Notes under the pieces: generated by a model
Told to the model about the DNA's origin: nothing
Database searches by the model: none
What the model saw: the letters and a program-made list of their open reading frames with translations, nothing else
Source: Candidatus Eiseniibacteriota bacterium
GTDB lineage: Bacteria > Eisenbacteria > RBG-16-71-46 > JABDJR01
Length of the DNA stretch: 64,000 bases
Assembly: GCA_963783375.1 (NCBI GenBank)
Contig: CAWANH010000028.1
Span: 1,728,001-1,792,000, forward strand
Reading direction: 5' to 3'
Made by a program: the position numbers and the translations under genes
Shown here: one piece after another, positions 1 through 64,000 of the stretch
Layout: each line of letters starts with the position of its first letter
How positions within the stretch are numbered: position 1 is the stretch's first letter

Positions 1-912
1 GCTCCCTGGGCCTACGTGTTCGGCCTCGTCCTGCTCCTCCTGGTCTACGTGCCGGGAATCGGGCACAGCGCGGCCGGCGCGCGCCGATGGCTCTCGGTCG
101 GCGGGGTCACCCTGCAGCCGGCGGATTTCGCGCGGCTGGGGCTGGTGGTCTATCTGGCCTTCCTGCTGTCCAAGCCGAGAGCGCGCCTGGAGCGGATCCA
201 GACCGGCCTGATGCCGTGTCTCATCGCCCTGGGCCTCATGTGCGTCCTGGTGGTCAAGCAGCCCAACCTGAGCACCACCCTGGCCCTGATCTGGATCACG
301 GCCCTCATGTTGGTGGCGGGACGGGTTCCCTTCCGGCACCTGGCGATCCTCACGGCGCCGGTGGCGGGGGCGATGCCCTTCATCCTGAAGAGCTATCAGT
401 TCACGCGGCTGGTGAACTTTCGGACCTTCTGGATCGACGGAGGGGATCTCCGGGGCGGCAACTATCAGCTCTACCAGTCCATCCTGGCCATCGGCTCGGG
501 GGGATGGTGGGGGAGGGGGTTGGGGGAGAGCCGGCAGAAGTGGTTCTTTCTGCCCGACGCCCACACCGATTTCATATTCGCGATCATAGGAGAAGAGCTT
601 GGCCTGATTGGGGCGGTTTTCTTGATCGGACTGTTCGTGATTTTGCTCTGGCGGGCGTATGAAGCGGCCCGCCGGGCGCCCGATCGATTCGGGTCGCTCC
701 TGGCCGTCGGGATCGGCGCGACCATTGCCGTCTATGCGGGAGTGAATCTCCTGGTGGCGACCGGATTGTTTCCGACCACCGGGCTTCCCCTGCCGCTCGT
801 GTCCTACGGCGGCTCCGCCGTCCTGGTCATGCTCTTCTCCCTGGGAATTCTGAACAACATCGCCTCCCAGGGCGATTCGACGCTCCTGGTGGGGATTGGA
901 GAGCAGGACTAA
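1..912 (+). CDS. ftsW: SEDS peptidoglycan glycosyltransferase FtsW (5'-truncated by window edge)
   Basis: Frame open from base 1; motifs GARRWL, LQP, QPNL, YQ..QS..AIGSGG, LPDAHTDFIFAIIGEELG, PTTGLPLPLVSYGGS; immediately upstream of murG. Confidence 0.95.
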   Translation, partial: APWAYVFGLVLLLLVYVPGIGHSAAGARRWLSVGGVTLQPADFARLGLVVYLAFLLSKPRARLERIQTGLMPCLIALGLMCVLVVKQPNLSTTLALIWITALMLVAGRVPFRHLAILTAPVAGAMPFILKSYQFTRLVNFRTFWIDGGDLRGGNYQLYQSILAIGSGGWWGRGLGESRQKWFFLPDAHTDFIFAIIGEELGLIGAVFLIGLFVILLWRAYEAARRAPDRFGSLLAVGIGATIAVYAGVNLLVATGLFPTTGLPLPLVSYGGSAVLVMLFSLGILNNIASQGDSTLLVGIGEQD

Positions 913-3068
913 ATGTCTGACGAACGCGAACAAGGAGCCCCCACGGGGCTCGCCGCCGACCAGGGGTCGGCAGATGAATCTTCCCAGGGCCAGCGTAGCG
1001 GGCGGCGCCGGCGCCGGGCCCGTCGGGGTTATGACGGCCGGCCGGAGTGGAAGCGCGAGAACGGCGGGGATCGCCCCGAAGGTCGTGAGCGCCCGTCCGA
1101 GGCTGCGGCCCCGCCTCCGGCCGATGCCGGCGGGGGGCGGCCCCCGCGCCGGGAAGACGACCGGGAGCCGGATCGGCCGGGCGGAAGCGGCGGGAGCGGT
1201 GGAAGCGGACCCTCCCGGCGGAGCCGCGAGGACCGCCCGGGGGGGGAAGGCGGAGATCGAGGCCGCGGCGAGGGATCGCGGGCCGATGCCCGGCCCGAGG
1301 GGTCCGGGCGGCGGGAACCCCGGGAACCGGGTCCGGAACGCCAAGCCCAGCGCGAAGGGGATGAGGGCCGAGGGGAGCCCCGCGAAGGAGAGCGGGAAGG
1401 GCGCGACCCACGCGCGGGCCGCGAGCGCGGCGGGCGGAGACGCCGGTCCCGCCGGCGCCCCCGGGATCGTTCGGGATCCGAAGCCGCTTCCGGCGAGCGG
1501 GCGGCGGCCGAGAGTCCGGCCGCGGCCCCGGCCGAACCCCGGCCCGAAACTTCGAGCCCGCCCCGGGCCGAGGCCCGACCCGAGCGGGTGGCGGAGCCTC
1601 GGGGGGGACGATCGGGCGAGCCCCGGGGGGACCGGCGGCGCTCCGGGAGTTCCCGCGGCGGCGGTGACGACAAACGACGGCGTTCCCGCGCCGGCGAAGG
1701 AGGGCGGGACCGGGACCGGGATCGCGATCGGAGCCGTGGCGCCCGTGGAGGGGAGCGCGGCGCGGTGCGTGAGCCCCGAGGCCGCGGAGGCCGGCCGGAG
1801 CGCGGAGGGCCCCGCCGGATTCCGGTGAATCGCGCGCGGCCGAGCGGGCCGCTGGCCAGCCCCACCTCCACCCTCATGCTTCCCCCCAGCCGGTGCGGGT
1901 TCTGATCGCCGGCGGGGGAACCGGCGGCCACATCATCCCCGCCCTCAGCATCGGCGAAGCGCTCCGGCGGCGGAACCCGGAGACCGAGGTGATGTTCCTG
2001 GGGTCGGACCGGGGGATCGAGCGGGAGATGCTCGCCGGCGCCGGGTACAAGCTGGAGGAGTTCTCCCTCCAGGGGCTTCCCAGCCGGCCCACCCTGGGCT
2101 CGGTCCGGGCCGCCCTCGCCATGTACCGGGCCTACCGGCGCATCCGCCGGATCATCGACGAGTTCCAGCCCAAGGTGCTGGTGGGGACCGGAGGGTACGT
2201 GACGGTGCCCGCGGTGATCGCCGCCCACCGGGCCGGGGTGCCGGTGGTGCTCCAGGAGCAGAACAGCGTTCCCGGGCGGGCCAACCGGTTCCTGGCCCGG
2301 TACGCCTCGGAGATCCACGTTCACTTCGCCGAGTCGCGCCGGTTCTTCAAGGACCGGGCCAAGCTCCGGCTATCCGGGAACCCGGTGCGCGTTCGGATCA
2401 GCGAGGGGCGCGCGCTTCGCACCCTGCACAACCTCCGCCTCTATCCCGACCGGAAGACGGTGCTGGTGCTCGGAGGCTCCCAGGGAGCTCACAGCCTGAA
2501 CCTGGCCTTCATCGACATGCTCGATCAGTTCCGCGGGGATCGCACCGTCCAGTTCGTGGTGCAGACCGGGAAGGAAGACCTGCGGGCGGTGCTCGACGCG
2601 GTGCGGACCACCGGAGCCAAGGCGGTGGTGCGGGCGTTCTTCAACGACATGGAGGAGATCTACGGGATCGCCCACCTGGTGGTGGCCAGGGCCGGGGCGA
2701 TGACCATCTCCGAGATCTCGGCCTGCGGGATCCCATCCATCCTCGTGCCGTATCCCCACGCCATGGACGATCACCAGACCATGAACGCCAACGCCCTGTC
2801 CTCGAAGGGGGCGGCGGTGCTGCTCCCCGATCGGGGGCTGACCGGGGAACGGCTGACCGAGGAGATCCGCAAGCTCCTGGCCGACCCCAAGGCCCTCCGC
2901 GACATGGCCCGGAACGCGTTCGCCCTGAGCCGGCCCGACGCGGCCCGCCGGATCGCCGAGGCGGTGGAGAAGCTGGGCGGAGGCGCTCCCCAATCGCAGC
3001 TCCACCTCCCCGAGGATTACGACAAGGAAGGTGAGGCGGAGGACGTGAGACAGGAGGAGAACGCCTAG
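913..3068 (+). CDS. murG: MurG glycosyltransferase (catalytic part 1893-3068), probably fused to a ~325-aa low-complexity N-terminal extension (913-1890) across a 1-nt indel in the C6 run at 1882-1887
   Basis: GGGTGGH, GTGGY, EQNSVPGRANR, GNPVR, GGSQGA, RAGAMT, DHQTMNA. ORF 913-1905 starts directly after the ftsW stop; adding one C gives ...MLPPQPVRVLIAGGG in frame; no SD before GTG 1893. Confidence 0.9.
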
Positions 3069-4469
3069 GTGTACGGCAGGATCGGTCGCATCCACATGAT
3101 CGGGATCGGGGGCTCGGGGATGAGCGGCATCGCCGAGGTGCTCCTCACCATGGGTTACGAGGTGAGCGGATCGGACCTCCACCGCACCCCGGTCACCGAC
3201 CACCTGGTGTCCCTGGGGGCACGGATCGCCGAGGGGCACCGGGCGGAGCTGGCGCGTGGGGCGGCGGTGGTGGTGGCCTCCACCGCGGTCCGCTCCACCA
3301 ACCCCGAGGTCGAGGAGGCGCGAAGGCTCAATATCCCGGTGATCGCCCGGGCGGAGATGCTGGCCGAGCTCATGCGGATGAAGCACGGGATCGCGGTTGC
3401 GGGCGCCCACGGCAAGACCACCACCACCTCGTTGGTGGCCTCGGTGCTGGCCGCGGGGGGCTTCGACCCCACCGTGGTGGTGGGGGGGCGGGTCCGGGCG
3501 CTGGGAACCAGCGCGAGGCTCGGCACCGGGGATTTCCTGGTGGCCGAGGCCGACGAGAGCGACGGCTCGTTCCTGCGCCTCACTCCCTCCATAGCGGTGA
3601 TCACCAACATCGACGAGGAGCACCTGGACCACTGGACCGGCGGGATCACCGAGATCCAGGACGCCTTCGTCACCTTCGCCAACAAGGTCCCCTTCTACGG
3701 GCTCTGCGTGGCGTGCATGGAGGATCCCCGGGTGCGGGAGGTGTTCTCCCGGCTGGAGCGTCGCGTGACGACCTACGCCGTCACCCAGCCCGCCCACTTC
3801 CGGGTGAGCGAGATCCGGACCCACGACGACTACACCACCACCTTCGACGTGTTCGAGAATGACTTTCTACTGGGACGGGCGCGGATTCACATGCCGGGCC
3901 GTCACAACGCCCTGAACGCTCTGGCCGCGGTGGCGGTGGGACGCGAGCTGGACATGAGCGCCCCGGCCATCTTCGGGGCCCTGGACGCCTTCGAGGGGGT
4001 ATCCCGGCGCTTCGAGATCAAGGGGGAGGCGTCCGGGGTCATGGTGGTGGACGACTACGGCCACCACCCGAGCGAGATCCGCGCCGTGCTCCGGGCGGCC
4101 AAGGAGCACGGGGAGCACCGGGTGGTTGCGCTGTTCCAGCCCCATCGCTACAGCCGCACCCGCGATCTCATGGCCGAGTTCGGCACGGCCTTCGCCGACG
4201 CCGACCTGGTCTACGTGACCTCGATCTACGCCGCGGGGGAGGATCCCCTGGAGGGGGTGAGCGCCGAGGGCATCGTGGCCGCGATCCGGCGCTCGGGTCA
4301 CCCGGCCTGCCGGCTGGTTCCCGATACCGCCGATCTCCCCGAGGCGGTGCGCGCCGACCTCCGGGGAGGCGACGTGGTGATCACCCTGGGGGCGGGCAAC
4401 ATCCATCAGGCCGGCCAAGAGCTTCTCGACGAGCTGGCCTCCCACGGCGCCGGAGCGGCAACCCCGTGA
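3069..4469 (+). CDS. murC: UDP-N-acetylmuramate--L-alanine ligase
   Basis: HMIGIGGSGMSGIA, GAHGKTTT, EADESDGSF, DDYGHHPSE, FQPHRYSRT. Confidence 0.98.
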   Translation: MYGRIGRIHMIGIGGSGMSGIAEVLLTMGYEVSGSDLHRTPVTDHLVSLGARIAEGHRAELARGAAVVVASTAVRSTNPEVEEARRLNIPVIARAEMLAELMRMKHGIAVAGAHGKTTTTSLVASVLAAGGFDPTVVVGGRVRALGTSARLGTGDFLVAEADESDGSFLRLTPSIAVITNIDEEHLDHWTGGITEIQDAFVTFANKVPFYGLCVACMEDPRVREVFSRLERRVTTYAVTQPAHFRVSEIRTHDDYTTTFDVFENDFLLGRARIHMPGRHNALNALAAVAVGRELDMSAPAIFGALDAFEGVSRRFEIKGEASGVMVVDDYGHHPSEIRAVLRAAKEHGEHRVVALFQPHRYSRTRDLMAEFGTAFADADLVYVTSIYAAGEDPLEGVSAEGIVAAIRRSGHPACRLVPDTADLPEAVRADLRGGDVVITLGAGNIHQAGQELLDELASHGAGAATP

Positions 4470-5389
4470 GCCGGGGAGTCGCCGCGGCGCTCGAAGCCGC
4501 CCTCCCCGGCCGGGTACGGCGCGAGGTGCCGCTGGCCTCCTACTCCTCCTACAAGGTGGGGGGAGCGGCCGAGTACTTCGTCGAACCCCAAAGCGAGGCC
4601 GAGGTGGCGGCGGCGATCGGGGCGGCACGGGAGCATTCTCTCGCTCTCTTCGTCCTCGGCGGCGGGACCAACGTTCTCATCCGCGACGGCGGGGTGCGGG
4701 GAATGGTGCTCCGGCTCGGTCGGCCCTTCCGCACCGCCGAGGCGCGCGGGGTCGAGATCCGGGCGGGGGCGGTGGCTCCCATGTCCGCCGCGGCCCTGGC
4801 CGCGGAGCGGGCTGCCCTCGAGGGGCTGGAGTTCGGCTTCGACATTCCGGGCACGGTGGGCGGAGCGCTCCGCATGAACGCCGGCGCCCACGGCGGGGAG
4901 GTCCGGAACATCCTGAAGGAAGTCCACGGGGTCGATCTCGACGGCAACCCGATCCGGACCGTCGCCGCCGACATCCGCTTCGCCTATCGAACCACGGTAT
5001 ATCCGGTGGAGATGATCTTTCTCGCCGGGATCTTCACCCTTCACCCGGGGGATCCGGAGATCCTGGCCGCCCGTCGCCGGGAGTACCACGAGTACCGCCT
5101 GCGCACTCAGCCCAAGGGCAACAGCGTGGGCTCGGTGTTCGTGAACCCCGCCGGGGACCATGCCGGCCGGCTGATCGAAGCGGCGGGGCTCAAGGGCTTC
5201 CGGATCGGGGGGGCGGCGGTCTCTCTCAAGCACGCCAACTGGATCCTCAATGAAGGGGACGCCACCGCGGCGGACATCGAGGGGGTGATCCGCGAGGTCC
5301 AGGCCCGGGTGCGCGACCGTTTCGGGGTGGAGCTTCGGACCGAGGTCCGGATCGTGGGCGAGCCCGAGCCCCGGGGAGCGGTGCGGTGA
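4466..5389 (+). CDS. murB: UDP-N-acetylenolpyruvoylglucosamine reductase
   Basis: GGGTNVL, IPGTVGGALRMNAGA, GSVFVNP, KHANW; overlaps murC stop. Confidence 0.97.
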   Translation: MSRGVAAALEAALPGRVRREVPLASYSSYKVGGAAEYFVEPQSEAEVAAAIGAAREHSLALFVLGGGTNVLIRDGGVRGMVLRLGRPFRTAEARGVEIRAGAVAPMSAAALAAERAALEGLEFGFDIPGTVGGALRMNAGAHGGEVRNILKEVHGVDLDGNPIRTVAADIRFAYRTTVYPVEMIFLAGIFTLHPGDPEILAARRREYHEYRLRTQPKGNSVGSVFVNPAGDHAGRLIEAAGLKGFRIGGAAVSLKHANWILNEGDATAADIEGVIREVQARVRDRFGVELRTEVRIVGEPEPRGAVR

Positions 5390-6264
5390 CCGGACCCAAC
5401 CGGCGGGGAATCGACTCCCCCCGCGACGACGGTGCGCGGCGGGCGTTGGCCCGGCGCCGGCGCCGCCGGCGGGTGCACCGGGGGGTGGCCTGGGCGGTGG
5501 TGGGCGCGGTGGCGGTGGGGATTGGAATCACCGTGGCCCTGGGCTGGCACGCCGGCCTCGGGTGGGCGCGCACCCACACCCGGATTTTCGCGGTGCGCCA
5601 GGTGGACGTGGCGCCGACCCGGTGGGTCCCCCCCTGGGAGATCATCGAACGGACCCGGGTGTATCCCGGCGACGACATCCTGGCCGTGGTCCCGGACTCG
5701 GTGGCGGCGCGGGTGGCCGCGATTCCCCGGGTGGCCGCGGTCAGGGTCCGGCGGACCTGGAAACGAAGGATCGAGGTGGAGGTCACCGAAAAGGTCCCGG
5801 TGGCCCTGCTCCTGGACGGACGGCCCGAGGAAGTGGCGGCGGACGGCACCGTGCTCGGCCCGCCGCCCGCTCACAGCCGCCCGGAATGGCCGCTCCCGGA
5901 CAGCGCGGCCCGCTACGCCCGAGGGGTGGAGCTTCCGCTCCTCACCGGGATCGGGGGCCGGCCTCCGGCCTGGGGGCGCCGGCTGGACGGCGAGGGGGCG
6001 CGCCAGGCGCTGGCGTTCCTGGTCCGGCTCCGCAGCTATGGGGACCGGGGCGAAAGCTGGATCAGCGAGGTGCGGGTGGAGCGGCCGGGAGAGCTGACGG
6101 CGGTGACCCTGGCCGGGGTCACGGTGCGGATCGGGGACGGAAGGCTCAGCCGGCGGAAGGTCGAGGCCCTCCTCGCGGTCCTGGAGCGGGTGCGGAAGGA
6201 CGGGACGGAGGTCCTGTACGTGGACGCCCGGTTCCGCAACCAGGTGATCATCAAGCAAGGATGA
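5386..6264 (+). CDS. ftsQ: Cell division protein FtsQ/DivIB
   Basis: Basic N-terminus, one TM helix, POTRA-like region ending IEVEVTEKVPVA, C-terminal YVDARF; between murB and ftsA. Confidence 0.88.
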   Translation: MTGPNRRGIDSPRDDGARRALARRRRRRRVHRGVAWAVVGAVAVGIGITVALGWHAGLGWARTHTRIFAVRQVDVAPTRWVPPWEIIERTRVYPGDDILAVVPDSVAARVAAIPRVAAVRVRRTWKRRIEVEVTEKVPVALLLDGRPEEVAADGTVLGPPPAHSRPEWPLPDSAARYARGVELPLLTGIGGRPPAWGRRLDGEGARQALAFLVRLRSYGDRGESWISEVRVERPGELTAVTLAGVTVRIGDGRLSRRKVEALLAVLERVRKDGTEVLYVDARFRNQVIIKQG

Positions 6265-7505
6265 GGGAAAGGCAGGTGAGCGTCCGGATGCGAAGCTACG
6301 TCGGACTGGACATCGGGACCACCAAGGTGGCCGCGGTCATCGCCGAGCCGGATGAAAGCGGGGCCCTAAAGGTCGTGGGGGTCGGCCACGCCCCCTCGGG
6401 GGGGATCCGCCGCGGGGTGGTGGTGGACCTGGAGAACACCGTGCAGTCCATCCGGACCGCGGTGGCCGAAGCGGAGCGCATGTCGGGGATCCCGGTGCGG
6501 ACGGTGACCGCGGGCATCGCCGGTGAGCACGTCCGCTCCATCAACAGCCGCGGGGTCATCGCGGTGAGCCGCGGCGGGACGGAAATCGGCCCCGACGACG
6601 TGGCCCGGGTGGTGGAGGCGGCACGGGCGGTGGCCATTCCCGGGGACCGGGAAGTGCTGCACGTCATTCCCCAGGAATTCGTGGTGGACGATCAGGCGGG
6701 CATCCGCAATCCGGTGGGGATGAGCGGGGTCCGTCTCGAGGCCGAGGTGCACATCGTGACCGGGGCCGCCACCAGCGCCCGGAACGTGGAGAAGGCGGTC
6801 CAGCGGGCCGGGCTTCGGGCGACGAGCCTGGTGCTGGAGCCCCTGGCCTCCTCGGCGGCGGTCCTGGCCGCCGACGAGAAGGAACTGGGGTGCCTCCTCA
6901 TCGACCTCGGGGGCGGGACCACCGACGTGGCCCTGTTCTACGAGGGAGCGGTCCGCCATACCGCGATCATCGGGCTGGGCGGGAACAACGTGACCCACGA
7001 TCTGGCGGTGGGGCTTCGCACCCCCACCGAGTCGGCGGAGGAACTCAAGATCCGCCACGGCTCGGCCATGGCCTCCCGGGTCTCGTCGGAGGAGACGGTG
7101 GAGGTACCGGGGGTGGGGGGGCGCGAGTCCAAGCCGATTCCCCGGCAGGTTCTGGCCTCGATGATCGAACCGCGTATGGAAGAGATCTTCACGATGGTAT
7201 ATCGTGAGGTCAAAAAGAACCTCTTCAGCGAGTTATTGGCGGGCGGCGTGGTCCTGACCGGGGGTGGAGCGGGCATGGAAGGGGTCGAGGACCTGGCCGA
7301 ACGCATCTTCGAGATGCCGGTCCGCCGCGGGATTCCCCGCGGGGTGGTCGGCATCCTGGAGGCGGTGGAGGATCCGCGCTACGCGACCGCGGTGGGGCTC
7401 GTGATCTACGCCCGGGAGAAGGACGGGGAGGAACGGTTCGACGACCCCCGGCTCCTGACCCGGATCGCGGCGCCGGTGCGGCGGTGGCTGGGGGAGTTTT
7501 TCTAG
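6261..7505 (+). CDS. ftsA: Cell division protein FtsA (start 6261, 6276 or 6288)
   Basis: GLDIGTTKV, IPQEFVVDDQ, GMSGVRLEAEVH, IDLGGGTTD, VLTGGGA, amphipathic tail RRWLGEFF. Confidence 0.98.
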   Translation: MRERQVSVRMRSYVGLDIGTTKVAAVIAEPDESGALKVVGVGHAPSGGIRRGVVVDLENTVQSIRTAVAEAERMSGIPVRTVTAGIAGEHVRSINSRGVIAVSRGGTEIGPDDVARVVEAARAVAIPGDREVLHVIPQEFVVDDQAGIRNPVGMSGVRLEAEVHIVTGAATSARNVEKAVQRAGLRATSLVLEPLASSAAVLAADEKELGCLLIDLGGGTTDVALFYEGAVRHTAIIGLGGNNVTHDLAVGLRTPTESAEELKIRHGSAMASRVSSEETVEVPGVGGRESKPIPRQVLASMIEPRMEEIFTMVYREVKKNLFSELLAGGVVLTGGGAGMEGVEDLAERIFEMPVRRGIPRGVVGILEAVEDPRYATAVGLVIYAREKDGEERFDDPRLLTRIAAPVRRWLGEFF

Positions 7506-7599
7506 AGGGGAGCCCGCGCCGGCCGAGGCCGACGATGGTTCTCCGCGGGCAGGTGATGGCCCGACGTCAAGCCCCTGAGGGGCAAAAGGAGGGTACGCG

Positions 7600-8766
7600 A
7601 TGATGTTGGAACTGGTGGAGCCGAAGACGCACGCCGTGCTGAAGGTGATCGGGGTGGGTGGCGCCGGCGGCAACGCCGTCAACGGGATGGTCCAGGGGGG
7701 CCTCGCCGGGGTCGAGTTCCTGGCCATGAACTCGGACGCCCAGGTCCTGGAGCAGAGCCTGGCCGGTCACAAGGTCCAGCTGGGGAGCGCGGCCACCCAG
7801 GGGCTGGGCTGCGGCGGGAAGCCGGAGGTGGGGGCCCAGTCCGCCGAGGAATCCGCCGAGGACATCCGCGACGCGGTCCGCGGGGCGGACATGGTGTTCA
7901 TCACCGCCGGAATGGGCGGCGGGACCGGCACCGGGGCCTCGCCGGTGGTGGCCCGGGTGGCCCGGGAGGAGGGGGCGCTGACCGTGGCCGTGGTCACCAA
8001 GCCCTTCATCTTCGAAGGCCGCCAGCGGGGCCGCCAGGCCGAAGAGGGGCTGGCCGCGCTCCGGGACGAGGTCGACACCCTGATCGTGATCCCCAACCAG
8101 CGGCTCCTGACCGTGACCGACAAGATGACCACCCTCCTGGACGCGTTCAAGCGCGCGGACGAGGTCCTCTTCCACGCCACCCGCGGGATCAGCGATCTCA
8201 TCACCGTCCCCGGCCTCATCAACCTCGACTTCGCCGACGTGAAGGCGGTGATGTGCGCCCGGGGGAACGCTCTCATGGGCACGGGCTACGCCTCGGGCGA
8301 GTCCAGCGCCGAGGACGCGGCCCGCATGGCCATTTCGAGCCCGCTCCTGGAGGACGTCTCCATCGCCGGGGCCGAGGCGGTGCTGGTCAACATCTGCGGC
8401 GGCCAGGATCTGGGCATCCACACCGTGAGCGAGTCGATGAACATCATCAACGAAGCGGTGGGCGGCGATGCCAACGTGATCTTCGGCGCGGTCATCGACC
8501 CCGAGATGGGGGACGGCGTGCGGATCACGGTCATCGCCACCGGATTCGGCCAGCCCCCGGTCGAGGAGCGGGCGAGCGATGCACCGAGGCCTCGGACCCG
8601 CGGCGAATCCGCCCTGGACCGGTTGATGAACCGCGCCCCCGTCGATCCCGACCGCGCGGGCGATCGTCCGGCGCCCGGGCCGGCCTATCTTCGGGAGCGG
8701 TGGGAACGGGTTCACGGCCAGGAGAGCCTGGACGTGCCTGCATTCATACGGAAGCAGATGGATTGA
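7600..8766 (+). CDS. ftsZ: Cell division GTPase FtsZ
   Basis: KVIGVGGAGGNAVN, GMGGGTGTG, LINLDFADV, C-terminal LDVPAFIRKQMD; SD AGGAGG. Confidence 0.99.
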   Translation: MMLELVEPKTHAVLKVIGVGGAGGNAVNGMVQGGLAGVEFLAMNSDAQVLEQSLAGHKVQLGSAATQGLGCGGKPEVGAQSAEESAEDIRDAVRGADMVFITAGMGGGTGTGASPVVARVAREEGALTVAVVTKPFIFEGRQRGRQAEEGLAALRDEVDTLIVIPNQRLLTVTDKMTTLLDAFKRADEVLFHATRGISDLITVPGLINLDFADVKAVMCARGNALMGTGYASGESSAEDAARMAISSPLLEDVSIAGAEAVLVNICGGQDLGIHTVSESMNIINEAVGGDANVIFGAVIDPEMGDGVRITVIATGFGQPPVEERASDAPRPRTRGESALDRLMNRAPVDPDRAGDRPAPGPAYLRERWERVHGQESLDVPAFIRKQMD

Positions 8767-8798
8767 GCCGGTCGGCTCCTCCCGGAGGTGGACCGAAG

Positions 8799-10451
8799 GT
8801 GTCGTTTCTGAGTCGGATGTTCGGACGGTGGGGGAATCCCCACTATGCCCGCGGCATCATGCACTTCAACCGCCGGGAATATGCCGAAGCGGTGGCGGAG
8901 TTCGAGGCGCTCCTGGCCAAGGGAGCCGATCCCTCCAACCCCGACGTCGAGCTGGCCCGATTCTACGCCGCCGAGGCTCACGCCAAGCTGGGGCTGGCCC
9001 TCTACGCCAAGGGGGACTATGCCCCGGCCGAGGCCCAGTTCCGGAGCGCGGTGGAGGTGGAGGGAGACTATCCCGATCTCCACTACTACCTGGGCGTGTT
9101 GGCGGAGCGGCAGGGGCGGGCCCCCGAGGCCCTGCCCCACCTGGACCGGGCCCTGGAGCTGAACCCGGACTACGCCGAAGCCCTGGCCTACCGGGCGATC
9201 GTGAACCAGGCGATAGGAGAGCCCGAGGCGGCGTCGGCCGACCTGGACCGTCTATCCACCCTGAATTTCCAGATGCCCCCCTCGCTCAAACCCCCGCCGC
9301 GTCCACCGATCCCCGCCCACGCCCTCGAGGAGCTTCGGGCCGCGCTGGAGACTCGAACCCGGCCCGACGACCGGCTGGCCGCGGCGGCCGAGGCCTACGA
9401 CCGGGGAGACCTGGAGGCGGCCCGCTCGGCCCTGGAGGCGGCGGTGGCCGAAAAGCCCGGTTATGCCGATCTCCGGTGCCGCTACGGCCAGGTCCTGGCC
9501 GAGCTGGGCCGGCAGGAGGAGGCGGTCGCCGCCTTCGACGCCGCCCTGGCCCGAAATCCCGACTACGTGGAGGCCCTGCTCGCGCGGGGTCTGGCCCTCC
9601 TCGTGCTCGACCGCCCGTCGGAGGCCTGGGATTCCCTCCGGCGCGCCGGAGGGCTCAAACCCACTTTCGCGGACATCGCCTGCTACGAAGGGATCGCCGC
9701 GCTGCGATCCGGCCACCCGGCGCAGGCGGTGACCGCGCTCGGGCGCGCCCTCGAGCAGAACCCGCGCTATTGGCGCGCCCGGTTCGCCCTGGGTCAGGCG
9801 CGGGTGGCCCAGGGCGATACCGAGACCGGGCTCGCCGATCTCAAGGCCTCCCTGGATACGGATCGGCGCCTGGACGTGGCCCGGGCCTATCTGGGCTCTC
9901 TCCATCTCGACCGGGAGGAGTTCGGCGCCGCAACCGATCACCTGACCTTCGCGGTGAGCGCCCACCCCGACTACCCCGATCTCCGGCTCCAGCTCGGCTT
10001 GGCCCACCTCGGGTCGGGGATGCTGGACGCGGCGCGTCGGGAGATCGGCGAGGCGATCCGGCTCCATCCGGGCTACGTGAGCGCCCATACCGCGATGGGA
10101 CGCACCGAGATCGCGGCGGGGCATCCGACCGAGGCGATCCCGCACCTCGAGCGTAGCCTGGAGCTGGATCCCGGTCTGGCCGACGCGCGGCGGCTTCTGG
10201 CCGAGGTCCGGCTCGCCGCCGGGGACGAGGGACGGGCGGAGCAGGATTTCACCGCCGCCCTCGCCCTCAACCCGCACTACGTGGACGCGCTCCTCGGGCT
10301 GGGAATGCTGCGGCGCCGGCAGGGCCGGGACGCGGAGGCGCGGGAACTCTTCGGGCGGGCGCTGGAACTCCGGCCGGGGGATCCGGTCGCGGGGGCGTTC
10401 CTGGGACGGGTGGGCGGGGATGGCGGGTCGGAGGAGGGGCGGGGCGAGTGA
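8799..10451 (+). CDS. Multi-TPR protein (~550 aa)
   Basis: GTG start after GGAGG at 8784-8788; many repeats of the form P.YPDL.Y.LG / A..LNPDY.EA; no catalytic domain seen. Confidence 0.85.
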   Translation: MSFLSRMFGRWGNPHYARGIMHFNRREYAEAVAEFEALLAKGADPSNPDVELARFYAAEAHAKLGLALYAKGDYAPAEAQFRSAVEVEGDYPDLHYYLGVLAERQGRAPEALPHLDRALELNPDYAEALAYRAIVNQAIGEPEAASADLDRLSTLNFQMPPSLKPPPRPPIPAHALEELRAALETRTRPDDRLAAAAEAYDRGDLEAARSALEAAVAEKPGYADLRCRYGQVLAELGRQEEAVAAFDAALARNPDYVEALLARGLALLVLDRPSEAWDSLRRAGGLKPTFADIACYEGIAALRSGHPAQAVTALGRALEQNPRYWRARFALGQARVAQGDTETGLADLKASLDTDRRLDVARAYLGSLHLDREEFGAATDHLTFAVSAHPDYPDLRLQLGLAHLGSGMLDAARREIGEAIRLHPGYVSAHTAMGRTEIAAGHPTEAIPHLERSLELDPGLADARRLLAEVRLAAGDEGRAEQDFTAALALNPHYVDALLGLGMLRRRQGRDAEARELFGRALELRPGDPVAGAFLGRVGGDGGSEEGRGE

Positions 10452-10470
10452 GCGGAGGAGATCCCTCCGC

Positions 10471-10689
10471 TCAGGCCTCGACGGCCGTCCGGACCGGACG
10501 GATGTTCTTCTGGACCTTCCCCGAACGCAGGCAACGCGTGCAGACCCGGATCTTCTTGGGCACCCCGTCCACGATGGCGCGAACCCGCTGGAGATTGGGC
10601 TCCCAACGCCGGCGCGACGTGTTGTGCGCATGGCTGACCTTGTTGCCGTAGACGGGACCCTTCCCGCAGATTTCACAAGCCTTGGCCAC
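10471..10689 (-). CDS. rpmB: 50S ribosomal protein L28, Zn-binding (CxxC...CxxC) form
   Basis: CEICGKGPVYGNKVSHAHNTSRRRWEPNLQ...VCTRCLRSGKV; GTG start after AAGGAG. Confidence 0.97.
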   Translation of the reverse strand: MAKACEICGKGPVYGNKVSHAHNTSRRRWEPNLQRVRAIVDGVPKKIRVCTRCLRSGKVQKNIRPVRTAVEA

Positions 10690-10751
10690 GACCGAACTCC
10701 TTTCCCGAATCAAGACCGGGCCCCGACCGGGGTCCGGCGCAAAGCCGAAAG

Positions 10752-10780
10752 AGCGTAGCACACCCCCCTCCACCGCTCAA
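10752..10780 (-). promoter_or_regulatory. Putative sigma70 promoter of rpmB
   Basis: TTGAGC-N17-TACGCT with TG extended -10 on the minus strand. Confidence 0.55.
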
Positions 10781-10806
10781 CCGCGACCTCGAACCGGGTC
10801 CCGCCG

Positions 10807-10836
10807 TTGTCAGGACCGCCGGCCGGCGCGTAGGCT
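10807..10836 (+). promoter_or_regulatory. Putative sigma70 promoter of recG (leaderless geometry)
   Basis: TTGTCA-N18-TAGGCT ending 6 nt before ATG 10843; no SD. Confidence 0.5.
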
Positions 10837-10842
10837 CTGGCC

Positions 10843-13032
10843 ATGACCGCTCCCGGCCCGCCCACTTCGGCTCCCTCCCCGGGAGACGCCCCGGTCGAGA
10901 CCCTCCCCGGGGTCGGGAAACACTATGCCGAGGCCCTCCTCCGCCTGGAAATCCACACCGTGGAAGATCTCCTGCGTCATTTCCCGGCCCGATGGGTGGA
11001 CCGGCGGGAGATCCGGCCCCTGGGTTCCCTCCGCCCCACCGACGTCCGGTTCGAGGAGGGTCCCGACGGCCGGGTGCGCAAGGCGGTGGTCACCGTCCTG
11101 GGGACGGTGGGGACCGTCCATGTCCGGGGTCGGAAAGCCCCCGGAAACCCCCGGCGGCAGGCCGCCCGAAGGACTCCCCAGCGGCTGGAAGTGGGTCTCG
11201 AGGACGAGAGCGGGGAGGTGCGGATCGTCTTCTTCGGGGGAAGCTGGCGGGAAAGTCATTTCCCTCCGGGCTCCCGGATCCTGGTCTCCGGCCCCCTCTC
11301 CACTTTCATGGGGAAGCTGCAGTTCCAGTCCCCGGAGTACGAGGTGCTCGATCGCGACGAGGAGGCGGAGATCCACACCGGCCGGCTCTTTCCGGTCTAC
11401 CCGGGCACGCGGGGGGTGACCCAGCGGAACCTCCGGACGTGGGTGCGAGCCGCGCTCACCCGGGTACTCCCCCGGATGGAGGACCCCCTTCCCGACGCTC
11501 TCCGGGGCCGCTATCGGCTGCTCCCCCTCGAACGGGCGCTGACCACCTATCATTTTCCTCCCGACCCCGAGACCCGGGGGGAGGCCCGCCGCCGTCTGGC
11601 GTTCGAGGAGCTCTTCCTGGACCAGCTCTTCGTCTACGCGGCGCGGCTCCGCCGGGAGCAGGGCCGGCGGACGGTGGCGGTTCCCGCGGACAGCCCGCGG
11701 CTCCGGCGCATCCGGGCCGCCCTTCCCTTCCGCCTCACTCCGGACCAGGATCGCGCCCTGGAAGAGATCCTGGGTGATATGGCCTCGGGACGGCCCATGA
11801 ATCGCCTGCTCCAGGGGGACGTGGGCTCGGGGAAGACGGTGGTGGCTCTCCTGGCCGCCGCCGCCGCCGCGGATGCCGGGGTCCAGATCGCGTTCCTGGC
11901 CCCCACCGAGATCCTGGCCGAACAGCATCTGCGCACCCTGCGCGAGCTGGGGGGGCCGTTCGGGCTGGAGCCGAGGCTCCTCACCGGGAGCACGGGGGCC
12001 GCCGCCCGGCGCGAGGTGCTCCGGTCCCTGGCCGACGGGACCGCCCCCCTGGCCGTGGGCACCCACGCCCTCTTCCAGGAGGAGGTGCGGTTTCGGGACC
12101 TGGGCCTGGTGGTGATGGACGAGCAGCACCGCTTCGGGGTGCTGCAGCGGGTGGCGATGACCGGGAAGGGGAACACCCCCCACGTGCTGGTGATGTCCGC
12201 CACCCCGATCCCCCGGAGCCTCGCCCTGGTCCGCTTCGCCGATCTGGAACTCTCGGTCATCCGCCACCGCCCCGCCGGCCGGGGGCGGGTGGTTACCCGG
12301 GTCACCCCCGAGCACAACCGTCCGGCGGTGTACGAGTTTCTCGCCGAGCGTTTGAGAGAAGGACGCCAAGCCTATATCATCTACCCGCTGGTCGAGGAAT
12401 CGGAGAAGTCCGATCTCAAGGCCGCCACCACCATGGCGCGCCGCCTGGCCCGGCGCCCCGAGTTCAAGGGGTTCGGGGTGGCCCTGCTCCACGGTCAGAT
12501 GAAGGCCGAGGAGAAGGAAGCGGCGATGAACCGCTTCACCAAGGGCGAGGTGAGGGTGTTGGTGGCGACCACGGTGGTGGAGGTGGGGATCGACGTTCCC
12601 AACGCCTCGTTCCTGATCATCGAGCATCCCGAACGCTATGGATTGAGCCAGCTCCATCAACTTCGGGGCCGGATCGGGCGGGGACGGCACACGTCTTATT
12701 GCGTGTTGATTCGTGACGACAAGCTGGACGAGGAGGCGGTGAAGCGGCTCGATCTCTTCGCCGACACCGACGACGGCTTCGTTCTGGCGGAAATGGATCT
12801 GACCCTGAGGGGACAGGGGGACGTGGCGGGCACCCGTCAGAGCGGGCGCCCCCGCTACCGGATCGCCGATCCCTGGCGGGACGTGAAGATGACCGAGGTC
12901 GCGCGCGAGGAGGCGCGAAAGGCCCTGGACGGCGGGGCGTTTCACGGGGAGATGGGGCCGGGATGGGAGCCCCTCCGCCGCCGCCTGCGGACCATGCTGG
13001 AGATCGCCGGGCCCCTGGTGGACGCCGGCTGA
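10843..13032 (+). CDS. recG: ATP-dependent DNA helicase RecG
   Basis: MNRLLQGDVGSGKT, APTEILAEQH, DEQHRFGV, MSATPIPR, ATTVVEVGIDVPNA, QLHQLRGRIGRG, GTRQSG; N-terminal wedge domain. Confidence 0.98.
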   Translation: MTAPGPPTSAPSPGDAPVETLPGVGKHYAEALLRLEIHTVEDLLRHFPARWVDRREIRPLGSLRPTDVRFEEGPDGRVRKAVVTVLGTVGTVHVRGRKAPGNPRRQAARRTPQRLEVGLEDESGEVRIVFFGGSWRESHFPPGSRILVSGPLSTFMGKLQFQSPEYEVLDRDEEAEIHTGRLFPVYPGTRGVTQRNLRTWVRAALTRVLPRMEDPLPDALRGRYRLLPLERALTTYHFPPDPETRGEARRRLAFEELFLDQLFVYAARLRREQGRRTVAVPADSPRLRRIRAALPFRLTPDQDRALEEILGDMASGRPMNRLLQGDVGSGKTVVALLAAAAAADAGVQIAFLAPTEILAEQHLRTLRELGGPFGLEPRLLTGSTGAAARREVLRSLADGTAPLAVGTHALFQEEVRFRDLGLVVMDEQHRFGVLQRVAMTGKGNTPHVLVMSATPIPRSLALVRFADLELSVIRHRPAGRGRVVTRVTPEHNRPAVYEFLAERLREGRQAYIIYPLVEESEKSDLKAATTMARRLARRPEFKGFGVALLHGQMKAEEKEAAMNRFTKGEVRVLVATTVVEVGIDVPNASFLIIEHPERYGLSQLHQLRGRIGRGRHTSYCVLIRDDKLDEEAVKRLDLFADTDDGFVLAEMDLTLRGQGDVAGTRQSGRPRYRIADPWRDVKMTEVAREEARKALDGGAFHGEMGPGWEPLRRRLRTMLEIAGPLVDAG

Positions 13033-13046
13033 ACCGAGGGGGGAGC

Positions 13047-13532
13047 GTGATCGTTCGTTGTCCCGACTGCCGCTCGAAGTACGAGATCGCCGCCGATCGG
13101 ATGCCCGAGGACGTGACCAAGCTCCGCTGTCCGCGGTGCAAGGCGGTTTTCCCGGTGAGCTGGGCCGCCGACGGATCCGCGGTGGCGGCGGGCGCCGTCG
13201 AGGCCTCGGCGTCCGATGCGGACGGCATCAGGCCGGCGTCCGCGCACTTCCCCGCCGCCGATCCCCCACCCCCCCGCCCACGTCCGCGCATCACCGACCC
13301 CGGTCTGGCCCGGCGGATGGCCCGGGCCATGATTTCGGAGATGGTGCTCAACCGACGGGGCGAGCGGGACGAGGCGCTACGCGAGGGGATGGTGCTCAGC
13401 CGTTTCGGTCCGGCCATCGCCGGAGCCTTCTCTCTCTACCGGACCAAGGTCTCGGAGGAACTGGAGTCGGGGCCCGTCTACTTCCGCGAGGCGGTCAACG
13501 AGATCCTCGGGGAGGGGAAGCGGATCCTGTAG
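13047..13532 (+). CDS. MJ0042-type zinc-ribbon protein with conserved helical C-terminal domain
   Basis: CPDC-X18-CPRC; Pro/Ala linker; ARRMARAMISEM...YFREAVNEILGEG; GTG after GAGGGGGGAG. Confidence 0.8.
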   Translation: MIVRCPDCRSKYEIAADRMPEDVTKLRCPRCKAVFPVSWAADGSAVAAGAVEASASDADGIRPASAHFPAADPPPPRPRPRITDPGLARRMARAMISEMVLNRRGERDEALREGMVLSRFGPAIAGAFSLYRTKVSEELESGPVYFREAVNEILGEGKRIL

Positions 13533-13589
13533 CGCCCCACCGCCCGTTCCGGGAGGGCGCCCGGCGAGTCCGGCTTCCCGGGCGGCCTC

Positions 13590-14525
13590 CTACCGCGCCT
13601 TCCCCTGCGCCGTGGTGCAGTTGGGTTCCCTTCCGCCGATCCTCCCGCAGTCCCCCGAGTTGGCCGCGGCGCAGGGAGACGAGTCGAGGATGGTGTAGTC
13701 CCCGCCGGGCTCGTTGCAGAAGGTCGGGTCCAGGTGGAGATCGCTCTCCGGCCCCGTGCAGTTCAGGTAGGGGGCGAGGCCGCTCAGAAAGACGTCGTTG
13801 CAGCCCGAGGAGTCGGTGAGGGCGGCGTTCGTCTCGCAGGCGATGCCGTAGTTCGCCGAGTCGTAGATGAGGGTCTGCCGGATGTCGCCCCGGGCTCCCG
13901 ATTCCAGGAGCATTCCGCAGTCCCCGGCCCCGACGAGGGTGTTCTGAAGGCTCGCCAGCGTCGCCTTTCCGGTGAGGTTCACCGAGAACCGGGCGGCGTC
14001 GGTCATGAGGCACTGCTCGAGCTCGATCCGGAGCCCCTTGCCCGATCCGGTCCCCCGGACCTGGATCGCCCCCCGCCGGAAGATGCAATCGTCGATGGTC
14101 AGGGCCCCCTGCCCGGTTATCTCCACCGAGTTCGTCCCGCCCTGAACGAGGAGGTGCTCGATCCGCGTCCCCGCCCGGGGGTTCACGAAACGGAAGATAG
14201 CGGTGGAGTCGAGGTTCACGCTCACCAGGGGGTAGTTCTTGGTTCCGCGGATGAGGAGTGGGGTCTGATCCGCTCGGAATTCCAGGGTTCGGGGCAGGGG
14301 GAGCAGAGGACTCTGAGTTACCCACAGGGTATCCCCGGCGATCACCTGATCGGGGGCCTCATCGAGGGTGATGTCGGTCGGGATGAAGAAGGCCTTGGGG
14401 ATCCGTCCGGGACCGGGTCGGGTCGAGGAATCGTTGCAGCCGGCCGCGGCCAGGACGATGAGGCCGGCCACGAGCCCCAGGAAACCCCTAGAGAGTCGGG
14501 GGTGGGGATGAACAGGTCGTACCAT
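13590..14525 (-). CDS. Lipoprotein with right-handed parallel beta-helix
   Basis: Lipobox LAAAG-C; beta-helix-like strands (TIDDCIFR, NTLVG); C-terminal DPTFC...DYTI..SSPCA..CGRIG; start uncertain. Confidence 0.7.
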   Translation of the reverse strand: MVRPVHPHPRLSRGFLGLVAGLIVLAAAGCNDSSTRPGPGRIPKAFFIPTDITLDEAPDQVIAGDTLWVTQSPLLPLPRTLEFRADQTPLLIRGTKNYPLVSVNLDSTAIFRFVNPRAGTRIEHLLVQGGTNSVEITGQGALTIDDCIFRRGAIQVRGTGSGKGLRIELEQCLMTDAARFSVNLTGKATLASLQNTLVGAGDCGMLLESGARGDIRQTLIYDSANYGIACETNAALTDSSGCNDVFLSGLAPYLNCTGPESDLHLDPTFCNEPGGDYTILDSSPCAAANSGDCGRIGGREPNCTTAQGKAR

Positions 14526-14731
14526 GACGGGATGTCTCCGGAAGCCCTGGGAGCGCGCTGCGTTCGGGGCCATCATACGAAGCCCGGAGGGCGTGAACAA
14601 GGGGCAGGGCGGGGATCCTTTTGGGGACAAAGGCGAGGCCGACCCGGGGGCTGGGCCGGCCTCGATTCGTCAGTGGCGGTAGAAGCCGGGCCGAGGGGGT
14701 CCGGCTCCAAGGATCGCTCGTCCCCGGGGGG

Positions 14732-15346
14732 TCAATCCTTGACGCTGGCCAGGAGCGAGCGGACCTCGGGCGCCACCATCTCGGAACGGGTGACCAGGAG
14801 GAGCCGCAGCTCGTCGGCCCCGACGTTCCGGATGATCTGGTCCTTCTGGGCTTTCACGAAGATCGAGTCGCCCGGGTCCACGACGTAGTTGTCGCCCTGG
14901 ATCTGGACCTCGCACTTTCCACGAAGGACGTAGAGGAAGTACTCGTCGGGGACGCTCGGCCGGGGACTGAGACGCAGCTCGCCGGAGCTGAGCTCCAGGA
15001 AGAGCACGTTGAACGCCCCGGCGGTGGAACGCGCGGTAAGCACCTCGATGCTCACGTTCTCATTGGTGTTCCCCACCTTGCGGCCCTTGCCCTGGCGGAT
15101 CAGGTCCACTTCCTTCATGCGCTCGTCCTCGAAGAACTCGGTCATGGGGACGTTCAGCGCCTGGGCGATCCGGTGAAGGGTGGCCAGCGAGGGCGATGAG
15201 ACGCCCCGCTCGATCGTGGAGATCTGGCCGTTGGTGATCCCGACCTGCTGGGCCAGCTCCAGCTGGGTCAGGTTCTGCTCCTTGCGGAGCTTCCTGAGCT
15301 TTTGGCCCAGGTACATCATGTGGACTCTTTCGTCATTCGTGTACAT
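14732..15346 (-). CDS. XRE-family HTH regulator with C-terminal cupin
   Basis: LGQKLRKLRKEQNLTQLELAQQVGITNGQISTIERGVSSPSL; cupin EYFLYVLRG...PGDSIF; SD GGAGAG. Confidence 0.92.
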   Translation of the reverse strand: MYTNDERVHMMYLGQKLRKLRKEQNLTQLELAQQVGITNGQISTIERGVSSPSLATLHRIAQALNVPMTEFFEDERMKEVDLIRQGKGRKVGNTNENVSIEVLTARSTAGAFNVLFLELSSGELRLSPRPSVPDEYFLYVLRGKCEVQIQGDNYVVDPGDSIFVKAQKDQIIRNVGADELRLLLVTRSEMVAPEVRSLLASVKD

Positions 15347-15433
15347 CGTCTTCTCTCCGTAGCAGCCCGTTGGTTTTGGGGGAAAGGGCCACTTCCGACC
15401 CTGCTTCCTACTTGTGGAACACCAACTACAGCA

Positions 15434-15449
15434 TTCAGATTCCGTGCCA
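15434..15449 (-). promoter_or_regulatory. Possible sigma54 promoter of the XRE-cupin gene
   Basis: TGGCACGGAATCTGAA: perfect -24 element, but -12 reads GA not GC; AT-rich IHF-like tract at ~15475-15501. Confidence 0.4.
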
Positions 15450-15556
15450 TCTTTCATATTTTGCCGCAGAATCAGTAACTAATTACCTGACAACAAATTA
15501 CGGCCGGACGAAATCATGAGGGGTTCGAGCTTTGACCGGTCAGGTAGAAAGTTCGT

Positions 15557-16921
15557 TCAACTACCAGAAAAAGTTTCTTTCAATCCGTAGTCTCGAATCT
15601 TCTTCCGGAGGGTCGGCCGGGAGACCCCCAGAATCTCGCACGCCTTGCCCTGGTGCCAGCCCACCGCCCCCAGGACCCGGGAAATATGCTGGGCCTCGAC
15701 GTCCTCGAGGCTCCGGAAGGGCGAATCCTCGGCGGCCATCTCCGAGGGAATCGTGTCCTCGAGGCTGTGGGCCTGCAACTCCAGCACCTCGCCCTTGCTG
15801 AGCACGACGGCCCGGGTGAGCACGTTCTCGAGCTCCCGGACGTTTCCCCGCCAGTCGTAGTGCATGAGCCGCTTCATGGTCTCGTCGGGGACCTTGTACA
15901 CCTCCCTGTGCACCTCGGCGTTGATCTTCTGGAGGAAGTGCTCCACCAGCAGCGGGATGTCCTCCCGCCGCTCCTTCAAGGGGGGGACGTACACCGTGAT
16001 GACCTTCAGGCGGTAATAGAGGTCCTCGCGGAACCGGTTCTCCGCCACCAGGGTCTCCAGGTTGCGGTTGGTGGCGGCCACCAGCCGGGCGTCGGTGCGC
16101 AGGACCTCGCTCCCGCCCACCCGGGTGTACTCCCGCTCCTGAAGCACCCGGAGGAGCTTCGTCTGGAGTCCGGGAGACATGTCCCCGATTTCGTCCAGGA
16201 ACATGGTGCCCTTCCCGGCCAGCTCGAATTTTCCGGGCTTCCGGTAGGACGCGTCGGTGAACGCTCCCTTCTCATGCCCGAAGAGCTCGCTCTCCAGGAG
16301 GGTGTCCACGATGGCCGAGCAGTTCACCGAGATGAAGGGTTCCTGGGGGGCGGCGTTGGCGTGGATGGCCCGGGCCACCAGTTCCTTCCCGGTCCCGCTC
16401 TCGCCGGTGATGAGGACGGTGGCGTTGCTGGAGGAGACCGCGCCGATGGTCTTGTAGATCTCCAGCATCGGCTTGCTCTTTCCCACCAGCACGTTCTGTT
16501 TCAGCGGCATGATCCGCTCGGCCTGGAGCCGTGAGACAACCTGGGTGAGCCGCCGGTTCTCCCGGGCCTTGTTGACCACGATCTCCAGCTTTTCCGGATC
16601 GAAGGGCTTGTCGATGTAGTCGAACGCGCCGTGCTGCATGGCCGAAACGGTGGTCTCCATGTCCTGGTAGGCGGTGATCATGATCACATAGACGTCGGGA
16701 TCGATGCGACAGACCTCGGACAGGATGGAGAGCCCGTCTCCGTCGGGGAGGCGGACGTCGCAGATCACGTAGTGGGGGTGAACTTCGTGGAAGTTGCGGA
16801 GGCCTTCGGCCTTGGAGAGCGCGGTGTAGGTATCGAAGCCCTTGCTCCGGAAGAATAGCGACAGCTCCCGGCACAGGTTCGCCTCGTCGTCGATGATGAG
16901 CAGGCGTTCCGCTTCCTTCAT
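15557..16921 (-). CDS. Sigma54-dependent response regulator (REC-AAA+-Fis HTH, NtrC/AtoC family)
   Basis: REC (LIIDDE, DVRLPD), [52 protein letters not shown]. Confidence 0.95.
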
Positions 16922-18030
16922 GACCCGGCCTCCGTCTCGGGAAGTTTGAGCACCACCACCGTTCCCCGCCCCGGAGTGGAATCGAGGGAGACCGAGCCCT
17001 GGTGGAGGTCCATGATGCGGCGCACGTTGCTGAGCCCGAGGCCGAGCTGGTGCCCGGTGGTGGTGAAGAACGGCTCGAACACCCGTGCCTGAAGATGGGG
17101 GGCGATGCCCGGTCCGTTGTCGCGAATCTCCACCAGCCATTGAGCCCCGGTTTCCAGGGGTTGGCGCTTGAGCACCACGTGGATCTCTCCCTTGTGATCC
17201 ATGGCCTCGGAGGCGTTCTGCACCACCTGGCTCACCGCCTGGGCGAATTGGCCGCGATCGATGCGCACGCGCGGCGGACCGGCGGGGAACTGCCGGAACA
17301 GGGCCACCGATTTGAGGTTCAGAATCGGGCGGGCGTCTTCGAGCCCCTGGTTCACCGCGTCCACCAGGTCCACCCAGTCGAACCGGGGTTTGGGGGGCTT
17401 GGCGTAGTTCACCAGGGTTCGCAGGAAGAGCTCGATGCGGTTCAGCTCCTCCCGGGCGATGGAGAAATGGAGGGTCTCATCCGGGTCGGGAACCCGGGCT
17501 TTCTCCAGCATGTAGAGGCTGAGCTTGATGGCGGAGAGGTGGTTGCGAATCTCGTGAGCCATGTTGTGGGCGATGAGCCCGAGGGTGCCGAGCTTGCCCT
17601 CGGCCACCAGCCGCTTTTGGAACGCGCGTTGCTCGGTGATGTCGCGGGCCACCCAAACCACGGCGATCGGTTCCCCGGCCCGGTTCCGCATGGCGTTGGT
17701 CTCGATGAACACGGGAAGGCCGGAGCCGTCCTGCCGGTAGCCGGTGAGCTCCCCCTTCCAGCCCCCCTCCACCGACCGGGTGAGGATGCGCTGCACCAGG
17801 TCCGCGTCCAGGGTCACCCGGCTCATGATCCCCACGTCCTGGCCCACCAGCATGTCCCGCGAATAACCCAGAGCCTTCAGGATGCGCTGGTTGACGAAGA
17901 GCAGCCGGCCGGTGAGATCGGTCACCGCCACGCCGATGGGGACGGCCTCCATGGATTGGAACAGCTCGCCGATGTGGTCGGTGAGGGACTCCGCGGAAAG
18001 TGGTGAATCGGGGAGAAAGCTATTTTCCAA
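16918..18030 (-). CDS. Cytoplasmic PAS sensor histidine kinase
   Basis: PAS/PAC, H-box AHEIRN, DNGPGI, FEPFFTT, GLGLGL; overlaps the regulator start; TTG start uncertain. Confidence 0.92.
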   Translation of the reverse strand: MENSFLPDSPLSAESLTDHIGELFQSMEAVPIGVAVTDLTGRLLFVNQRILKALGYSRDMLVGQDVGIMSRVTLDADLVQRILTRSVEGGWKGELTGYRQDGSGLPVFIETNAMRNRAGEPIAVVWVARDITEQRAFQKRLVAEGKLGTLGLIAHNMAHEIRNHLSAIKLSLYMLEKARVPDPDETLHFSIAREELNRIELFLRTLVNYAKPPKPRFDWVDLVDAVNQGLEDARPILNLKSVALFRQFPAGPPRVRIDRGQFAQAVSQVVQNASEAMDHKGEIHVVLKRQPLETGAQWLVEIRDNGPGIAPHLQARVFEPFFTTTGHQLGLGLSNVRRIMDLHQGSVSLDSTPGRGTVVVLKLPETEAGS

Positions 18031-18146
18031 AATCGGCCCTCAGGCCCGGGTTCGGGAAGACATTCGAATCACCTGAGAGAATAGAAGTAACTCCGGCGGG
18101 ATTCAAGGCAAAGGGGTCGGCTGGGCAGGGGGGGGGTAGGGAGGAA

Positions 18147-18344
18147 TCAGCCCTGGGCGGACCGGGGGTCGCCGGTCGTCGGAGGGGCGGCCTGGCCGGC
18201 GTAGGCCGGGCACTCCCGGCGGAGGGGGCAGCTGTGCGGGCCCTGATCGAGCGGGCATCCCCCGACCACCCGGTTGTGGTTCCGGCAGTAGAACGAGTAG
18301 GTCGAGCCGTCAGCCGCAGGTCTCTTGATCCGGAACGCTCGCAT
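18147..18344 (-). CDS. Small Cys/His-containing hypothetical protein (65 aa)
   Basis: GGAGG SD 4 nt before ATG; sigma54 site ~50 nt upstream; YCRNH...GCP...HSCP...ECP. Confidence 0.6.
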   Translation of the reverse strand: MRAFRIKRPAADGSTYSFYCRNHNRVVGGCPLDQGPHSCPLRRECPAYAGQAAPPTTGDPRSAQG

Positions 18345-18391
18345 GCCGCCTCCACGCTTCGGTCTGCCATCAGGGGTCAGCCATTGGTCTT

Positions 18392-18407
18392 AGCAACCTT
18401 CGTGCCC
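18392..18407 (-). promoter_or_regulatory. Sigma54 (-24/-12) promoter
   Basis: GGGCACGAAGGTTGCT = GG-N10-GC, near-consensus TGGCACG-N4-TTGCW. Confidence 0.75.
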
Positions 18408-18610
18408 GGATCGCCCCCATTTGCCCCAAATATCCCGAATCCAGCTCAACGTTTTGAACAACAACGGGTTTCATCGGTCGTGGACCGGCGCCGGGTGAGG
18501 GGATGGTTGGCCGGCGGGGAGTCGGCCGTGCAAAAAGACCCACCGGTGGTGGTGGCTTATCACGCACCGTCCGATCGCCGTGGCCTCGGCGGGGTTTTCC
18601 CCCCTCGCCT

Positions 18611-18637
18611 TCAAGTTCGGCGGCAGCCCGCCGATAT
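18611..18637 (+). promoter_or_regulatory. Sigma28 (FliA-type) promoter of mglA
   Basis: TCAAG...: TCAA-N15-GCCGATAT, ~75 nt before ATG 18713. Confidence 0.72.
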
Positions 18638-18712
18638 CTCCCGGTACGTGCGGGTCCGCTCAGCGAGGGCGGGCATGGTCCATGGCTTCAGTGCACCAAG
18701 GGGGTTCGACCC

Positions 18713-20038
18713 ATGGTCGTAGTGTCCTACTCCGGGAAAGAAATCAACGCCAAGCTGGTTTACTACGGCCCGGGACTCAGCGGTAAGACGACCAATCTCG
18801 AGTACATCTACCAGAGCGTTCCCTCGAACAACCGGGGGAAGATGGTCTCCATGAAGACCCGGACCGAGCGCACGCTCTTCTTCGACTTCCTGCCGGTGGA
18901 CCTCGGGGAGATGGGCGGGTTCAAGACCCGGTTCCTCCTCTACACCGTTCCCGGCCAGGTGTACTACAACGCCACCCGGAAACTGGTCTTGCGCGGGGTG
19001 GACGCGGTGATCTTCGTGGCCGATTCCGCCCGCGGGAAGATGGACGAGAACATCGAGTCCCTTCGGAACCTGCACGAAAACCTGAAAGAGTACGGGCTCA
19101 GCACCGAGGACATCCCGGTGGTGATGCAGTACAACAAGCGCGATCTCGACGACGTCTATTCGGTCGAGGAACTGGAAGAGGCTCTGAACCCGGACGGCCT
19201 GACCTGCTTCGAGGCGGTGGCCACCACGGGGCAGGGGGTCTTCGAGACCTTCCGGGGCATCGCCCGGGTGCTTCTTCAGAAGCTGAACAAGGACATCAAG
19301 CTGGGAGACGGGCGCGGGTTGGCGGCCAAGATGGGAGGGGTGGACGGCACGGCTCACCCCGCCCCGGCTGGAGTCCCCACGCCGACGTCCGCACCCGCGG
19401 CCGCGAGCCCTTCGAAGGTCCCGGAGACCCCGAAGCCGGCCGCCCCGGCTTCCTTCCGGCCGCCGAAGCCGGAACCGGTCGCGCCGCCGCGTCCGGAGCC
19501 GAGGCAGAAGCCCGCGGCGCCCGAACCCCAGCCGGTGAAGGCGTCGGAGCCCGCGACCCCGCCGACGGCGCCCAAGCCGGTCGTGGCCCCCGCCCCGGCC
19601 GCGGCCTCCAAGCCCGAGCCCCCGGCCCCCCGGCCGGAGCCCGAGCCGGTGGAAGCCCGGTCGGGATCCCGTCCGAGCCCGGCTCCCGAAATGCGTCGCG
19701 TGGAGGGCACCCGGCCGGCCGACGTGCTGGAACTCCCCGCCGAGAGCTTCAGCCCCGCCTCCGAGGAGGGCGAGAAGCCCGGCTTCTGGGGCCGGTTGTT
19801 CGGCCGAAAGGCCCGGGCAGACCAGGGCGCCGAGACCCTGGTGGCCGAGGCGAGCCTGGCCCCGGTGGAGATTCCCGCGGTGGGGGGCTCCGGCGACACC
19901 TCCCCGGTCTTTATCGAGCGCCGTATCCAGGTGCCGATCACCCTGGGCCCCGACGAGATCGTCCGGGGGGCGAAGCTCCGGCTGGTCCTGGAGATCCGGG
20001 TGGATCCGGCCCAGAAACGGGACTCCAAGGTGGCCTGA
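18713..20038 (+). CDS. mglA: MglA-family small GTPase with a long Pro/Ala linker and extra C-terminal domain (441 aa)
   Basis: KLVYYGPGLSGKTTNL, TERTLFFDFLP, LYTVPGQVYYNATRKLVLRGVD, YNKRDL, AVATTGQGVFETF. Confidence 0.93.
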   Translation: MVVVSYSGKEINAKLVYYGPGLSGKTTNLEYIYQSVPSNNRGKMVSMKTRTERTLFFDFLPVDLGEMGGFKTRFLLYTVPGQVYYNATRKLVLRGVDAVIFVADSARGKMDENIESLRNLHENLKEYGLSTEDIPVVMQYNKRDLDDVYSVEELEEALNPDGLTCFEAVATTGQGVFETFRGIARVLLQKLNKDIKLGDGRGLAAKMGGVDGTAHPAPAGVPTPTSAPAAASPSKVPETPKPAAPASFRPPKPEPVAPPRPEPRQKPAAPEPQPVKASEPATPPTAPKPVVAPAPAAASKPEPPAPRPEPEPVEARSGSRPSPAPEMRRVEGTRPADVLELPAESFSPASEEGEKPGFWGRLFGRKARADQGAETLVAEASLAPVEIPAVGGSGDTSPVFIERRIQVPITLGPDEIVRGAKLRLVLEIRVDPAQKRDSKVA

Positions 20039-20073
20039 CCTCGAATTCCGCATCCGAGTGAGCACGAACCCGC

Positions 20074-20101
20074 CGACGGGGACCCAATGGGTCCCCGTTG
20101 G
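20074..20101 (+). terminator. Hairpin after mglA
   Basis: CGACGGGGACCCA-A-TGGGTCCCCGTTG inverted repeat. Confidence 0.55.
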
Positions 20102-20146
20102 TGTATATGGGTCAGGGCTCCCGTGGGAGACCGGCGCGGTGTTCGG

Positions 20147-20175
20147 TTGACGAGGCCCCGGCGCTTGATTACTCT
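20147..20175 (+). promoter_or_regulatory. Putative sigma70 promoter
   Basis: TTGACG-N17-TACTCT upstream of ATG 20212. Confidence 0.55.
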
Positions 20176-20211
20176 TGGAATCGGCTTGATGCCGACGCGG
20201 GAGGCGTACGC

Positions 20212-20730
20212 ATGTTCCGGAAGCACAACACAGCCATCTTCGCCCTGATTCCGATGGTCGCCCTTCTGGCTGGCGCCGGAGCGGCTTCGGCCGGGATCCC
20301 CGACGCCACGCCCCCCGCCCTCCAGGGCATCGGAACCGAGCCGTCGGCCGGGCTCCTGAACTCCGGACTGCTCGACTTCTCCCGTTTCGACGTTCGGAAC
20401 AGCCTCAGCTACTCCTATTCCTCATCGTCGCAGTTCGGTTCGCAATCCGCCGGACTCTGGATGACCGAGATCGGCTACCGTATCTCCGACCCGCTCCGGG
20501 TCTCGGTGGACGTGGGGGCGACCCTCGATCCCTCCTCGGAGAACCTGTTCAGCGAGAAGAACATCTTCCTCCGAGGCTTCAATCTGGACTACCGGCCGAG
20601 TCGGAACTTTCAGTTCAACGTCTCCTACGTGAATACGCCTCCCGCCGCGGCCACCGCTCTCGGTTATCGCGGCTGGCCTTACGCGGGGGGATTCCGACCC
20701 TATGGGTCGCCCCTGAGTATGGGCCATTGA
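20212..20730 (+). CDS. Secreted hypothetical protein (beta-strand rich)
   Basis: GGAGG SD, Sec signal ending ASA, alternating beta-strand pattern. Confidence 0.75.
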   Translation: MFRKHNTAIFALIPMVALLAGAGAASAGIPDATPPALQGIGTEPSAGLLNSGLLDFSRFDVRNSLSYSYSSSSQFGSQSAGLWMTEIGYRISDPLRVSVDVGATLDPSSENLFSEKNIFLRGFNLDYRPSRNFQFNVSYVNTPPAAATALGYRGWPYAGGFRPYGSPLSMGH

Positions 20731-21875
20731 AATTTCGGTCCTCTTCCTCCTCCTCTCCCGCCGTCGTTTCCTCGTCGACCCGTGGCCTACGTGACCGGGC
20801 CGAGGACACCGCCCGCCGCCTGAAGGCGGAGCCGGGCCGGTTGGATCTCGTCCTGGAGCTGGCCCAGACCCTGGAGCGGCTCGGGGAACACCGTGACGCG
20901 CTTCGCGTGGTGGAACGCATGTCCAAGCGGGGGGCGTCCACTCCCGAGCTGGTCCGGTTGCGGGCGGAGTGCCTGCGCCGGGTGGGCCGGGCCGAAGAGG
21001 CGGTGACCGTGCTCGACGAGGCGGCGGAGATGCTGGCGGACGTCCCCAGCGCCTGGATCACCCGGGGCCGGTGTCTGGCCGCGGCGGGGCGGCTCGAGGA
21101 GGCGGTCGAGGCCTCGCAGAACGCGGCCCGCCTCGATCCCGGGAGCGCCGACGCCCAGTATTCCGTCGGGGTGACCCTGGCCCGGGCCGGCCGGGGCTAC
21201 GAGGCCGAGCAGGCCTACAACCGGGCGATCCGCCTGGACCCCGACATGGCCAAGGCCCACATCAACCTCGGCATCCTCTACGACACCCTCGGACGGAAAG
21301 AGGACGCTCTGGCCTCGCTCCGGCGCGCCACCACCTGCGACCCCGAGAGCGCGGTGGGTCACGCCAACCTGGGAGCGATCTACGGGGAGCAGGGTCGGCG
21401 CGAGGAGGCGTTGGCCGAGCTCAAGCGGGCGTTGGAGATCGACCCGCGCTCCGCCGAGGCCCACTTCAACCTCGCGCTCCTCTACCTGGACGAGGGCCGG
21501 CTGGAGCAGGCGACCGAAGCGTTGACCGCGGCCCGGGAGACCGCTCCCGAGGACACCCGCATCCTCTACTACTCCGGGGTGCTCGCGCTTCGCCAGGGGC
21601 GTCACCAGGAAACCGTCTCGGTGTTCACGGAGTACGTGCGGCTCCAGAAGGAGGACGCCCGCGGCCACTACCACCTCGGGGTGGGGCTCCTGCGCCTGAG
21701 CCGCCTGGACGAGGCGGTCCAGAGCTTTCAGCAGGCGGTGAAGATCGATCCCGGCCACCAGCGCGCCCACTACTACCTCGGGGTGGCCTTCGACCGGAAG
21801 GGCCTCAAGCACGAGGCCCGTCTCGCCTACCATGCCGCCGACCGGCTAGACCGGGGCGGCCCCCCGCTCGGATAG
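20727..21875 (+). CDS. TPR repeat protein
   Basis: About 10 TPRs (DP..A.AH.NLG..Y); TTG start overlaps upstream stop. Confidence 0.88.
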   Translation: MKFRSSSSSSPAVVSSSTRGLRDRAEDTARRLKAEPGRLDLVLELAQTLERLGEHRDALRVVERMSKRGASTPELVRLRAECLRRVGRAEEAVTVLDEAAEMLADVPSAWITRGRCLAAAGRLEEAVEASQNAARLDPGSADAQYSVGVTLARAGRGYEAEQAYNRAIRLDPDMAKAHINLGILYDTLGRKEDALASLRRATTCDPESAVGHANLGAIYGEQGRREEALAELKRALEIDPRSAEAHFNLALLYLDEGRLEQATEALTAARETAPEDTRILYYSGVLALRQGRHQETVSVFTEYVRLQKEDARGHYHLGVGLLRLSRLDEAVQSFQQAVKIDPGHQRAHYYLGVAFDRKGLKHEARLAYHAADRLDRGGPPLG

Positions 21876-21881
21876 ACCCCG

Positions 21882-22676
21882 ATGTCCTTCATCGACGCCC
21901 TCGTCCTGGGCCTGGTCCAGGGCCTGACCGAGTTCCTTCCCGTATCCTCCTCCGGGCACCTGGTGCTGGCCGGGCGACTTCTGGGGTTGGGTCAGGGAAG
22001 CGTGGCCTTCGATGTCTGGCTCCACCTCGCCACCCTGACCGCGGTGGTGGTGGCGCTCCGGAGCGACGTCTGGATGATGCTCCGGAGCCTCTCCCCACGC
22101 GCCCCGGAGCCGGAGGCCGGGCGGGGCCGAAAGCTCATCGTGGCCATGGTGGTCGGGACCATTCCCGCGGTGATCGTGGGATTGGTGGCCAAGGACGCGG
22201 TCGAGGCCGCGTTCACCAGCGTGCGGCTGGTCGGGGTGGACCTGCTCCTCACCGCGTTCATCCTCGCCCTCTCGCGGCTCTTTCCCGGGCGCGGGATGCC
22301 GCTCACCCCGATCAAGGCCCTGGGGATCGGGATCGCTCAATGCATCGCCATCCTGCCCGGGGTTAGCCGCTCCGGCTCCACCCTCACCGCCGGGCTCATG
22401 TTCGGGCTCTCCGGCGAGGACGCGGCGCGGTTCTCGTTCCTGCTGTCGGTGCCGGCCATCCTGGGAGCGGCGGTGCTCGACGCTCCCGCGATCGTCCACC
22501 TGGGGGGAAACCCCGGGATCCTGATCGGGAGCTTCCTGGTGGCCGCGGTGAGCGGGTACGTGGCCATCCGGCTGGTGTGGAAGGTCATGGAACGGGGGAA
22601 GCTCGCCGCCTTCGCGCCCTACTGCGCGCTCCTCGGCCTGGCTGCGCTCCTTCTGGGCGGCTCGCTTCCGGGGTAG
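21882..22676 (+). CDS. uppP: Undecaprenyl-diphosphate phosphatase
   Basis: LGLVQGLTEFLPVSSSGHL, PGVSRSGST, AARFSFLLSVP. Confidence 0.97.
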   Translation: MSFIDALVLGLVQGLTEFLPVSSSGHLVLAGRLLGLGQGSVAFDVWLHLATLTAVVVALRSDVWMMLRSLSPRAPEPEAGRGRKLIVAMVVGTIPAVIVGLVAKDAVEAAFTSVRLVGVDLLLTAFILALSRLFPGRGMPLTPIKALGIGIAQCIAILPGVSRSGSTLTAGLMFGLSGEDAARFSFLLSVPAILGAAVLDAPAIVHLGGNPGILIGSFLVAAVSGYVAIRLVWKVMERGKLAAFAPYCALLGLAALLLGGSLPG

Positions 22677-22775
22677 CCGGCGCCCCCACGAAGCCCGTGC
22701 CCGACCGAAGGATGCACGCGACCCGGGGACTCGCCCCCCACAACCCGAAGCACCCGCCGACGACCCGGAGGCACG

Positions 22776-24206
22776 ATGACCGAGCGCGACCCCTCGTTCC
22801 TGGATCTGGACCCCGAAGCCATGCGGCGGCTGGGCTACGCCGCGGTGGACCGGGCGGTCGATCACCTCGCGAGCCTGGAGCGGGAGCCGGCCTGGGGGAT
22901 GATGACCCGCGAGGAAGGGGAGGCCCTCCTTCGTGAGCCCGTCCCCGAAACCGGCGCGCCGCTCGATGGGCTCATGGCGACCGCCGAGCGCGATGTCCTC
23001 ACCCGCTCCGCCCGGGTCGGCCACCCTCGCTTCTTTGCCTACGTTCCGGGGGCGGTGACCTTCCCCGGGGTGCTGGCGGCTCTCCTGGCCGCCGCCCACA
23101 ATCCGTTCGTGGGAACCTGGCTCGGGGGGTCGGGTCCCTCGATGATGGAACTCACGGTGGTGGACTGGATCCGCGAGATGACCGGGCTCCCCGAGGGCGC
23201 CGGGGGTCTTCTCACCAGCGGCGGCTCCGCCGCGAACCTCATCGCGTTGGTGGCCGCGCGCCACGCCCGCCTCGATGACCGGACCGAAGCCGCGGTGATC
23301 TACGCGTCCGACCAGACGCACACCGCGGTCACCCGGGCGGCCTGGATCGCCGGTTTTCCCCGCGAAGCCGTCCGGCTCCTCCCCGCCGACCGAGACTACC
23401 GGCTGGATCCGGGCGCTCTGGAAACCGCGATAGCCGAAGACCGCGCCGGCGGCCGGCGACCGTTTCTCGTCGCGGCCAACGCCGGGGCGACCAGCACCGG
23501 CGCGGTGGACCCCCTCGAAGACCTTGCCGCGATCGCCCGCCGCGAAGGACTCTGGCTCCACGTGGACGCGGCCTACGGGGGCTTCGCCGCCATCACCGAG
23601 CGGGGGCGCCACGCCCTGGCCGGGATCGGCGACGCCGACTCCTGGGCCTTCGATCCCCACAAGTGGCTCTACCAGGGCTTCGAGTGCGGCTCGGTCCTCC
23701 TTCGCCGGCCGGAGGAGCTGCGCGCGGCCTTCACCGTGGACGCCGCCTATCTCCAGGACACCCGTCTCGGCGCCGAGCGCCCGAACCTGTCCGATCACGG
23801 CATCCAGCTCTCGCGCTCCTGGCGGGCGCTCGGGATCTGGCTCTCGGTGAAACACTTCGGCCTGGCCCGGCTCCGGTCCGCGGTGGATCGCACCCTGGAT
23901 CTGGCCGCCCACGCCCAGGCCGCGGTCGAGGCCGACCCCGCGATGGAACTCCTCTCGCCGGCCCGGCTCGGGGTGGTCTGCTTCCGGCTGGCGCCGTCCG
24001 CGAAACCCGGTGCGCGCCCCTCGGAGGCCGACCTGGAGGCCATGAACCGGGCCGCCCTCGAGCGGCTGAACGCGAGCGGCTACGGGTTCATCTCCTCCAC
24101 CCGGCTTCGGGGAACGTTCGCCTTGAGGCTTTGCATCCTGAGCCACCGCTCCACCGCCGCCGACGTGGGCGGGGTGCTGGCCCGGCTCCGGGAGGCGGCG
24201 GAGTAG
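22776..24206 (+). CDS. Group II PLP-dependent amino-acid decarboxylase
   Basis: HPRFFAY, TSGGSAANL, LHVDAAYGG, PLP lysine in DPHKW; substrate not assignable. Confidence 0.92.
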   Translation: MTERDPSFLDLDPEAMRRLGYAAVDRAVDHLASLEREPAWGMMTREEGEALLREPVPETGAPLDGLMATAERDVLTRSARVGHPRFFAYVPGAVTFPGVLAALLAAAHNPFVGTWLGGSGPSMMELTVVDWIREMTGLPEGAGGLLTSGGSAANLIALVAARHARLDDRTEAAVIYASDQTHTAVTRAAWIAGFPREAVRLLPADRDYRLDPGALETAIAEDRAGGRRPFLVAANAGATSTGAVDPLEDLAAIARREGLWLHVDAAYGGFAAITERGRHALAGIGDADSWAFDPHKWLYQGFECGSVLLRRPEELRAAFTVDAAYLQDTRLGAERPNLSDHGIQLSRSWRALGIWLSVKHFGLARLRSAVDRTLDLAAHAQAAVEADPAMELLSPARLGVVCFRLAPSAKPGARPSEADLEAMNRAALERLNASGYGFISSTRLRGTFALRLCILSHRSTAADVGGVLARLREAAE

Positions 24207-24221
24207 CGGGGCGGGCGCGGG

Positions 24222-25241
24222 TCAGCCGGTCGGGTTCCGCCGCGCCGTCTGGGAGTCGATCATCCAGCGCGGGTAGCGGGGCGCGGGCCGGCTCACCTCG
24301 TCGAGCGCGGCCAGGTCCTCCGGCGCCAGAGCGATCTCCGCCGCCCCGACGTCCTCCCCCAACTGCTCGATTCGCCGCGCCCCGACGATCACCGAGGTCA
24401 CCCCGGGCCGGACCAGGAGCCAGGCCAGGGCGGCCTGGGCGGGGGTGATTCCCCGGCGCTCGCCGACCTCGCGCAAGACGTCCAGAATCCGCCACCCCCG
24501 CTCCCGGTCGAAGGGCGGGAAGTCGGAGCCGGTGGTGTCCCACCGCGAGCCATCGGGAGGCGATTCGGCCTCCCGCCGGTACTTCCCGCTCAGGAACCCG
24601 CCGGCCAGGGGCGACCACACCAGGATCCCCACTCCGGCGTCCAGGCAGAACGGGGCCACCTCGTCCTCCAGGTCGCGCCCCACCAGGCTGTAGAACATCT
24701 GGGCGGAGACGAAGCGCTCGAATCCGCGGAGCGCGGCCACCCCGTCCGAGCGGGCCATCTGCCAGGCGGCGAGGTTGCTCATCCCCAGGTAGCGCACCTT
24801 CCCCTGGCGGACCAGGTCGGTGAGCGCGGAGAGGGTCTCCTCGATCGGGGTGAGGGAGTCCCAGCCGTGGATCTGGTAGAGGTCGATCCAGTCGGTGTCG
24901 AGCCGGCGGAGGCTCTCCTCCACCGAGGCCATGATGTGCGCGCGGGAGAGCCCCACCGCGTTCGGCCCGTCGCCCATCCGGCCGCGCACCTTGGTGGCCA
25001 GCACCACGTCCTTCCGGCGGGATCCGAGCGCCCGCCCGAGGAGGGTCTCCGCCTCTCCCCGTGCATAGACGTCGGCGGTGTCGAAGAGGTTCACCCCCGC
25101 GTCCAGGCAGCGCGACACCAGCCGGTCGGCTTGGGCCTGCTCCAGGCCCCCCAAATGCCACGGGTCGTCGCCGAAGGTCATCGCCCCGAACGCGATCTCG
25201 CTCACCAGGAGGCCGGTGGATCCCAGCGGTCGGTACTTCAC
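24222..25241 (-). CDS. Aldo/keto reductase
   Basis: FDTADVY, ATKVR, SLRRLDTDWIDLYQIH, GKVRYLGMSN, WSPLAGG. Confidence 0.95.
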   Translation of the reverse strand: MKYRPLGSTGLLVSEIAFGAMTFGDDPWHLGGLEQAQADRLVSRCLDAGVNLFDTADVYARGEAETLLGRALGSRRKDVVLATKVRGRMGDGPNAVGLSRAHIMASVEESLRRLDTDWIDLYQIHGWDSLTPIEETLSALTDLVRQGKVRYLGMSNLAAWQMARSDGVAALRGFERFVSAQMFYSLVGRDLEDEVAPFCLDAGVGILVWSPLAGGFLSGKYRREAESPPDGSRWDTTGSDFPPFDRERGWRILDVLREVGERRGITPAQAALAWLLVRPGVTSVIVGARRIEQLGEDVGAAEIALAPEDLAALDEVSRPAPRYPRWMIDSQTARRNPTG

Positions 25242-25341
25242 GGTCGCTCCTTCCCCATGGGTCGAGGGCCGATTGTAGCGAAAGAACGGGGGGTTGGTTA
25301 CAATGCGATCCGTCGCATTGTGGCTGACAAGGGGGAGATTG

Positions 25342-25770
25342 GTGAACGCAAAGACCTGGACGATGCGGGCGGCCGCGGTGGTGGTGCTTGGATCGGGATT
25401 GAACGCGTGTGGCGCCGGGGGCATGCCGAACCTCCCGCCCAGCTCCGACTATACGATCTCGGGGCAGGTGAAGGGAGACGACGGCTCGCCGCTGGCCTAC
25501 GCCAGCCTGGCCCTGGCCGGGAGCCCGCTCGGAACCCTCGCCGACGGCCAGGGGAACTTCGGATTCAACGGCGTCCGGTCCGGGAGCTACGGACTCACCG
25601 TCATCTACCTGGGCTTCCGGTCGAACGCGGTGCGGTTCACCCTTCCCGGCGCCTCCGACAGCACCGCCACCCTGAAGACGGCGCGCGATGCCGGGCTGGG
25701 ACCGGCCCTGGTGGACAGTCTGGGTCCGGTGACCGTCTCCTACCGGATCCGCGCGGCGGGGCAGCCATGA
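25342..25770 (+). CDS. Lipoprotein with carboxypeptidase-regulatory-like domain
   Basis: Lipobox LNAC; ISGQVK..DGSPL.YASL..GT.AD.QGNF...G.Y.LTV.YLGF. Confidence 0.75.
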   Translation: MNAKTWTMRAAAVVVLGSGLNACGAGGMPNLPPSSDYTISGQVKGDDGSPLAYASLALAGSPLGTLADGQGNFGFNGVRSGSYGLTVIYLGFRSNAVRFTLPGASDSTATLKTARDAGLGPALVDSLGPVTVSYRIRAAGQP

Positions 25771-25830
25771 GCCGCGGCGCGCGCCCGCCGAGGCCTCGGA
25801 GGAGGCGGGCGGCGGGGGGCGGGTAATCGC

Positions 25831-27030
25831 ATGTCCGACACGCCGGCCTCCAACCCCGGGCTCGTCAAGTCCACGCTGATTCGCGAGCTGGTGGACCTGT
25901 CCCGGTTCACCGAGGGGATTCTTCGCACCATGGGGTCGGCGGTGGTGGCGGTGGACGACGGGGGGACGGTTACCTACGTGAACCCCGCCGCCGAGTCGCT
26001 TCTGGACCGTCCCGCGGCCGCGCTCCTCAACCGGCCCTCCGGGGAGGTGCTCCTGACCCGAAGCGGCGCCGGGCTGGTGGGCGACGTCGCCGGTGAAGCG
26101 GAAGGGGAGGTGGACCTGAAGCTCCACGACGGCCGCCTGGTCACCGTGGAGGCGCGGGTGAGCCGCCACCAGGGAAAGCGCGGCGAGGAGGAGGGGCTGG
26201 TGGTCATCCTCACCGACCGCACCGACGTGAAGCGGGCCGAAGAGGAATCGCGGCGGAAGGACCGGCTGGCCTCGTTGGGCGAGCTCTCGGCCGGGGTGGC
26301 CCACGAGATCCGGAACCCCCTGGCCGGGATCGCGGCCGGGGCGCAGCTCTTGAGATCGCGCCTGGAACCCGGGGACGATCGGGTGCGCCTGGCCGACATG
26401 ATCCTGGAGGAGGCGGCCCGGTTGGACCGCATCGTGGACAGCCTGCTCCATTTCGCCCGGCCTCCCCAGCCGCGTCTCCGGGAATCGAGCCTGGAGAAGT
26501 GCGTGGAGCGGTCGCTCAGGCTGGTGCGCGAGGAAGCTTCCCGGATCGGGGTGGAGGTGGCGTTCGAGGCCGCCGGCGACCTCCCGCGGCTCTGGATCGA
26601 CCCGGACCAGATGGAGCAGGTCGCCCTCAACCTGGTCAAGAACGCGCTTCAGGCCATGGAGGACGGAGGGGGATCGCTCCGGACGGGGGTCCGGAGGGTC
26701 TCCCGGCGGCCCTACGTCCGCCGGCGGGCGGGACGGCGGGACGAGGATCCCGACCGGCTTCCCGGGCCCCAGGGACCGCTGCAGGATTGGGTGGAGATGG
26801 AGATCACCGACACCGGCCAGGGCATTCCTCCCGGGGAAGTGGAGCACATCTTCAACCCGTTCTACACCACCCGGCGGCAGGGCACGGGTTTGGGGCTCTC
26901 GATCACCCAGGCCATCATCCAGGAGCACGGCGGGATGATCTCCATCTCCAGCGAGCCGGGCCGGGGAACCACGGTGCTGGTGGACCTTCCGGTGGAGAAG
27001 CGGCGGCGACGGCGGCGGGATGAGGCGTAA
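25831..27030 (+). CDS. PAS sensor histidine kinase (NtrB/AtoS/FleS-like)
   Basis: PAS, AHEIRNPL, NLVKNA, DTGQGI, FNPFYTT, GTGLGL; no TM segment. Confidence 0.93.
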   Translation: MSDTPASNPGLVKSTLIRELVDLSRFTEGILRTMGSAVVAVDDGGTVTYVNPAAESLLDRPAAALLNRPSGEVLLTRSGAGLVGDVAGEAEGEVDLKLHDGRLVTVEARVSRHQGKRGEEEGLVVILTDRTDVKRAEEESRRKDRLASLGELSAGVAHEIRNPLAGIAAGAQLLRSRLEPGDDRVRLADMILEEAARLDRIVDSLLHFARPPQPRLRESSLEKCVERSLRLVREEASRIGVEVAFEAAGDLPRLWIDPDQMEQVALNLVKNALQAMEDGGGSLRTGVRRVSRRPYVRRRAGRRDEDPDRLPGPQGPLQDWVEMEITDTGQGIPPGEVEHIFNPFYTTRRQGTGLGLSITQAIIQEHGGMISISSEPGRGTTVLVDLPVEKRRRRRRDEA

Positions 27031-27096
27031 GCTCCCCTCCGCGCCCGCCGGACGGGACGTCCCGCAAACCGGAACGAACGGAGTGGAACCGAGAGC

Positions 27097-28512
27097 ATGA
27101 CACCGGAGGAACGACAGAACGAAGGCCGGAGCGCGGGGGTGCTCGTGGTGGACGACGAGCGCACGCTCCGGTTCACCCTGGCCGAGAGCCTGCGCGACGA
27201 GGGCTACCGGGCCTACGAGGCGGCCGACGGCTCCGAGGCCTTCGCCGCCCTCCGCGAGAAGGACGTGGACGTGGTGCTCCTCGACATGCGCCTCAAGGAG
27301 TCGGGGGAGGACGGCCTCACCATTCTCAAGAGCATCAAGAAGGATTACCCCGGGGTCGAGGTGGTGATGATGACCGCCTACGGCCGCTTCGACCACGCGG
27401 TGGAGGCCACCAAGAGCGGCTGTTTTCAGTTCGTGGGAAAACCCTTCCAGCTCGACCAGATCAAGCTGGTGGTGCGGGGGGCGATGGAGAACGCGTCGCT
27501 CCGGAAGGAAGTGGAGGTGCTCCGGCGGGGGAGCCCGGGGAGGTTCCCCACCGATCGGATCGTGGGGGAGAGCGTGGGCTTCCGCGAGGTTCTGGACACG
27601 GTGGAGAAGGTGGCGCGGAGCCGCACCACCGTGCTCCTCACCGGGGAGACCGGAACCGGCAAGGAGGTGGTGGCCCGCGCCGTCCATCGTTCCTCGGACG
27701 TGGCCGGCGGACCGTTCGTGGCGGTCAACTGCAGCGCGGTGCCCGAGAACCTCCTGGAGTCCGAGCTGTTCGGCTACGAGAAGGGTGCGTTCACCGACGC
27801 CAAGACCCGGAAGAAGGGCATGTTCGAGCTGGCCGACCGGGGGACGTTGTTCCTGGACGAGATCGGGGACATGGCGGGAGGGATCCAGTCCAAGCTCCTC
27901 CGGGTGCTGGAATCCGGGACCTTCAAGCGGCTGGGCGGCACCGGGGACATCACCGCGGACGTCCGGGTCGTGGCCGCCACCAACAAGGACCTGAAGAAGG
28001 AGGTGGCGGAGGGACGCTTCCGCGAGGATCTCTACTATCGCCTGGCGGTAATCCCCATCGCCATCCCTCCCCTGCGGGAACGCACCGAGGCCATCCTCCC
28101 CCTGGCCCGGTTCTTCCTGGATATCATGAACAAGGAGATGGGCCGAAGCGTCGAGGGCTTCACCCCCGAAGCCGAGCGGGCGATGCTGGGCTACCGCTGG
28201 CCGGGTAACGTGCGCGAGCTCAGGAACATGGTGGAGCGGGCGGTGCTGTTGAGCGGGGGGTCGATGATCGAGGTCTCGGAGCTTCCCCGCGACGTTCTCT
28301 CCACCGGGGGCGGCGCGCCTCCGGCGGATGCTCCGCCGGGCGAGGGAGGGATCTGGACCCTGGTCGATGCCGAGCGCTACGCCATCAAGCTCGCCCTGAA
28401 GCGGTTCGAGGGGAACAAGACCCGCGCCGCGGAGGCGCTGGGAGTTTCCCGTCAGACGCTTCGGGCCAAGGTGAAGGAATACGGGTTGGCCGAGGGGGCG
28501 GCGGCGGAGTAG
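27097..28512 (+). CDS. Sigma54-dependent response regulator (REC-AAA+-Fis HTH)
   Basis: [66 protein letters not shown]. Confidence 0.95.
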
Positions 28513-28826
28513 GTCGCAGCGGGCCGGCCCGGCCGGTTCAGGGGGGCCGCTTCCCCAGGGGGATCGCGTCGGGGGCGCCTGGCGGCACGCCTCCCTCCCC
28601 CGGATGATCTCTTCCCGGCCCGGGCGGAAATTTGCCGGTCCGGAGCCGTCCGCCGGTCCTTCTCCTGCCCCTCACTCCCCCCACTCGGCTGAATTGGGCC
28701 GAATCCGCCACCGGGCTCCTATCTTCCATCCTTGCCGGAGAGTATCCGTCCAAACCGCCCGCCGGAACCAGGCAGGCGGGCGGTGTGCCCGGGTCCGGGC
28801 GGGGCCGTCCCGGATCGCAACGCCGC

Positions 28827-28842
28827 TGGCCTCCAATTTGCA
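28827..28842 (+). promoter_or_regulatory. Sigma54 promoter of flhG-fliA
   Basis: TGGCCTCCAATTTGCA = GG-N10-GC in the 456-bp intergenic region. Confidence 0.68.
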
Positions 28843-28968
28843 TGAATCAACCCTCTGCGACCCGATGCGTCGGCCGATCGGCCGCCCCGGGTCCCCGAAT
28901 CAGGCGCTTCGGGCGGAGATCGGAGTCATCCGAACCGGCCGCCGGGAGCGAAGGGGGGAAGGACGGAC

Positions 28969-29937
28969 ATGCACTCCATGGACGGGATTGGCGAGAACGG
29001 CGGCACGACGGCGGCACGACGGCCACGGCTCAAGCTCGTGCCGGGCGGACGGCCCGGTGACGGGCTCGAGCCGGCGCCCCCGCTCCGGCCGGTTCGCACG
29101 GTGGCGGTGGCCAGCGGCAAGGGCGGGGTCGGGAAGACCAGCCTGACCGTGAACCTGGCCATGGCCCTGGCCGAACTCCAGCAGAGAGTGCTGGTGGTGG
29201 ACGGGGACCTCGGGCTCGGAAAGCTCGATCTCATGATCGGGGCCGCCCCGCGGTTTCACCTGGGGCACGTCCTGGCCGAGGAGTGCGACGTCACCGACGC
29301 CGTGATCACCGGGCCCCGCGGCGTGCGCTTCCTCCCCGGAGCCTGCGGCGGCGGCCAGCTCGCCGTGCTGGACCCGGTCCGCCGGCGCCGTTTCTTCGCG
29401 GCCCTGGACCGGTTCGCCGGCTCCACCGACGTGGTGCTCCTCGATCTCGCGCCCGGGATCGGTCCCAACGCCCTGGACCTGGCCCGCCACGCGGACGAGG
29501 TCCTGGTGGTCACCACCCCCGAACCCACCGCCTACGCCGACGCCTACACCGTGATCAAGATCCTTTCCACCCCGGGGGCGCTCCCGCCCCGGGTGGTGGT
29601 GAACCGGGCCCGGAGCGAGGAGGAGGCCCACGACACGTTCCTACGGCTTTCCGGCACCGCCAAACGCCACCTCGGGGTGGCCCCGGTCTTCTGGGGGCTG
29701 ATCCCCGAGGACGAGACGGTGGGCACCGCGGTGCGTCGCCAGATCCCCTTCACCTTGAGCTCCCCGGACACGCCGGCCAGCCGCCACGTGCGAACCCTGG
29801 CCTGGCGCTTGCTACGGGGAAGGACCCCGGACGGGGGCGATCGCGCACCCGTCCTCGACTCCCAGGGGGGCCCGAACGGCGGGCGCCCCGGACGCGGACC
29901 GTCGGTGAGCCGCCCGCGCCTTTGGGAGGCCGCGTGA
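28969..29937 (+). CDS. flhG: MinD/ParA-family ATPase, FlhG/FleN type
   Basis: Deviant Walker A SGKGGVGKT, DGDLGLG, DLAPGIG, FlhG-typical TPEPTAYADAYTVIK, IPEDETV..AVRRQ.PF; followed by fliA. Confidence 0.85.
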   Translation: MHSMDGIGENGGTTAARRPRLKLVPGGRPGDGLEPAPPLRPVRTVAVASGKGGVGKTSLTVNLAMALAELQQRVLVVDGDLGLGKLDLMIGAAPRFHLGHVLAEECDVTDAVITGPRGVRFLPGACGGGQLAVLDPVRRRRFFAALDRFAGSTDVVLLDLAPGIGPNALDLARHADEVLVVTTPEPTAYADAYTVIKILSTPGALPPRVVVNRARSEEEAHDTFLRLSGTAKRHLGVAPVFWGLIPEDETVGTAVRRQIPFTLSSPDTPASRHVRTLAWRLLRGRTPDGGDRAPVLDSQGGPNGGRPGRGPSVSRPRLWEAA

Positions 29938-29975
29938 CCCGAGCCCGGATGACTACCAAAAGGAGAGACCCCTCC

Positions 29976-30749
29976 ATGTCGACCCCGCGAGTTGCCGCCA
30001 CCGCCAAGCCCGATGTCGCCGCGCCGCCCGCCCTGTGGCGGAAACCCACCAAGGACGAGGCCTACCGTCGTTACGCCCCGCTCATGAAGTACGTGGTGGA
30101 TCGCGTCGCCTCCAACGTGCCCAAGTACGTGGAGCGCGACGACCTTCTGAACGCCGCCGCCCTGGGACTCTTCGACGCCCTGGAGAAGTACGACAGCGGG
30201 AAGGGAACCAAGTTCGAGACCTACGCGGTGTGGCGGATCCGGGGAGCGGTGCTGGACGAGCTTCGCGCCATGGACTGGGCCAGCCGCTCCATCCGGCGCA
30301 AGGCCCGCCACGTGGACACCCTGACCCGGGAACTCGATCAGCGCCTTGGTCGGGCAGCCAGCGACGACGAACTGGCCGAGGTCATGGACATCTCCTCCAC
30401 CGAGATGGCCCGGGTTCTGGAGGAAGTGCGGGGTGTGGTCCTGCTCTCCCTGAACCAGTCCTCCAGCGAGACCGACGACGGGCACTCCGGCGGCCTGGCC
30501 GAGGTCATCGAGGATCCCCATTCCGAGGACGCCCTGGACGAGATCGAGAAGCACCAGCTCTCCGATGTGCTGGTGGACGTGATCAGCGATCTCTCCGAAC
30601 AGGAGAAGCTCGTCCTGGCCCTCTACTACTACGAAGAGATGACCCTGAAGGAGATCGGCCAGACCCTGGGGATCTCCGAATCCCGGGTATCCCAGATCCA
30701 CACCAAGGCGATCTCCCGGCTCAAGGGCCGGATGCGCCGGGCCGCCTGA
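29976..30749 (+). CDS. fliA: RNA polymerase sigma28 factor (FliA/WhiG family)
   Basis: KFETYAVWRIRGAVLDELRAMDW.SRSIR; region 4 LYYYEEMTLKEIG..LGISESRVSQIH; SD AGGAGA. Confidence 0.95.
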   Translation: MSTPRVAATAKPDVAAPPALWRKPTKDEAYRRYAPLMKYVVDRVASNVPKYVERDDLLNAAALGLFDALEKYDSGKGTKFETYAVWRIRGAVLDELRAMDWASRSIRRKARHVDTLTRELDQRLGRAASDDELAEVMDISSTEMARVLEEVRGVVLLSLNQSSSETDDGHSGGLAEVIEDPHSEDALDEIEKHQLSDVLVDVISDLSEQEKLVLALYYYEEMTLKEIGQTLGISESRVSQIHTKAISRLKGRMRRAA

Positions 30750-30773
30750 CCGGCCTCTCCGACGGGGGAATTC

Positions 30774-30789
30774 GGGCACGTAGCTTGCA
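30774..30789 (+). promoter_or_regulatory. Sigma54 promoter of the GAF-GGDEF gene
   Basis: GGGCACGTAGCTTGCA = GG-N10-GC, near consensus. Confidence 0.75.
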
Positions 30790-30923
30790 AGATGCACGGT
30801 CGGGTGGGCAATCGACCCGCCCAAGTCCCAGTCGAATCGAGGGGGGGGAGTCCCGAGGCCGGCCAGGAGCCGGCCGCTCCCCGGTAAGATTTCGTCCAAT
30901 CGGCACCAGGGAGATGACACCAC

Positions 30924-32183
30924 ATGAAAACCGCCAAGAAGGCCGCGGCCAAGAAGACGACTCAGAAGAGCGCCCCCGGCAAGGGTACCGCCCAGAAGAC
31001 CGTCCGGGAGAAACTCGCGCTGGTGGAGAGCCTGGCCGGATTGGGGCTCCTGGACTCCGACACCGCCGCGCGGCTCCAGAAGAAGGCGGAATCCCTGGCC
31101 GAATCCGGCAAGGACATCCCCGCGCGGGCCACGGGATGGGACCGCGCGCTTCGGTCCGGTCTGGAGGGGTTCAAGGCCGCCGGAGGGGATGGGAACGTGG
31201 GGCACTCGCTCCAGGGGCTCATGGTCTGGCAGGGGAACCTGGCCGAGGCGCCGCCGGATCCCGCCGGGATCCACGCCGCCCTGACCGCCCTCAAGAAGGT
31301 GTTCCCTTACGACGGCGCGACCCTGTTCCTGCGCGACCCCGACCGCAAGACCGTTGATCCTCTTTTCAGCGTGGACCAGCCGGTGGACCTCATCAGTCGG
31401 ATCCGGTTCACCGAGGGAATGGGCTTCTCCTCCTGGGTGGCCTGTCGGCGGAAGCCGGTCCTCTACGGCTCCCTGCATCGGAACGAGGCCCCCGGATCGG
31501 AGCGGATGCGCTCCTTCATGGCGATTCCCCTGGTAGTGGGAACGGAGTGCGTGGGCGTTCTCAACTTCGGGCACACGGTCGACGGCGCGTACACCCCGGT
31601 CCATCTGCGGCTCGCCATCCTGGCCGGGGGCATGCTGGCCGGCCTCGTTCAGCGATTCGTGGCCCTGGGCCAGATCGCGGCCCGCGAGATCGCCGATCCG
31701 GTGACCGGCCTCGCCACGTCCCCCTATCTGCGGGCCCGCCTGGCCGAGGAGGTCGTGCGCTGCCGGGAGTTGGGGCATTCCATGAGCCTGGTCGCGTTCC
31801 GCCTGAACGAGTTGGACGAGCACGCCGAGCGCTTCGGCGGGGACTACCGGGAGCGCGTGCGGGTCGAGCTGGCCCGGATCGTCCAGGACTGGAAGGCCCC
31901 GGCCGAGATCGCCGGCTACGACAACGACGACCGGGTTCTGGTGCTCCTTCCCGCCACCCGGAGCGAACGGGCGGGTGAGCGGGCGGCGGCGCTCCAGGCC
32001 CGCCTGGAAAAGCACAACTTCCCGCGCCGCAAGCGGATGACGGTGGGGGTGGGGCTGGCCACCTACCCCACGGATGCAGAAGGGGCTCAAGAGCTCTACG
32101 ACTTTGCCGATAAGAATTTGAACGAGGCCGCCCAGTCCGGGCCGGCCGGCGACGACGTTTATCAACCCATGGCCATTTCCTGA
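30924..32183 (+). CDS. GAF plus degenerate GGDEF-domain protein
   Basis: GAF (GFSSWVA, RSFMAIPL, VGVLNF); GGDEF fold (DPVTGL, TVGVGLATYP, ADKNL) with the active site replaced by YDNDD. Confidence 0.85.
   Translation: MKTAKKAAAKKTTQKSAPGKGTAQKTVREKLALVESLAGLGLLDSDTAARLQKKAESLAESGKDIPARATGWDRALRSGLEGFKAAGGDGNVGHSLQGLMVWQGNLAEAPPDPAGIHAALTALKKVFPYDGATLFLRDPDRKTVDPLFSVDQPVDLISRIRFTEGMGFSSWVACRRKPVLYGSLHRNEAPGSERMRSFMAIPLVVGTECVGVLNFGHTVDGAYTPVHLRLAILAGGMLAGLVQRFVALGQIAAREIADPVTGLATSPYLRARLAEEVVRCRELGHSMSLVAFRLNELDEHAERFGGDYRERVRVELARIVQDWKAPAEIAGYDNDDRVLVLLPATRSERAGERAAALQARLEKHNFPRRKRMTVGVGLATYPTDAEGAQELYDFADKNLNEAAQSGPAGDDVYQPMAIS
32087..32113 (+). promoter_or_regulatory. Sigma28 promoter inside the GGDEF gene 3' end, upstream of the hybrid kinase
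   Basis: TCAA-N15-GCCGATAA (perfect -10), with locally AT-rich codon choice. Confidence 0.75.
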
Positions 32184-32206
32184 CCTTCACGGGGGAAGGC
32201 GGCTTC

Positions 32207-33973
32207 ATGATTCAGGAAGCGGGCGCCCAGGGGGTCGGTGAGCCCCGGCCCAGACTCCTCGTCGTGGACGATGAGGAAAACGTCGTGCAGATCCTCCAGG
32301 ACCTGTTCAGCGAGCGTCCCTACGACGTGGACACCGTCACGTCCGGCGAGGAGGCTCTCGACCGCCTGGAAGCCAACCGCTACGACCTTCTTCTTACCGA
32401 TATCAACCTCCCCGGAGTGAACGGGCTCAAGGTGGTGGAGGCGGCCAAGGCCGCCGACCCGGACATCGTGATGATCGTGATCACGGGTTACGCTTCGACC
32501 GGGACCGCCATCGACGCCCTCCGCCATGGGGCCTACGACTACATCACCAAGCCGTTCGATCTCTGGGAAGTGGATCAGATCGTCGCCCGGGGATTGGAGA
32601 GCCGGCGGCTGGTTCACGAGAACCGGCGGCTGGTGCTCGACCTCCAGGGGGCCAACGAGGAGCTTCGCCGCCACGAGGAGATCCTGAAGGAGAAGGTGGC
32701 GGTGGCCACCCGCCGGATCCGCACCCTCTACGAGGTGGGCAAGGACGTCAACGCCAGCCTCGACGTGACCCGGACCCTGAACTTCATCGTGAGCCAGGCC
32801 GCCACCCTGACCGGGGCGCGGATGGGGCTCCTCTTCCGGAGCCGGGAGAACACCGGGACCCTGGTGGCCGAGGTGGGCTACGGTCCGGCCGAGGCCCTGA
32901 CCGGCACCGCCACCGTGCGCGTGGGACAGGGGGTGAACGGCCGGGTCGTCGAGACCCTGGAGCCGGCCCGCGTGGAAACGGACACCCCCCAGAGCTTCGG
33001 CGAGGAGTGCATGGCCGAGCTCGGAGTCCGCATGCTCCTGGCCGTGCCCCTGAAGCACAAGGGGAAGCTCCTGGGGGTCCTGAATGTCATGGAGAGGGAG
33101 CATGGCTCGTTCACCGACGAGGACCAGGACCTTCTCGAGTCCTTCGCCTCCCAGGCCGCCCTGGCCCTGGCCAACGCCGAACTGTACGAGACCGCCCGCC
33201 AGCTCGACCAGATGAAGTCCGAATTCGTGGCCGTGGTGTCCCACGAGGTGCGGACCCCGCTCACCGCCATCCAGGGATCCCTGGAACTCGTGCTCGACGA
33301 CCGGTACTTCCAGATGGTCCCCAAGATGCGGGAACTTCTGAGCATCTGCCAGGCCAACGTGGAGCGGCTCCGGATTCTCATCAACGATATTCTCGATTTC
33401 TCCAAGATCGAGGCCAATCGCTTGAGCCTCGACTTCTCACCGGTGGATCTCTCCGACGTGGCGGTGGAGGTCGTGACCTCGATGGAAACGATCGCCGAAC
33501 AGAAGAAGATCCGCCTCCGGCTGGACGCCGCCGAGGACCTCGAGGCGATCCCCGCGGATCGGATGCGGGTGGGCCAGGTGCTGACCAACCTCGTGGGGAA
33601 CGCGCTCAAGTTCACCCCCGACGGTGGGCAGGTGGAGATCACCCTCGATCGCCTGCCCGAGGGCGGAGTGGTCTGCGTGGTGAGCGACTCCGGCCCCGGA
33701 ATCGCCTCCCAGGATCTGGGAAAGCTCTTCCAGAAGTTCCAGCAGATCGACAGCTCCCTCACCCGGCGCCAGGGCGGCACCGGCCTGGGGCTCGTGATCT
33801 CGAAGGGACTGGTGGAAGGACACGGGGGCCGGATCTGGGTGGAGAGCGAGGTCGGGGTGGGGAGCCGGTTCTGCTTCACCCTCCCCGAGACCCCTCCCGG
33901 TTACGTCGCTGCGCCCCAGGCCGGACCCGCCGGGCCGGATGCCGACGCCGACGAGTCCGCCCAGGCCGCCTGA
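32207..33973 (+). CDS. Hybrid histidine kinase REC-GAF-HisKA-HATPase
   Basis: LLVVDDE, TDINLP, coiled coil, GAF, SHEVRTPL, NLVGNALKFT, GGTGLGL. Confidence 0.94.
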   Translation: MIQEAGAQGVGEPRPRLLVVDDEENVVQILQDLFSERPYDVDTVTSGEEALDRLEANRYDLLLTDINLPGVNGLKVVEAAKAADPDIVMIVITGYASTGTAIDALRHGAYDYITKPFDLWEVDQIVARGLESRRLVHENRRLVLDLQGANEELRRHEEILKEKVAVATRRIRTLYEVGKDVNASLDVTRTLNFIVSQAATLTGARMGLLFRSRENTGTLVAEVGYGPAEALTGTATVRVGQGVNGRVVETLEPARVETDTPQSFGEECMAELGVRMLLAVPLKHKGKLLGVLNVMEREHGSFTDEDQDLLESFASQAALALANAELYETARQLDQMKSEFVAVVSHEVRTPLTAIQGSLELVLDDRYFQMVPKMRELLSICQANVERLRILINDILDFSKIEANRLSLDFSPVDLSDVAVEVVTSMETIAEQKKIRLRLDAAEDLEAIPADRMRVGQVLTNLVGNALKFTPDGGQVEITLDRLPEGGVVCVVSDSGPGIASQDLGKLFQKFQQIDSSLTRRQGGTGLGLVISKGLVEGHGGRIWVESEVGVGSRFCFTLPETPPGYVAAPQAGPAGPDADADESAQAA

Positions 33974-33988
33974 TCTTCGTCCGGCCGG

Positions 33989-36900
33989 CTACCGGTCGTT
34001 TCGGGTCGGGTAGCTCGGCCGCGCCGCGCGCGGCGGCGTCTTGGCCAGCTCCGCCTTCACCAGCTCGATCGCCTTTTCCAGCTGGGGATCCCGGCCGGCC
34101 GCGAGCTCCTCGGGAAGGTTGATCACCTCGTAGTCCGGGTCCACCCCGTGATTCTCGACCTGCCAGCCCTTGCCGGGGATCCAGAACCCGAAGTCGGGGA
34201 TGGTCACGCTCCCGCCGTCCAGAAGACGGATCCCCCGGCTGATTCCCACCAGGCCGCCCCAGGTGCGGGTGCCCACGATGGGTCCGAGCCCCGCCTCGCG
34301 GAAGAAGTAGGGGATGGCGTCGCCGCCGGAGCCCGCCCAGCTGTTGGTCACGCAGACCTTGGGGCCCACGATGGCCGCCTGGGGGGTGCGGAAATCGCGC
34401 CCCTCGCGCCGGGACCAGAGGCCGAGGAACGGCCGGGACAGCCGGTCCACCATGTAGTCGGGGATGAACCCGCCGCTGTTGAATCGACCGTCGAGGATCA
34501 CTCCTTCCTTGTCGGTCTGATTGTAGAAGTCGCGGCTGAAGCGCTTCACCCCGGCCATGGCCGTGTTGGGCATGTGGATGTAGGCCACGCGGCCGTCGGT
34601 GGCGTCGTAGACCCGCTGCCGGTTGGCGGCCACCCACTGCTCGTACCGGAGCGCGCCCTCGCTGCCGATCGGCGTCACCGTGGCCTCGCGCGTGTTCTTC
34701 CCGTCCGGCGAGGGACCGACGGTGAGCTTCACCTGCTTCCCGGCCAGGTTCTGGAACCACGCGTAGACGCTCCGGTCGGCGGTTACCGACTCGCCGTCCA
34801 CCGCGATCAGGTAGTCCCCCTCGTGGATGTCGACCCCCGGCCGGGCCAGGGGGGCGATCACGTCCTCGTCCCAGTTGCTGTTCTCGAGGATCCCGGCGAA
34901 CCGGTAGCGTCCGGCGCCCCGGTCCAGGGAGAAGTCTGCGCCCAGGAGCCCCACGTTCACGTGACGGACCTCGGGTTGGTCCCCGCCGTAGACATAGGTG
35001 TGGGAGGTGGAGAGCTCGCCGATCAGCTCCCCGATCACGTAGTTCAGGTCGGCCCGGCTCCCCACGTGGTCGACCAGGGGCTCGTACCGCGCGCGCATGG
35101 CCTTCCAGTCCAGGCCGTGCATCCCGGGGTCGTAGTAGAAGTCGCGCTCCAGCCGCCAGGCGTCCACGAAGATCTCGTGCCACTCGGCCCGGGGGTCCAC
35201 CACCGTCATGAGGCCGCCGGTATCGAGCCGCCCGTCCCCCACCTTCTGGTTCTCGGACGCGTCCACGATGCCCCAGGTCGGCCCAGACCGGTAGAGCACC
35301 TTGGCCGCGTCGGGGGTCAGCTCGTAGCCGCCGATCCCGACGAGGACGGTCTTCACCTCCCGCTTGTCGGAGTCGAAGTAGAGGAGCTCGTCGTGCCCCC
35401 GGGGCGGTCCTTCGTCCCCGGCGTCGGCCGACCCGCGGCTCAGGTAGAAGAGCTTTCCGTCGGCGGGAATGAGATCGCTGTAGTCTCCGGCGGGCACCGG
35501 GACCTCGGAGACGCGGCCGGCGAGACCGTCGACGTCGATCATCACCGGGACGGATTCGGCCGACGCCTCCTCATCCTTGTCCTGCTTCTTTCCCTTGGCG
35601 CCCTCCTTCGCCTTGCCGCTGTCCTCGGACTTCGGGGTCTCCTCGTCGCTCAGGGGCGGGAAGGGGCGCGGGGTGTCCTTGGCCAGGCTCACCGCGTAGA
35701 GCCCGGAGGCATCCTCGAGCACGTACTCGAAGGCGAAGTCCCCGAAGGTGGGGTTCAGGTGGCGCTTGGACAGGAAGTAGAGGTACTTCCCGTCCGGGCC
35801 GAAACCGGGAGAGAAGTCGTCGGTGAGCCGGTCGGTGACCCGGGCGCCCTTCCCCGAATCCAGCGAATGGACCCAGATCGAGCCGTAGTCGTTGGGATCG
35901 AGCTTCACATAGGTGAGCCACTGCGAGTCCGGGCTCCAGGCATACTCCCGGATGTCGTCGATCTCGCTCTTGTCCACCGGGGTGACCTTCCCGGACTCGA
36001 CGTCCACCCAGAACAGCGACCAGGTCTTGTCGGGGAAAGCGATCTTCCTGGAATCCGGGGACCACTTCTGGCTGAACATGAAGCTCGAGCGGCCGTGGGT
36101 GACCTGGCGAGGCTCGCCGGAACCGTCCTGGGGACGCACGTACAGCTCGTATTCACCGGTCTCGTCCGAAAAGTAGGATACCCACCGGCCGTCCGGAGAC
36201 CAGGCGGGAAACCGCTCGTAGACCCCGGGGGTGGAGGTGAGCCGGCGGACGTCGCCGTGCTCGGCGGGGACGGTGAAGATCTCGCCCCGGGCTTCGAACA
36301 CCGCCCGTTTGGCCGAGGGGGAAAGGCCGGCTCCCCCGATGAGATCGGACACGTTCTTGAGTTCGGGCCGGGCGGAGACCGCGTCGGTCTCCAGGCTCAC
36401 ATCGATCTTCCGGGGCTTTCCGTCGGGGAGGTCCAGCACATAGAGCCAGCCCCCGTTCTCGAACACGATCGAGTCGCCGCCCAGGCTGGGCCAGCGGACG
36501 TCGTACTCCTTGAAGTCGGTGACCCGGGAGAATTGCCGGGTGTCCACGTCGTAGGCCCAGAGGTTGAGCTTCCAGTTCTCGCGGTCGGAGAGGAAGTAGA
36601 TGGTGTTCCCGTGCCACATGGGGAAGCGATCGGTTCCTTCCCAGTCGGTGACCCGGCTGGACTTCTGCCGCTTGAAGTCGTAGATCCAGATGTCCTCCGC
36701 CGTCCCTCCCCGGTAGCGCTTCCAGGTGCGGAACTCGCGATTCAGCCAGGTGAACGCCGCCCGGTCCGTGCCCTGGGGGGAAAACGAAAGGCGCTCGCAG
36801 ATGGGAAGCGCCACCGGCTCCGGCCACCCGCCCTCCACCGGGACGTGGAAGACCCGGTCGTAACGCCGGGTGGAGCTCATCCGGGACGAGCGGAAGTAGA

Positions 36901-37270
36901 TCTCCTTCGAATCCGGAGACCACGTGATCACCTGGTCGGCTCCAGGATGGAAGGTCAGCCGGCGGGGCTCCCCCCCTTCGGCGGGCATCACGTAGACGTC
37001 GGTGTTCCCGTCGTACTGCCCGGTGAACGCGATCCATTTCCCGTCGGGGGAGATCCGGGCGAGATCCTCGTCTCCGTCGTGGGTGGTGAGCCGCCGGGCG
37101 GTGCCGCCGGAGCGACCGACCGTCCAGAGGTCCCCGGCATAGGTGAAGACCACCTGGTCGCCGTGGATCGCCGGCATCCGCAGGAGCCGTCCTTCCCCGG
37201 CGCGGGCGTCCGGCGCGGACGTGAGAAGGGTGACGGCGGCCAGACCGCAAACCAATAGGAACGTGCGCAT
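33989..37270 (-). CDS. Tricorn-like S41 protease (signal peptide, beta-propellers, PDZ, S41)
   Basis: PD40-type WSPD repeats, ELSTSHTY, AGSGGD, GTRTWGG, ENHGVDPD, DPQLEKAI. Confidence 0.96.
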   Translation of the reverse strand: MRTFLLVCGLAAVTLLTSAPDARAGEGRLLRMPAIHGDQVVFTYAGDLWTVGRSGGTARRLTTHDGDEDLARISPDGKWIAFTGQYDGNTDVYVMPAEGGEPRRLTFHPGADQVITWSPDSKEIYFRSSRMSSTRRYDRVFHVPVEGGWPEPVALPICERLSFSPQGTDRAAFTWLNREFRTWKRYRGGTAEDIWIYDFKRQKSSRVTDWEGTDRFPMWHGNTIYFLSDRENWKLNLWAYDVDTRQFSRVTDFKEYDVRWPSLGGDSIVFENGGWLYVLDLPDGKPRKIDVSLETDAVSARPELKNVSDLIGGAGLSPSAKRAVFEARGEIFTVPAEHGDVRRLTSTPGVYERFPAWSPDGRWVSYFSDETGEYELYVRPQDGSGEPRQVTHGRSSFMFSQKWSPDSRKIAFPDKTWSLFWVDVESGKVTPVDKSEIDDIREYAWSPDSQWLTYVKLDPNDYGSIWVHSLDSGKGARVTDRLTDDFSPGFGPDGKYLYFLSKRHLNPTFGDFAFEYVLEDASGLYAVSLAKDTPRPFPPLSDEETPKSEDSGKAKEGAKGKKQDKDEEASAESVPVMIDVDGLAGRVSEVPVPAGDYSDLIPADGKLFYLSRGSADAGDEGPPRGHDELLYFDSDKREVKTVLVGIGGYELTPDAAKVLYRSGPTWGIVDASENQKVGDGRLDTGGLMTVVDPRAEWHEIFVDAWRLERDFYYDPGMHGLDWKAMRARYEPLVDHVGSRADLNYVIGELIGELSTSHTYVYGGDQPEVRHVNVGLLGADFSLDRGAGRYRFAGILENSNWDEDVIAPLARPGVDIHEGDYLIAVDGESVTADRSVYAWFQNLAGKQVKLTVGPSPDGKNTREATVTPIGSEGALRYEQWVAANRQRVYDATDGRVAYIHMPNTAMAGVKRFSRDFYNQTDKEGVILDGRFNSGGFIPDYMVDRLSRPFLGLWSRREGRDFRTPQAAIVGPKVCVTNSWAGSGGDAIPYFFREAGLGPIVGTRTWGGLVGISRGIRLLDGGSVTIPDFGFWIPGKGWQVENHGVDPDYEVINLPEELAAGRDPQLEKAIELVKAELAKTPPRAARPSYPTRNDR

Positions 37271-37395
37271 GGGTCGGTTTCCTTCTTGATCAGAGAAGCG
37301 ACCGGACCGAGGTGGTAGTGCGAGGGTGACGCCACCCTACACCAAACAGTGCGGCCGGAAAACCGGTGAGGTGACCGTCGATACCCGGGTGGAGG

Positions 37396-40300
37396 TCAGG
37401 CTTCAGGAAATTCGAGTGCGGCCGCCACCGCGTCTCCGGGGGGGAGCCGCCGCCCGGCCCGCCGGTTCGCCTCGACGGCTTTCGCCCCCAATCGCGAACG
37501 GACCGGAGCCAGGCGCCGCTCGAGCCGTGCCCGGTCCGCTTCAGGGGCGGGGAGCCGTTGTTCCTCGCGGAGCGCTCCGGCCGCCCCGGCCAGGCGGAGG
37601 GCCGCCTCGGGCCGGCGTTCGGCGAGGCCGGCCGCCGTCGCCTCCAGGGCCAGGGCCACGCCTCGCAGGTCCCGGAGCTCCCAGAGCACCTCGAGGCCCC
37701 GCCGGAGGTGGGGGAGCGCTTCACGGGGTTCCCCCGCGCTCAGCTCGGTCAGTCCTCGGTAGAGGGTCGACCACGCCTCCCCCTGGCGGGCTCCCAGCTT
37801 CCGGCTCGAGGCCACGCTTTCCTCCAGGAGAGACCGCGCCGCGTCGAGATCTCCCTGATAGAACGCGACCCGGCCGAGGCTTCCCACCGCCGCCGCCACC
37901 ACCTGCCGGTCGCCGAGCCGCCGGAACCGCTCCAGGCTCTCTTCCAGGAGCGCCCGCGCGCGGGGGTAGTCTCCTTCGTCCTTGGCCGTGTTCCCCAGGT
38001 GATAGAGGGAGGTGGCCGCGCCGCGTGCGTTCCCCAGCCGCTCGAATCCGGCCAGGCTCGCCTCCAGGCGGCTTCGCGCCGTGGCGTAGTCGCCGGTCTC
38101 GGAGGCCAGGAGCCCCAGCTCGCAGAGCGAGGCCGCCTCGCCCGGCTTCGTCCCCCAGTCGCCGCGAAAGGGTCAGGCTCTCCTCGTGGCAGGGCCCGGG
38201 CCGCCTCGAAATCGGAGCGGTCGTCGGCCAGGGCCCCCGCCCCCCGGAGGGCCCGGGCGCGCTCGGGCAGCTGGTCGTCGGAGGCGGGAAGGGCGAGAAG
38301 CCGGTCGAACCAGGCGCGGCCCTCGTCGGTACGCCCGCGCACCGACCACCAGCGCCAGAGCGCCGCCCCCATCCTGAGCCCCCGTCCCGCGTCCCCGGAC
38401 TCGGCGAACCGGGCCAGGGCCCGGCGCAGGTTGTCGCGGTCCCGCTCCAGCCGGTCCATGCGCTCGAGTTGGCCGGGGCCGGTGAGCTCGGGCGCCGTCT
38501 TCTCGGCCTCGGTCAGGAACCACGAGGCATGACGCTCGCCCATGGAGTCGGTCTCGCCCGACGCATCCAGCCGTTCGGCAGCGTACTCCCGGACCGTTTC
38601 CAGGAGGCGATGGCGGACGCGTCCCCCCGGCTCGGGAACCGGGAAGAGCATCGACTTGTCATGAAGGCGGACGAGGAGCAGGGGGACGTCCTCCGGATCG
38701 ACCCCGTTCCCCGCGCATACCGCCTCCGCCGCGTCCAGGTCCGCCCCCCCCGCGAACACGCTCAAACGAGCGAGAAGGATGCGCTCCTCGGGGGCGAGAT
38801 GCTCATAGCTCCAGTCCATGGCCGCCCGCAGGGTGCGATGGCGCTCGGGAGCGGTGCGGCTCCCCCCGGTGAGAAGGCGGAAACGGTGTTCGAGGCCCCG
38901 CCGGAGGCCCTCCGGTCCGAGGGCGGGAACCCGGGTGGCCGCCAGCTCCAGGGCCAGCGGGATCCCGTCCAGGAGCCGGCAGATCGCCGCCACCGCCGCC
39001 GCGTTGTCCGCGGTGACCCGGAACCCGGGTTGCGCCGCGCCGGCCCGCTCGGCGAAGAGACGCACCGCATCCGAGGCGGTCGTGGCCTCGAGGGTGAACT
39101 CCGGACTCCGGGGACCGGGAGGGAGATCGAGGGAGGGCACCGGGTAGACCCGCTCCCCCTCGACCCGCAGGCGCTCCCGGCTGGTGGCCAGGACCCGGAG
39201 GCCGGGGGCGGAGGAAAGGAGCCGGTGGACCAGCTTCGCGCATCCTTCCAGCAGATGCTCGCAGTTGTCGAGGACGAGGACGGCGCGCCGGGAGGCCAGG
39301 GCCGCGGCCAGGGCGTCCTCCACGGTTTCGCCCGGCCCCGGTCGGGCGTCCAGGACCGCGGCGGCGGTGGCCGCCACCAGGCCGTCCCCCCGGACCGGGG
39401 CCAGGTCCACCCAGATCGCGTCGGCTTCGAGATCCGGGGGCGGCCGCCGGACCGCCTCCACCGCCAGGCGGCTCTTTCCCGCGCCTCCCGGCCCCAGGAG
39501 GGTAACCATCCGGGACGCGGCGAGAAGGGCCCGGATCTCGCCGAGTTCGCGGGCCCGGCCCACGAAGGCGCTGGCGAGGGCCGGAAGATGGGACGGGGCG
39601 GCGGGCGCCGCGGCGAGGGAATCCGGGGCCTCGATGGAGCGTTGGAGATCGTCGCGAAGCTCGGCCGCGGAGGGGTAGCGATCGCCGGGGTCGCGGGCCA
39701 GTGCGCGGTCCACCACCCGGGCCAGGGCCGGAGGGATCCCCGGAGCCGCCTCGCCCACCGACGGCGGGGTTTCGGTGAGGATCGCCGCCATCACCGCATG
39801 GGAGCTTCCGCCGGTGAAGGGTCGTCGTCCGGCCAGCATCTCGTAGAGCATGACCCCGAGGGCGAAGACGTCGCTTCGAGGGTCCGCTTCGATCCCTTTC
39901 CAGATCTCCGGGGCCATGTAGGCGGGGGTGCCGAGCAGGGTGTGGGGTTCGGTGAGGAGCGCCTCGGTCGCGGCGTCGGGGGAGGCGGCGGCGCCCGCCG
40001 CGCGCTTGGCCAGGCCGAAGTCGAGCACCTTGATCCGCCCATCCGGGGTGAGCATGACGTTGGCCGGTTTCATGTCGCGGTGAACGAGGCCTCGTGCGTG
40101 GGCTTCGGCGAGGGCGTCGGCGACGGCGGCGCCCCAGGTCGACGCCTCGGTCACGCTCACCGGAGCCCGGCTCATCCGGGCGGCCAGGGTCTCGCCCCTG
40201 ACGCACTCCATCGCGATGAAGACCCGGCCGCCGGCTTCACCCGTTTCGTAGATCACGGCGATGTTCGGATGGGTGAGGGAGGCGGCGGCGCGGGCCTCGC

Positions 40301-40466
40301 GCAGAAAGCGGCCCCGGGCCTCGGGATCGGCGGCCAGGGCGGGGGAGAGGAACTTGAGGGCCACGGTGCGGCCGAGGACGGTGTCGTGGGCTTCCACGAC
40401 CTCGCCCATCCCTCCCGCGCCCAGGGAGCGGATCAAGCGATAGTGGGAGACGGTTTCCGGTTTCAT
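37396..40466 (-). CDS. Ser/Thr kinase - STAND-type ATPase - TPR protein (~1022 aa after removing two extra bases near 38190 and 38140)
   Basis: GAGGMGEV, VALK, HRDMKPAN, DFGLA, APE; GPGGAGKSRL, VLDNCEHL, LDGIPLALELAA; the TPR frame LHEESL..SRRLGD / EAASLCELG joins ORF 37396-37902. Confidence 0.88.
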
Positions 40467-40527
40467 GCTCCGGCCCGGGAGCTTCCCCGGCCCCCTGGTC
40501 GTCCGGCGGCGGCCCCGCCGGGGTGGA

Positions 40528-41985
40528 TCACCGCAGGACGACGAGTCGGACGGTGCTCCGCCGGGCCGATGTTACCGCAGTCGCGAAATAGATGCCCGAA
40601 CCGAGCACGCGCCCCGCGTCGTCCCGACCGTCCCAGGTGAAGACGCGAAGACCCGCCTCGACCGGGCCGTCGTGGAGGGTGCGGACGATGCGTCCCTGGA
40701 GATCGTAGATGCGGAGGCGGAGGGGCCCCGAGGCGCCGGCCTGAACCTGGAGGGTCCCGGGGCCTCTCATCGGGTTGGGGCTGGCGGAGAGAACGACGGC
40801 GGTGGGCCCGGGAGCGGGAAGGTCTCCGACTCCGGTCTGCTCCCCCACGCCGTAGGCGTAGTCCATGGACCCGTCGGTTTCGTTGTACACGCCCAGGTTG
40901 GGAAGCCCCTGGGGGTCGAAGGCGATGGAGCTGAAGCGTCCCACGTTTCCCGCGGTGAGCGGGGTGTTGTAGATCCAGGTGCCGTTGAAGCGCGCGGCAT
41001 AGCGCAGGTCGCCCTGGGCCCGGTCGTAGTAGAGGACGTGGGGCCACCCGCCCTGGCCGCAGGCGATGCTGCAGCCCTCACCGAGGTCCCCCGCGCCGTC
41101 CACCGTGAGCACGGTCCACGGACCGCCGGGGGTCTCCCGCGACGCCACCTTGAGATCGAGGTGGGTGACGTCCTGGTAGGCGATGTAGGTCGCCTCTTCG
41201 AAGGAGGCGATGGCGACGTTCCGCCCCACGTCCCCGATGCTGTCGATCCGCGCGGTGCGCCAGGTGCTCCCGTCCAGCCAGGCGTACTTCAGGTCCCGGC
41301 GGTCCAGGTCGTAGTAGGCCACCTCGACGCGCGGCTTCACGACCAGGGCGGTATAGAGCCCCACCGTCCCGTCCACGTCCGGATAGGTAAAGCTCCAGAT
41401 CCCTCCGGGGGGCTTGGTGGCCACCTTGAGCCCCGGCCGGGTGGCGTCGAAGTAGGAGATCAGGATCGTGCCTCCGCCGGTGACCCCGATCGAGGTGTAC
41501 TGCCCCACCGAGCCCGACTGGTCCACCACCTCCCGCCTCCACTGGCCGAAGGTGGAGTCGAACCATGCGTGTTTCAGGTTCCGGTTGTAGGAATCGTAGT
41601 AGGAGAAATGCGGGGTGCCGTCGAGGGCCAGGGCCATGGAAGCGTAGAAACCGGTGGACGGGCTTCCGTCCACGGTGACCGTCGACCAGGCACCCGCCCC
41701 CAGGGGAGACGGATTGGTGGCGTACTTCAGGTTCTGGTTCCCGTCGGAGATTCCGTCGTAGCGGAAGTACCCCAGGTGGAGGCGGCCGAACGGGTCGATG
41801 CGCAGGGTGCAGAACTGGCCCGGGCTGTTCCCGTTGGAGTCCACCGTCACCTCGTTCCAGTCCCAGGCGACGGCCGGAGCCGCGGTGACGAGGGACAGAA
41901 GGCAGACGACGGCAGCGCGTCGGAGGAGCGAGCGGGCCGGACTCCGGTGCGGACCCTTGGCCAGGCGCTTTCGAAGGAAGGTCAC
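40528..41985 (-). CDS. Secreted beta-propeller-like repeat protein with FlgD-Ig/T9SS-like C-terminal domain
   Basis: Signal peptide ending AVA; ~7 repeats W..VD..G.VG.Y.S......P..SYYD....LK.A; PNP...IYDLQGR.VR.L...WDGRD..G....SGIYF; start uncertain. Confidence 0.85.
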   Translation of the reverse strand: MTFLRKRLAKGPHRSPARSLLRRAAVVCLLSLVTAAPAVAWDWNEVTVDSNGNSPGQFCTLRIDPFGRLHLGYFRYDGISDGNQNLKYATNPSPLGAGAWSTVTVDGSPSTGFYASMALALDGTPHFSYYDSYNRNLKHAWFDSTFGQWRREVVDQSGSVGQYTSIGVTGGGTILISYFDATRPGLKVATKPPGGIWSFTYPDVDGTVGLYTALVVKPRVEVAYYDLDRRDLKYAWLDGSTWRTARIDSIGDVGRNVAIASFEEATYIAYQDVTHLDLKVASRETPGGPWTVLTVDGAGDLGEGCSIACGQGGWPHVLYYDRAQGDLRYAARFNGTWIYNTPLTAGNVGRFSSIAFDPQGLPNLGVYNETDGSMDYAYGVGEQTGVGDLPAPGPTAVVLSASPNPMRGPGTLQVQAGASGPLRLRIYDLQGRIVRTLHDGPVEAGLRVFTWDGRDDAGRVLGSGIYFATAVTSARRSTVRLVVLR

Positions 41986-42385
41986 GGCGGCTTCCCGATC
42001 GACGCCGGACGGAACCGTGGCCCCGAGCGTCGACCCGTTGGATGTTCGGGCTCCCATTCTGCCGGAGCCATAGACAGGTGGAATGCAATTCTACCATGGG
42101 GACGGAGCGCTTCGATGCGGCGGCTACGGGCCCGGAGGCTTCGGTTGACCCGGGGTCCGAACCTGTCACTTCGGCCCATTGGCGCTGGAGATTGGATGGT
42201 AGAAATGCCGACAGTTCTTTGAGAAATTTTGTAAAGCCAGCCAACTTAATCTTCGACTACCGGAATCGATCGATGATACTATCTGCCATGAGTCAAAACT
42301 GAGCGACAAGCCTGTTGTCATTTGCTGTAGATGAACTTAACCGACATGGAACCTGCTGTTTCCGGGCGGTGAATTGTAATTGAAC

Positions 42386-42414
42386 TTGAACAGCGGCCGC
42401 TTCGTTGGTATAAA
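42386..42414 (+). promoter_or_regulatory. Putative sigma70 promoter of paralog A
   Basis: TTGAAC-N17-TATAAA with TG extended -10. Confidence 0.6.
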
Positions 42415-42698
42415 TGAGAATCGATTGAGGAGCAGATATTGAACTCCGGGCCGGGGAGAATGCTCTTCATCAAGCGCGGCGTATCTCCCCAGTTCGGTCG
42501 GGCCGGCGCCACCCCGGCGCCACCACGGTTTCCAATCGCGCTTGAATGCCTCGCCGCCAAAGATCTCAGGACGGAGGAAACGGGTGCCCTCTCGATTTGC
42601 GACGTGGATGCGGTCTCTCTCACGCTCCACTCCATCGACCTCCCCCCACCTCGCCCCTCCTCGATGCTGGGTCCCCATACGGACGAAGGAGGTCCCTC

Positions 42699-45600
42699 AT
42701 GTGTAGGCGTCTCACGCGCAGCTCCAGTTCGATTCTGACCGGATGCGCGATGCTCATGCTCCTGTTCCTCGTGGTCGGGGCGGTGCCAGCCTCGGCCGAC
42801 AACGGGGCGGTTCCTCCGGCGTTCGGCGGCGTCACCGCCGCCATGGTTCGGACCAACGCCCAGCAGATCCAGTACGACCCGCCGTTGGACGTATTCGGGA
42901 ACGGCGGGTCGTGTCCCGACCCGACCAATTACGGCTTCGACTACGGCGACAGCGTCTACGTCTGGCTCGCGCCGAGCGGGGACCTGTGGTGGGTGATCGA
43001 AACCCACGGAAACGTCGGGGACTCCAATCAGGACGGCGGTTACGACACCAACACCCCCGATTGCGGGGGCCATCCGGGCTGCGTCAACACCGAGGCCGAC
43101 GCTTTCAACAACATCTTCGCCTCGGGGGTGGAATCGGTCACCATCGGGGTCGATCGCGACTGCAACGGGGTCAACGACCTCCGCTTCACCCTGACCGGCG
43201 CCGGTGACCGCGCCGCGGACGAGGTCCGGGTCACCCTGGACGCGATGACCAACTACTTCAACTCCACGCTGGGTGAGCAGGGAACCGCCTGGAGCGGCGA
43301 CCCCATCCAGGTGGGCCCGGACGCGGTCTGCGTGGTCCAGCGGAACGGCGCGGTCATGATCAGGATCCCGGATTGGCAGAAGTACTTCCGGGACCCGAAC
43401 ACCAACGCTTTCTTCGCCTCTCCCACCGTCTTTTCCTGGCTGGTGGACTCGGGCAACAACTCGGACTTCTACACCGAGGACACCGTCGTCGGTCTCTTCG
43501 ACGTGTCCGCTCCCAACATCTCCATCGACAAGCAGGCCAATCCGACCCTGGTCTGCACGACGGGGGACTCCACCCGGTTCACGGTGACCGTGACCAATAC
43601 CGGAAACACCCCGCTCACCAACGTGCAGCTCACCGATGTGCTGCCCGCTGGGCTGACCTACGGAAACGCCTACATCGACGACCCCACTCTTCCCCTTGGG
43701 GCACCGACGGTTCTCTCGAACAACCTGTCCTGGGGCTCATTCTCGATGGAGCCCCTGGAGTCCCGGACCATCTCCTACCGGGTGCTTACCGATGGATGCT
43801 CGGGGACGGAGGCCAACCAGGCGGTGGTCACCGCCGAGTTCAACTCGGACTGCCTGCCGCTTCCCAGCGGCCTGCGCGAGGAGAGTTCGGCCCAGGTGAC
43901 CTGTGCGGAACCGGGGATCTCGGTCACTCCGCCCGCCGACAGCCGGCTCTGCGTCCTCTCGCCGGTGTCGCTGACCTTCGTGGTCACCAACACGGGTAGT
44001 CACACCGAGGACCTGAACTTCACCGGAATGTTCGACGGGTCGCCGGCCACGGTTGCTCCCACGTCGCGGGCCGGCGTGGCCGCCGGGGACACCGTCCACG
44101 TGGTCCTGACCGCGGTCATGCCCGGAACCTGCGCCGGGGACCTCACCGCCCAGGTGTCCGCCTCCGGCGACATCCCCGGGCTCACGAACTGCAGCGCGGC
44201 GGACAGCGCCCTGGCCACGGTGCAGTGCTCCGAGCCCGGGGTCACGGTGACCCCGCCCACGGACCTGACCGCCTGCGTGGACACCCCCCTCAACCTGGAG
44301 TTCGTGGTGACCAACACCGGGAACTCCACCGAGAACCTGACCTTCAGCGGGATGTTCGGGGGATCGCCGGCGACGGTGAACCCGGCGTCGCGGAACGGCC
44401 TTGCCGCCGGGGACACGGTGCACGTGGTGGTGACGGCAACGATGCCGTCGACGTGCAACGGCGACATCACGGTGTCGGTGACCGCGAACGCCTCGGTGGA
44501 CGGGGTCCAGGGTTGCGACGACTCGGACAGCCAATCCTCGATCGTTCACTGCGCCGACGCGGGGGTCTCGGTAGCCGCTCCGCCCGATACCAAGGCGTGC
44601 GTGGACTCGACGCTTCTGATGACGTTCGTGGTGACGAACACCGGGAACGTCACGGAGGATCTGAGCTTCACCGGGATGTTCGGGGGATCGCCGGTCGCGG
44701 CCAACCCGGCCTCGCGGAACGGCGTTGCGTCGGGGGACACGGTGCACGTGGTGCTGGCCGGAGTGATGCCGGCCCAGTGCAGCGGGGACGTGATCGCCCG
44801 GGTGGACGCCTCGGCAACCATTCCGGGGGTCGACCTCTGCGATGCCGACGCCGCCGACAGCGCCACCGTGCAGTGCGCGGAGGCGGCGGTAGACGTGGCT
44901 CCGGCGGGCCAGATCTTCGCGTGTCTGGACTCGGACATCGCGTTCGAGTACGTGGTGACGAACACCAGCGCGGAGACGGAGAACCTGACCTTCGCCGGTC
45001 TGTTCGACGGATCCCCGGTGACGGCGACCCCGGCGTTCCGGAACGGGGTGGCGGCGGGGGACACGGTGCACGTGATTCTGTCCGGGTCGTGCAGCGGGCG
45101 GACGATCAACACCCAGCTGACCGCCACCGCAGTGGTGGACGGGTTGCCGGGCTGCGAGGCCCAGGACTCGGCGGAGGGGTCGGCGACCTGCGCGACCCCG
45201 GGAGTGGGGGTGACGCCGCCGACGGACATCACGCTGTGCGTGGACAGTCCGGTGGTGCGTGAGTTCGTGGTGACGAACACCGGGAGCGATCCCGAAGACC
45301 TGACGTTCAGCGGGATGTTCGACGGGTCGCCGGCGACGGTGAACCCGACGTCGCGGAACAGCGTGGCGGCGGGGGACACGGTGCACGTGGTGGTGACGGG
45401 GACGATGCCGTCGACGTGCAACGGCGACATCACGGTGTCGGTGACGGCGAACGCGTCGGTGACGGGTCTCCAGGGGTGCACGGACAGCGACACCCAGCCG
45501 ACGACGGTGCACTGCGTGGACGCGGAGGCGAGCGTGACGCCGCCGCCGAACACGAAGGCGTGCGTGGACTCGACGCTTCTGATGACGTTCGTGGTGACGA

Positions 45601-48600
45601 ACACCGGGAACGTGACGGAGGACCTGACGTTCACCGGGATGTTCAACGGGTCGCCGGCCACGGTGAACCCGGCGTCGCGGAACGGCGTTGCGTCGGGGGA
45701 CACGGTGCACGTGGTGCTGACCGGGTTGATGCCGTCCCAGTGCAGCGGGGACGTGACCGCCCGGGTGGACGTGAGCGCGTCGGTTCCTGGCGTGGGAGCG
45801 TGCGACGCGGCCGACTTCGCCACCGCCACCGTGCAGTGCGCGGAGGCGGCGGTAGACGTGGCTCCGGCGGGCCAGATCTTCGCGTGTCTGGACTCGGACA
45901 TCGCGTTCGAGTACGTGGTGACGAACACGAGCGCGGAGACGGAGAACCTGACCTTCGCCGGTCTGTTCGACGGATCCCCGGTGACGGCGACCCCGGCGTT
46001 CCGGAACGGGGTGGCGGCGGGGGACACGGTGCACGTGATTCTGTCCGGGTCGTGCAGCGGGCGGACGATGCGACACCCAGCTGACCGCCACCGCAGTGGT
46101 GGACGGGTTGCCGGGCTGCGAGGCCCAGGACTCGGCGGAGGGGTCGGCGACCTGCGCGACCCCGGGGGTGGGGGTGACGCCGCCGACGGACATCACGCTG
46201 TGCGTGGACAGTCCGGTGGTGCGTGAGTTCGTGGTGACGAACACCGGGAGCGATCCCGAGGACCTGACGTTCAGCGGGATGTTCGACGGGATCGCCGGCG
46301 ACGGTGAACCCGACGTCGCGGAACAACGTGGCGGCGGGGGACACGGTGCACGTGGTGGTGACGGGGACGATGCCGTCGACGTGCAACGGCGACATCACGG
46401 TGTCGGTGACGGCGAACGCGTCGGTGGCGGGGCTCCAGGGGTGCACGGACAGCGACACCCAGCCGACGACGGTGCACTGCGTGGACGCGGAGGCGAGCGT
46501 GACGCCGCCGCCGAACACGAAGGCGTGCGTGGACTCGACGCTTCTGATGACGTTCGTGGTGACGAACACCGGGAACGTGACGGAGGACCTGACGTTCACC
46601 GGGATGTTCAACGGGTCGCCGGCCACGGTGAACCCGGCGTCGCGGAACGGGGTGGCGTCGGGGGACACGGTGCACGTGGTGCTGACCGGGTTGATGCCGG
46701 CCCAGTGCAGCGGGGACGTGACCGCCCGGGTGGATGTGAGCGCGTCGGTTCCTGGCGTGGGAGCGTGCGACGCGGCCGACTTCGCCACCGCCACCGTGCA
46801 GTGCGCGGAGGCGGCGGTCGACGTGGCTCCGGCGGGCCAGATCTTCGCGTGTCTGGACTCGGACATCGCGTTCGAGTACGTGGTGACGAACACCAGCGCG
46901 GAGACGGAGAACCTGACCTTCGCCGGTCTGTTCGACGGATCCCCGGTGACGGCGACCCCGGCGTTCCGGAACGGGGTGGCGGCGGGGGACACGGTGCACG
47001 TGATCCTGTCCGGGTCGTGCAGCGACCGGACGGTGGCGACGTCCTTGACCGCGACGGCGGTGGTGGACGGGTTGCCGGGCTGCGAGGCCCAGGACTCGGC
47101 GGAGGGGTCGGCGACCTGCGCCACCCCGGGGGTGGGGGTGACGCCGCCGACGGACATCACGCTGTGCGTGGACAGTCCGGTGGTGCGTGAGTTCGTGGTG
47201 ACGAACACCGGGAGCGATCCGGAGGACCTGACGTTCAGCGGGATGTTCGGGGGATCGCCGGCGACGGTGAACCCGACGTCGCGGAACGGCGTGGCGGCCG
47301 GGGACACGGTGCACGTGGTGGTGACGGGGACGATGCCGTCGACGTGCAACGGGGACATCACGGTGTCGGTGACGGCGAACGCGTCGGTGGCGACGCTCCA
47401 GGGGTGCACGGACAGCGACACCCAGCCGACGACGGTGCACTGCGTGGACGCGGAGGCGAGCGTGACGCCGCCGCCGAACACGAAGGCGTGCGTGGACTCG
47501 ACGCTCTTGATGACGTTCGTGGTGACGAACACCGGGAACGTGACGGAGGACCTGACGTTCACCGGGATGTTCAACGGGTCGCCGGCCACGGTGAACCCGG
47601 CGTCGCGGAACGGGGTGGCGTCGGGGGACACGGTGCACGTGGTGCTGACCGGGTTGATGCCGGCCCAGTGCAGCGGGGACGTGACCGCCCGGGTGGACGT
47701 GAGCGCGTCGGTTCCTGGCGTGGGAGCGTGCGACGCGGCCGACTTCGCCACCGCCACCGTGCAGTGCGCGGAGGCGTGCGTGAACGTCATTCCGCCCAAC
47801 CCGATCACCGCCTGCGCGGACGCGGCGGTCTCGGCGGAGTTCGTGGTCCAGAATTGCGGGAACGACACCGAGGACATGACCTTCACCGGCCTCTTCCTGG
47901 GGCTTCCGGCCACGGTCACCCCCGCCTCCCGTAACGGGGTTGCCCCCGGGGACACGGTTCACGTCGTGCTCCACGGGGTGATGCCCGCGAACTGCGACTT
48001 CGGCGTGGATCCCATCACGATCCAGGGCGGGGGCGCGGACGTGGGCGTCAAGGCCATCACCATTCCCACCGTGGATCTCTCCGCGGTGGCCACGGTGTCG
48101 GGTCTCGCGGGTTGCGAGTTCCGGGACTCGGCCTCGGCCGACCTGGATTGCGTGAACCCCGACGTCCTGGCCGAGGCGCCCCCGCGGACGACGTTCTGCG
48201 CGGACGCTCCGGTGAGCCTCACCTTCGTGGTGACCAACACCGGCAGCGACCCCGAAGACCTGACGTTCGGCGGGATGTTCAACGGCTCTCCGGCGACGGT
48301 GACGCCGTCCTCCCGGAACGGGGTGGCCGTGGGCGATACCGTACACGTAGTCCTCTCGGCCACGATGCCGGCGGTTTGCGACGGTCCCTACACCGGACGG
48401 GTCATCGTCGCGGCGGCGACCGGTCTGGTCGCCTGCGACGCGGCGGATACCGCGGACGTGCTGGTGGACTGCGCGGAGCCCGGAGTGGACGTCGCGCCGC
48501 CGGATCCCTCCACCGCATGCGCCAGCTCCATGGTGTGGCTCGAGTTCGTGGTGACCAACACCGGGAACCTCGCCGAGAACATGATCTTCGGCGGGTCCTT

Positions 48601-50464
48601 CGGGACGGATCCCGCCACGGTCACCCCGGATGCGCGAAACGGCGTGGCCCCCGGGGACACCGTGCACGTCATGGTGCACGGGGAGCTTCCGGGCAGCTGC
48701 AACGGACCCCTCCAGGCCCGCCTGGCGGTGACCGGCCAGATCGTCGGCGTGGACCTCTGCGCCGCCGAGGACATCGACTCCACCCAGGTCTCCTGCGCCG
48801 GCCCCTGCGTGACCGTCACCGGACCGCCGACCGATGAGGTCTGCCCGGGAAGCGACGTGTGGACCACCTTCGTGGTGGAGAACTGCGGCAACGAGACCTC
48901 GAACCTGAGCTTCACCTCTACGTTCAACGGCAGCCCGGCCGCGCCGGTTCCGGCCTCCCGGAACGACGTGGCCCCCGGGGACACCGTGCACGTGATGATT
49001 CACGGCACCATGCCCGCCGACTGCCAACCCATCCCGGAGCGCCGGGGGTGGTGAACGCGGCCGCGGGCGGCCCGGCGAATCCGCCCGCCGCGGGAGCGCA
49101 GGTCAAGCTGGTGGCCCTGGCCGAGATCGCGGGGACGACCGAGTGCGCGGCCTCGGACAGCGCGTAGCGCCTTCATCCCTGCAAGATCCCGAGCGTCTCC
49201 CTGGTGAAGGACACGTCGCCCGACACGACCGAGACCACTTCCAAGGTCACGATCGTGGTGGAGAACACGGGGAACTCGGTGCTCGACCCGGTCCTGGTGA
49301 GCGACCATCTGCCGTCGGCGCTGGGCTTCGACACGAACCAGATCATCGGCGGGACCTGCGGGGCCAGCCTGGATCACGTCCAGACCGTGGGTGACGTCTC
49401 CTGGGTGTTCTTCAGCGGGTTCTCCCTCGATCCGGGACAGTCCTGCACGATCATCTACGACGTCAATTGCCGGTCCACGACCGGGGAGGCCAGCATCGAC
49501 ACCGCCTACGTGGAGGCCTGGTGCGACGGCACCTTCGGCATCGTCGAGCCGGTGACCGACTCCGACACCGCCAGCGTGGTGTGCCGGACCCCCGGCGAGG
49601 CCTGTCCCCGCACGATCGGGTTCTGGCGTCAGCAGTGCGCGCAGAAGTTGAACGGATCCACCAAGATCTGCGAGGCCGGCATGGAGTCGCTGTGGGTGTG
49701 CGTGATCAATGCCACCGACGTCGTCCAGTGGAAGAAGAACGACGGCAGCTACGAGACGACGGCCAGCCTCCGGACCTTGGGAGGAGCGAACCCGACCGGG
49801 CTGTTCGACGCACTGTGCTCCCAGCTCCACGGTCCTCGTCCGATGACCATCCGCGACATGACCGAACTCCAGTACCTGGGACTCATGCTCAACGTGTGTT
49901 CCTCGGCCATCGCCCGGGGCATTCCGGTGAGCAACTCTTTCGTGGGCACGGTGGGTGAGGCGATCGACGGGATCGAGAACGCCCTCGAACACCGGACCAG
50001 AACCTCGGTTACTGGGAGGGCATCGCGGACCAGATCGACAACGGGATCGGCGTTCTCGCCGCGGAACTGCCCGGATCGAGAACGGGATCTTCAGCAATCT
50101 CCCGGGCTGCAGCGCTGCCACGGTCGGGCAGACCAGGGAGCTCGGGTTCCTGAGCGGGATGACCGAGATGCCCACGATCTTCAACTCGAGGCCGTACCCG
50201 AACCCGGTCTTCTCGGGCCAGACCATCATCCTGGTCGAAGTCCCCGAGGCGATGGGTGTGCGCGACGTGCGGGTCGAGGTCTACGATCTCAAGGGCGCCA
50301 AGGTCCGTCAGCTCTACAGCGCACCCATGAATCCCGGTCGCCACACCGTGAACTGGGACCTCCGCGACGACGGCGGTTCCGACGTGGCTTCGGGGATCTA
50401 CTTCTACCGGGTGGTGGCGGGGGACACCGCAATCACCCAGAAGATGCTGGTCATGCGCCGCTAG
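42699..50464 (+). CDS. Giant secreted Cys-rich Ig-repeat protein, paralog A (~2580 aa; frame broken by several single-base indels)
   Basis: Signal peptide; acidic head domain; DUF11-like domain; 16 modules of ~107 aa (FVVTNTG...SRNGVA.GDTVHV); second DUF11-like domain; CPRTIGFW domain; YPNP...GIYFYR CTD. Indels near 46070, 46290, 49035, 49165-49180 and 49987-50080, located by comparison with sister repeats and paralog C. Confidence 0.85.
44225..47775 (+). repeat. Intragenic tandem repeat, 963-bp unit (3 modules, 321 aa), ~3.7 copies
   Basis: GTGGACTCGACGCT recurs at 44601, 45564, 46529 and 47492 (spacing 963/965/963); near-identical from ~44870. Confidence 0.95.
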
Positions 50465-50482
50465 GACGGCGCGATTGAGGGA

Positions 50483-50513
50483 GGGAACGGAGGGCCTGAG
50501 GGTCCCCCGTTCC
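50483..50513 (+). terminator. Hairpin after paralog A
   Basis: GGGAACGG...CCGTTCCC stem; no strong U tract. Confidence 0.4.
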
Positions 50514-50809
50514 CGGGCCCTTCGAACTCTCCGGACGAGGCTCCGCCCCAGGGCGGGGCCTCGTTCTTTCAGGGACGCGGCGGAATCCGGTCCGGGAGTC
50601 GACCGCTCGAACCGGGGGACCCAAGAGCGAAGCCGACTCCGGTCCATCCCGGGTCCCGAGGCGATGAGGAGTGTGCCGGTATTGAAGGAACCTCGACGCT
50701 CAGGATGCGCGGGCGCCGGTCGCTCCAACACCTGCGGGCTTTCCGCCGCAGGAAAGCCGACGTGGACCCGGCAGTCCGGCCTCATTTGTCTGCGGATCGT
50801 TTCAGGATG

Positions 50810-50934
50810 TAATCATTTGATTACTATCACGGCTAGAAAGGTCATAAGTGATTGGTTTTCGGACGTTAGGTCCCGAATTCTGCGAAATAAATTAGTCAAG
50901 AATATTGACTTTGCCCACCCATTCTTGATATCAA
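50810..50934 (+). promoter_or_regulatory. Paralog B upstream region: IHF sites, palindrome and sigma70 promoter
   Basis: Minus-strand AATCAAATGATTA (50810-50822) matches WATCAAN4TTR exactly; one-mismatch site 50845-50857; AGTCAA-N5-TTGACT at 50894-50910; TTGACT-N18-TATCAA with TG. Confidence 0.6.
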
Positions 50935-51206
50935 TTCAATTCGTTGACAGATAAGCCGCACTTGCAGGGAGGTGCAAGGTCGGGGTTTCGTCGTTGGGCG
51001 ATGCGGATAGCCATGTTGGCGCTGCGATCCGGGAGCGCGGCGCCGAGGGGGGGATCCCCCAGCATCCATCCTGCAATCCCGCCCGTGTCTCTCTCCGGAA
51101 CCCCACTCACCGAGCCCTCCGATCGCGTCTTCCGCTCTTCCGACGCCACCTGCAGGTGTAAGTAGCGCTTCGCGGACCACAGACTTCGCGGATGGAGGAA
51201 ATCACA

Positions 51207-54200
51207 ATGTCGAGCAAACTCATGGGCCTCCGGAGAGCACCGCTCTTCGGCGTCGGCCTCATTCTGGCGGTGGCCATCGCGCTCCTCGGCGCGGGTCCCG
51301 TCTTCGCCAACAACGGGATCAATACCCCGCCGGTCGGCGGCGTCACCGCCGACATGGTTCGGGCGGCGGCCCAGAACATCGTGTTCGATACGGAGGGCGA
51401 CGTCTTCGGCGGCGGCGGCAGCTGTCCCAACCCGGTGAACTACGGCTTCGACTACGGCGACAGCGTCTACGTCTGGCTGTCTCCGGCGGGGGACCTTTAC
51501 TTCGCGGTCGAGATCCATGGAAACGTGGGGGACTCGGACCAGGACGGAGGCTATGACACCGAGGGATCGACCTGCGGTGGGCATCCGGATTGCGTGGCCG
51601 CGGAGGCCGACGCCTTCCACAACATCTTCGCCTCCGGGGTCGAGTCCATCACCTATTCGATCGACCGGGACTGCAACAACGTCTTCGACCTCCGGTTCAC
51701 CCTCACCGGGGCCGGGAACATGAAGGCGGACTCCGTTTCGGTGACCCTGGATTCGATGACCGGCACCTTCGGGGACATCCTGGGCGGACAGGGCACCGCA
51801 TGGGCCGGCGCGCCGCTGCAGGCCGGTCCCGACGGGGTCTGCGTCGTGGCGCGGAACAGCACGGTCGTGGTCAGGATCCCCGACTGGGGCCGCTATTTCG
51901 AGGATCCGGTCACCCACGATCCGATCCCCGGCATCGTGTCCAACATGTTCACCTGGAGGGTAAACTCCGGAAACAACTCGGACAGCTACACCGAGGACGA
52001 GGTTCTGGGGGTGTTCGACACCTCGAACCCCCAGATCGACCTGTCGAAAACCACGTCCAAGAACCAGCTCTGCGGGAACGGGGACACCGCCCGGTTCACC
52101 CTCACCGTGACCAACACCGGGAACACGCCTCTGACCGGCGTCACCCTGAGCGATCAGCTTCCGACCGGTCTGGGCTACAACGATTCCTACATCGACGATC
52201 CGACCAACGCGATCGGGAGCCCGAACGTGGTTTCGGACCTCCTGACCTGGACCCCCTTCGACCTGGAGGTCGGCGGGTCCCGGGTCGTCTCCTACCTGGT
52301 CGTGAGCAATGGGTGCCAGGGCCAGGTGTCGAACGCCGCCGTGGTCCAGGGGACGTTCGACGTGGACTGCCTGGACGTGCCGGTGAACGTGGGTGACCAG
52401 GACGCGGCCACCGTGACCTGCGTCGACCCCGGGGTGTCGGTGACCGCTCCGCAGGCTCAGAGCCTCTGCGCGGGGTCGCCGTGGACGGCTACCTTCGTGG
52501 TCACGAACACCGGCGACGCGACCGAGAACCTCTCCATCGCCTGTACGATCGGCGGCGCGCTCCAGACGCCGGTAGTCCGCAACGGAATCGCGGTGGGGGA
52601 CACGGTCCACGTGGACGTGGCCGGAACCCTGCCCGCGACCTGCGGCTCTCCGATCACCGTGAGCTGTGAGGCTACCGCAACCCTGCCCGGGGTGGATCCC
52701 CAGGCGTGTTCGGACGTCGACAGCGATCAGACCACGGTGAGCTGCACCGCGGCGTGCGTGACCGTGGCCGACGCCCCCAACGACACCGCCTGCGCGGGGA
52801 CGACCCTCTGGATCGAGTACGTGGTGACCAACTGCAACGGCCAGGGCGGCGACGAGAACATGACCTTCTCCGGCATGTTCAACGGATCCCCGACCACGGT
52901 GAGCCCGACCTCTGCCTCGAACGTGGCCGACGGGGACACCGTGCACGTGAAGCTGCTGGCGGTGCTGCCCGCGACGGACTGCAACCCGGCCGGACACCTC
53001 GGCACCCTGACCGCGAACGCGGCCCTGGCCAACGACGCCGGGTGCACGGACTCGGACAGCGGCGACGGACGGGCCTTCTGCGACGTCCCCGACGTGGACA
53101 TCGTGAAGACCACCAGCCCGACCACCACCGACTCCGGCTCCACGGTGACCATCACCGTCACCAACCCGGGCGGCGCGGCCCTCGACCCGGTCCTGGTCAG
53201 CGACCACCTGCCCGCCGGCCTGACCTTCGACGCGGGCCAGACCCTCGGTGGAACCTGCGGCGCGACGGTGGATCACGTGCAGACCGTAGGGGATCTGACC
53301 TGGGTCTTCTTCACCGGGTTCTCCCTGGACCCGGGCGCGAGCTGCACCATCTCCTATGAGGTGGGCTGCGGTCAGTTCGACAACGCGGCCCGCGTGGACA
53401 CCGCCTACGTGAGCGCCTGGTGCGCCGGAACCTCCCAGACCACCGATCCGGTGACCGCGTCGGACACCTCGGCCGTGGTCTGCGAGCGGGAGGAGATCTG
53501 CTGCTGGATGACCACCGGCGGATTCGAGAACGGCGGCTTCAGGTCCGGCAACAAGGACGACAACTTCGGCGGGAACGTGGGTCCGCCCCCCAGCGGGCAG
53601 TGGCAGCACGTCCAGCGGTCCGGGAAGAAGGTCGTCTTCAACTTCCACAGCCACGACGCCCGCGTACGCGCATGCGGGAACGACGGGACCGCCGGTCCCT
53701 GCGTGCCTCGCGGCCACTCCAACTGGATCGAGTTCGGCGGGCCCGGGGCCTACAACCTGGGGAACGGCCCCCGGAAGTACGCTGCGTACTTCACCGCCCG
53801 GGCCGAGGATCACGGGGAGCCGGGTCGTCGCGGGAACCAGAACGGCGGCTGCGGCACTCCGGACTACTACGAGATCACGGTCTGGGACGGCGCCACCAAC
53901 GAGGTCGTGTTCACCGCCTCCGGTCTCCTGGACGGCGGGAACATCCAGATCCGCGACTGCAAGGCCAAGAAGCAGGAGGACGAACCACCGCCGGTCACCG
54001 ACGGTTCCGCCCTGGACGGCTCCGGCAACCTGGGCAGCCTGGAGACCGGACAGGATCTGGGGCTCGCGACCCTGAGGCTTCGGGCCTATCCGAACCCGGT
54101 TTCCCAGGCTCCGACCCTGATCCAGTTCAACGTTCCGTCCCACTTGAGTGGGAGCCAGGTGGACATCTCGGTCTACGACATCACCGGCCGCAAGGTCCGG

Positions 54201-54353
54201 GCCCTGGTTTCCGAGACGATGAACGCCGGTCAGCGGACCGCGAGCTGGGACCTGCGTGACGAGTCAGGAAACGCGGTGGCGACCGGGATCTACTTCTATC
54301 GACTGCGGGTCGGGAGTGAGTCCCTGACCCAGCGGATCCTGGTCATGCGGTAA
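51207..54353 (+). CDS. Secreted Cys-rich Ig-repeat protein, paralog B (1048 aa, intact) with post-COAP-1-like distal domain and CTD
   Basis: GGAGG SD; same head and DUF11-like domains as A; 2 modules; MTTGG...NFGGN...EDHGEPG...DYYEI...GGNIQ; YPNP...GIYFYRL. Confidence 0.92.
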   Translation: MSSKLMGLRRAPLFGVGLILAVAIALLGAGPVFANNGINTPPVGGVTADMVRAAAQNIVFDTEGDVFGGGGSCPNPVNYGFDYGDSVYVWLSPAGDLYFAVEIHGNVGDSDQDGGYDTEGSTCGGHPDCVAAEADAFHNIFASGVESITYSIDRDCNNVFDLRFTLTGAGNMKADSVSVTLDSMTGTFGDILGGQGTAWAGAPLQAGPDGVCVVARNSTVVVRIPDWGRYFEDPVTHDPIPGIVSNMFTWRVNSGNNSDSYTEDEVLGVFDTSNPQIDLSKTTSKNQLCGNGDTARFTLTVTNTGNTPLTGVTLSDQLPTGLGYNDSYIDDPTNAIGSPNVVSDLLTWTPFDLEVGGSRVVSYLVVSNGCQGQVSNAAVVQGTFDVDCLDVPVNVGDQDAATVTCVDPGVSVTAPQAQSLCAGSPWTATFVVTNTGDATENLSIACTIGGALQTPVVRNGIAVGDTVHVDVAGTLPATCGSPITVSCEATATLPGVDPQACSDVDSDQTTVSCTAACVTVADAPNDTACAGTTLWIEYVVTNCNGQGGDENMTFSGMFNGSPTTVSPTSASNVADGDTVHVKLLAVLPATDCNPAGHLGTLTANAALANDAGCTDSDSGDGRAFCDVPDVDIVKTTSPTTTDSGSTVTITVTNPGGAALDPVLVSDHLPAGLTFDAGQTLGGTCGATVDHVQTVGDLTWVFFTGFSLDPGASCTISYEVGCGQFDNAARVDTAYVSAWCAGTSQTTDPVTASDTSAVVCEREEICCWMTTGGFENGGFRSGNKDDNFGGNVGPPPSGQWQHVQRSGKKVVFNFHSHDARVRACGNDGTAGPCVPRGHSNWIEFGGPGAYNLGNGPRKYAAYFTARAEDHGEPGRRGNQNGGCGTPDYYEITVWDGATNEVVFTASGLLDGGNIQIRDCKAKKQEDEPPPVTDGSALDGSGNLGSLETGQDLGLATLRLRAYPNPVSQAPTLIQFNVPSHLSGSQVDISVYDITGRKVRALVSETMNAGQRTASWDLRDESGNAVATGIYFYRLRVGSESLTQRILVMR

Positions 54354-54438
54354 GCGACGGGGCCCTTGGGCCCGTCGGCGATCGGCGGGCGATGCCGGCC
54401 CGGGTCCAGCGCCCGGACCGGCGCCGTCTCGACCGAAT

Positions 54439-54474
54439 CGGGGCGCTCCCTCACCGGGGGCGCCCCGAGTTTTC
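54439..54474 (+). terminator. Rho-independent terminator after paralog B
   Basis: CGGGGCGCTCCC-TCACC-GGGGGCGCCCCG followed by AGTTTT. Confidence 0.6.
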
Positions 54475-54676
54475 CTTCCCCCATCGCAACGTCCCCGAAG
54501 TCGGTCCGTGCCCATTCGAACGCATGGGATCTGAAGGGGGCCGAATCGACGGTTCTCCGACGTCGCCGCGGTCTGACGCGCGGAGTTTCCGACGCTGGCT
54601 GGAGACAGTGGAAAATACTCTGACGTTCTGGAGAGTCTATGTCAACGAATGACTACATGTTCTGCGTGCAAGTCTG

Positions 54677-54766
54677 TAATAAGTTGATTTCAATGGCCGT
54701 TATAACGCCCAGTCTACAAAGTAAATCGTAAGAAAGATTGACTTCGTGGATTTGATCTGATAATTT
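54677..54766 (+). promoter_or_regulatory. Paralog C upstream region: IHF site and sigma70 promoter
   Basis: Minus-strand AATCAACTTATTA (54677-54689) is an exact IHF consensus; TTGACT(54738)-N17-TAATTT with TG. Confidence 0.6.
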
Positions 54767-55033
54767 TTGTGGATCACATCGACTCATCTCACCTCGAGGG
54801 GGGGGTCACCTGAGTCCACGGACGGGGTCGCTTCATTCTCTGCAGTCGTGCGCGGACCGCGCTCATCACCGTTCTATGGGTTCTCCACGGATCCTCCCTC
54901 CCGGCTCGCCTCCGGCCCGCACGGCGGAAACGCCTTGGGTTCCGGAGGGTTGTTTTCAACAGGGCGAGCGGCGCTCATTCCGCCTCGGGAATCGCTTCAA
55001 AGTGGTTCGACCATGCGGATGGAGGAATTGAAC

Positions 55034-58000
55034 ATGTCAAGCAAACGAATCGGCGAGGGTAGGGCTTTCCCGCTCCTCGTCGGGCTCACTATTCTGGCTC
55101 TGGGCTGTCTGGCCACCGCCGGCATGGCCCTCGCCAACAACGGGGTGAATTCACCGGCCGTGGGCGGCGTTACCGCCGACATGGTCCGTGCCGCCGCCCA
55201 GCAGCAGGTCTACGACCCGCCGATGGACGTCTTCGGCAACGGTGGAAGCTGTCCGGACCCCGTGAACTACGGGTTCGACTACGGGGACAGCGTCTACGTC
55301 TGGTTGAGCCCGGGCGGGGACATGTACTTCGCGATCGAGACCCATGGCAACATCGGGGATTCCGATCAGGACGGCGGCTACGATACCGAGACCGCGACCT
55401 GCGGCGGCCACCCGACCTGCGTGAGCGCCGAGGCCGACGCCTTCAACAACGTCTTCGCCTCGGGGGTGGAGTCCGTCACCATCTCCGTCGATCGTGACTG
55501 CAGCGGGACCTCGGACCTGCGCTTCACCCTGACCGGCGCCGGCAACATGCGCGCGGACTCGGTCAGCGTGACCCTGGACGCCCTAACCGGGTTCTTCGGC
55601 TCCATCCTGGGCGGCCAGGGGACCGGCTGGGCGGGGGCGCCCCTTCAGGTCGGCCCCGACGCGGTCTGTGTGGTCCAGCGCGCGGGCGTGGTGGTGATCC
55701 GGCTCGCCAACTGGAATCAGTACTTCCAGGACAACACCCCGGCCCACAACTTCCTTCCCGGTATCTCCCCGACCACCTTCGACTGGATCGTGGACTCCGG
55801 AAACAACTCGGACTTCTACACCGAGGACCTCGTGACCGGCCGGTTCGACATCTCGAACCCGCAGGTCGACCTGGTGAAGTCGGTGTCCCGGTCCCAGATC
55901 TGCGCCTCGGGGGACACCACCCGGTTCACCCTCACCGTGACCAACATCGGGAATACGCCGCTCACCGACGTGATCCTGACCGACCAGCTCCCGGCCGGCT
56001 TGGTCTACGACGACTCCTACATCGACGACCCGTCGAACCCGATCGGCGCGCCGAACGTGGTTTCCAACAACCTGACCTGGACGGGCTTCACCTTCGCCCC
56101 CGGGGATTCCCGCACCGTCTCCTACCGCGCGGTGAGCGACGGGTGCCAGGGGCAGGTGGCGAACAACGCCGCGGTGCAGGCCCAGTTCGACATCGACTGT
56201 CTGGGCGGCCCGGTGGCGGTTGCGGACTTCGATTCGGCCGACGTGACCTGCGTGGAGCCGTGCGTGACGGTATCCGCGCCGGACGCCGCAGAGCCTCTGC
56301 GCCGGGTCCCCGTGGAGCGCGACCTTCGTGGTGACCAACTGCGGAACGGTGACCGAGAACCTCTCCATCGCCTGTACGATCGGCGGCGCGCTCAAGACGC
56401 TCCTGGTGGTCCGGAACGGCATCGCCGCGGGGGACACCGTCCACGTGGACGTCTCCGGGATCCTGCCCGGAACCTGCGGCCCGCCGATCGCGGTGAGCTG
56501 TGAGGCCACCGCGACCCTGCCCGGCGTGGCGCCGCAGGGCTGCTCGGACGTGGACAGCGACCAGGCCACGGTGAGCTGCACCGCGGCCTGCGTCACCGTG
56601 GCCGACGCGCCGGCCGACTCCTCCTGCCCGGGAACCGACCTCTGGCTGGAGTACGTGGTGACCAACTGCAACGGCCAGGGCGGCGCCGAGAACATGACCT
56701 TCACCGGCGTGTACAACGGCTCTCCGGCCACGGTGAGCCCCACCTCGGCCTCGAACGTGGCCGACGGGGATACCGTGCACGTGAAGCTCCTGGCGTCCCT
56801 GCCGGTGGACTGCAGTCCCAACGGCTACCTGGGAACCCTGACCGCAAACGCGGCCTTGGCCACCGACGCCGGGTGCACGGACACGGATTCCGGTGACGGC
56901 CGCGCGTTCTGTACGAATCCGAACGTGGACATCGTGAAGAGCACGAGCCCCACCACCACCAGTTCCGGGTCCACGGTCACGCTGGTGGTCACGAACCCGA
57001 GCGGTGTCACCCTCGATCCGGTCCAGGTCAGCGACCACCTGCCCCCGGGGATGCTGTTCGATGACACCCAGACCATCGGCGGCACCTGCCTCGCCTCGGT
57101 GGATCACGTGACGGACCTGGGCGGGATCGTGTGGGTCTACTTCACCGATTTCACCCTGGGCCCCGGCCAGAGCTGCACCATCACCTACGACGTGGACTGC
57201 GGTGAGTTCGACGGCCAGGCCAGGATCGACACCGCCTATGTCGACGCCTGGTGCGACGGCACCTTCGGAATCGCCAACCCGGTGTCCGATTCCGACACCG
57301 CGGTGGTGGTCTGCGAGGGTGGCCAGGCTTGCCCGCGGACCATCGGCTTCTGGCGCCAGCAGTGCGCCCAGAAGGGGAACGGCTCCACCAAGGTCTGCGA
57401 GGCCGGGATGGAGTCCCTGTGGGTGTGCGTGATCAACGCAACCGACGTGGTGCAGTGGAGGCTCAACGACGGCGGTTACGAGACCACCGCGTACCTCCGG
57501 ACCCTGAGCCCGTCGGATCTCTTCGCGCATCTCTGCAGCCAGCTCCAGGGACCGCGGCCCATGACGCTTCAGAACATGGCCGAGATCCAGTACCTGGGGC
57601 TCATGCTGAACTACTGCTCCGAGGCGGTCTCGGGCGGCATTCCGGTCCAGAACTCGTTCACCGGCACGGTGGGCGCGGCGATCGACTCGATCGAGGCCGC
57701 GATCAACAGCGGCGTGAACATCGGCTACTGGAAGACGGTCGCCGACGAGATCAACAACGGGATCGGCGTTCTCGCCCCTGCCTGCGACAACGAGAGCACC
57801 TTCTTCCGGAACCTGCCGGGCTGTGCGCTGGACGCTCCTGGGTCCGGACAGACCGACATCCTGAAGGAAGGGTTCGATCCGAATGCCCTGGTGGCGCGGT
57901 CCTATCCCAACCCGGTCCTGCCGGGGAGCGGAACCGTGATCTACTACCAGATCCCGCCGGACATGGGCCGGACGACGGTGGAACTCAGCCTCTACGACAT

Positions 58001-58175
58001 CGCCGGACGGCTGGTGAAGCGGCTGGTCTCCGAAGGCAGGGATCCCGGCTCCTACACGGTCAACTGGAACCTCACCGATCAGACGGGGAGCCAGGTGCCG
58101 TCGGGGGTGTATTTCTACCGCCTTCGGGCCGGGTCCGAGGTCTTCACCCAGAAGATGCTGGTGGTTCGCCACTAG
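55034..58175 (+). CDS. Secreted Cys-rich Ig-repeat protein, paralog C (~1046 aa; one extra base near 56288)
   Basis: Head, DUF11-like domain and 2 modules as in B; CPRTIGFW domain as in A; CTD. Removing one base restores APDAQSLC (B has APQAQSLC). Confidence 0.9.
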
Positions 58176-58222
58176 GCCGAGTTTCGATCCGTATGGATTG
58201 AAATCATGCGCAACCCGGAATG

Positions 58223-58258
58223 GGGGGTCGGCACCGTGCCGACCCCCTGTTTCTTCTT
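58223..58258 (+). terminator. Rho-independent terminator
   Basis: GGGGGTCGGC-ACCGT-GCCGACCCCC followed by TGTTTCTTCTT. Confidence 0.8.
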
Positions 58259-58636
58259 GCAAACTTTCCCGCCAACCCTGAACTTTACCCGCGTTCAGCG
58301 GGTATCCAAATACGGTCCCTTGCGTCTTTCCGTACAAGGATCACCAACGGCGCAAGCGGCTTCGGTCCGGATTTGAGCCCGAAGCACCCAAGGAGGGCCG
58401 GTGCCAGGGGGCCAGATCTACAGCGGCAAAGAGCCGAACGCTTTCGGCAACTTGCTGCATCATAACAACTTGAAGGTGACGCGGTCTCTTCGTGGGCGCG
58501 ACGGGGGCTGCGTGCTATTTCCCAAAGGGCGAGCGTATCGCACGCCCTTGACTCCAGGTCCAGCCTCGCGGACCGAAAACCTGGTTGCGTGGGTTCCGTC
58601 CCAAGTAATCGATCAAGTCCCTGCGAGGAGATCCAA

Positions 58637-60796
58637 GTGAGAAACGCTCTGTTGGGACGGATCCGTGTATCCGTCGGTTTGGCGGCTCTTGCCGGCCTGA
58701 TCGGGGCGGCCGTCGCGCTCGGCGCCCCCGCCCCCGCCCCCGCCGACGGTAAACTCGATTCCCGACTTCAGGCTCTGCTGGATCACGCCGGCGTCCCGGC
58801 CGCTCCCGGCATGGTGGACCAGGACGGGACCGTGGAGGTGATCGTCCGCGGCGACCTCGACCGCGAGTTCCTGAAGGGGCTGGGCGCCGAGCCTCAGACC
58901 GTCCTCTCCGGTCTCGTAACCGCCCGGGTCCCGGTGGCCGCCCTTCCGGCCCTCGTCGCCTCGAGGCGGGTTTCCCGCATCCAGGCCGGGTCCGGAATGG
59001 AGTATCTCCTCGACAAGAACCAGGTCGAGACCGACGTCGAATCGATGTGGGGAGGAGCACCGCCCCAGTACCCCACCGGCGGCTACACCGGCCAGGGCGT
59101 GGTCATCGGCATCGTGGACACCGGGATCGACCGCAATCACCTCGACTTCAAGAACGCCGACGGCACCACCCGCATCCGCTACATGTGGGACCACACCGGG
59201 GGCCCGGAGCCTCCGCCCGCCGGCTACACCTACGGCCAGGAGTGGACGGCCTCGGAGATCAACGCCGGCCAGTGCATCGAACAGGATGCCGTCGGTCATG
59301 GGACCCACATCGCCGGGGTGGCGACCGGGAACGGCCGGGCCACCGGGAACGGGGTCCCGCAGTTCACCTACGTGGGCATGGCCCCCGAGGCGGACATCAT
59401 CGCGGTCAAGCTGGACTTCCCTTCGGATGTGGAGGTCATCGACGGGGTCTCCTACATCTTCCAGAAGGCCGACCAGCTCGGCGAGGACGCGGTGGTGCTG
59501 CTGGCGGTGGGCAAGCAGTCGGGGCCCCACGACGGCACCGATCCCCTGGATCTGGCCATCGACGCCATGACCGGTCCGGGCCACCTAGTGGTGGCCGCCG
59601 CCGGCAACGAGGGCATGAACAAGATCCACTCCGAGATCGCGATCACTCCCCACCAGACCACGAGCACGACCTTCAACGTCCCGAGCTACGGCTACGCCAG
59701 CAACCCGTTCATCGCGGTGGACGGATGGCTGACTCAGGGCCCGACCATGTCGGTGACCCTTACCACGCCGTCGGGATACAACCTCGGTCCCATCGCCGTC
59801 GGGCAGGTCAACGTCTGGAGCAACGCCGACGGTTCGGTCCGACTCGAGGTTCCTGCGGGGAGCCCCACCCAGTTGCACCTGTCGGTCAGCAATCCGGGGG
59901 CGGGGACCTGGACGGTAAGGGTCAACGCGGGAAATTCCAGCTCCGGCACCATGGACTTCTGGATCTCGGATTACGACCTGGCCGGCTCCAAGCCCGAGAT
60001 GGTCCAGGGGCAGACCTTCGCCAAGTGCGTCGCGTCGCCGGCCACCGCGACCAATGTCGTGGCGGTGGGGGCCTACACCACCAAGAAGTACTGGACCGAC
60101 CAGTACGGCGGGACGAAGTTCTATCTGAGCGCGGTCATGGACCAGATCGCCGACTTCTCGAGCCGGGGCCCCCGGCGGGACGGCGTCCTGAAGCCGGAGA
60201 TCACCGCGTCGGGCTACGGCGTGGCCTCCGCCCGCTCCACCGCCGCCACGATCTACTCGGGTTACATCGTGTTGGACAAGGTGCACTGCATGATGTACGG
60301 CACCAGCATCGCCGCGGCCTCGGTCGCGGGGGCGGCCGCACTCCTGCTCGAGGAGTTCCCGGGACTCGATCCGTCCTCGCTGAAGACCCTCCTCCAGGGG
60401 CGGGCCAACGTGGACCAGTACACCGGCGCGGTCCCCAACCCGACCTGGGGATACGGGAAGCTCTGCTTGACCGCCGCCACCACCGCGGTGGGGGACACCG
60501 GACCGGGGACCGGGCTTCTGACCCGCATGCTGGGCGCGCCCTATCCGAACCCGACCGGGGCCATGACCCGGGTGCCGGTGAACCTCGACGTCGCGGGGGA
60601 CGTGACGGTCTCGGTGTACGACGTGACCGGCCGCACGGTGAGGGTCCTCTATTCCGGCTCCATGGACGCGGGCCCGCATCTCCTGAGCTGGGACGGCACG
60701 AATCAGATGTCCCAGGCCGTTCCTTCGGGGAGCTACTACGTGGTCGCGGTGAATCGGACGGCTCGCGAGAGTCGCGCGGTTCTGATCCTGCGATGA
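58637..60796 (+). CDS. Secreted S8 subtilisin-like protease with inserted beta domain and FlgD-Ig/T9SS-like CTD
   Basis: Signal and pro region; IVDTGID, HGTHIAG, AAGNEG, FSSRGP, GTSIAA, WGYGK; YPNP...SGSYY; SD AGGAG. Confidence 0.93.
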   Translation: MRNALLGRIRVSVGLAALAGLIGAAVALGAPAPAPADGKLDSRLQALLDHAGVPAAPGMVDQDGTVEVIVRGDLDREFLKGLGAEPQTVLSGLVTARVPVAALPALVASRRVSRIQAGSGMEYLLDKNQVETDVESMWGGAPPQYPTGGYTGQGVVIGIVDTGIDRNHLDFKNADGTTRIRYMWDHTGGPEPPPAGYTYGQEWTASEINAGQCIEQDAVGHGTHIAGVATGNGRATGNGVPQFTYVGMAPEADIIAVKLDFPSDVEVIDGVSYIFQKADQLGEDAVVLLAVGKQSGPHDGTDPLDLAIDAMTGPGHLVVAAAGNEGMNKIHSEIAITPHQTTSTTFNVPSYGYASNPFIAVDGWLTQGPTMSVTLTTPSGYNLGPIAVGQVNVWSNADGSVRLEVPAGSPTQLHLSVSNPGAGTWTVRVNAGNSSSGTMDFWISDYDLAGSKPEMVQGQTFAKCVASPATATNVVAVGAYTTKKYWTDQYGGTKFYLSAVMDQIADFSSRGPRRDGVLKPEITASGYGVASARSTAATIYSGYIVLDKVHCMMYGTSIAAASVAGAAALLLEEFPGLDPSSLKTLLQGRANVDQYTGAVPNPTWGYGKLCLTAATTAVGDTGPGTGLLTRMLGAPYPNPTGAMTRVPVNLDVAGDVTVSVYDVTGRTVRVLYSGSMDAGPHLLSWDGTNQMSQAVPSGSYYVVAVNRTARESRAVLILR

Positions 60797-61028
60797 TCTG
60801 ATCCTGCGGGCGGGTCGCGGCACCCGCCCCACCGCCATTCCGATCGTCGGCGGCGGCCCGGCTCTCTCCGGGCCGCCGCTTCATGTTGTCCCGGCGCGTT
60901 CTGCCCCCCAACCGTCGAGCCGTCCAGACCGGTGGTCGGCCCCAAATGTGGAAGCCGTACTCGATTCCTTCCGCAGAGACTGTGTTCTTCTCGATTTCCC
61001 TCCAGGTCCCGGTTCCGGGATTAACCCG

Positions 61029-61095
61029 TAATTTATTGTTAAGAAATGACTTGAGAGACATTGAACGAATCCCATCCGATGGCATCCGGGTTGCA
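61029..61095 (+). promoter_or_regulatory. Sigma54 promoter with upstream IHF-like site
   Basis: TGGCATCCGGGTTGCA at 61080-61095 (GG-N10-GC); minus-strand TAACAATAAATTA at 61029-61041. Confidence 0.75.
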
Positions 61096-61149
61096 ATGCA
61101 GGGGGGCATACAGGTCGTTTCGGGGTCTCGGAAAACGGAGGTGGAGGCC

Positions 61150-61773
61150 ATGTCTCGCAAACAATTGCCGGTCTTGATCGGAGCGGTCCTTTTCTCGGGG
61201 GCCGTTCTCCTCGGTGGGCAGCGGGCCGAGGCGGTCTCGGACACGGGTCTGGGCCGTGGGCTCGGCCATGAGGTGTCCTACTGCGTTCTGGAGCAGGGGC
61301 GGGACGGCCCGTGGATGAGCTCCATGGTGCGGCTCTTCTCCTGCGAGGCGGAGTGGGACGCAGCCATGTCCGATCTCGCCTCCCGGGCGCTCCTGGTCAT
61401 GGCCCCGGTCTCCGCGCCCCGGGACGTCGATTGGAGCCGGCAGGCGGTGATCCTCGTCACCATGGGAGAGCTTTCCGGAGGCGACTACTCCGTTCAGGTC
61501 CGCGACATCATCCGCTCGGGTCCGGAGTGCGTGGTGGACCTCGAATGCAGCGGATCCTCACTCCGCGGCTGGGGCCGGAGCGTCTGCCGTCCCTACCAGG
61601 TGGTCGTGATCGAGAAGCACGGGGTGAAGGAGGCCCGGGGACGGTTCCGCTGGACCGGTGAAGGGATTGCCTCCGCCCGGGCTGCGGTGCAGGGTTGGGG
61701 TCTCACCGGGGACGCGGACGCCGGAAGCGTGCGCCGTCTGAGCTGGGGCGCCCTCAAGGCCGGGGGATACTGA
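61150..61773 (+). CDS. Secreted protein with PrcB C-terminal-like domain and SWGxLK tail
   Basis: GGAGG SD, signal ending AEA; VDWSRQAVILV.MGE..GGDYSVQV..I...PYQVVVIEK; ends RRLSWGALKAGGY. Confidence 0.75.
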   Translation: MSRKQLPVLIGAVLFSGAVLLGGQRAEAVSDTGLGRGLGHEVSYCVLEQGRDGPWMSSMVRLFSCEAEWDAAMSDLASRALLVMAPVSAPRDVDWSRQAVILVTMGELSGGDYSVQVRDIIRSGPECVVDLECSGSSLRGWGRSVCRPYQVVVIEKHGVKEARGRFRWTGEGIASARAAVQGWGLTGDADAGSVRRLSWGALKAGGY

Positions 61774-61931
61774 GCCCGCCGGACCCCCGCCGCCGAATTC
61801 GCTTCAGCCCCCCGCACGGGCGCCGAGAACAGGATAGGGCCGCCGGCCGAGCCGGCGGCCTTTCCGGTTGACTGGCTGTGTAAGTGCAGTTATGTTCAGA
61901 CTTTACCGCTTACGTTCATCGAGGGCCCTGG

Positions 61932-63194
61932 ATGTTCTCCGGACGCCTCCGGGCCGGCTGGGCCGGTCTGGTCATCCTCGCCGTCCTTCTCCCCTTCCGG
62001 GGCGAGGCGAGCCCATCGTCCGCCGGGTCCGAGCCTCCCGCCGCCCGCGCCCTCGTCGCCCACGGGTTCGAGAACGTCGTGATGGATGCGACCCCCCAGG
62101 CGGTCACCGTCTGGTACGAGAACCGGATCTATCGCTACGAGATGGCCGGACTGGGTGAGGCGGCGGCCCTGGCCTCGGCGGATCTCGATTCGGAGCGCAC
62201 CCTGATCATGGTCCCCGAGAACCGGGGGGTACCCATGGTTGCGGTGGCGGCGGCCGCGGGGGACTGGCGGCGTTTCCTGGCCGGCGACGCCGACGCCTCG
62301 TGGTTTCGAGGCCGCATCGAAGTGCTCGCCGACGGAAGGGTTCCCCGCCCCCCCGCCGGAGCCGTCCGCTCCAACCCGCGTTGGTGGCGGACGGACCTGA
62401 GGCTCCGCCCGCTTCTTTCCTTCGAGCTGGGGATCGCGGACGACCCCTTTCAGTACTCGCTCTGGCTCGCTCCCGAGGCGGTCGTGAGCCCCGTCACCGG
62501 CGTGCTGGTCACCGGGCAGGCCCAGGTCCGGCTGCACGAGGACTTCGACGAGTTCGGCCGCGACGTGGTTCCCGGCCGGAACACGGTGAGCTGGGGAGGA
62601 CGGCTCCCGGCGGGATGGCTCGGCGCGGCCAGCGCCGGCCTCTTTCCATCCAACCGCTACGGCGTGGCCGCCCGGACGGGACGGCTCTTTCGCGGGGGGG
62701 CGCTCGAGATGCAGGTGGGGGGGGACCTCTCCGGGTTCCTGAAGTTCTCGCGGCACGTGGTTCTCTATTCCCGCCTCGAAACCTGGTCCGCGTTCGTGGC
62801 CGGAACCTACCGGACCCGCGGCATCGATCTGGAGACCACGGTGACCGGAGCGCGGTTCATGGAGAAACGGCTGGGAGGACGGCTCGACGTGGCCCGGCGG
62901 TTCGGGGAGACGCGGGTGGATTTCTTCGGCATCAAGACCCGGGACGATTCGGTGGTGGGGATGGAATTCGAGATCCCGCTCCCGGTCCGCCGGTGGTCCC
63001 GGCCCCGAACGGTGCGGCTCGCCACCGTGCCCGATTTCCCGCTCGTCTACCGGGAATCCGTGCAGGACGTCGGCCGCCAGGTCTCGATGTTCGACGACAT
63101 CGAGCGCCTGCGGATGGGGCTCTATCCCACCTTCATTCTCAACAACCTCGATGACCTGCGATCCGGACTTCCGCGGGGGGAGGGTGGGGAATGA
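61932..63194 (+). CDS. YjbH-like outer-membrane beta-barrel protein (large part)
   Basis: Signal peptide; L..HGFENV, VWYENR.YR, AGLF..NRYG, G.RF....GGR.DV.RRFG, G..F.IPL. Confidence 0.7.
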   Translation: MFSGRLRAGWAGLVILAVLLPFRGEASPSSAGSEPPAARALVAHGFENVVMDATPQAVTVWYENRIYRYEMAGLGEAAALASADLDSERTLIMVPENRGVPMVAVAAAAGDWRRFLAGDADASWFRGRIEVLADGRVPRPPAGAVRSNPRWWRTDLRLRPLLSFELGIADDPFQYSLWLAPEAVVSPVTGVLVTGQAQVRLHEDFDEFGRDVVPGRNTVSWGGRLPAGWLGAASAGLFPSNRYGVAARTGRLFRGGALEMQVGGDLSGFLKFSRHVVLYSRLETWSAFVAGTYRTRGIDLETTVTGARFMEKRLGGRLDVARRFGETRVDFFGIKTRDDSVVGMEFEIPLPVRRWSRPRTVRLATVPDFPLVYRESVQDVGRQVSMFDDIERLRMGLYPTFILNNLDDLRSGLPRGEGGE

Positions 63195-63910
63195 AACGGT
63201 TTCAGAGCCTTCTCGCCCTCTTCCTGGTCCTGGCCGCCGCACCGGCCGCCCGGGGCGCCGAACCCCTCCCCGGCCACGCGTCCCTGGGAGGAACCACGGG
63301 CCTCATCAACACCCCCACCGCGGACGTCCTTCCCGACGCCACCTTCCGTTTCGGGTACTTCCGGATCGACAGAAAGTGGGCCTACCAACTCCGGGGGGTC
63401 TCCGACAACGACGTCTACTTCGTGAGCTTCGGGTTCCTGCCCCGGGTGGAACTCACGGTCCGGGCCACGGTGTTCAAGGACGTCACCCTTCTCCCGGACA
63501 CGGACTTTCCGCAGGTGGACCGGATGGGATCGGCGCGGATCCTCCTTCTACCCGAAGGGAGGGCGCCGGCGGTGGCGGTGGGTCTGGACGATCCGCGCGG
63601 CACCCGGCGATTTCACAGCCTCTATGTGGTTGGAACCAAGACATTTCCAATTCCGATGGGGCAAATCACCCTCCGGGCTTCGGGCGGATACGGGTTTTCC
63701 GCGCTTTCCGCGGCGCGGCGGGTCCTCGACGGAGGCTTCGGCGGGGTCGAGCTGGGAATCGCCGGCCGGGCGACGGGAATGCTTGAATACGACACCGAGA
63801 AATGGAATACTGGTGTAGGTCTGGTGTTCCTTGGACGCCTGAGCATCCACGCAGCCTTGCTTCATCTCGACACCCTGTCCGGGGGTGCGGCTTGGACCCA
63901 GTCGTTCTGA
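63191..63910 (+). CDS. YjbH-domain protein (N-terminal-type barrel)
   Basis: Signal peptide; GTTGLINTPTADVLP, FLPRVE, DR, PAVAVGLDD, SLYVVGTK, FGGVE, EYDT..WN.G, terminal F. Confidence 0.8.
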   Translation: MKRFQSLLALFLVLAAAPAARGAEPLPGHASLGGTTGLINTPTADVLPDATFRFGYFRIDRKWAYQLRGVSDNDVYFVSFGFLPRVELTVRATVFKDVTLLPDTDFPQVDRMGSARILLLPEGRAPAVAVGLDDPRGTRRFHSLYVVGTKTFPIPMGQITLRASGGYGFSALSAARRVLDGGFGGVELGIAGRATGMLEYDTEKWNTGVGLVFLGRLSIHAALLHLDTLSGGAAWTQSF

Positions 63911-64000
63911 CGGTTCTTCGGAACGTCGGGACCGGGTCGACATCCAGGATGCCCGCCCGTGGATGAGGGTGGTCCAAGTACACCGTGACGCTTCGGTTCG

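Follow-up and report, generated by a model that had tools for sequence, protein, structure and literature searches.

The polar flagellar programme of Pseudomonas (FleQ/FleSR, FleN and FliA) places a sigma54 activator tier above flhF-flhG-fliA. Flagellated relatives of the Eisenbacteria genome described here share this tier, whereas the locus analysed lacks FlhF, FlhA, a native FlgM and all structural targets. Among non-flagellated Legionella, as set out in the excerpted text of PMC5655016, L. longbeachae keeps FliA, FleN and FleS/FleR, L. oakridgensis keeps FliA and FlgM, and L. israelensis is also listed; retention is ascribed there to functions outside the flagellum. The Eisenbacteria resemble these species in repeated structural-gene loss that spared sigma28, the FlhG/FleN ATPase, a paired kinase and sigma54 activator, and often FlgM as well. 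They differ in belonging to another phylum, in remnants that form one locus in ancestral order, and in their predicted targets (MglA, type IVa pili and c-di-GMP enzymes). Work on Rubrobacter radiotolerans WhiG–RsiG and on Actinomycetota WhiG regulons (PMC8325347, PMC13595943) describes a comparable sigma of the flagellar clade, whose –35 T(C/A)A and –10 GCCGA elements are found within a type IV pilus cluster and upstream of DGC/PDE genes. Unlike WhiG, which is held by the c-di-GMP-binding RsiG, the Eisenbacteria have FlgM or no known anti-sigma (the search covered FlgM), plus a sigma54 promoter. In Bdellovibrio bacteriovorus, FliA is an attack-phase regulator that drives flagellin and pilus genes together, as heterologous reporters showed for the Tad promoter (PMC5430801). 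That organism has a flagellum, the pili under its FliA are of type IVb, and pilA is given there as not FliA-regulated, whereas Eisenbacteria sites lie at type IVa genes and mglA. The principle, that regulators are retained and that sigma28 can drive pili, is already in print; in open-access main texts we found no report of a class-wide deletion series or of a sigma28–mglA link, and no study of this Eisenbacteria locus.

The window is a stretch of 64,000 nucleotides from a Candidatus Eisenbacteria genome (G000), which was compared with 60 relatives (labelled G001 and so on). Genes were called by Pfam and NCBIfam profile searches and sigma54 sites by a GG-N10-GC pattern devised for this analysis. 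Sigma28 sites in relatives were scored at a cut-off of ≥12 bits, using for mglA sites a matrix whose training left mglA out and for pil sites one derived solely from mglA sites. The sigma tree is a quick tree (short search without bootstrap), and the activator tree was built with FastTree. These profile searches and pattern scans recovered every gene and each of the five promoter motifs of the original prediction (Table 1); sigma70 promoters and convincing terminators were not found in the region. Only two metatranscriptome runs contained 5–6% of words and gave short contig pieces at the region, mostly from other organisms.

Table 1. Genes and predicted promoter sites of the locus, in window coordinates
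Feature	Position	Strand	Basis or remark
XRE HTH-cupin regulator	14732..15346	-	Pfam HTH_3 + Cupin_2; family-level neighbour
Sigma54 activator 1, REC-AAA-HTH	15557..16921	-	Pfam; family-level addition
PAS histidine kinase 1, PAS-HisKA-HATPase	16918..18030	-	Pfam
Small Cys-rich protein YCR..NR..CP..CP..C, divergent from mglA	18147..18344	-	no Pfam match
Sigma54 site of small-ORF unit	18393..18406	-	GG-N10-GC pattern
Sigma28 site TCAAG-N14-GCCGATA, 102 nt 5' of mglA	18611..18636	+	motif scan
MglA GTPase, Pro-rich linker and conserved C-terminal motif	18713..20038	+	structure-database match, alignment
Hypothetical protein, signal-peptide-like start	20212..20730	+	no Pfam match; homologues in G003, G004, G006, G017
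TPR protein, position after mglA conserved	20727..21875	+	Pfam, synteny
bacA/uppP, left border of first deleted flagellar block	21882..22676	+	Pfam, synteny
PLP decarboxylase, aldo-keto reductase, lipoprotein	22776..25770	.	occupy place of first flagellar block
PAS histidine kinase 2, PAS-HisKA-HATPase, ancestral flagellar locus	25831..27030	+	Pfam, synteny
Sigma54 activator 2, REC-AAA-HTH, GAFTDA loop	27097..28512	+	Pfam, synteny, tree
Second deletion site	28513..28968	+	synteny
Sigma54 site heading flhG-fliA	28827..28842	+	GG-N10-GC pattern
FlhG/FleN-type ATPase	28969..29937	+	structure-database match, Walker A
Native FliA (sigma28), FliA/WhiG sigma	29976..30749	+	TIGR02479, Pfam, tree
Sigma54 site before GGDEF gene, genus-level only	30775..30788	+	pattern, relatives
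GAF-GGDEF protein, degenerate catalytic motif in this family	30924..32183	+	Pfam, alignment
Sigma28 site within GGDEF gene 3' end, 120 nt before hybrid kinase; order-level	32087..32112	+	motif scan
REC-GAF-HisKA-HATPase hybrid kinase	32207..33973	+	Pfam

In flagellated relatives, the orthologous sigma28 is encoded within flhA-flhF-flhG-fliA, and the genes for MglA, PAS kinase, sigma54 activator, GGDEF protein and hybrid kinase flank the flagellar structural blocks. The order mglA-TPR-[flg/fli block] occurs in four of them (G055, G028, G058, G008); in the first three a single contig continues kinase2-activator2-[flgB..flhF]-flhG-fliA-HDOD-GGDEF, while G008 is split over two contigs. The first block comprises flgF..flgL, fliW, csrA, fliC, fliS, fliD, flgM and PilZ, and the second flgB..fliR, flhB, flhA and flhF, with FliD, FliS, CsrA, FliW, FlgN and PilZ identified by Pfam. 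As originally stated, no flagellar, che or mot family was matched among the 47 window ORFs scanned; flhF and flhA are absent from the window by Pfam, the genome's sole FlhA belonging to another clade. FlhA-less relatives carry graded remnants (fliW, csrA, flgM, PilZ, a flagellin-like ORF) at matching positions. The XRE HTH-cupin gene, which adjoins mglA in G003, G006 and G008, lies outside the ancestral locus. Judged by gene content and order, the window is the Eisenbacteria flagellar locus minus both structural blocks, and on this comparison the cascade first put forward as a candidate new system is not a new one. We regard it as probable that this order has persisted without the two blocks and that FliA has been kept because of its predicted additional role in transcribing mglA and genes for type IV pili and c-di-GMP.

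The window sigma scores 255.6 bits against TIGR02479 (cut-off 189.6), with Pfam regions r2, r3 and r4 all present. Orthologues at E ≤ 6e-74 were found in 57/60 relatives, and the FlhA family was above cut-off in 21/60; all 39 FlhA-less relatives have the sigma, 38 of them whole and G056 in two pieces. Forty orthologues form one clade (SH-aLRT 99) in the quick tree, following families, and flhA-linked and FlhA-less genomes are sisters in three families; two actinobacterial rows fall outside, placing the sigma apart from the actinobacterial WhiG clade in this tree. Position and phylogeny indicate that this sigma is the native flagellar FliA of the lineage, still in its ancestral location. The idea of a non-flagellar paralogue was dropped, as orthologues sit in the flhA-flhF-flhG-fliA order of flagellated relatives. 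Pfam FlgM was too insensitive (4/61 genomes), and a 12-sequence local profile used instead found FlgM in 26 FlhA-less relatives, 7 of these being members of that profile. The only FlgM-like gene of G000 lies in a second flagellar cluster, and none of five FlhA-less family members has one, so control of FliA in the window family would be mainly transcriptional.

Sigma54-type sites were placed at 28827(+), 30775(+) and 18406(–), the first exactly as predicted and the other two one base away from the earlier 30774 and 18407. The assertion that such a site heads flhG-fliA held well, with one located ≤350 nt upstream in 14/17 genomes without a native flagellum versus 0/6 with the native block. The sigma54 site at the GGDEF gene and the sigma28 site at the hybrid kinase likewise exist, but are limited to the genus and the order, respectively. 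At the small-ORF unit, a sigma54 site occupies a like place in 13/34 mglA loci, and homologues of the small Cys-rich protein sharing its motif occur in 14/34, both counts including G000. Two kinase/activator pairs are present as claimed, but only one belongs to the flagellar locus: activator 1 forms a group with its orthologues in G003 and G006 and no others, separate from flagellar-locus activators, and activator 2 is the orthologue of the activator within native flagellar clusters. Because G000 has 25 activator-like genes, activator 2 is assigned to its promoter by position only. A palindrome, GGTCA-N5-TGACC, found in 9/23 promoters used to derive the motif and in 3/3 flgF promoters, though not in G000's own, is a candidate activator site, offered as a lead only.

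The N-terminal DQAxxLR helix of FlhG stimulates FlhF. The window FlhG lacks this motif, which is present in one of 16 aligned FlhG proteins, that of flagellated G058. It retains the deviant Walker A sequence KGGVGK, and FleN/FlhG proteins are its closest structures, the best PDB match being P. aeruginosa FleN (E 9e-50). FlhG is missing in 15/39 FlhA-less genomes and is therefore dispensable. The window GGDEF protein has a GYDND motif and no RxxD, versus GGEEF with RxxD in 4/4 flagellated relatives.

The motif TCAAG-N14-GCCGATA occurs twice in the window (18611 and 32087, the latter in the final 100 nt of the GGDEF gene), with any match in 0/100 shuffles. Across the genome, T[AC]AAG..GCCGA[TA]A has 9 matches at spacer 14 and 9 at spacer 15, against 0–4 at each of 58 other spacers. 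The strict pattern gave 445 matches in the 60 relatives versus 83 for a reversed control, although family f15 showed no enrichment (21 vs 26). Conservation at mglA was borne out: the site scores ≥12 bits in 23/33 relatives, both flagellated and non-flagellated (antisense 0/33; shuffles 0.9%), making mglA the most conserved target tested (9/13 families). With the mglA-trained matrix, sites were found at pilB in 10/41, the ABC unit in 8/29 and pilM in 13/44, compared with 1/40 for pilC, 1/38 for pilR, 2/13 for pilS, 0/27 for pilD, 1/45 for pilN and 0/10 for pilQ. A pilA site occurs in 2/37, in family f1 only. Upstream matches at pilT (9/41) arose in about half of cases from PilB coding sequence, which shows that coding DNA can mimic a sigma28 site; these were rejected as largely coding mimicry. 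TAAA/TCAAG-N14-15-GCCGATA sequences, an enriched and conserved motif, are predicted promoters of the window FliA.

In G000 itself, 6/8 pilus-related units score ≥14 bits versus 53/3488 genes overall, and sites precede pilB, pilA, pilM, pilT operons, bactofilin and c-di-GMP enzymes. PilB, PilT, PilM and PilQ are above cut-off (TIGR02538, TIGR01420, TIGR01175, TIGR02515), an N-methyl pilin and an A24 prepilin peptidase were found, and PilM is present in 59/60 relatives, the G000 pilM having a one-base gap relative to G002. That all of this is an inert remnant of recent deletions, with leftover genes and relic motifs, might be suspected from the decayed GGDEF active site in the window family and from the faster divergence of FlhG than of the sigma; yet sigma ORFs that are 51–96% identical across 17 families and sites whose boxes are fixed while their spacers vary both point to selection, leaving this account with hardly any probability.

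The original prediction saw a redeployed core, newly rewired after flagellar loss, fed by both kinase/activator pairs and timing a polarity or developmental programme. The sigma54 site directly before flhG, seen only where the native block is gone, fits such rewiring, and the restriction of the pilA and hybrid-kinase sites to the window family or order means that some targets may be recent. However, the flagellar-locus activators and activator 1 are unrelated, none of the targets that emerged points to sporulation or development, and mglA and pilM/pilB sites exist in flagellated G015, G028, G039, G043, G055 and G058. Since these targets predate flagellar loss, and FliA sits at its ancestral place, "kept" fits better than "redeployed", and we judge recent rewiring unlikely. 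Of the programme proposed, polarity and surface motility are likely because the mglA sigma28 site is conserved class-wide, whereas a developmental programme finds no support. On the motif data, a non-flagellar regulon is the likely reason for retention of the sigma.

The original prediction had weighed its case against a full flagellar set elsewhere in the genome. A second set was found on the same contig, with flagellin, FlhA and a second FliA some 160–190 kb further on, yet only 1/31 strong sites (≥18 bits) in G000 lies in this flagellar cluster. The cluster's order is flhA-flhF-fliA, without flhG between flhF and fliA, and the genome's only FlhG is in the window; sigma28-like sites precede its flgM (19.0 bits), motA (15.2), flgL (14.6) and fliC (13.2), the flagellin promoter being the variant CCGAGAC. 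These features would suit a window sigma and FlhG serving the second cluster in trans. The cluster, however, encodes a FliA of its own, which the quick tree puts in a separate clade (SH-aLRT 100), as well as the FlgM-like gene, and congeners G001 and G003 keep the window genes while lacking the cluster; cross-talk is conceivable but cannot explain retention, and we think service in trans very improbable. G001, G003, G004 and G006, all without a second FliA, carry the same sites at mglA and pil genes. Within G000, the second FliA, whose motif is similar, could also act at the sites of the window FliA. A recent lateral origin of the cluster was unsupported (GC 0.70 like the genome; FlhA follows families).

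Orphan MglA-family GTPases include SofG of M. xanthus and MglA of B. bacteriovorus (PMC4316618, in part). The window MglA resembles these in being uncoupled from MglB, in its intrinsic arginine finger and in a predicted tie to pilus motors; it differs in its conserved predicted sigma28 promoter and in its length (441 aa vs the ~195-aa single domain of Group 1 MglA), with ~245 extra C-terminal residues that had no usable match in the ESM Atlas. Its best match is T. thermophilus MglA (E 3.5e-73; aligned to 3t12 and 5ymx), with the P-loop GxxxxGKT, R53, Q82 and NKRD invariant in 13/13 orthologues. No PF03259 (MglB) match was found in the G000 genome, which is 97% complete.

These elements suggest a pathway in which PAS kinase 2 would phosphorylate activator 2, opening the sigma54 promoter of flhG-fliA, and FlhG may damp activator 2 by analogy with FleN and FleQ. 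FliA would then transcribe mglA, pilB-pilT-pilC, pilA, the pilus ABC unit and pilM-Q, two further pilT operons and bactofilin, and several kinases and GGDEF/HD enzymes, the hybrid kinase among them; the motifs are present at each, and their function is presumed. SofG is linked to bactofilin. MglA and bactofilin would direct the motors of the pili to a pole, giving cells that would move on surfaces or attach to them. Tentatively, we envisage an Eisenbacteria sigma54-to-sigma28 switch for a surface-motile phase, comprising pili, an MglB-less long-tailed MglA, bactofilin and c-di-GMP, that has escaped the checkpoint of flagellar export by two routes: FlgM is dropped in the window family, leaving transcription and the FlhG anti-activator, and is kept in the 26 FlhA-less relatives, where it would be released without secretion.

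The sigma may instead be a broad stationary-phase or lifestyle regulator, as in non-flagellated Legionella or Bdellovibrio, with pili and MglA one lineage-specific branch and not the cause of retention. Four families (f7, f9, f12, f13) keep the sigma yet lack pil sites altogether and, for the most part, the mglA site, pilB in f9 being preceded by a sigma54 site instead; strict-pattern targets in G057, G050, G029, G019, G021 and G014 are mostly signalling, envelope and unknown genes rather than pili, and many targets are kinases, STAS proteins, glycosyltransferases, FtsH, GalE and unknown exported proteins. L. oakridgensis, moreover, has a working FliA–FlgM pair without a flagellum (PMC5655016, excerpted text). 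Given the standing of mglA among the targets tested and the strong over-representation of pilus units in G000, we consider this broader role rather doubtful. It overlaps with the surface-motility switch, the difference being which targets drive retention.

The locus leads us to predict that a polarity GTPase, MglA, is under direct sigma28 control, from defined promoters amenable to tests in E. coli. A MAG that carries fliA or flhG need not come from a swimming organism. In 17 families belonging to an uncultured class, the locus provides a natural deletion series of which flagellar regulators outlast the flagellum, and it offers a sequence-level reason for their retention.

Family and structure searches recovered every gene named in the original prediction with its type correct, and all three sigma54 sites it placed in the window are present. 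Both TCAAG-N14-GCCGATA sites are exact, with none of 100 shuffles producing the motif. The nearest named loci are from Candidatus Eisenbacteria. The genome carrying the window (G000) is 97% complete and has a single rpoN copy; its small contigs C4-C6, C11, C14, C16, C18, C19, C23, C25 and C27 are copies (98-99.8%) of large-contig parts, so some G000 gene counts are doubled. Among the 60 relatives, 57 carry an orthologue of the window sigma (FliA) at E<=6e-74; of the other three, G039 has a fragment at the edge of a contig, G056 has a split copy, and in G034 none was found. The orthologue or its flhG follows flhA in 10 relatives, and flhA or flhF lies upstream of it in 10/27 named Eisenbacteria-like loci. 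In a quick tree with support as SH-aLRT only, 40 orthologues form one clade whose topology is in step with GTDB families, and flhA-linked and FlhA-less genomes pair as sisters in families f2 (G008/G009), f6 (G020/G013) and f16 (G052/G049). On sequence evidence, the window sigma is the native FliA of the Eisenbacteria lineage.

Synteny in related MAGs, which the original prediction had proposed examining, revealed that flagellated relatives share the window's gene order around two extra blocks. The locus in G055, G028 and G058 runs mglA, TPR, (bacA), first block, kinase 2, activator 2, second block, flhG, fliA, HDOD and GAF-GGDEF, where the first block comprises flgF-L, fliW, csrA, fliC, fliS, fliD, flgM and a PilZ gene, and the second flgB to flhF. 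The hybrid kinase gene comes next in G028 and G058, and G008 has the same flagellar-locus parts on two contigs. The window order is this order minus both blocks, and we read the window as the flagellar locus of a lineage with a double deletion. Activator 2 clusters with activators inside native flagellar clusters, and activator 1, near mglA, only with family members.

Other relatives without FlhA retain differing remnants at the same positions: fliW and csrA (G022, G049), csrA (G017, G036, G029), a flagellin-like ORF (G013) and short flgM genes. Because these are scattered among FlhA-less genomes, repeated loss is favored over repeated gain. The sigma is kept in 39/39 FlhA-less relatives, a FlgM-like gene in 26/39 (a count including 7 genomes whose sequences built the search profile) and FlhG in 24/39. 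No native flgM, csrA or fliW was found in G000. The short FlgM-like proteins in genomes without FlhA (about 46-71 aa) consist of the C-terminal part only (see table), and csrA, with or without fliW, survives at the flagellar scar in the absence of flagellin. Native clusters also encode, immediately downstream of activator 2, a stand-alone sigma region-4 protein of 100-154 aa, possibly a decoy or modulator of sigma28. Three f15 genomes carry flhA-like orphans without flagellar neighbours, forming a distinct deep clade.

The original prediction took the regulatory core to have been redeployed. A genome-wide search did find a flagellar set elsewhere, on contig C28 (1.918-1.953 Mb; loci L113, L114), but it is a distinct system with its own FliA, and we assign it separately from the window sigma. 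This cluster holds two flagellin-domain genes, FlhA, FlaF, FlbT, a FlgM-like gene and a second FliA 39% identical to the window sigma; flhG was not found in it. Most gene names there (flgB to fliR, motAB) are putative labels based on sequence features and extended to relatives by BLAST. The second FliA and FlhA fall in clades separate from the native ones (FliA tree SH-aLRT 100; FlhA FastTree 100), and 10/60 relatives, in f1, f10, f11 and f13, have such a system. A variant -10 box, CCGAGAC, is found at some of the system's fliC, flgL and flgM promoters. No chemoreceptors were found in G000, and its one CheW-like gene occurs on two contigs. Since the second cluster carries similar sites, its FliA may read the same sigma28 sites in G000; we attribute the sites to the window sigma because G001, G003, G004 and G006 have them without a second FliA.

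Scanning G000 for the sigma28 boxes bore out the predicted motif, with 18 pairs at spacers 14-15 against 0-4 for any other single spacer length in the 0-59 range. Using a matrix of 16 G000 sites (mglA excluded), we found the mglA orthologue preceded by a site of at least 12 bits in 23/33 relatives (opposite strand 0/33; shuffles 0.9%); motif conservation was among the checks that the prediction had proposed. Positives include the flagellated G015, G028, G039, G043, G055 and G058; all five f12 genomes, single f7, f9 and f13 genomes, G008 (9.1) and G009 (11.6) fall below 12 bits. This conserved, predicted sigma28 promoter on mglA was not found reported in the literature searched.

In reverse, a matrix of 20 mglA sites from relatives gave 21 sites of >=20 bits in G000, versus 1 with shifted spacers. 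No match was found at the G000 minor-pilin operon, and accB-pilT was counted as a miss, its site lying 365 nt upstream within a gene. We take the names pilH, pilS and pilR from the Myxococcus cluster. Counting G000, the site recurs before pilB in 10/41 genomes, the ABC unit in 8/29, pilM in 13/44 and pilA in 2/37, and is almost absent from internal pilus genes in the same scan. The G000 copy of pilM is broken in two by a gap of one base relative to G002, likely an assembly error. Among flagellated relatives, TAAAG-type sites are visible ahead of fliC in 4/4 (only one >12), with others before flgN (2/4 >12) and motA. As flagellar and pilus/polarity sites coexist there, one sigma likely served the pilus/polarity genes as well as the late flagellar genes before flagellar loss. 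Given the breadth of the regulon, and four families that retain the sigma without pil sites, pili cannot be the sole reason for its retention. All our inferences on transcription from sigma28 and sigma54 sites rest on motifs.

Coordinates and predicted sigma28 sites of features discussed in the text
Feature	Location	Score (bits)
Short FlgM-like genes	L286:1612-1827, L288:7808-7948, L292:8933-9136, L293:6236-6439, L294:11939-12088, L297:13771-13911	
Retained csrA (+/- fliW)	L290:9923-10690, L292:8605-8832, L293:5938-6192, L296:11487-11801, L299:3453-4213	
Stand-alone sigma region-4 genes	L263:316-618, L267:894-1214, L272:3413-3877	
Orphan flhA-like genes	L345:8263-10389, L346:6528-8648, L347:8256-10373	
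Split pilM	G000 C29:188226-189282 (L112)	
Cys-rich 65-aa protein	window 18147-18344 (-)	
Ser/Thr kinase-STAND NTPase	window 37749-40466 (-)	
DUF11/DUF7507 repeat series	window 42546-60796	
Site, pilB-pilT-pilC	G000	23.8
Site, pilA	G000	14.2
Site, ABC unit after pilA	G000	20.4
Site, pilM-Q	G000	17.8
Site, FHA-kinase-pilT-pilT	G000	17.5
Site, MshEN ATPase-HDOD pair	G000	19.5
Site, MshEN-pilT pair	G000	21.7
Site, PAS-GGDEF	G000	21.8
Site, REC-GGDEF	G000	16.1
Site, GAF-GGDEF	G000	16.2
Site, bactofilin	G000	15.6
Site, GAF-HD gene	G000	

A sigma54 site lies <=350 nt from flhG in 14/17 genomes without the native block, versus 0/6 with flhG after flhF; in the other three it stands farther upstream, ahead of small inserted genes, and in G006, G010 and G014, where flhG is also lost, before fliA. 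In flagellated G055 a site sits right behind activator 2, heading the block deleted elsewhere, so the deletion may have moved it beside flhG; the same pattern was not found at this position in G028 and G058. From its position, activator 2 would act on the flhG-fliA promoter; G000 has 25 activator-like genes, and we take the GAFTDA loop of activator 2 to be compatible with activity. The sigma54 site ahead of the GGDEF gene occurs only in the four genomes of the genus. A candidate activator palindrome, GGTCA-N5-TGACC, lies 130-230 nt upstream of the sigma54 site in relatives and also at flgF promoters; the G000 counterpart (window 28620-28640) is too degenerate to match.

MglA has an intact G domain, a low-complexity linker and then a conserved terminal motif, and no MglB was found in G000. 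Orphan MglA proteins linked to pilus motors are known (excerpt of PMC4316618). The window's MglA may help position PilB and PilT at the pole. Divergent from mglA, with its own sigma54 site, is a gene for a Cys-rich 65-aa protein with no family match and with homologues in f1, f2, f7, f9 and f12. Elsewhere in the window, one ORF joins a Ser/Thr kinase to a STAND-type NTPase and has an apparent frame shift near its end. A further series consists of a subtilase and large proteins with DUF11/DUF7507 repeats; its members bear FlgD-Ig/Por-type C-terminal tails, and several look frameshifted.

Excerpts of earlier reports describe comparable systems: without flagella, L. longbeachae retains FliA, FleN and FleS/FleR, and in L. 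oakridgensis FliA and FlgM persist as a working pair (PMC5655016); in Rubrobacter, type IV pilus genes and c-di-GMP genes are driven by WhiG (PMC8325347), a role also predicted for WhiG in other Actinomycetota, with consensus T(C/A)A / GCCGA (PMC13595943); and FliA drives Tad pili in Bdellovibrio (PMC5430801). The window locus resembles the Legionella remnants in its origin, as regulators left after flagellar loss, and its predicted sigma28-to-pili link would work like those of Rubrobacter WhiG and Bdellovibrio FliA. Neither the locus nor its deletion series was found in print in the literature searched on Eisenbacteria, FliA/FlgM, MglA and retained regulators. The locus and its sigma28 sites are real and conserved. 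Set against these excerpts, the sigma28-to-pili link and the retention of regulators are known, and what seems new, within the literature searched, is the Eisenbacteria locus, its deletion series and the conserved predicted sigma28 site on mglA.

Follow-up and report, generated by a model that had tools for sequence, protein, structure and literature searches.

Gene organization of the locus

The window, by which is meant the whole 64,000-nt stretch of Eisenbacterial DNA analysed here, encodes a 441-aa MglA protein (ATG at 18713, stop at 20038, forward strand) whose gene follows a sigma-28-type promoter and lies between a gene for a zinc-ribbon, RomX-like protein and genes for a TPR protein and a FliA/WhiG-family sigma factor (Table 1). 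Position 18611, the first position of the stretch described in an earlier sequence-only reading of the locus, is where the promoter begins, and the true start codon is separated from the promoter by a leader of approximately 75 nt. The gene order ftsZ, TPR, rpmB, recG, zinc-ribbon gene, long mglA, TPR, bacA and, further on, flhG-fliA recurs in both phyla that carry the long gene; among 78 related loci, many of them truncated, recG was matched in 45, the TPR gene in 38 (mostly just downstream of long mglA), the zinc-ribbon gene in 26 and fliA in 10.

Table 1. Positions in the window of the long mglA gene's features and of neighbouring genes
Feature	Positions	Strand	Basis or comment
Zinc-ribbon and RomX-like protein	13047..13532	+	Candidate exchange factor or GTP-state partner
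Sigma-28-type promoter, TCAA-N15-GCCGATAT	18611..18637	+	25.4 bits
MglA G-domain, residues 1-195	18713..19297	+	P-loop, R53, T78, Q82, NKRD
Pro/Ala-rich linker, residues 196-354, predicted disordered	19298..19774	+	Composition; mostly low pLDDT; length varies among orthologues
Basic amphipathic helix KPGFWGRLFGRK, residues 355-366, predicted membrane anchor	19775..19810	+	Hydrophobic moment 0.57
Conserved beta-helix-beta tail, residues 401-431	19913..20005	+	115/120 homologues; no known family
C-terminal SKVA, candidate ClpXP degron	20024..20035	+	Ala-Ala in many orthologues
TPR protein, candidate effector	20841..21875 (start may be 20727)	+	Pfam TPR
flhG-like gene and FliA/WhiG-family sigma-28	28969..30749	+	TIGR02479, 253 bits (cut-off 189.6)

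The N-terminal part of the protein is the intact MglA G-domain that the sequence-only reading had described, containing the P-loop GPGLSGKTT (residues 19-27), RTLFFD (53-58), PGQ (80-82) and NKRD (141-144). Residues 3-193 find their best matches among PDB sequences in the MglA proteins of Thermus thermophilus (E 3.5e-73) and Myxococcus xanthus (E 7e-70), and MglA structures rank first when the AlphaFold model is searched with Foldseek (E 2e-21). In structural alignment the identity to group 1 MglA of these two species (6h17, 6izw, 3t12) is 53-58%, and the Ras-like fold, P-loop, Thr78 and NKxD motif of that group are shared, as are the intrinsic arginine finger R53 and the catalytic Q82. The catalytic motifs of the GTPase are intact, and R53, T78, Q82 and NKxD are invariant in all 92 aligned long MglA sequences. 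Group 1 proteins are single domains of ∼195 aa; the long protein, in contrast, adds some 245 residues that comprise the helix, the tail and a Val-Ala end, and no MglB was found for it. Complete long orthologues range from 322 to 633 aa.

A separate clade of long MglA proteins

The long gene is the sole MglA match in this genome. The sequence-only reading had remarked that no roadblock gene is adjacent and had proposed a search for mglB elsewhere; none was found within four genes, the distance by which mglA-mglB pairs have been defined (PMC4316618), or anywhere in the 97%-complete genome, where the best Pfam PF03259 match had an E-value of 0.19 and a six-frame search with an MglB profile built from nine relatives reached only E 9.2. 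MglB was likewise not found in eight other genomes of this order (0/6 in this family and 0/2 in the sister family). Across the phylum, MglB was matched in 106 of 136 genomes (0/4 in family f14) and in all five sister-group genomes tested, and long MglA in 124 of the 136, with best matches of E 3e-83 or better. Those relatives nearest to it that carry a name are Candidatus Eisenbacteria, and other members of the group are labelled Krumholzibacteriia and Latescibacterota.

Many of these genomes encode a second, short MglA of ∼192 aa next to mglB, and it is the short form, not the long one, that MglB adjoins. Compared with M. xanthus MglA, one of these short Eisenbacterial proteins reaches 304 bits and the long G-domain 239, which identifies the short form as canonical and the long form as a diverged paralogue. 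In a quick tree of 101 G-domains (unrooted by any outgroup, limited to Eisenbacteria and sister-group sequences, and with long branches among the short proteins) 92 long sequences separate from nine short ones with an SH-aLRT support of 99. Long MglA thus forms a separate clade in Eisenbacteria and Krumholzibacteriota. Whole families that lack both MglB and short MglA keep the long protein. From the scores, the tree and the distribution of MglB, long MglA is an old paralogue, the canonical pair having been lost from the present order. MglA coupled to MglB accounts for 390 of 449 proteins in an earlier survey, which mentions no more than two studied orphans (PMC4316618). A full-text literature search returned no paper on the long clade, the search covering few subscription papers and supplements such as that of PMC4316618 being places where such sequences may be tabulated. 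Long MglA is a genuine and newly described form of MglA that is conserved across the phylum, and in the families where it is the sole MglA found, nature has provided a case in which to ask how a Ras-like polarity switch can be positioned and inactivated without its GAP.

It is conceivable that a GAP does still turn the protein off, namely the MglB encoded beside short MglA in genomes that have this pair and an unrecognized non-roadblock GAP in the present genome, with the Ala-Ala end serving only to clear the protein at a change of stage. The invariance of R53 and Q82 would fit this, as would that of F56 and F57 (both 92/92), which are beta2 residues described as touching MglB (PMC6785124) and whose retention fits some GAP-like partner still being in use. 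The wide occurrence of MglB in the phylum and sister group points the same way, and SofG, too, has been described without an identified GAP (PMC4316618). However, MglB adjoins the other paralogue, whole families without MglB and short MglA retain the long form, and the long clade has fixed M47 (91/92) and K48 (92/92) near switch I, neither of which is found in eight short MglAs, so that this explanation appears improbable.

Linker, amphipathic helix and tail

Beyond the G-domain, the long Pro/Ala linker and the beta-rich C-terminal end noted in the sequence-only reading were both recovered: residues 201-350 consist of 28% proline and 19% alanine, and the end comprises the strands IERRIQVPITL (401-411) and LRLVLEIRVD (422-431) with a short helix between them. 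That reading had also called for conservation of the helix and the tail to be examined, and the two differ in this respect. The tail is present in 115 of 120 database homologues, a set independent of the loci read here, and in all 61 complete long-type loci of relatives (62 read), many of which had also fed the tail profile. A similar basic amphipathic helix (moment of at least 0.45), in contrast, was detected in 32 of the 79 long proteins that are complete, 13 of the 92 having been set aside as truncated or short; it is kept in all nine complete proteins of this order, takes variant sequences such as RLRRWL outside it, and was not found in family f10 or in the sister-phylum (Krumholzibacteriota/Latescibacterota) sequences. 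The description of the protein as a self-anchoring MglA variant may therefore hold for this order but does not define the family.

Within the protein, the helix stands out from its surroundings, its moment being equalled by none of 200 linker shuffles, and the strict form of the motif is carried by only two of 3384 predicted proteins of the genome. The second carrier is a 550-aa TPR protein encoded after ftsZ in the same conserved locus (window 8799-10451), which begins MSFLSRMFGR. In being short, basic and amphipathic the helix resembles the membrane-targeting sequence of MinD, for which the sequence-only reading gave KKGFLKRLFG, a motif that was not found in PMC8155659. That paper describes the targeting helix of MinD as C-terminal, whereas 75 residues follow the helix of long MglA. 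The helix would probably hold the protein encoded in the window at the membrane.

The tail is a small module of no known family. Searches of Pfam with 73 members gave no E-value below 0.026, the tail profile gave only summed weak matches to ubiquitin repeats among PDB sequences, Foldseek returned no match for the tail model, and the ESM Atlas held no usable match. The profile had 110 matches among 1.84 billion representative sequences; 97 of these were new and were inspected, and all but approximately eight, which are repeat-protein noise, are long MglAs or apparent C-terminal fragments of them, so that no other carrier of the tail was found. The other proteins of this genome also lack the motif, the next best match having an E-value of 0.34. 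A resemblance of the tail to AbrB/cradle-loop or DnaJ C-terminal motifs found no support in these analyses. In AlphaFold models the tail has a pLDDT of 74-87 within the full protein and of 90-92 in its core when modelled in isolation, with no intrachain strand pairing in either case and a pTM of 0.37. High local confidence combined with unpaired strands suggests that the tail may pair with another chain, either a second copy of itself or a partner protein.

Sigma-28-type promoter and predicted regulon

The promoter comprises TCAA and GCCGATAT 15 nt apart, each element having one mismatch to the sigma-28 consensus of -35 TAAA and -10 GCCGATAA (PMC8325347). When the genome was scanned with a matrix built from 39 orthologous sites, from which this genome's own and near-identical sites were left out, the site ranked second among 180 sites scoring at least 14 bits. 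Sites of the form TCAA or TAAA, 13-17 nt and GCCGATA, with at most one mismatch, precede 37 of 88 long mglA genes (four of 92 having too little upstream DNA), as against 1/88 on the reverse strand and 0.8% in shuffles. The sigma-28 promoter put forward in the sequence-only reading is thus supported by its sequence and by orthologues, although it was not found in families f6, f7, f9, f12, f13, and f18. A sigma-70 scan of the region gave no sites. Of the 23 sites that score at least 20 bits, 18 lie between genes, the genome being ∼86% coding according to a crude gene caller, and column-shuffled matrices yielded six, zero and zero such sites on the two large contigs. RNA runs sharing 6-8% of the words gave only short pieces, mostly of other MglAs. 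In family f10 (loci L023-L026) the promoter and the start codon are separated by a long leader that is conserved, ∼200 nt upstream of long mglA, and that is not seen in the shorter leader of the window; Rfam gave no match at six upstream loci, three of them from f10.

Genes behind sigma-28 sites include pilM (19.7 bits), a pilA-like pilin gene (15.1 bits) and two genes for PilB/GspE-type ATPases, together with genes for a bactofilin (20 bits), a GGDEF protein and an FHA protein; a few flagellar genes, flgM-like, flgL-like, and motA-like, are also preceded by sites. The pilA, flgM, flgL, and motA labels are our own reading of the sequences. In the main pilus cluster, pilB is preceded by an almost perfect site whose spacer of 14 nt keeps it from being scored by the scan, and in relatives pilM is preceded by a site of at least 14 bits in 7 of 29 cases and in none of the 29 on the reverse strand. 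In the present genome pilM spans two reading frames (C29:188226-189282; match to positions 3-245 of 348; two ORFs), through either an assembly error or a real break, the gene being intact in relatives. The genome's top-scoring site, at 25.5 bits, lies in front of a gene for a 97-aa protein that has no Pfam match (C29:457853-458146).

The sequence-only reading had long MglA expressed late under FliA. Its sigma-28 component is upheld by the conserved promoter; the flagellar, class 3 sense is not, as a FliA/WhiG-type factor exceeds the cut-off in 39 of 41 genomes and pilM is found in 40, whereas flagellin is found in 15. Together with the pilus-rich target list, these counts argue that the phrase should be replaced by a pilus-centred sigma-28 regulon, most relatives being without flagellin. 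Two FliA genes are encoded here, the conserved one in the window (29976-30749) and another in a separate flagellar island (C28:1918155-1952728), and flagellin is patchy in the genus, so that the island may have been separately acquired. Relatives with a single FliA and no flagellin keep the promoter, which makes the conserved factor its likely reader. From the distribution of promoter sites, long mglA is likely to be switched on together with pilus genes by sigma-28.

It could be argued instead that the switch acts in positioning flagella or in cell division, and not on pili, given its location between the dcw cluster and what would be a relic flagellar locus, flhG-fliA. Consistent with this are the conserved positions of ftsZ upstream and flhG-fliA downstream (the latter 7-22 kb from long mglA in 16 genomes, which were chosen as having both on one contig), the seven relatives with flagellin-family genes on the same contig within ∼45 kb, and the few flagellar genes with sigma-28 sites. 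The gene and its promoter nevertheless persist in the near-complete, flagellin-less relatives G001, G003, and G004, the flagellar genes of the present genome belong to the separate island with its second fliA, and PilM is near-universal. A primarily flagellar or division role is accordingly given little credence.

A non-flagellar sigma-28 factor has a precedent in Rubrobacter, where WhiG is predicted to drive pilus and diguanylate cyclase genes (PMC8325347). The regulon described here differs from it in that the -35 element is mostly TCAAG and in that Ala-Ala ends occur on both the sigma factor and its targets.

Ala-Ala and Val-Ala ends

Long MglA proteins frequently terminate in Ala-Ala or Val-Ala. 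Such ends are found at 29 of 77 long mglA loci (two of 79 having been omitted as probably frameshifted) and in 76 of 120 homologues, 58 with Ala-Ala and 18 with Val-Ala, compared with 85 of 3384 proteins of the genome; the protein encoded in the window ends in Val-Ala. Genes located behind sigma-28 sites show the same property, 17 of 63 (a count in which one duplicated gene appears twice) encoding such an end while only 64 of the 3238 remaining genes do so (Fisher p 3e-14, MglA excluded), and the proportion is 10/39 at a threshold of 16 bits and 4/21 at 18 bits. FliA orthologues end in Ala-Ala in eight of eight cases, while among other proteins Ala-Ala ends occur in FtsZ 0/20, NtrC 0/19, a kinase 0/24, RecG 2/45, and TPR 6/36. 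Ala-Ala and Val-Ala ends are therefore enriched approximately tenfold on the long clade, on sigma-28 and on sigma-28 targets, and the coincidence of two independent signals, promoter and terminus, on the same genes supports the regulon as real. Both this enrichment and the synteny of the RomX-like gene described below go beyond the sequence-only reading.

Ala-Ala is a ClpXP degron (PMC7142297), and the genome encodes clpP, an adjoining clpX-like gene and a tmRNA whose tag ends in ALAA. The enrichment thus points to turnover by ClpXP, and judging from the termini, long MglA is likely to be switched off via degradation by this protease; Val-Ala may act as a degron as well, given that it alternates with Ala-Ala among orthologues. 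The association of Ala-Ala ends with sigma-28 promoters opens a way into a life-cycle programme of Eisenbacteria and could guide cultivation.

Both the helix and the AA/VA end are more frequent where MglB was not found (17 of 23 genomes each) than where it is present (18 of 38 for the helix and 11 of 38 for the end), in counts for which kin are not independent and six of the 23 labels of absence come from families that otherwise have MglB. A gain of helix and degron on loss of MglB appeared well supported in 29 relatives and failed in 61; as both features also occur in genomes that keep MglB, they did not simply arise to replace it.

Across the genome, Ala-Ala ends are present far above background among proteins behind sigma-28 sites, the two FliA factors (e.g., that at window 29976-30749) and several PilT-like ATPases, further examples being at C29:169840 and C29:1157848-1160120, which suggests a stage programme cleared by ClpXP. 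Some small contigs (e.g., C6, C9, and C15) repeat genes of the two large contigs, and some genome counts therefore include duplicates.

RomX-like and TPR neighbours

The zinc-ribbon gene that recurs upstream of long mglA encodes an MJ0042-type zinc ribbon and a C-terminal RomX-like domain. The single sequence matches RomX (8zna) with an E-value of only 0.28, compared with 1.2e-12 for a profile of 20 orthologues. RomX itself is free-standing, whereas the two domains are joined here, and fusions of zinc fingers to RomX folds have been noted before (bioRxiv 10.1101/2024.02.20.581209). The gene is found in 29 of 41 genomes, in 22 of these within 16 kb of long mglA; it was found in none of five relatives that lack any MglA match, nor in seven genomes with long MglA. 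RomX binds MglA-GTP and stimulates nucleotide exchange via R11, R14, and D19 (bioRxiv 10.1101/2024.02.20.581209). Both arginines are kept in the RomX-like neighbour and D19 is replaced by glutamate in this order, being aspartate in most others; on the MglA side of the contact, E115 is kept in 85 of 92 long proteins, E108 is glycine in 71 of 92 and a new E112 is present in 90 of 92. The RomX-like neighbour would probably load long MglA with GTP. The zinc ribbon of GltJ (7zok) recruits MglB (PMC11135422), which was not found here. A crude screen, using no RomR profile, saw the receiver-plus-low-complexity architecture of RomR in none of 26 listed receiver proteins longer than 170 aa.

Downstream of long mglA, the TPR protein gave only generic TPR matches in the PDB and none to SgmX or Bd2492. 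This protein nevertheless has a place in another reading of the tail, in which the tail docks by beta-strand addition on the TPR neighbour, bactofilin or a pilus motor and so tethers the GTPase to a landmark, the helix being optional. Such docking would account for a tail that is near-universal when the helix is not, and strands unpaired in monomer models would fit any partner chain; the TPR gene is matched in both phyla, and the bactofilin gene has its own sigma-28 site, SofG being known to bind the bactofilin BacP (PMC4085708). Against it, the tail motif occurs in no other protein of the genome, one large family keeps the tail with no TPR gene beside mglA, and the TPR protein shows the generic matches just mentioned. 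Docking on a partner in place of self-association is thus considered rather unlikely, though it has more in its favour than a GAP or a flagellar role.

Known orphan MglA proteins and a proposed mechanism

Two MglA proteins that act without a partner MglB invite comparison. Bdellovibrio bacteriovorus has lost mglB, and its MglA (Bd3734) is required for pili at one pole and binds a TPR protein (PMC3983030). As described in that source, Bd3734 is a ∼22 kDa protein without a long tail that works with RomR and whose TPR partner is encoded in a tamAB operon, whereas the locus described here has its TPR gene close to mglA, and the crude screen revealed no RomR-like protein. SofG, an orphan second MglA paralogue of M. 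xanthus, places pilus motors and is tied to bactofilin (PMC4085708, PMC4316618). The consulted accounts of SofG, with which long MglA is compared by description only, mention no such C-terminal linker, helix or tail, and for long MglA the sigma-28 site of the bactofilin gene suggests co-regulation only. By analogy with SofG and Bdellovibrio MglA, long MglA may help to position pili at one pole or to activate them there.

It is proposed that sigma-28 would direct synthesis of long MglA alongside type IV pilus components, that the tail would join or cluster its copies, and that in this lineage amphipathic helices would hold the clustered protein on the membrane. A single MinD helix is too weak without dimerization (PMC8155659), and self-association of the tail could likewise give weak single helices avidity, as dimerization does in MinD. 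Kept GTP-bound by the RomX-like neighbour, the protein would pass its signal to the machinery of the pili, perhaps via the neighbouring TPR protein. Without MglB, slow hydrolysis and ClpXP, acting via the Val-Ala end, would end the signal, and the switch would mark one fixed pole for one life stage, with no oscillation. Membrane binding, tail self-association, the RomX interaction and proteolysis are postulated steps. The model as a whole, of a long-tailed MglA that is made by sigma-28, held at the membrane, joined by its tail, loaded by RomX and removed by ClpXP, is put forward tentatively, with a chance of being right that falls a little short of even. Counting against it are the 47 of 79 proteins without the helix, the Val-Ala rather than Ala-Ala end, the replacement of D19 by glutamate and of E108 (mostly) by glycine, the invariance of F56 and F57, the families in which the promoter was not found, the split pilM of this genome, and the lack of a RomR-like architecture in the crude screen.

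A bolder possibility is that the entire non-flagellar sigma-28 stage programme is wiped by ClpXP and that the GAP-less, self-anchored, RomX-loaded switch, with an oligomerization module of its own and turned off by destruction, serves as a one-shot polarity timer in a piliated dispersal or attack stage. This is doubtful at present; if true, it would mean that a phylum known only from uncultured members has a life cycle of two stages that has yet to be described.

Directly after mglA, at 20212-20730, the window encodes a 172-aa protein with a signal-peptide-like start and a weak TamB match (E 0.0014), which is found at 8 of 78 loci. Further downstream, a cluster at positions 42750-60796 encodes a subtilisin-like protease and a set of large proteins that are secreted and bear DUF11 repeats and C-terminal sorting domains of the T9SS/FlgD type.

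Follow-up and report, generated by a model that had tools for sequence, protein, structure and literature searches.

What kind of protein do three large tandem genes of a Ca. Eisenbacteria genome encode, and what might the acidic domain that they share do? The window analysed here is a 64,000-nucleotide stretch of this genome, and all positions refer to it. The original prediction described three tandem paralogues, and three + strand genes were found at 42699-50464 (gene 1), 51207-54353 (gene 2) and 55034-58175 (gene 3), with 16, 2 and 2 stalk modules of about four cysteines each. By tblastn, the 4.73-Mb genome contains the head in exactly 3 copies. We judge the products to be likely fibrillar adhesins of a periscope-like family whose head is new and DOMON-like. 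The class (fibrillar or periscope adhesins, DUF11/CLIPPER stalks) is already known; what is new is the family to which the head belongs, together with an apparent stapling of domains. The features of the locus are as follows.

42699..50464, +: gene 1, about 2585 aa; indels break the frame in the assembly; intact orthologue P0008
42699..42797, +: gene 1 signal-peptide-like N-terminus, judged by eye from the sequence; basic, hydrophobic, PASA at the end
42798..43511, +: head 1, 238 aa; predicted DOMON/CBM9-like via homology to the modelled head 2
43512..43901, +: gene 1 DUF11/CLIPPER domain 1 (Pfam), with Lys-Asp-Asn triad
43902..49179, +: gene 1 array of 16 predicted CARDB/ASH-like Ig modules, ~4 Cys in each
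44874..47764, +: gene 1 triplet repeat over modules 4-12; a 963-bp unit of three modules in three near-identical copies, which are 94-98% identical per module at the DNA level
49180..49602, +: gene 1 DUF11/CLIPPER domain 2, Lys-Asp-Asp; A-B loop without Cys
49603..50120 (end approximate), +: gene 1 pre-CTD domain, TxGFW-type (CPRTIGFWRQQC...); outside Pfam and NCBIfam families
50195..50464, +: gene 1 CTD, T9SS type-A-like/FlgD-Ig, on a basis that includes the P0008 match
50533..50567, +: terminator-like hairpin after gene 1
50807..50940, +: AT-rich region upstream of gene 2, TTGAC words and an IHF-like word
51207..54353, +: gene 2, an intact ORF of 1048 aa with an alternative start at 51192; domain order signal peptide, head, DUF11, 2 modules, DUF11, WMTTGG domain, CTD
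51309..52028, +: head 2, 240 aa; modelled, pLDDT 83, pTM 0.86
52029..53501, +: gene 2 stalk; DUF11 from 52029, modules from 52419 and 52743, DUF11 from 53079
53502..54000 (end approximate), +: gene 2 pre-CTD domain, WMTTGG-type, weak post-COAP-1 match
54087..54353, +: gene 2 CTD, TIGR04183 at 37.6 bits (cut-off 23)
54438..54468, +: terminator-like hairpin after gene 2
54669..54770, +: AT-rich region upstream of gene 3, TTGAC and an IHF-like word
55034..58175, +: gene 3 of about 1045 aa with a single indel at about 56285; head 55136-55858, DUF11 from 55859, modules from 56249 and 56577, DUF11 from 56910, TxGFW from 57330, CTD from 57903
58217..58255, +: terminator-like hairpin after gene 3
58589..60796 (start uncertain), +: S8 peptidase with CTD, a recurrent neighbour of head genes

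The predicted hairpin is present downstream of all three genes (z = -2.8, -4.0 and -6.1). The companion claim, that each gene has its own promoter-like region, stands for composition, with AT-rich patches of 34-44% GC per 100 nt upstream and TTGAC words 5' of genes 2 and 3, but a sigma-70 promoter scan gave 0 sites. A further word upstream of genes 2 and 3 is presumably IHF-like.

The stalks largely follow the description given earlier, of 16, 2 and 2 Ig-like modules of ~107 aa with about 4 Cys. A count of the DTVHV motif returns these numbers, and the gene 1 modules parsed by pattern are 105-112 aa long with 4 Cys each; one module is split by the pattern, two carry inserts of ~20 aa and a few have 6 Cys. 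The suggested test for a CARDB-like fold came out positive: the module is predicted to be a CARDB/ASH-like Ig fold. A two-module model (pLDDT 96, pTM 0.79) has almost no linker. Pfam likewise places DUF11 in two stretches and assigns the C-terminus to FlgD_ig/Por_Secre_tail, as expected from the claim of two DUF11-like domains and a CTD. The first DUF11 domain has the Lys-Asp-Asn isopeptide triad in all three genes and in 47/52 such domains of homologues, at a spacing of 35/60 vs 33/58 in 9IFR (PMC12617251). We infer from these residues that the bond forms in this domain. In the second DUF11 domain an Asp takes the place of the triad Asn.

Cysteine covariation suggests that each domain is disulfide-stapled to the next. 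Of the heads whose next domain is a DUF11 bearing an F-G Cys, 61/61 have Cys122, vs 5/30 of the other heads, which amounts to about 7:0 independent pairs (median p 0.016). The A-B Cys is present in 78/80 internal Ig domains vs 6/25 terminal ones. The exceptions are five heads with Cys122 and no partner, and P0022, in which two internal DUF11 domains have no A-B Cys and the next module has an F-G Cys. Within each domain, one disulfide would join the E-F loop to the end of strand G, and a second, where present, would link strand A with the B-strand end. The staple itself would start at the A-B loop of an Ig domain, or at Cys122 in the case of the head, and reach the following domain in its F-G loop. 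A stalk built in this way would be a stiff, tension-resistant rod. With 4 nm assumed per domain, the 18 Ig domains of gene 1 would span roughly 70-80 nm, and the 4 Ig domains of gene 2 or gene 3 would span 15-20 nm.

These are long proteins with repeated stalk domains, a signal peptide and a likely C-terminal anchor, which are among the features of fibrillar adhesins. They share with fibrillar adhesins that have DUF11/CLIPPER stalks, as described in the available parts of PMC12617251 and PMC9210967, the signal peptide, an N-terminal unannotated domain, an Ig-like stalk with DUF11/DUF7507, a C-terminal sorting domain, the Lys-Asp-Asn triad and disulfides beside isopeptides. They differ in a head outside Pfam and NCBIfam families and in a stalk that DUF11 merely caps, its body being made of Cys-rich CARDB-like modules. 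In the same parts of these two sources, disulfides co-occur in domains, unlike the junction-to-junction staples proposed here.

How would such rods reach the surface? The TIGR04183 CTD scores above its cut-off of 23 in gene 2 (37.6 bits) and in P0008 (31.8 bits). The genome encodes SprA (432.8 bits vs a cut-off of 200) and four PorV matches above cut-off, and directly upstream of the best PorV lies an adjoining PorU-like gene (376.7, under the cut-off of 420). GldM and GldN had no match in the genome, in searches whose controls were equally silent. The CTD, SprA, PorV and PorU-like gene are shared with T9SS type-A cargo of Bacteroidota, as it is presented in the accessible text of PMC11205867, whereas the host here belongs to Ca. 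Eisenbacteria and GldM and GldN were undetected, with controls silent. As the tail resembles a T9SS type-A signal, which would imply C-terminal attachment, the N-terminal head is likely the cell-distal tip. What had been called the distal domain, next to the CTD, is likely cell-proximal if the C-terminus anchors.

The head shared by the three proteins was put at ~270 aa; the mature domain is 238-241 aa, and the larger figure is too long because it counts in the signal peptide. Compared with the gene 2 head, the other two show 65% and 73% identity. All three are acidic as claimed (D+E 29-33 vs K+R 7-9), and the motif GDSDQDGGYDT, said to be in all of them, reads GDSNQDGGYDT in gene 1. The domain had been left unassigned, and searches of Pfam, NCBIfam and PDB sequences indeed matched it to no family. 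Relatives form about 100 clusters at 50% identity, with the head N-terminal on varied stalks (DUF11, SdrD_B, PKD, Big_5) and anchors (tails resembling those of the T9SS, PEP-CTERM, VPLPA and Loki-CTERM types, the latter mostly under cut-off). The close homologues P0117 and P0131 are named Ca. Eisenbacteria, and paralogues group by lineage. 'Choice-of-anchor' is an NCBIfam naming concept for a surface domain that is combined with several unrelated sorting signals. The head is likewise joined to several such signals, but no NCBIfam model matched it in 65 members.

The fold of the head is predicted to be a DOMON/CBM9-like β-sandwich, which had been suggested as a test. The model of head 2 has 11 strands, and its six best structural matches among 48,161 chains, over about 152-166 aligned residues, are all DOMON/CBM9-like: the glucodextranase C-domain 1ulv (159 aligned, rmsd 3.8; Z 9.2, modestly over the tool's typical background best of 7-8), CBM74 7uwu (Z 8.1), EbdC 2ivf (7.6), CBM9 1i82 (7.4), 4jpq (7.3) and NxrC 7b04 (7.0). 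Generic Ig folds follow from 6.6. Foldseek gave its best query TM-score to 4jpq (prob 0.94, E 0.013) and returned nothing at E<=0.001. Atlas offered leads only, namely Glucodextran_C for the head (0.80), and CBM9_1 (13% of members, 0.87) and Glucodextran_C (0.82) for the homologue P0083. Alignment of the head profile to Glucodextran_C by hhalign was weak (E 0.051, probability 1%, 52 columns), and a smaller head alignment gave no match. Membership of Glucodextran_C (PF09985) was rejected: the window head had no match at E<=0.5, the family is not among the 25 listed, and a PF09985 search of genome G000 gave 0 matches. The head does share the N-terminal DPxGD...GFDl motif of Glucodextran_C.

Across 106 aligned heads, D48, D75, E112, D225 and D230 are D/E in 97-100% and D77, D119, D127 and E229 in 89-92%. 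The head's sole strongly conserved polar features are two DxDxDG-type loops (75-80, 119-124) and a DGxxED motif. These conserved residues are likely Ca sites, as the fold relatives also suggest by analogy; CBM9 and CBM74 are sugar binders whose structural Ca2+ sites are termed putatively so in the available text of 10.1101/2022.11.20.514607. With the DOMON-like superfamily (1ULV, 1I82, 7UWU, EbdC/NxrC) the head has in common a predicted β-sandwich topology over nearly its whole length and acidic loops suited to Ca2+, but it is only 8-15% identical to the four non-heme matches, has no Pfam match and is not joined to a glycoside hydrolase or redox enzyme. The head does not fit the heme-binding DOMON type, as the Met and His axial ligands are not conserved (among the 106 heads no column has M at >=20%, and H occurs only in two sparsely filled columns). 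Nor is the two-Trp clamp of sugar-binding CBM9 conserved, the best W columns reaching 39% and 32%. Certain DOMON domains bind neither heme nor sugar, according to the accessible portions of PMC4846438 and PMC10691727.

With a chance somewhat above even, we propose that these are fibrillar adhesins with type IX-like export and a C-terminal anchor, whose DOMON/CBM9-fold head is held off the cell for an outside ligand, most likely a glycan. The proteins would pass through Sec and then SprA/PorV, lose the CTD and be attached C-terminally. The head, likely Ca2+-stabilised and carried on a likely cross-linked stalk, would then bind its ligand. As the two-Trp clamp is not conserved, a glycan would require another, perhaps Ca-mediated, mode. 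The three heads may differ in ligand because they are 65-73% identical and not identical. It is more doubtful that the head is a new DOMON branch with Ca2+-carboxylate binding, neither heme nor Trp-clamp, that is combined with many kinds of anchor across lineages and sits in Eisenbacteria on a covalently laddered rod, disulfide-stapled at all junctions from head to base, capped with isopeptide-bonded CLIPPER domains, length-tunable and served by a T9SS without the canonical Gld motor. The original prediction spoke of an undescribed adhesin or surface-layer family. An undescribed surface-protein family is supported, and no named family of this architecture was found. The surface-layer part is without support because the proteins are long rods among 108 CTD-bearing ORFs; a 'putative S-layer' match within the P0008 stalk scores 24.4, under the cut-off of 110.

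The head could instead bind to itself or scaffold a matrix in a Ca2+-dependent way, and the rods would then join neighbouring cells or brace EPS, as in floc formation, and not recognise a foreign glycan. We hold this to be unlikely. It would suit the missing aromatic clamp, the many conserved acidic residues and the presence of the head on PEP-CTERM-like proteins, and lineage-wise paralogue clusters would fit kin-specific binding. There is also a 258-residue alignment of the weak member P0081 to the flocculation protein PepA (37.9 bits), but this is far under the cut-off of 80 and includes signal and anchor, P0081 is marginal (E 2.6e-5), and the nearest folds are carbohydrate-associated domains. 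Binding of metal ions or mineral surfaces by the carboxylate clusters, for particle attachment or metal capture, is improbable. The acidic loops and DGxxED motif and the strongly negative net charge speak for it, whereas the Ca sites of CBM9 and CBM74 are putatively structural and acidity is commonplace among secreted proteins.

The domain before the CTD bears on a further reading. A single 'distal domain' had been described; a domain is there in each protein, but of two unrelated types, TxGFW in genes 1 and 3 and WMTTGG/post-COAP-1-like in gene 2 (E 0.0016, 18.8 bits, under the cut-off of 40). The TxGFW type is 53-88% identical in 25 proteins, and 25/30 of its carriers also have the head. This interchangeability would fit proteins that are released, or bridges with two ends, in which the exchangeable pre-CTD domain would confer specificity and the head would be no more than a generic cap, and the recurrent S8 peptidase neighbour could free the rods while PorU is sub-threshold. 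We give this reading little credence: many homologues consist of head and anchor alone (P0019, P0020, P0044, P0063, P0083), which makes the head the smallest functional unit, and the S8 family occurs in 76/206 genomes, mostly without a head gene.

The adhesin reading, which we prefer, also draws on stalk length. The claim that the same head is presented at different distances would hold in so far as stalks of 16, 2 and 2 modules carry a single type of head, though the heads are 65-73% identical. The gene 1 orthologue P0008 (head 83% identical) has 10 modules, two triplets fewer, and tandem pairs, long then short, occur elsewhere (4/1 in G003, 5/1 in G001). Highly identical tandem DNA repeats are found in gene 1 (94-98% between triplet copies) and are absent from genes 2 and 3; recombination within the 963-bp repeat would shift the reach of gene 1 in three-module steps. 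The periscope proteins SasG, Rib and Sgo_0707, in the available text of PMC8201768, share highly identical DNA repeats and a variable-length stalk below an N-terminal domain. Here the tail is of T9SS type, one repeat unit of 963 bp spans three different domains, tandem paralogues of one genome also vary in length, and the known length variation is between species-level orthologues.

Only gene 2 is an intact ORF in this assembly. Single-base indels lie in gene 1 at about 46070, 46291, 49038, 49167/49177 (creating an in-frame TAG at 49165), 49987/49996 and 50066/50076, and in gene 3 at about 56285. They are likely sequencing errors because short-read contigs are without them and homologues are intact, P0003 being an intact gene 3 product (98-99.8% identical). 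Coverage at 49038, 50066 and 50076 comes solely from run X4, the more divergent run, and contigs covering the indels within the gene 1 repeat may derive from other repeat copies. The count of 16 modules is that of one assembly, with no listed contig crossing the whole repeat, and could be off by one triplet. It is very improbable that genes 1 and 3 are pseudogenes in decay or that the long stalk is an artefact of assembly: about nine indels across the two genes and the unspanned repeat favour it, but the short-read contigs do not have the indels, another assembly has gene 3 intact and gene 2 frameshifted (P0003, P0010), the repeat copies are 2-6% apart, the distinctive third one is present in a run X2 contig, and P0008 is intact with 10 modules.

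A new domain family could be built from the about 100 clusters at 50% identity, with its fold predicted. The head is a candidate binding domain of uncultured Eisenbacteria and, elsewhere, of PEP-CTERM-like proteins, and the rods would be a further example of type IX-like cargo in a lineage other than Bacteroidota. The stapling, if true, would offer a simple, modular way to make protein rods of defined length that are stiff and resist force.

Three genes in tandem in the window encode paralogous, probably surface-anchored proteins, each comprised of a signal-peptide-like segment, a head domain, a first DUF11 domain (DUF11-1), Ig modules, a second DUF11 domain (DUF11-2), a pre-CTD domain and a CTD resembling those of type-A substrates of the T9SS. 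They are listed here with the associated genes.

Features of the array and of the secretion machinery (window positions unless a contig is named)
42699-50464, + strand: gene 1, head paralogue, ORF broken in the assembly
51207-54353, + strand: gene 2, head paralogue, the sole unbroken ORF of the three
55034-58175, + strand: gene 3, head paralogue, ORF broken in the assembly
58589-60796: S8 peptidase with a CTD; its serine motif, GTSIAAASV, is atypical
G000:C29:137748-141955 and 765042-771388 (source genome, contig 29): PorU-like gene beside PorV, and SprA; T9SS-like machinery

The original prediction of three tandem paralogues with 16, 2 and 2 modules and about four cysteines per module was reproduced in its counts. 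The source genome has three head copies, which are 238-241 aa long, follow a signal-peptide-like segment and are 65-73% identical to head 2, that of gene 2. A hairpin and a promoter-like region had been noted for each gene. A stable hairpin does lie 3' of each; an AT-rich patch lies 5' of each, and a sigma-70 scan found no consensus site. Rfam gave no match. Words at 50810-50822 and 54677-54689, in the AT-rich regions upstream of genes 2 and 3, fit the IHF consensus, as raw matches uncorrected for chance.

Sequence searches of Pfam, NCBIfam and PDB placed the head in no family, in line with the original prediction, which had left it unassigned. A Pfam beta-propeller match was rejected as weak (E 0.13), and a TrwJ match, in the signal-peptide region, was rejected too. 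A profile of 8 heads retrieved 101 representatives at E<=0.001, 31 at 1e-10 and 13 at 1e-30; P0087 proved a false member, lost on an iteration that kept 105 of 106. The predicted head model, built from 65 sequences, has 11 strands (pLDDT 83, pTM 0.86). Ranked against 48,161 chains, the model scores highest with the glucodextranase C-domain (Z 9.2), CBM74 (8.1), EbdC (7.6), CBM9 (7.4), 4jpq (7.3) and NxrC (7.0), each covering the head almost entirely. The Z values are moderate and the argument lies in their agreement, since the six would form one DOMON-like superfamily. We take the glucodextranase C-domain, 4jpq and NxrC to belong there. PMC4846438 groups CBM9 and 2IVF as DOMON-like, and 10.1101/2022.11.20.514607 groups CBM74 with CBM9. 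The DOMON/CBM9-like fold put forward earlier is thus favored, at the level of a model, by the agreement of these matches, Foldseek itself being not significant (no match at E<=0.001 for the predicted head). Leads from the Atlas point to the same families.

The conserved head positions are nearly all Gly, Asp or Glu (GFD48, GxxGD75xD77GD79G, E112, D119xxCxGxxD127, D225GxxE229D230), and the aligned heads have neither a conserved Met/His nor a Trp pair. Accordingly, a heme-type DOMON (Met/His not conserved) and CBM9 proper (no Trp pair) were rejected. Glucodextran_C membership was also rejected: against a profile of 19 such domains only the N-terminal DPxGD...GFDl motif aligns (E 0.051), and the Pfam search gave no match. 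From the fold matches and the acidic conservation we predict that the head, while failing membership in these three families, resembles and works like a Ca-stabilized DOMON-like binding module. The head could instead be a self-binding domain or matrix scaffold, a prediction to which we give a minor share of the probability, and its being a metal or mineral binder is predicted to be less probable still. No account of the head or of the architecture was found among literature listings; clusters related to it may appear in the supplements to PMC12617251 and PMC9210967.

The predicted module pair forms two Ig sandwiches with a near-zero linker (pLDDT 96, pTM 0.79). The CARDB-like fold suggested for the modules agrees with this model, whose sandwiches resemble CARDB (3idu, Z 10.4) as well as ASH/PapD-like domains, among a crowd of Ig folds. 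DUF11-1 carries a Lys-Asp-Asn triad, kept in 47 of 52 homologues, at the spacing of 9IFR; in DUF11-2 the Asn position is Asp. 9IFR is described in PMC12617251 as a solved CLIPPER isopeptide domain.

The cysteines follow a pattern. A strand-A Cys and a Cys ending strand B are both present in 51 of 118 domains and both absent in the other 67. With 12 of 103 heads excluded as truncated inside DUF11, head Cys122 occurs in 61/61 heads preceding a DUF11 that has a Cys in its F-G loop, vs 5/30 others; about 7 independent pairs are concordant and 0 opposite (median p 0.016). P0021, a close homologue, has neither Cys122 nor the F-G loop Cys. In 26 chosen full-length proteins, with domain starts entered by hand, an A-B loop Cys is present in 78/80 internal Ig domains vs 6/25 terminal ones; four domains left out of this count (3 internal, 1 terminal) all have the Cys by eye. 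Also by eye, terminal domains retain the F-G, E-F and mostly the G-end cysteines, and those retaining the A-B Cys carry an additional linker Cys. From these sequence patterns we infer that a disulfide staple would join each domain to the next. Contrary to stapling, two internal DUF11 domains of the homologue P0022 have no A-B Cys, but other cysteines could substitute. The covariation can also be mimicked by loss of a whole partner domain.

Stalk length differs between paralogues and orthologues. In gene 1, a 963-bp unit encoding three modules occurs three times over modules 4-12, with 94-98% identity between copies; the gene 1 orthologue P0008 has 10 modules, two such units fewer. The 16 modules of gene 1 are a single-assembly figure, because no contig among those listed spans the repeat and short-read contigs cannot count it. 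The long-then-short gene order recurs in two other genomes, G001 (5/1 modules) and G003 (4/1 modules). The G003 tandem pair (L013:6651-14802, G003:C1; 4 vs 1 modules) has near-identical heads, and its two 3' ends are the same over 1605 nt.

The CTD scores above the TIGR04183 cut-off, and 108 ORFs in the genome match its profile, 105 of them C-terminally. SprA and PorV are above cut-offs in the source genome, and the best PorV is immediately preceded by a PorU-like gene (376.7 vs a cut-off of 420). The SprA gene seems to carry a frameshift close to the N-terminus. Searches of the source genome for GldM and GldN gave nothing, and their controls were silent too. The PorU of Porphyromonas both cleaves type-A cargo and attaches it to A-LPS, according to PMC11205867. 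By analogy, the head would be the tip of a rod and the pre-CTD domain its base. That the proteins are released, or act as two-ended bridges, we consider improbable, to the same degree as metal or mineral binding.

The neighboring S8 peptidase is possibly a maturation or release protease. In 9 of the 16 genomes with full or partial head matches, a related peptidase is encoded ~6 kb or less from a head gene, an association that may reflect common ancestry or a grouping of genes for secreted proteins, as the S8 family is present in 76/206 genomes. A CTD-bearing repeat protein (40528-42057, - strand), whose body has no Pfam family and looks propeller-like by eye, has homologues adjoining head genes at four loci (L013, L063, L065, L076). 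Upstream of the array, 33989-40466 (- strand) encodes a Tricorn-type protease and a Ser/Thr kinase-STAND-like NTPase. A small contig (G000:C9:1-3609) is 96.5% identical to window 58387-62000 and is likely a strain haplotype remaining in the bin.

The breaks in genes 1 and 3 are likely sequencing errors. The indels at 46070, 46291, 49038, 49167/49177, 49987/49996, 50066/50076 and 56285 are absent from short-read contigs of related populations; for some of these positions the sole coverage comes from a more divergent run or from other copies of the repeat. Gene 3 is intact in an independent assembly (P0003, 98-99.8% identical), where gene 2 is frameshifted (P0010), and P0008 is an intact gene 1 orthologue of 1939 aa. 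Pseudogenes or an artefact are very unlikely.

The heads are not confined to this genome. A phylum profile search (alignment A2) matched 58/206 genomes, mostly by DUF11 overhang alone, with 37 weak matches standing outside those listed. Head-spanning matches occur in at least 15/206 genomes, the source genome included, plus one partial, and in 4/4 genomes of the genus; pattern scans gained just one and two further loci from contigs of genomes and metagenomes. Head genes often form tandem pairs or larger sets. Genes 1-3 each match a single counterpart on the contig that carries P0008, and paralogues cluster by lineage, which argues for repeated independent duplication. In the 101 representatives the head is usually N-terminal; next comes a stalk (DUF11, SdrD_B, PKD, Big_5 or another type) or the anchor itself. 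Two or three tandem heads occur in the distant homologues P0035, P0049, P0070, P0048 and P0077. Anchors are of FlgD/T9SS type, PEP-CTERM-, VPLPA- or Loki-CTERM-like (mostly sub-threshold), or a short TWGxIKxxY tail. The C-terminal tail [ST]WGx[IVL]KxxY, a candidate further sorting signal, is carried by several small secreted proteins (P0050, P0060, P0066, P0083, P0113; L014:13770-14594; L015:12952-13986); neither of the two loci searched matched Pfam. Two types of pre-CTD domain, TxGFW and WMTTGG, can replace each other, and 25/30 TxGFW carriers also bear the head. In G002, another genome, a fourth paralogue (L012:7239-10679, G002:C45) is an exact chimera that joins 1964 nt identical to the orthologue of gene 3 with 1500 nt identical to that of gene 2; either a recent recombination exchanged the pre-CTD domain or short reads were misjoined.

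The architecture of the window proteins agrees with that of fibrillar adhesins in PMC9210967. Gene 1 has the DNA repeats by which periscope proteins are defined in PMC8201768, its 16 vs 10 modules being a between-orthologue and not a within-species comparison. The surface-rod architecture is well supported, and a glycan is the putative ligand. On balance we favor, by a modest majority of the probability, anchored fibrillar adhesins whose tip, Ca-stabilized and likely to bind a glycan, would be held on cross-linked rods that differ in length.
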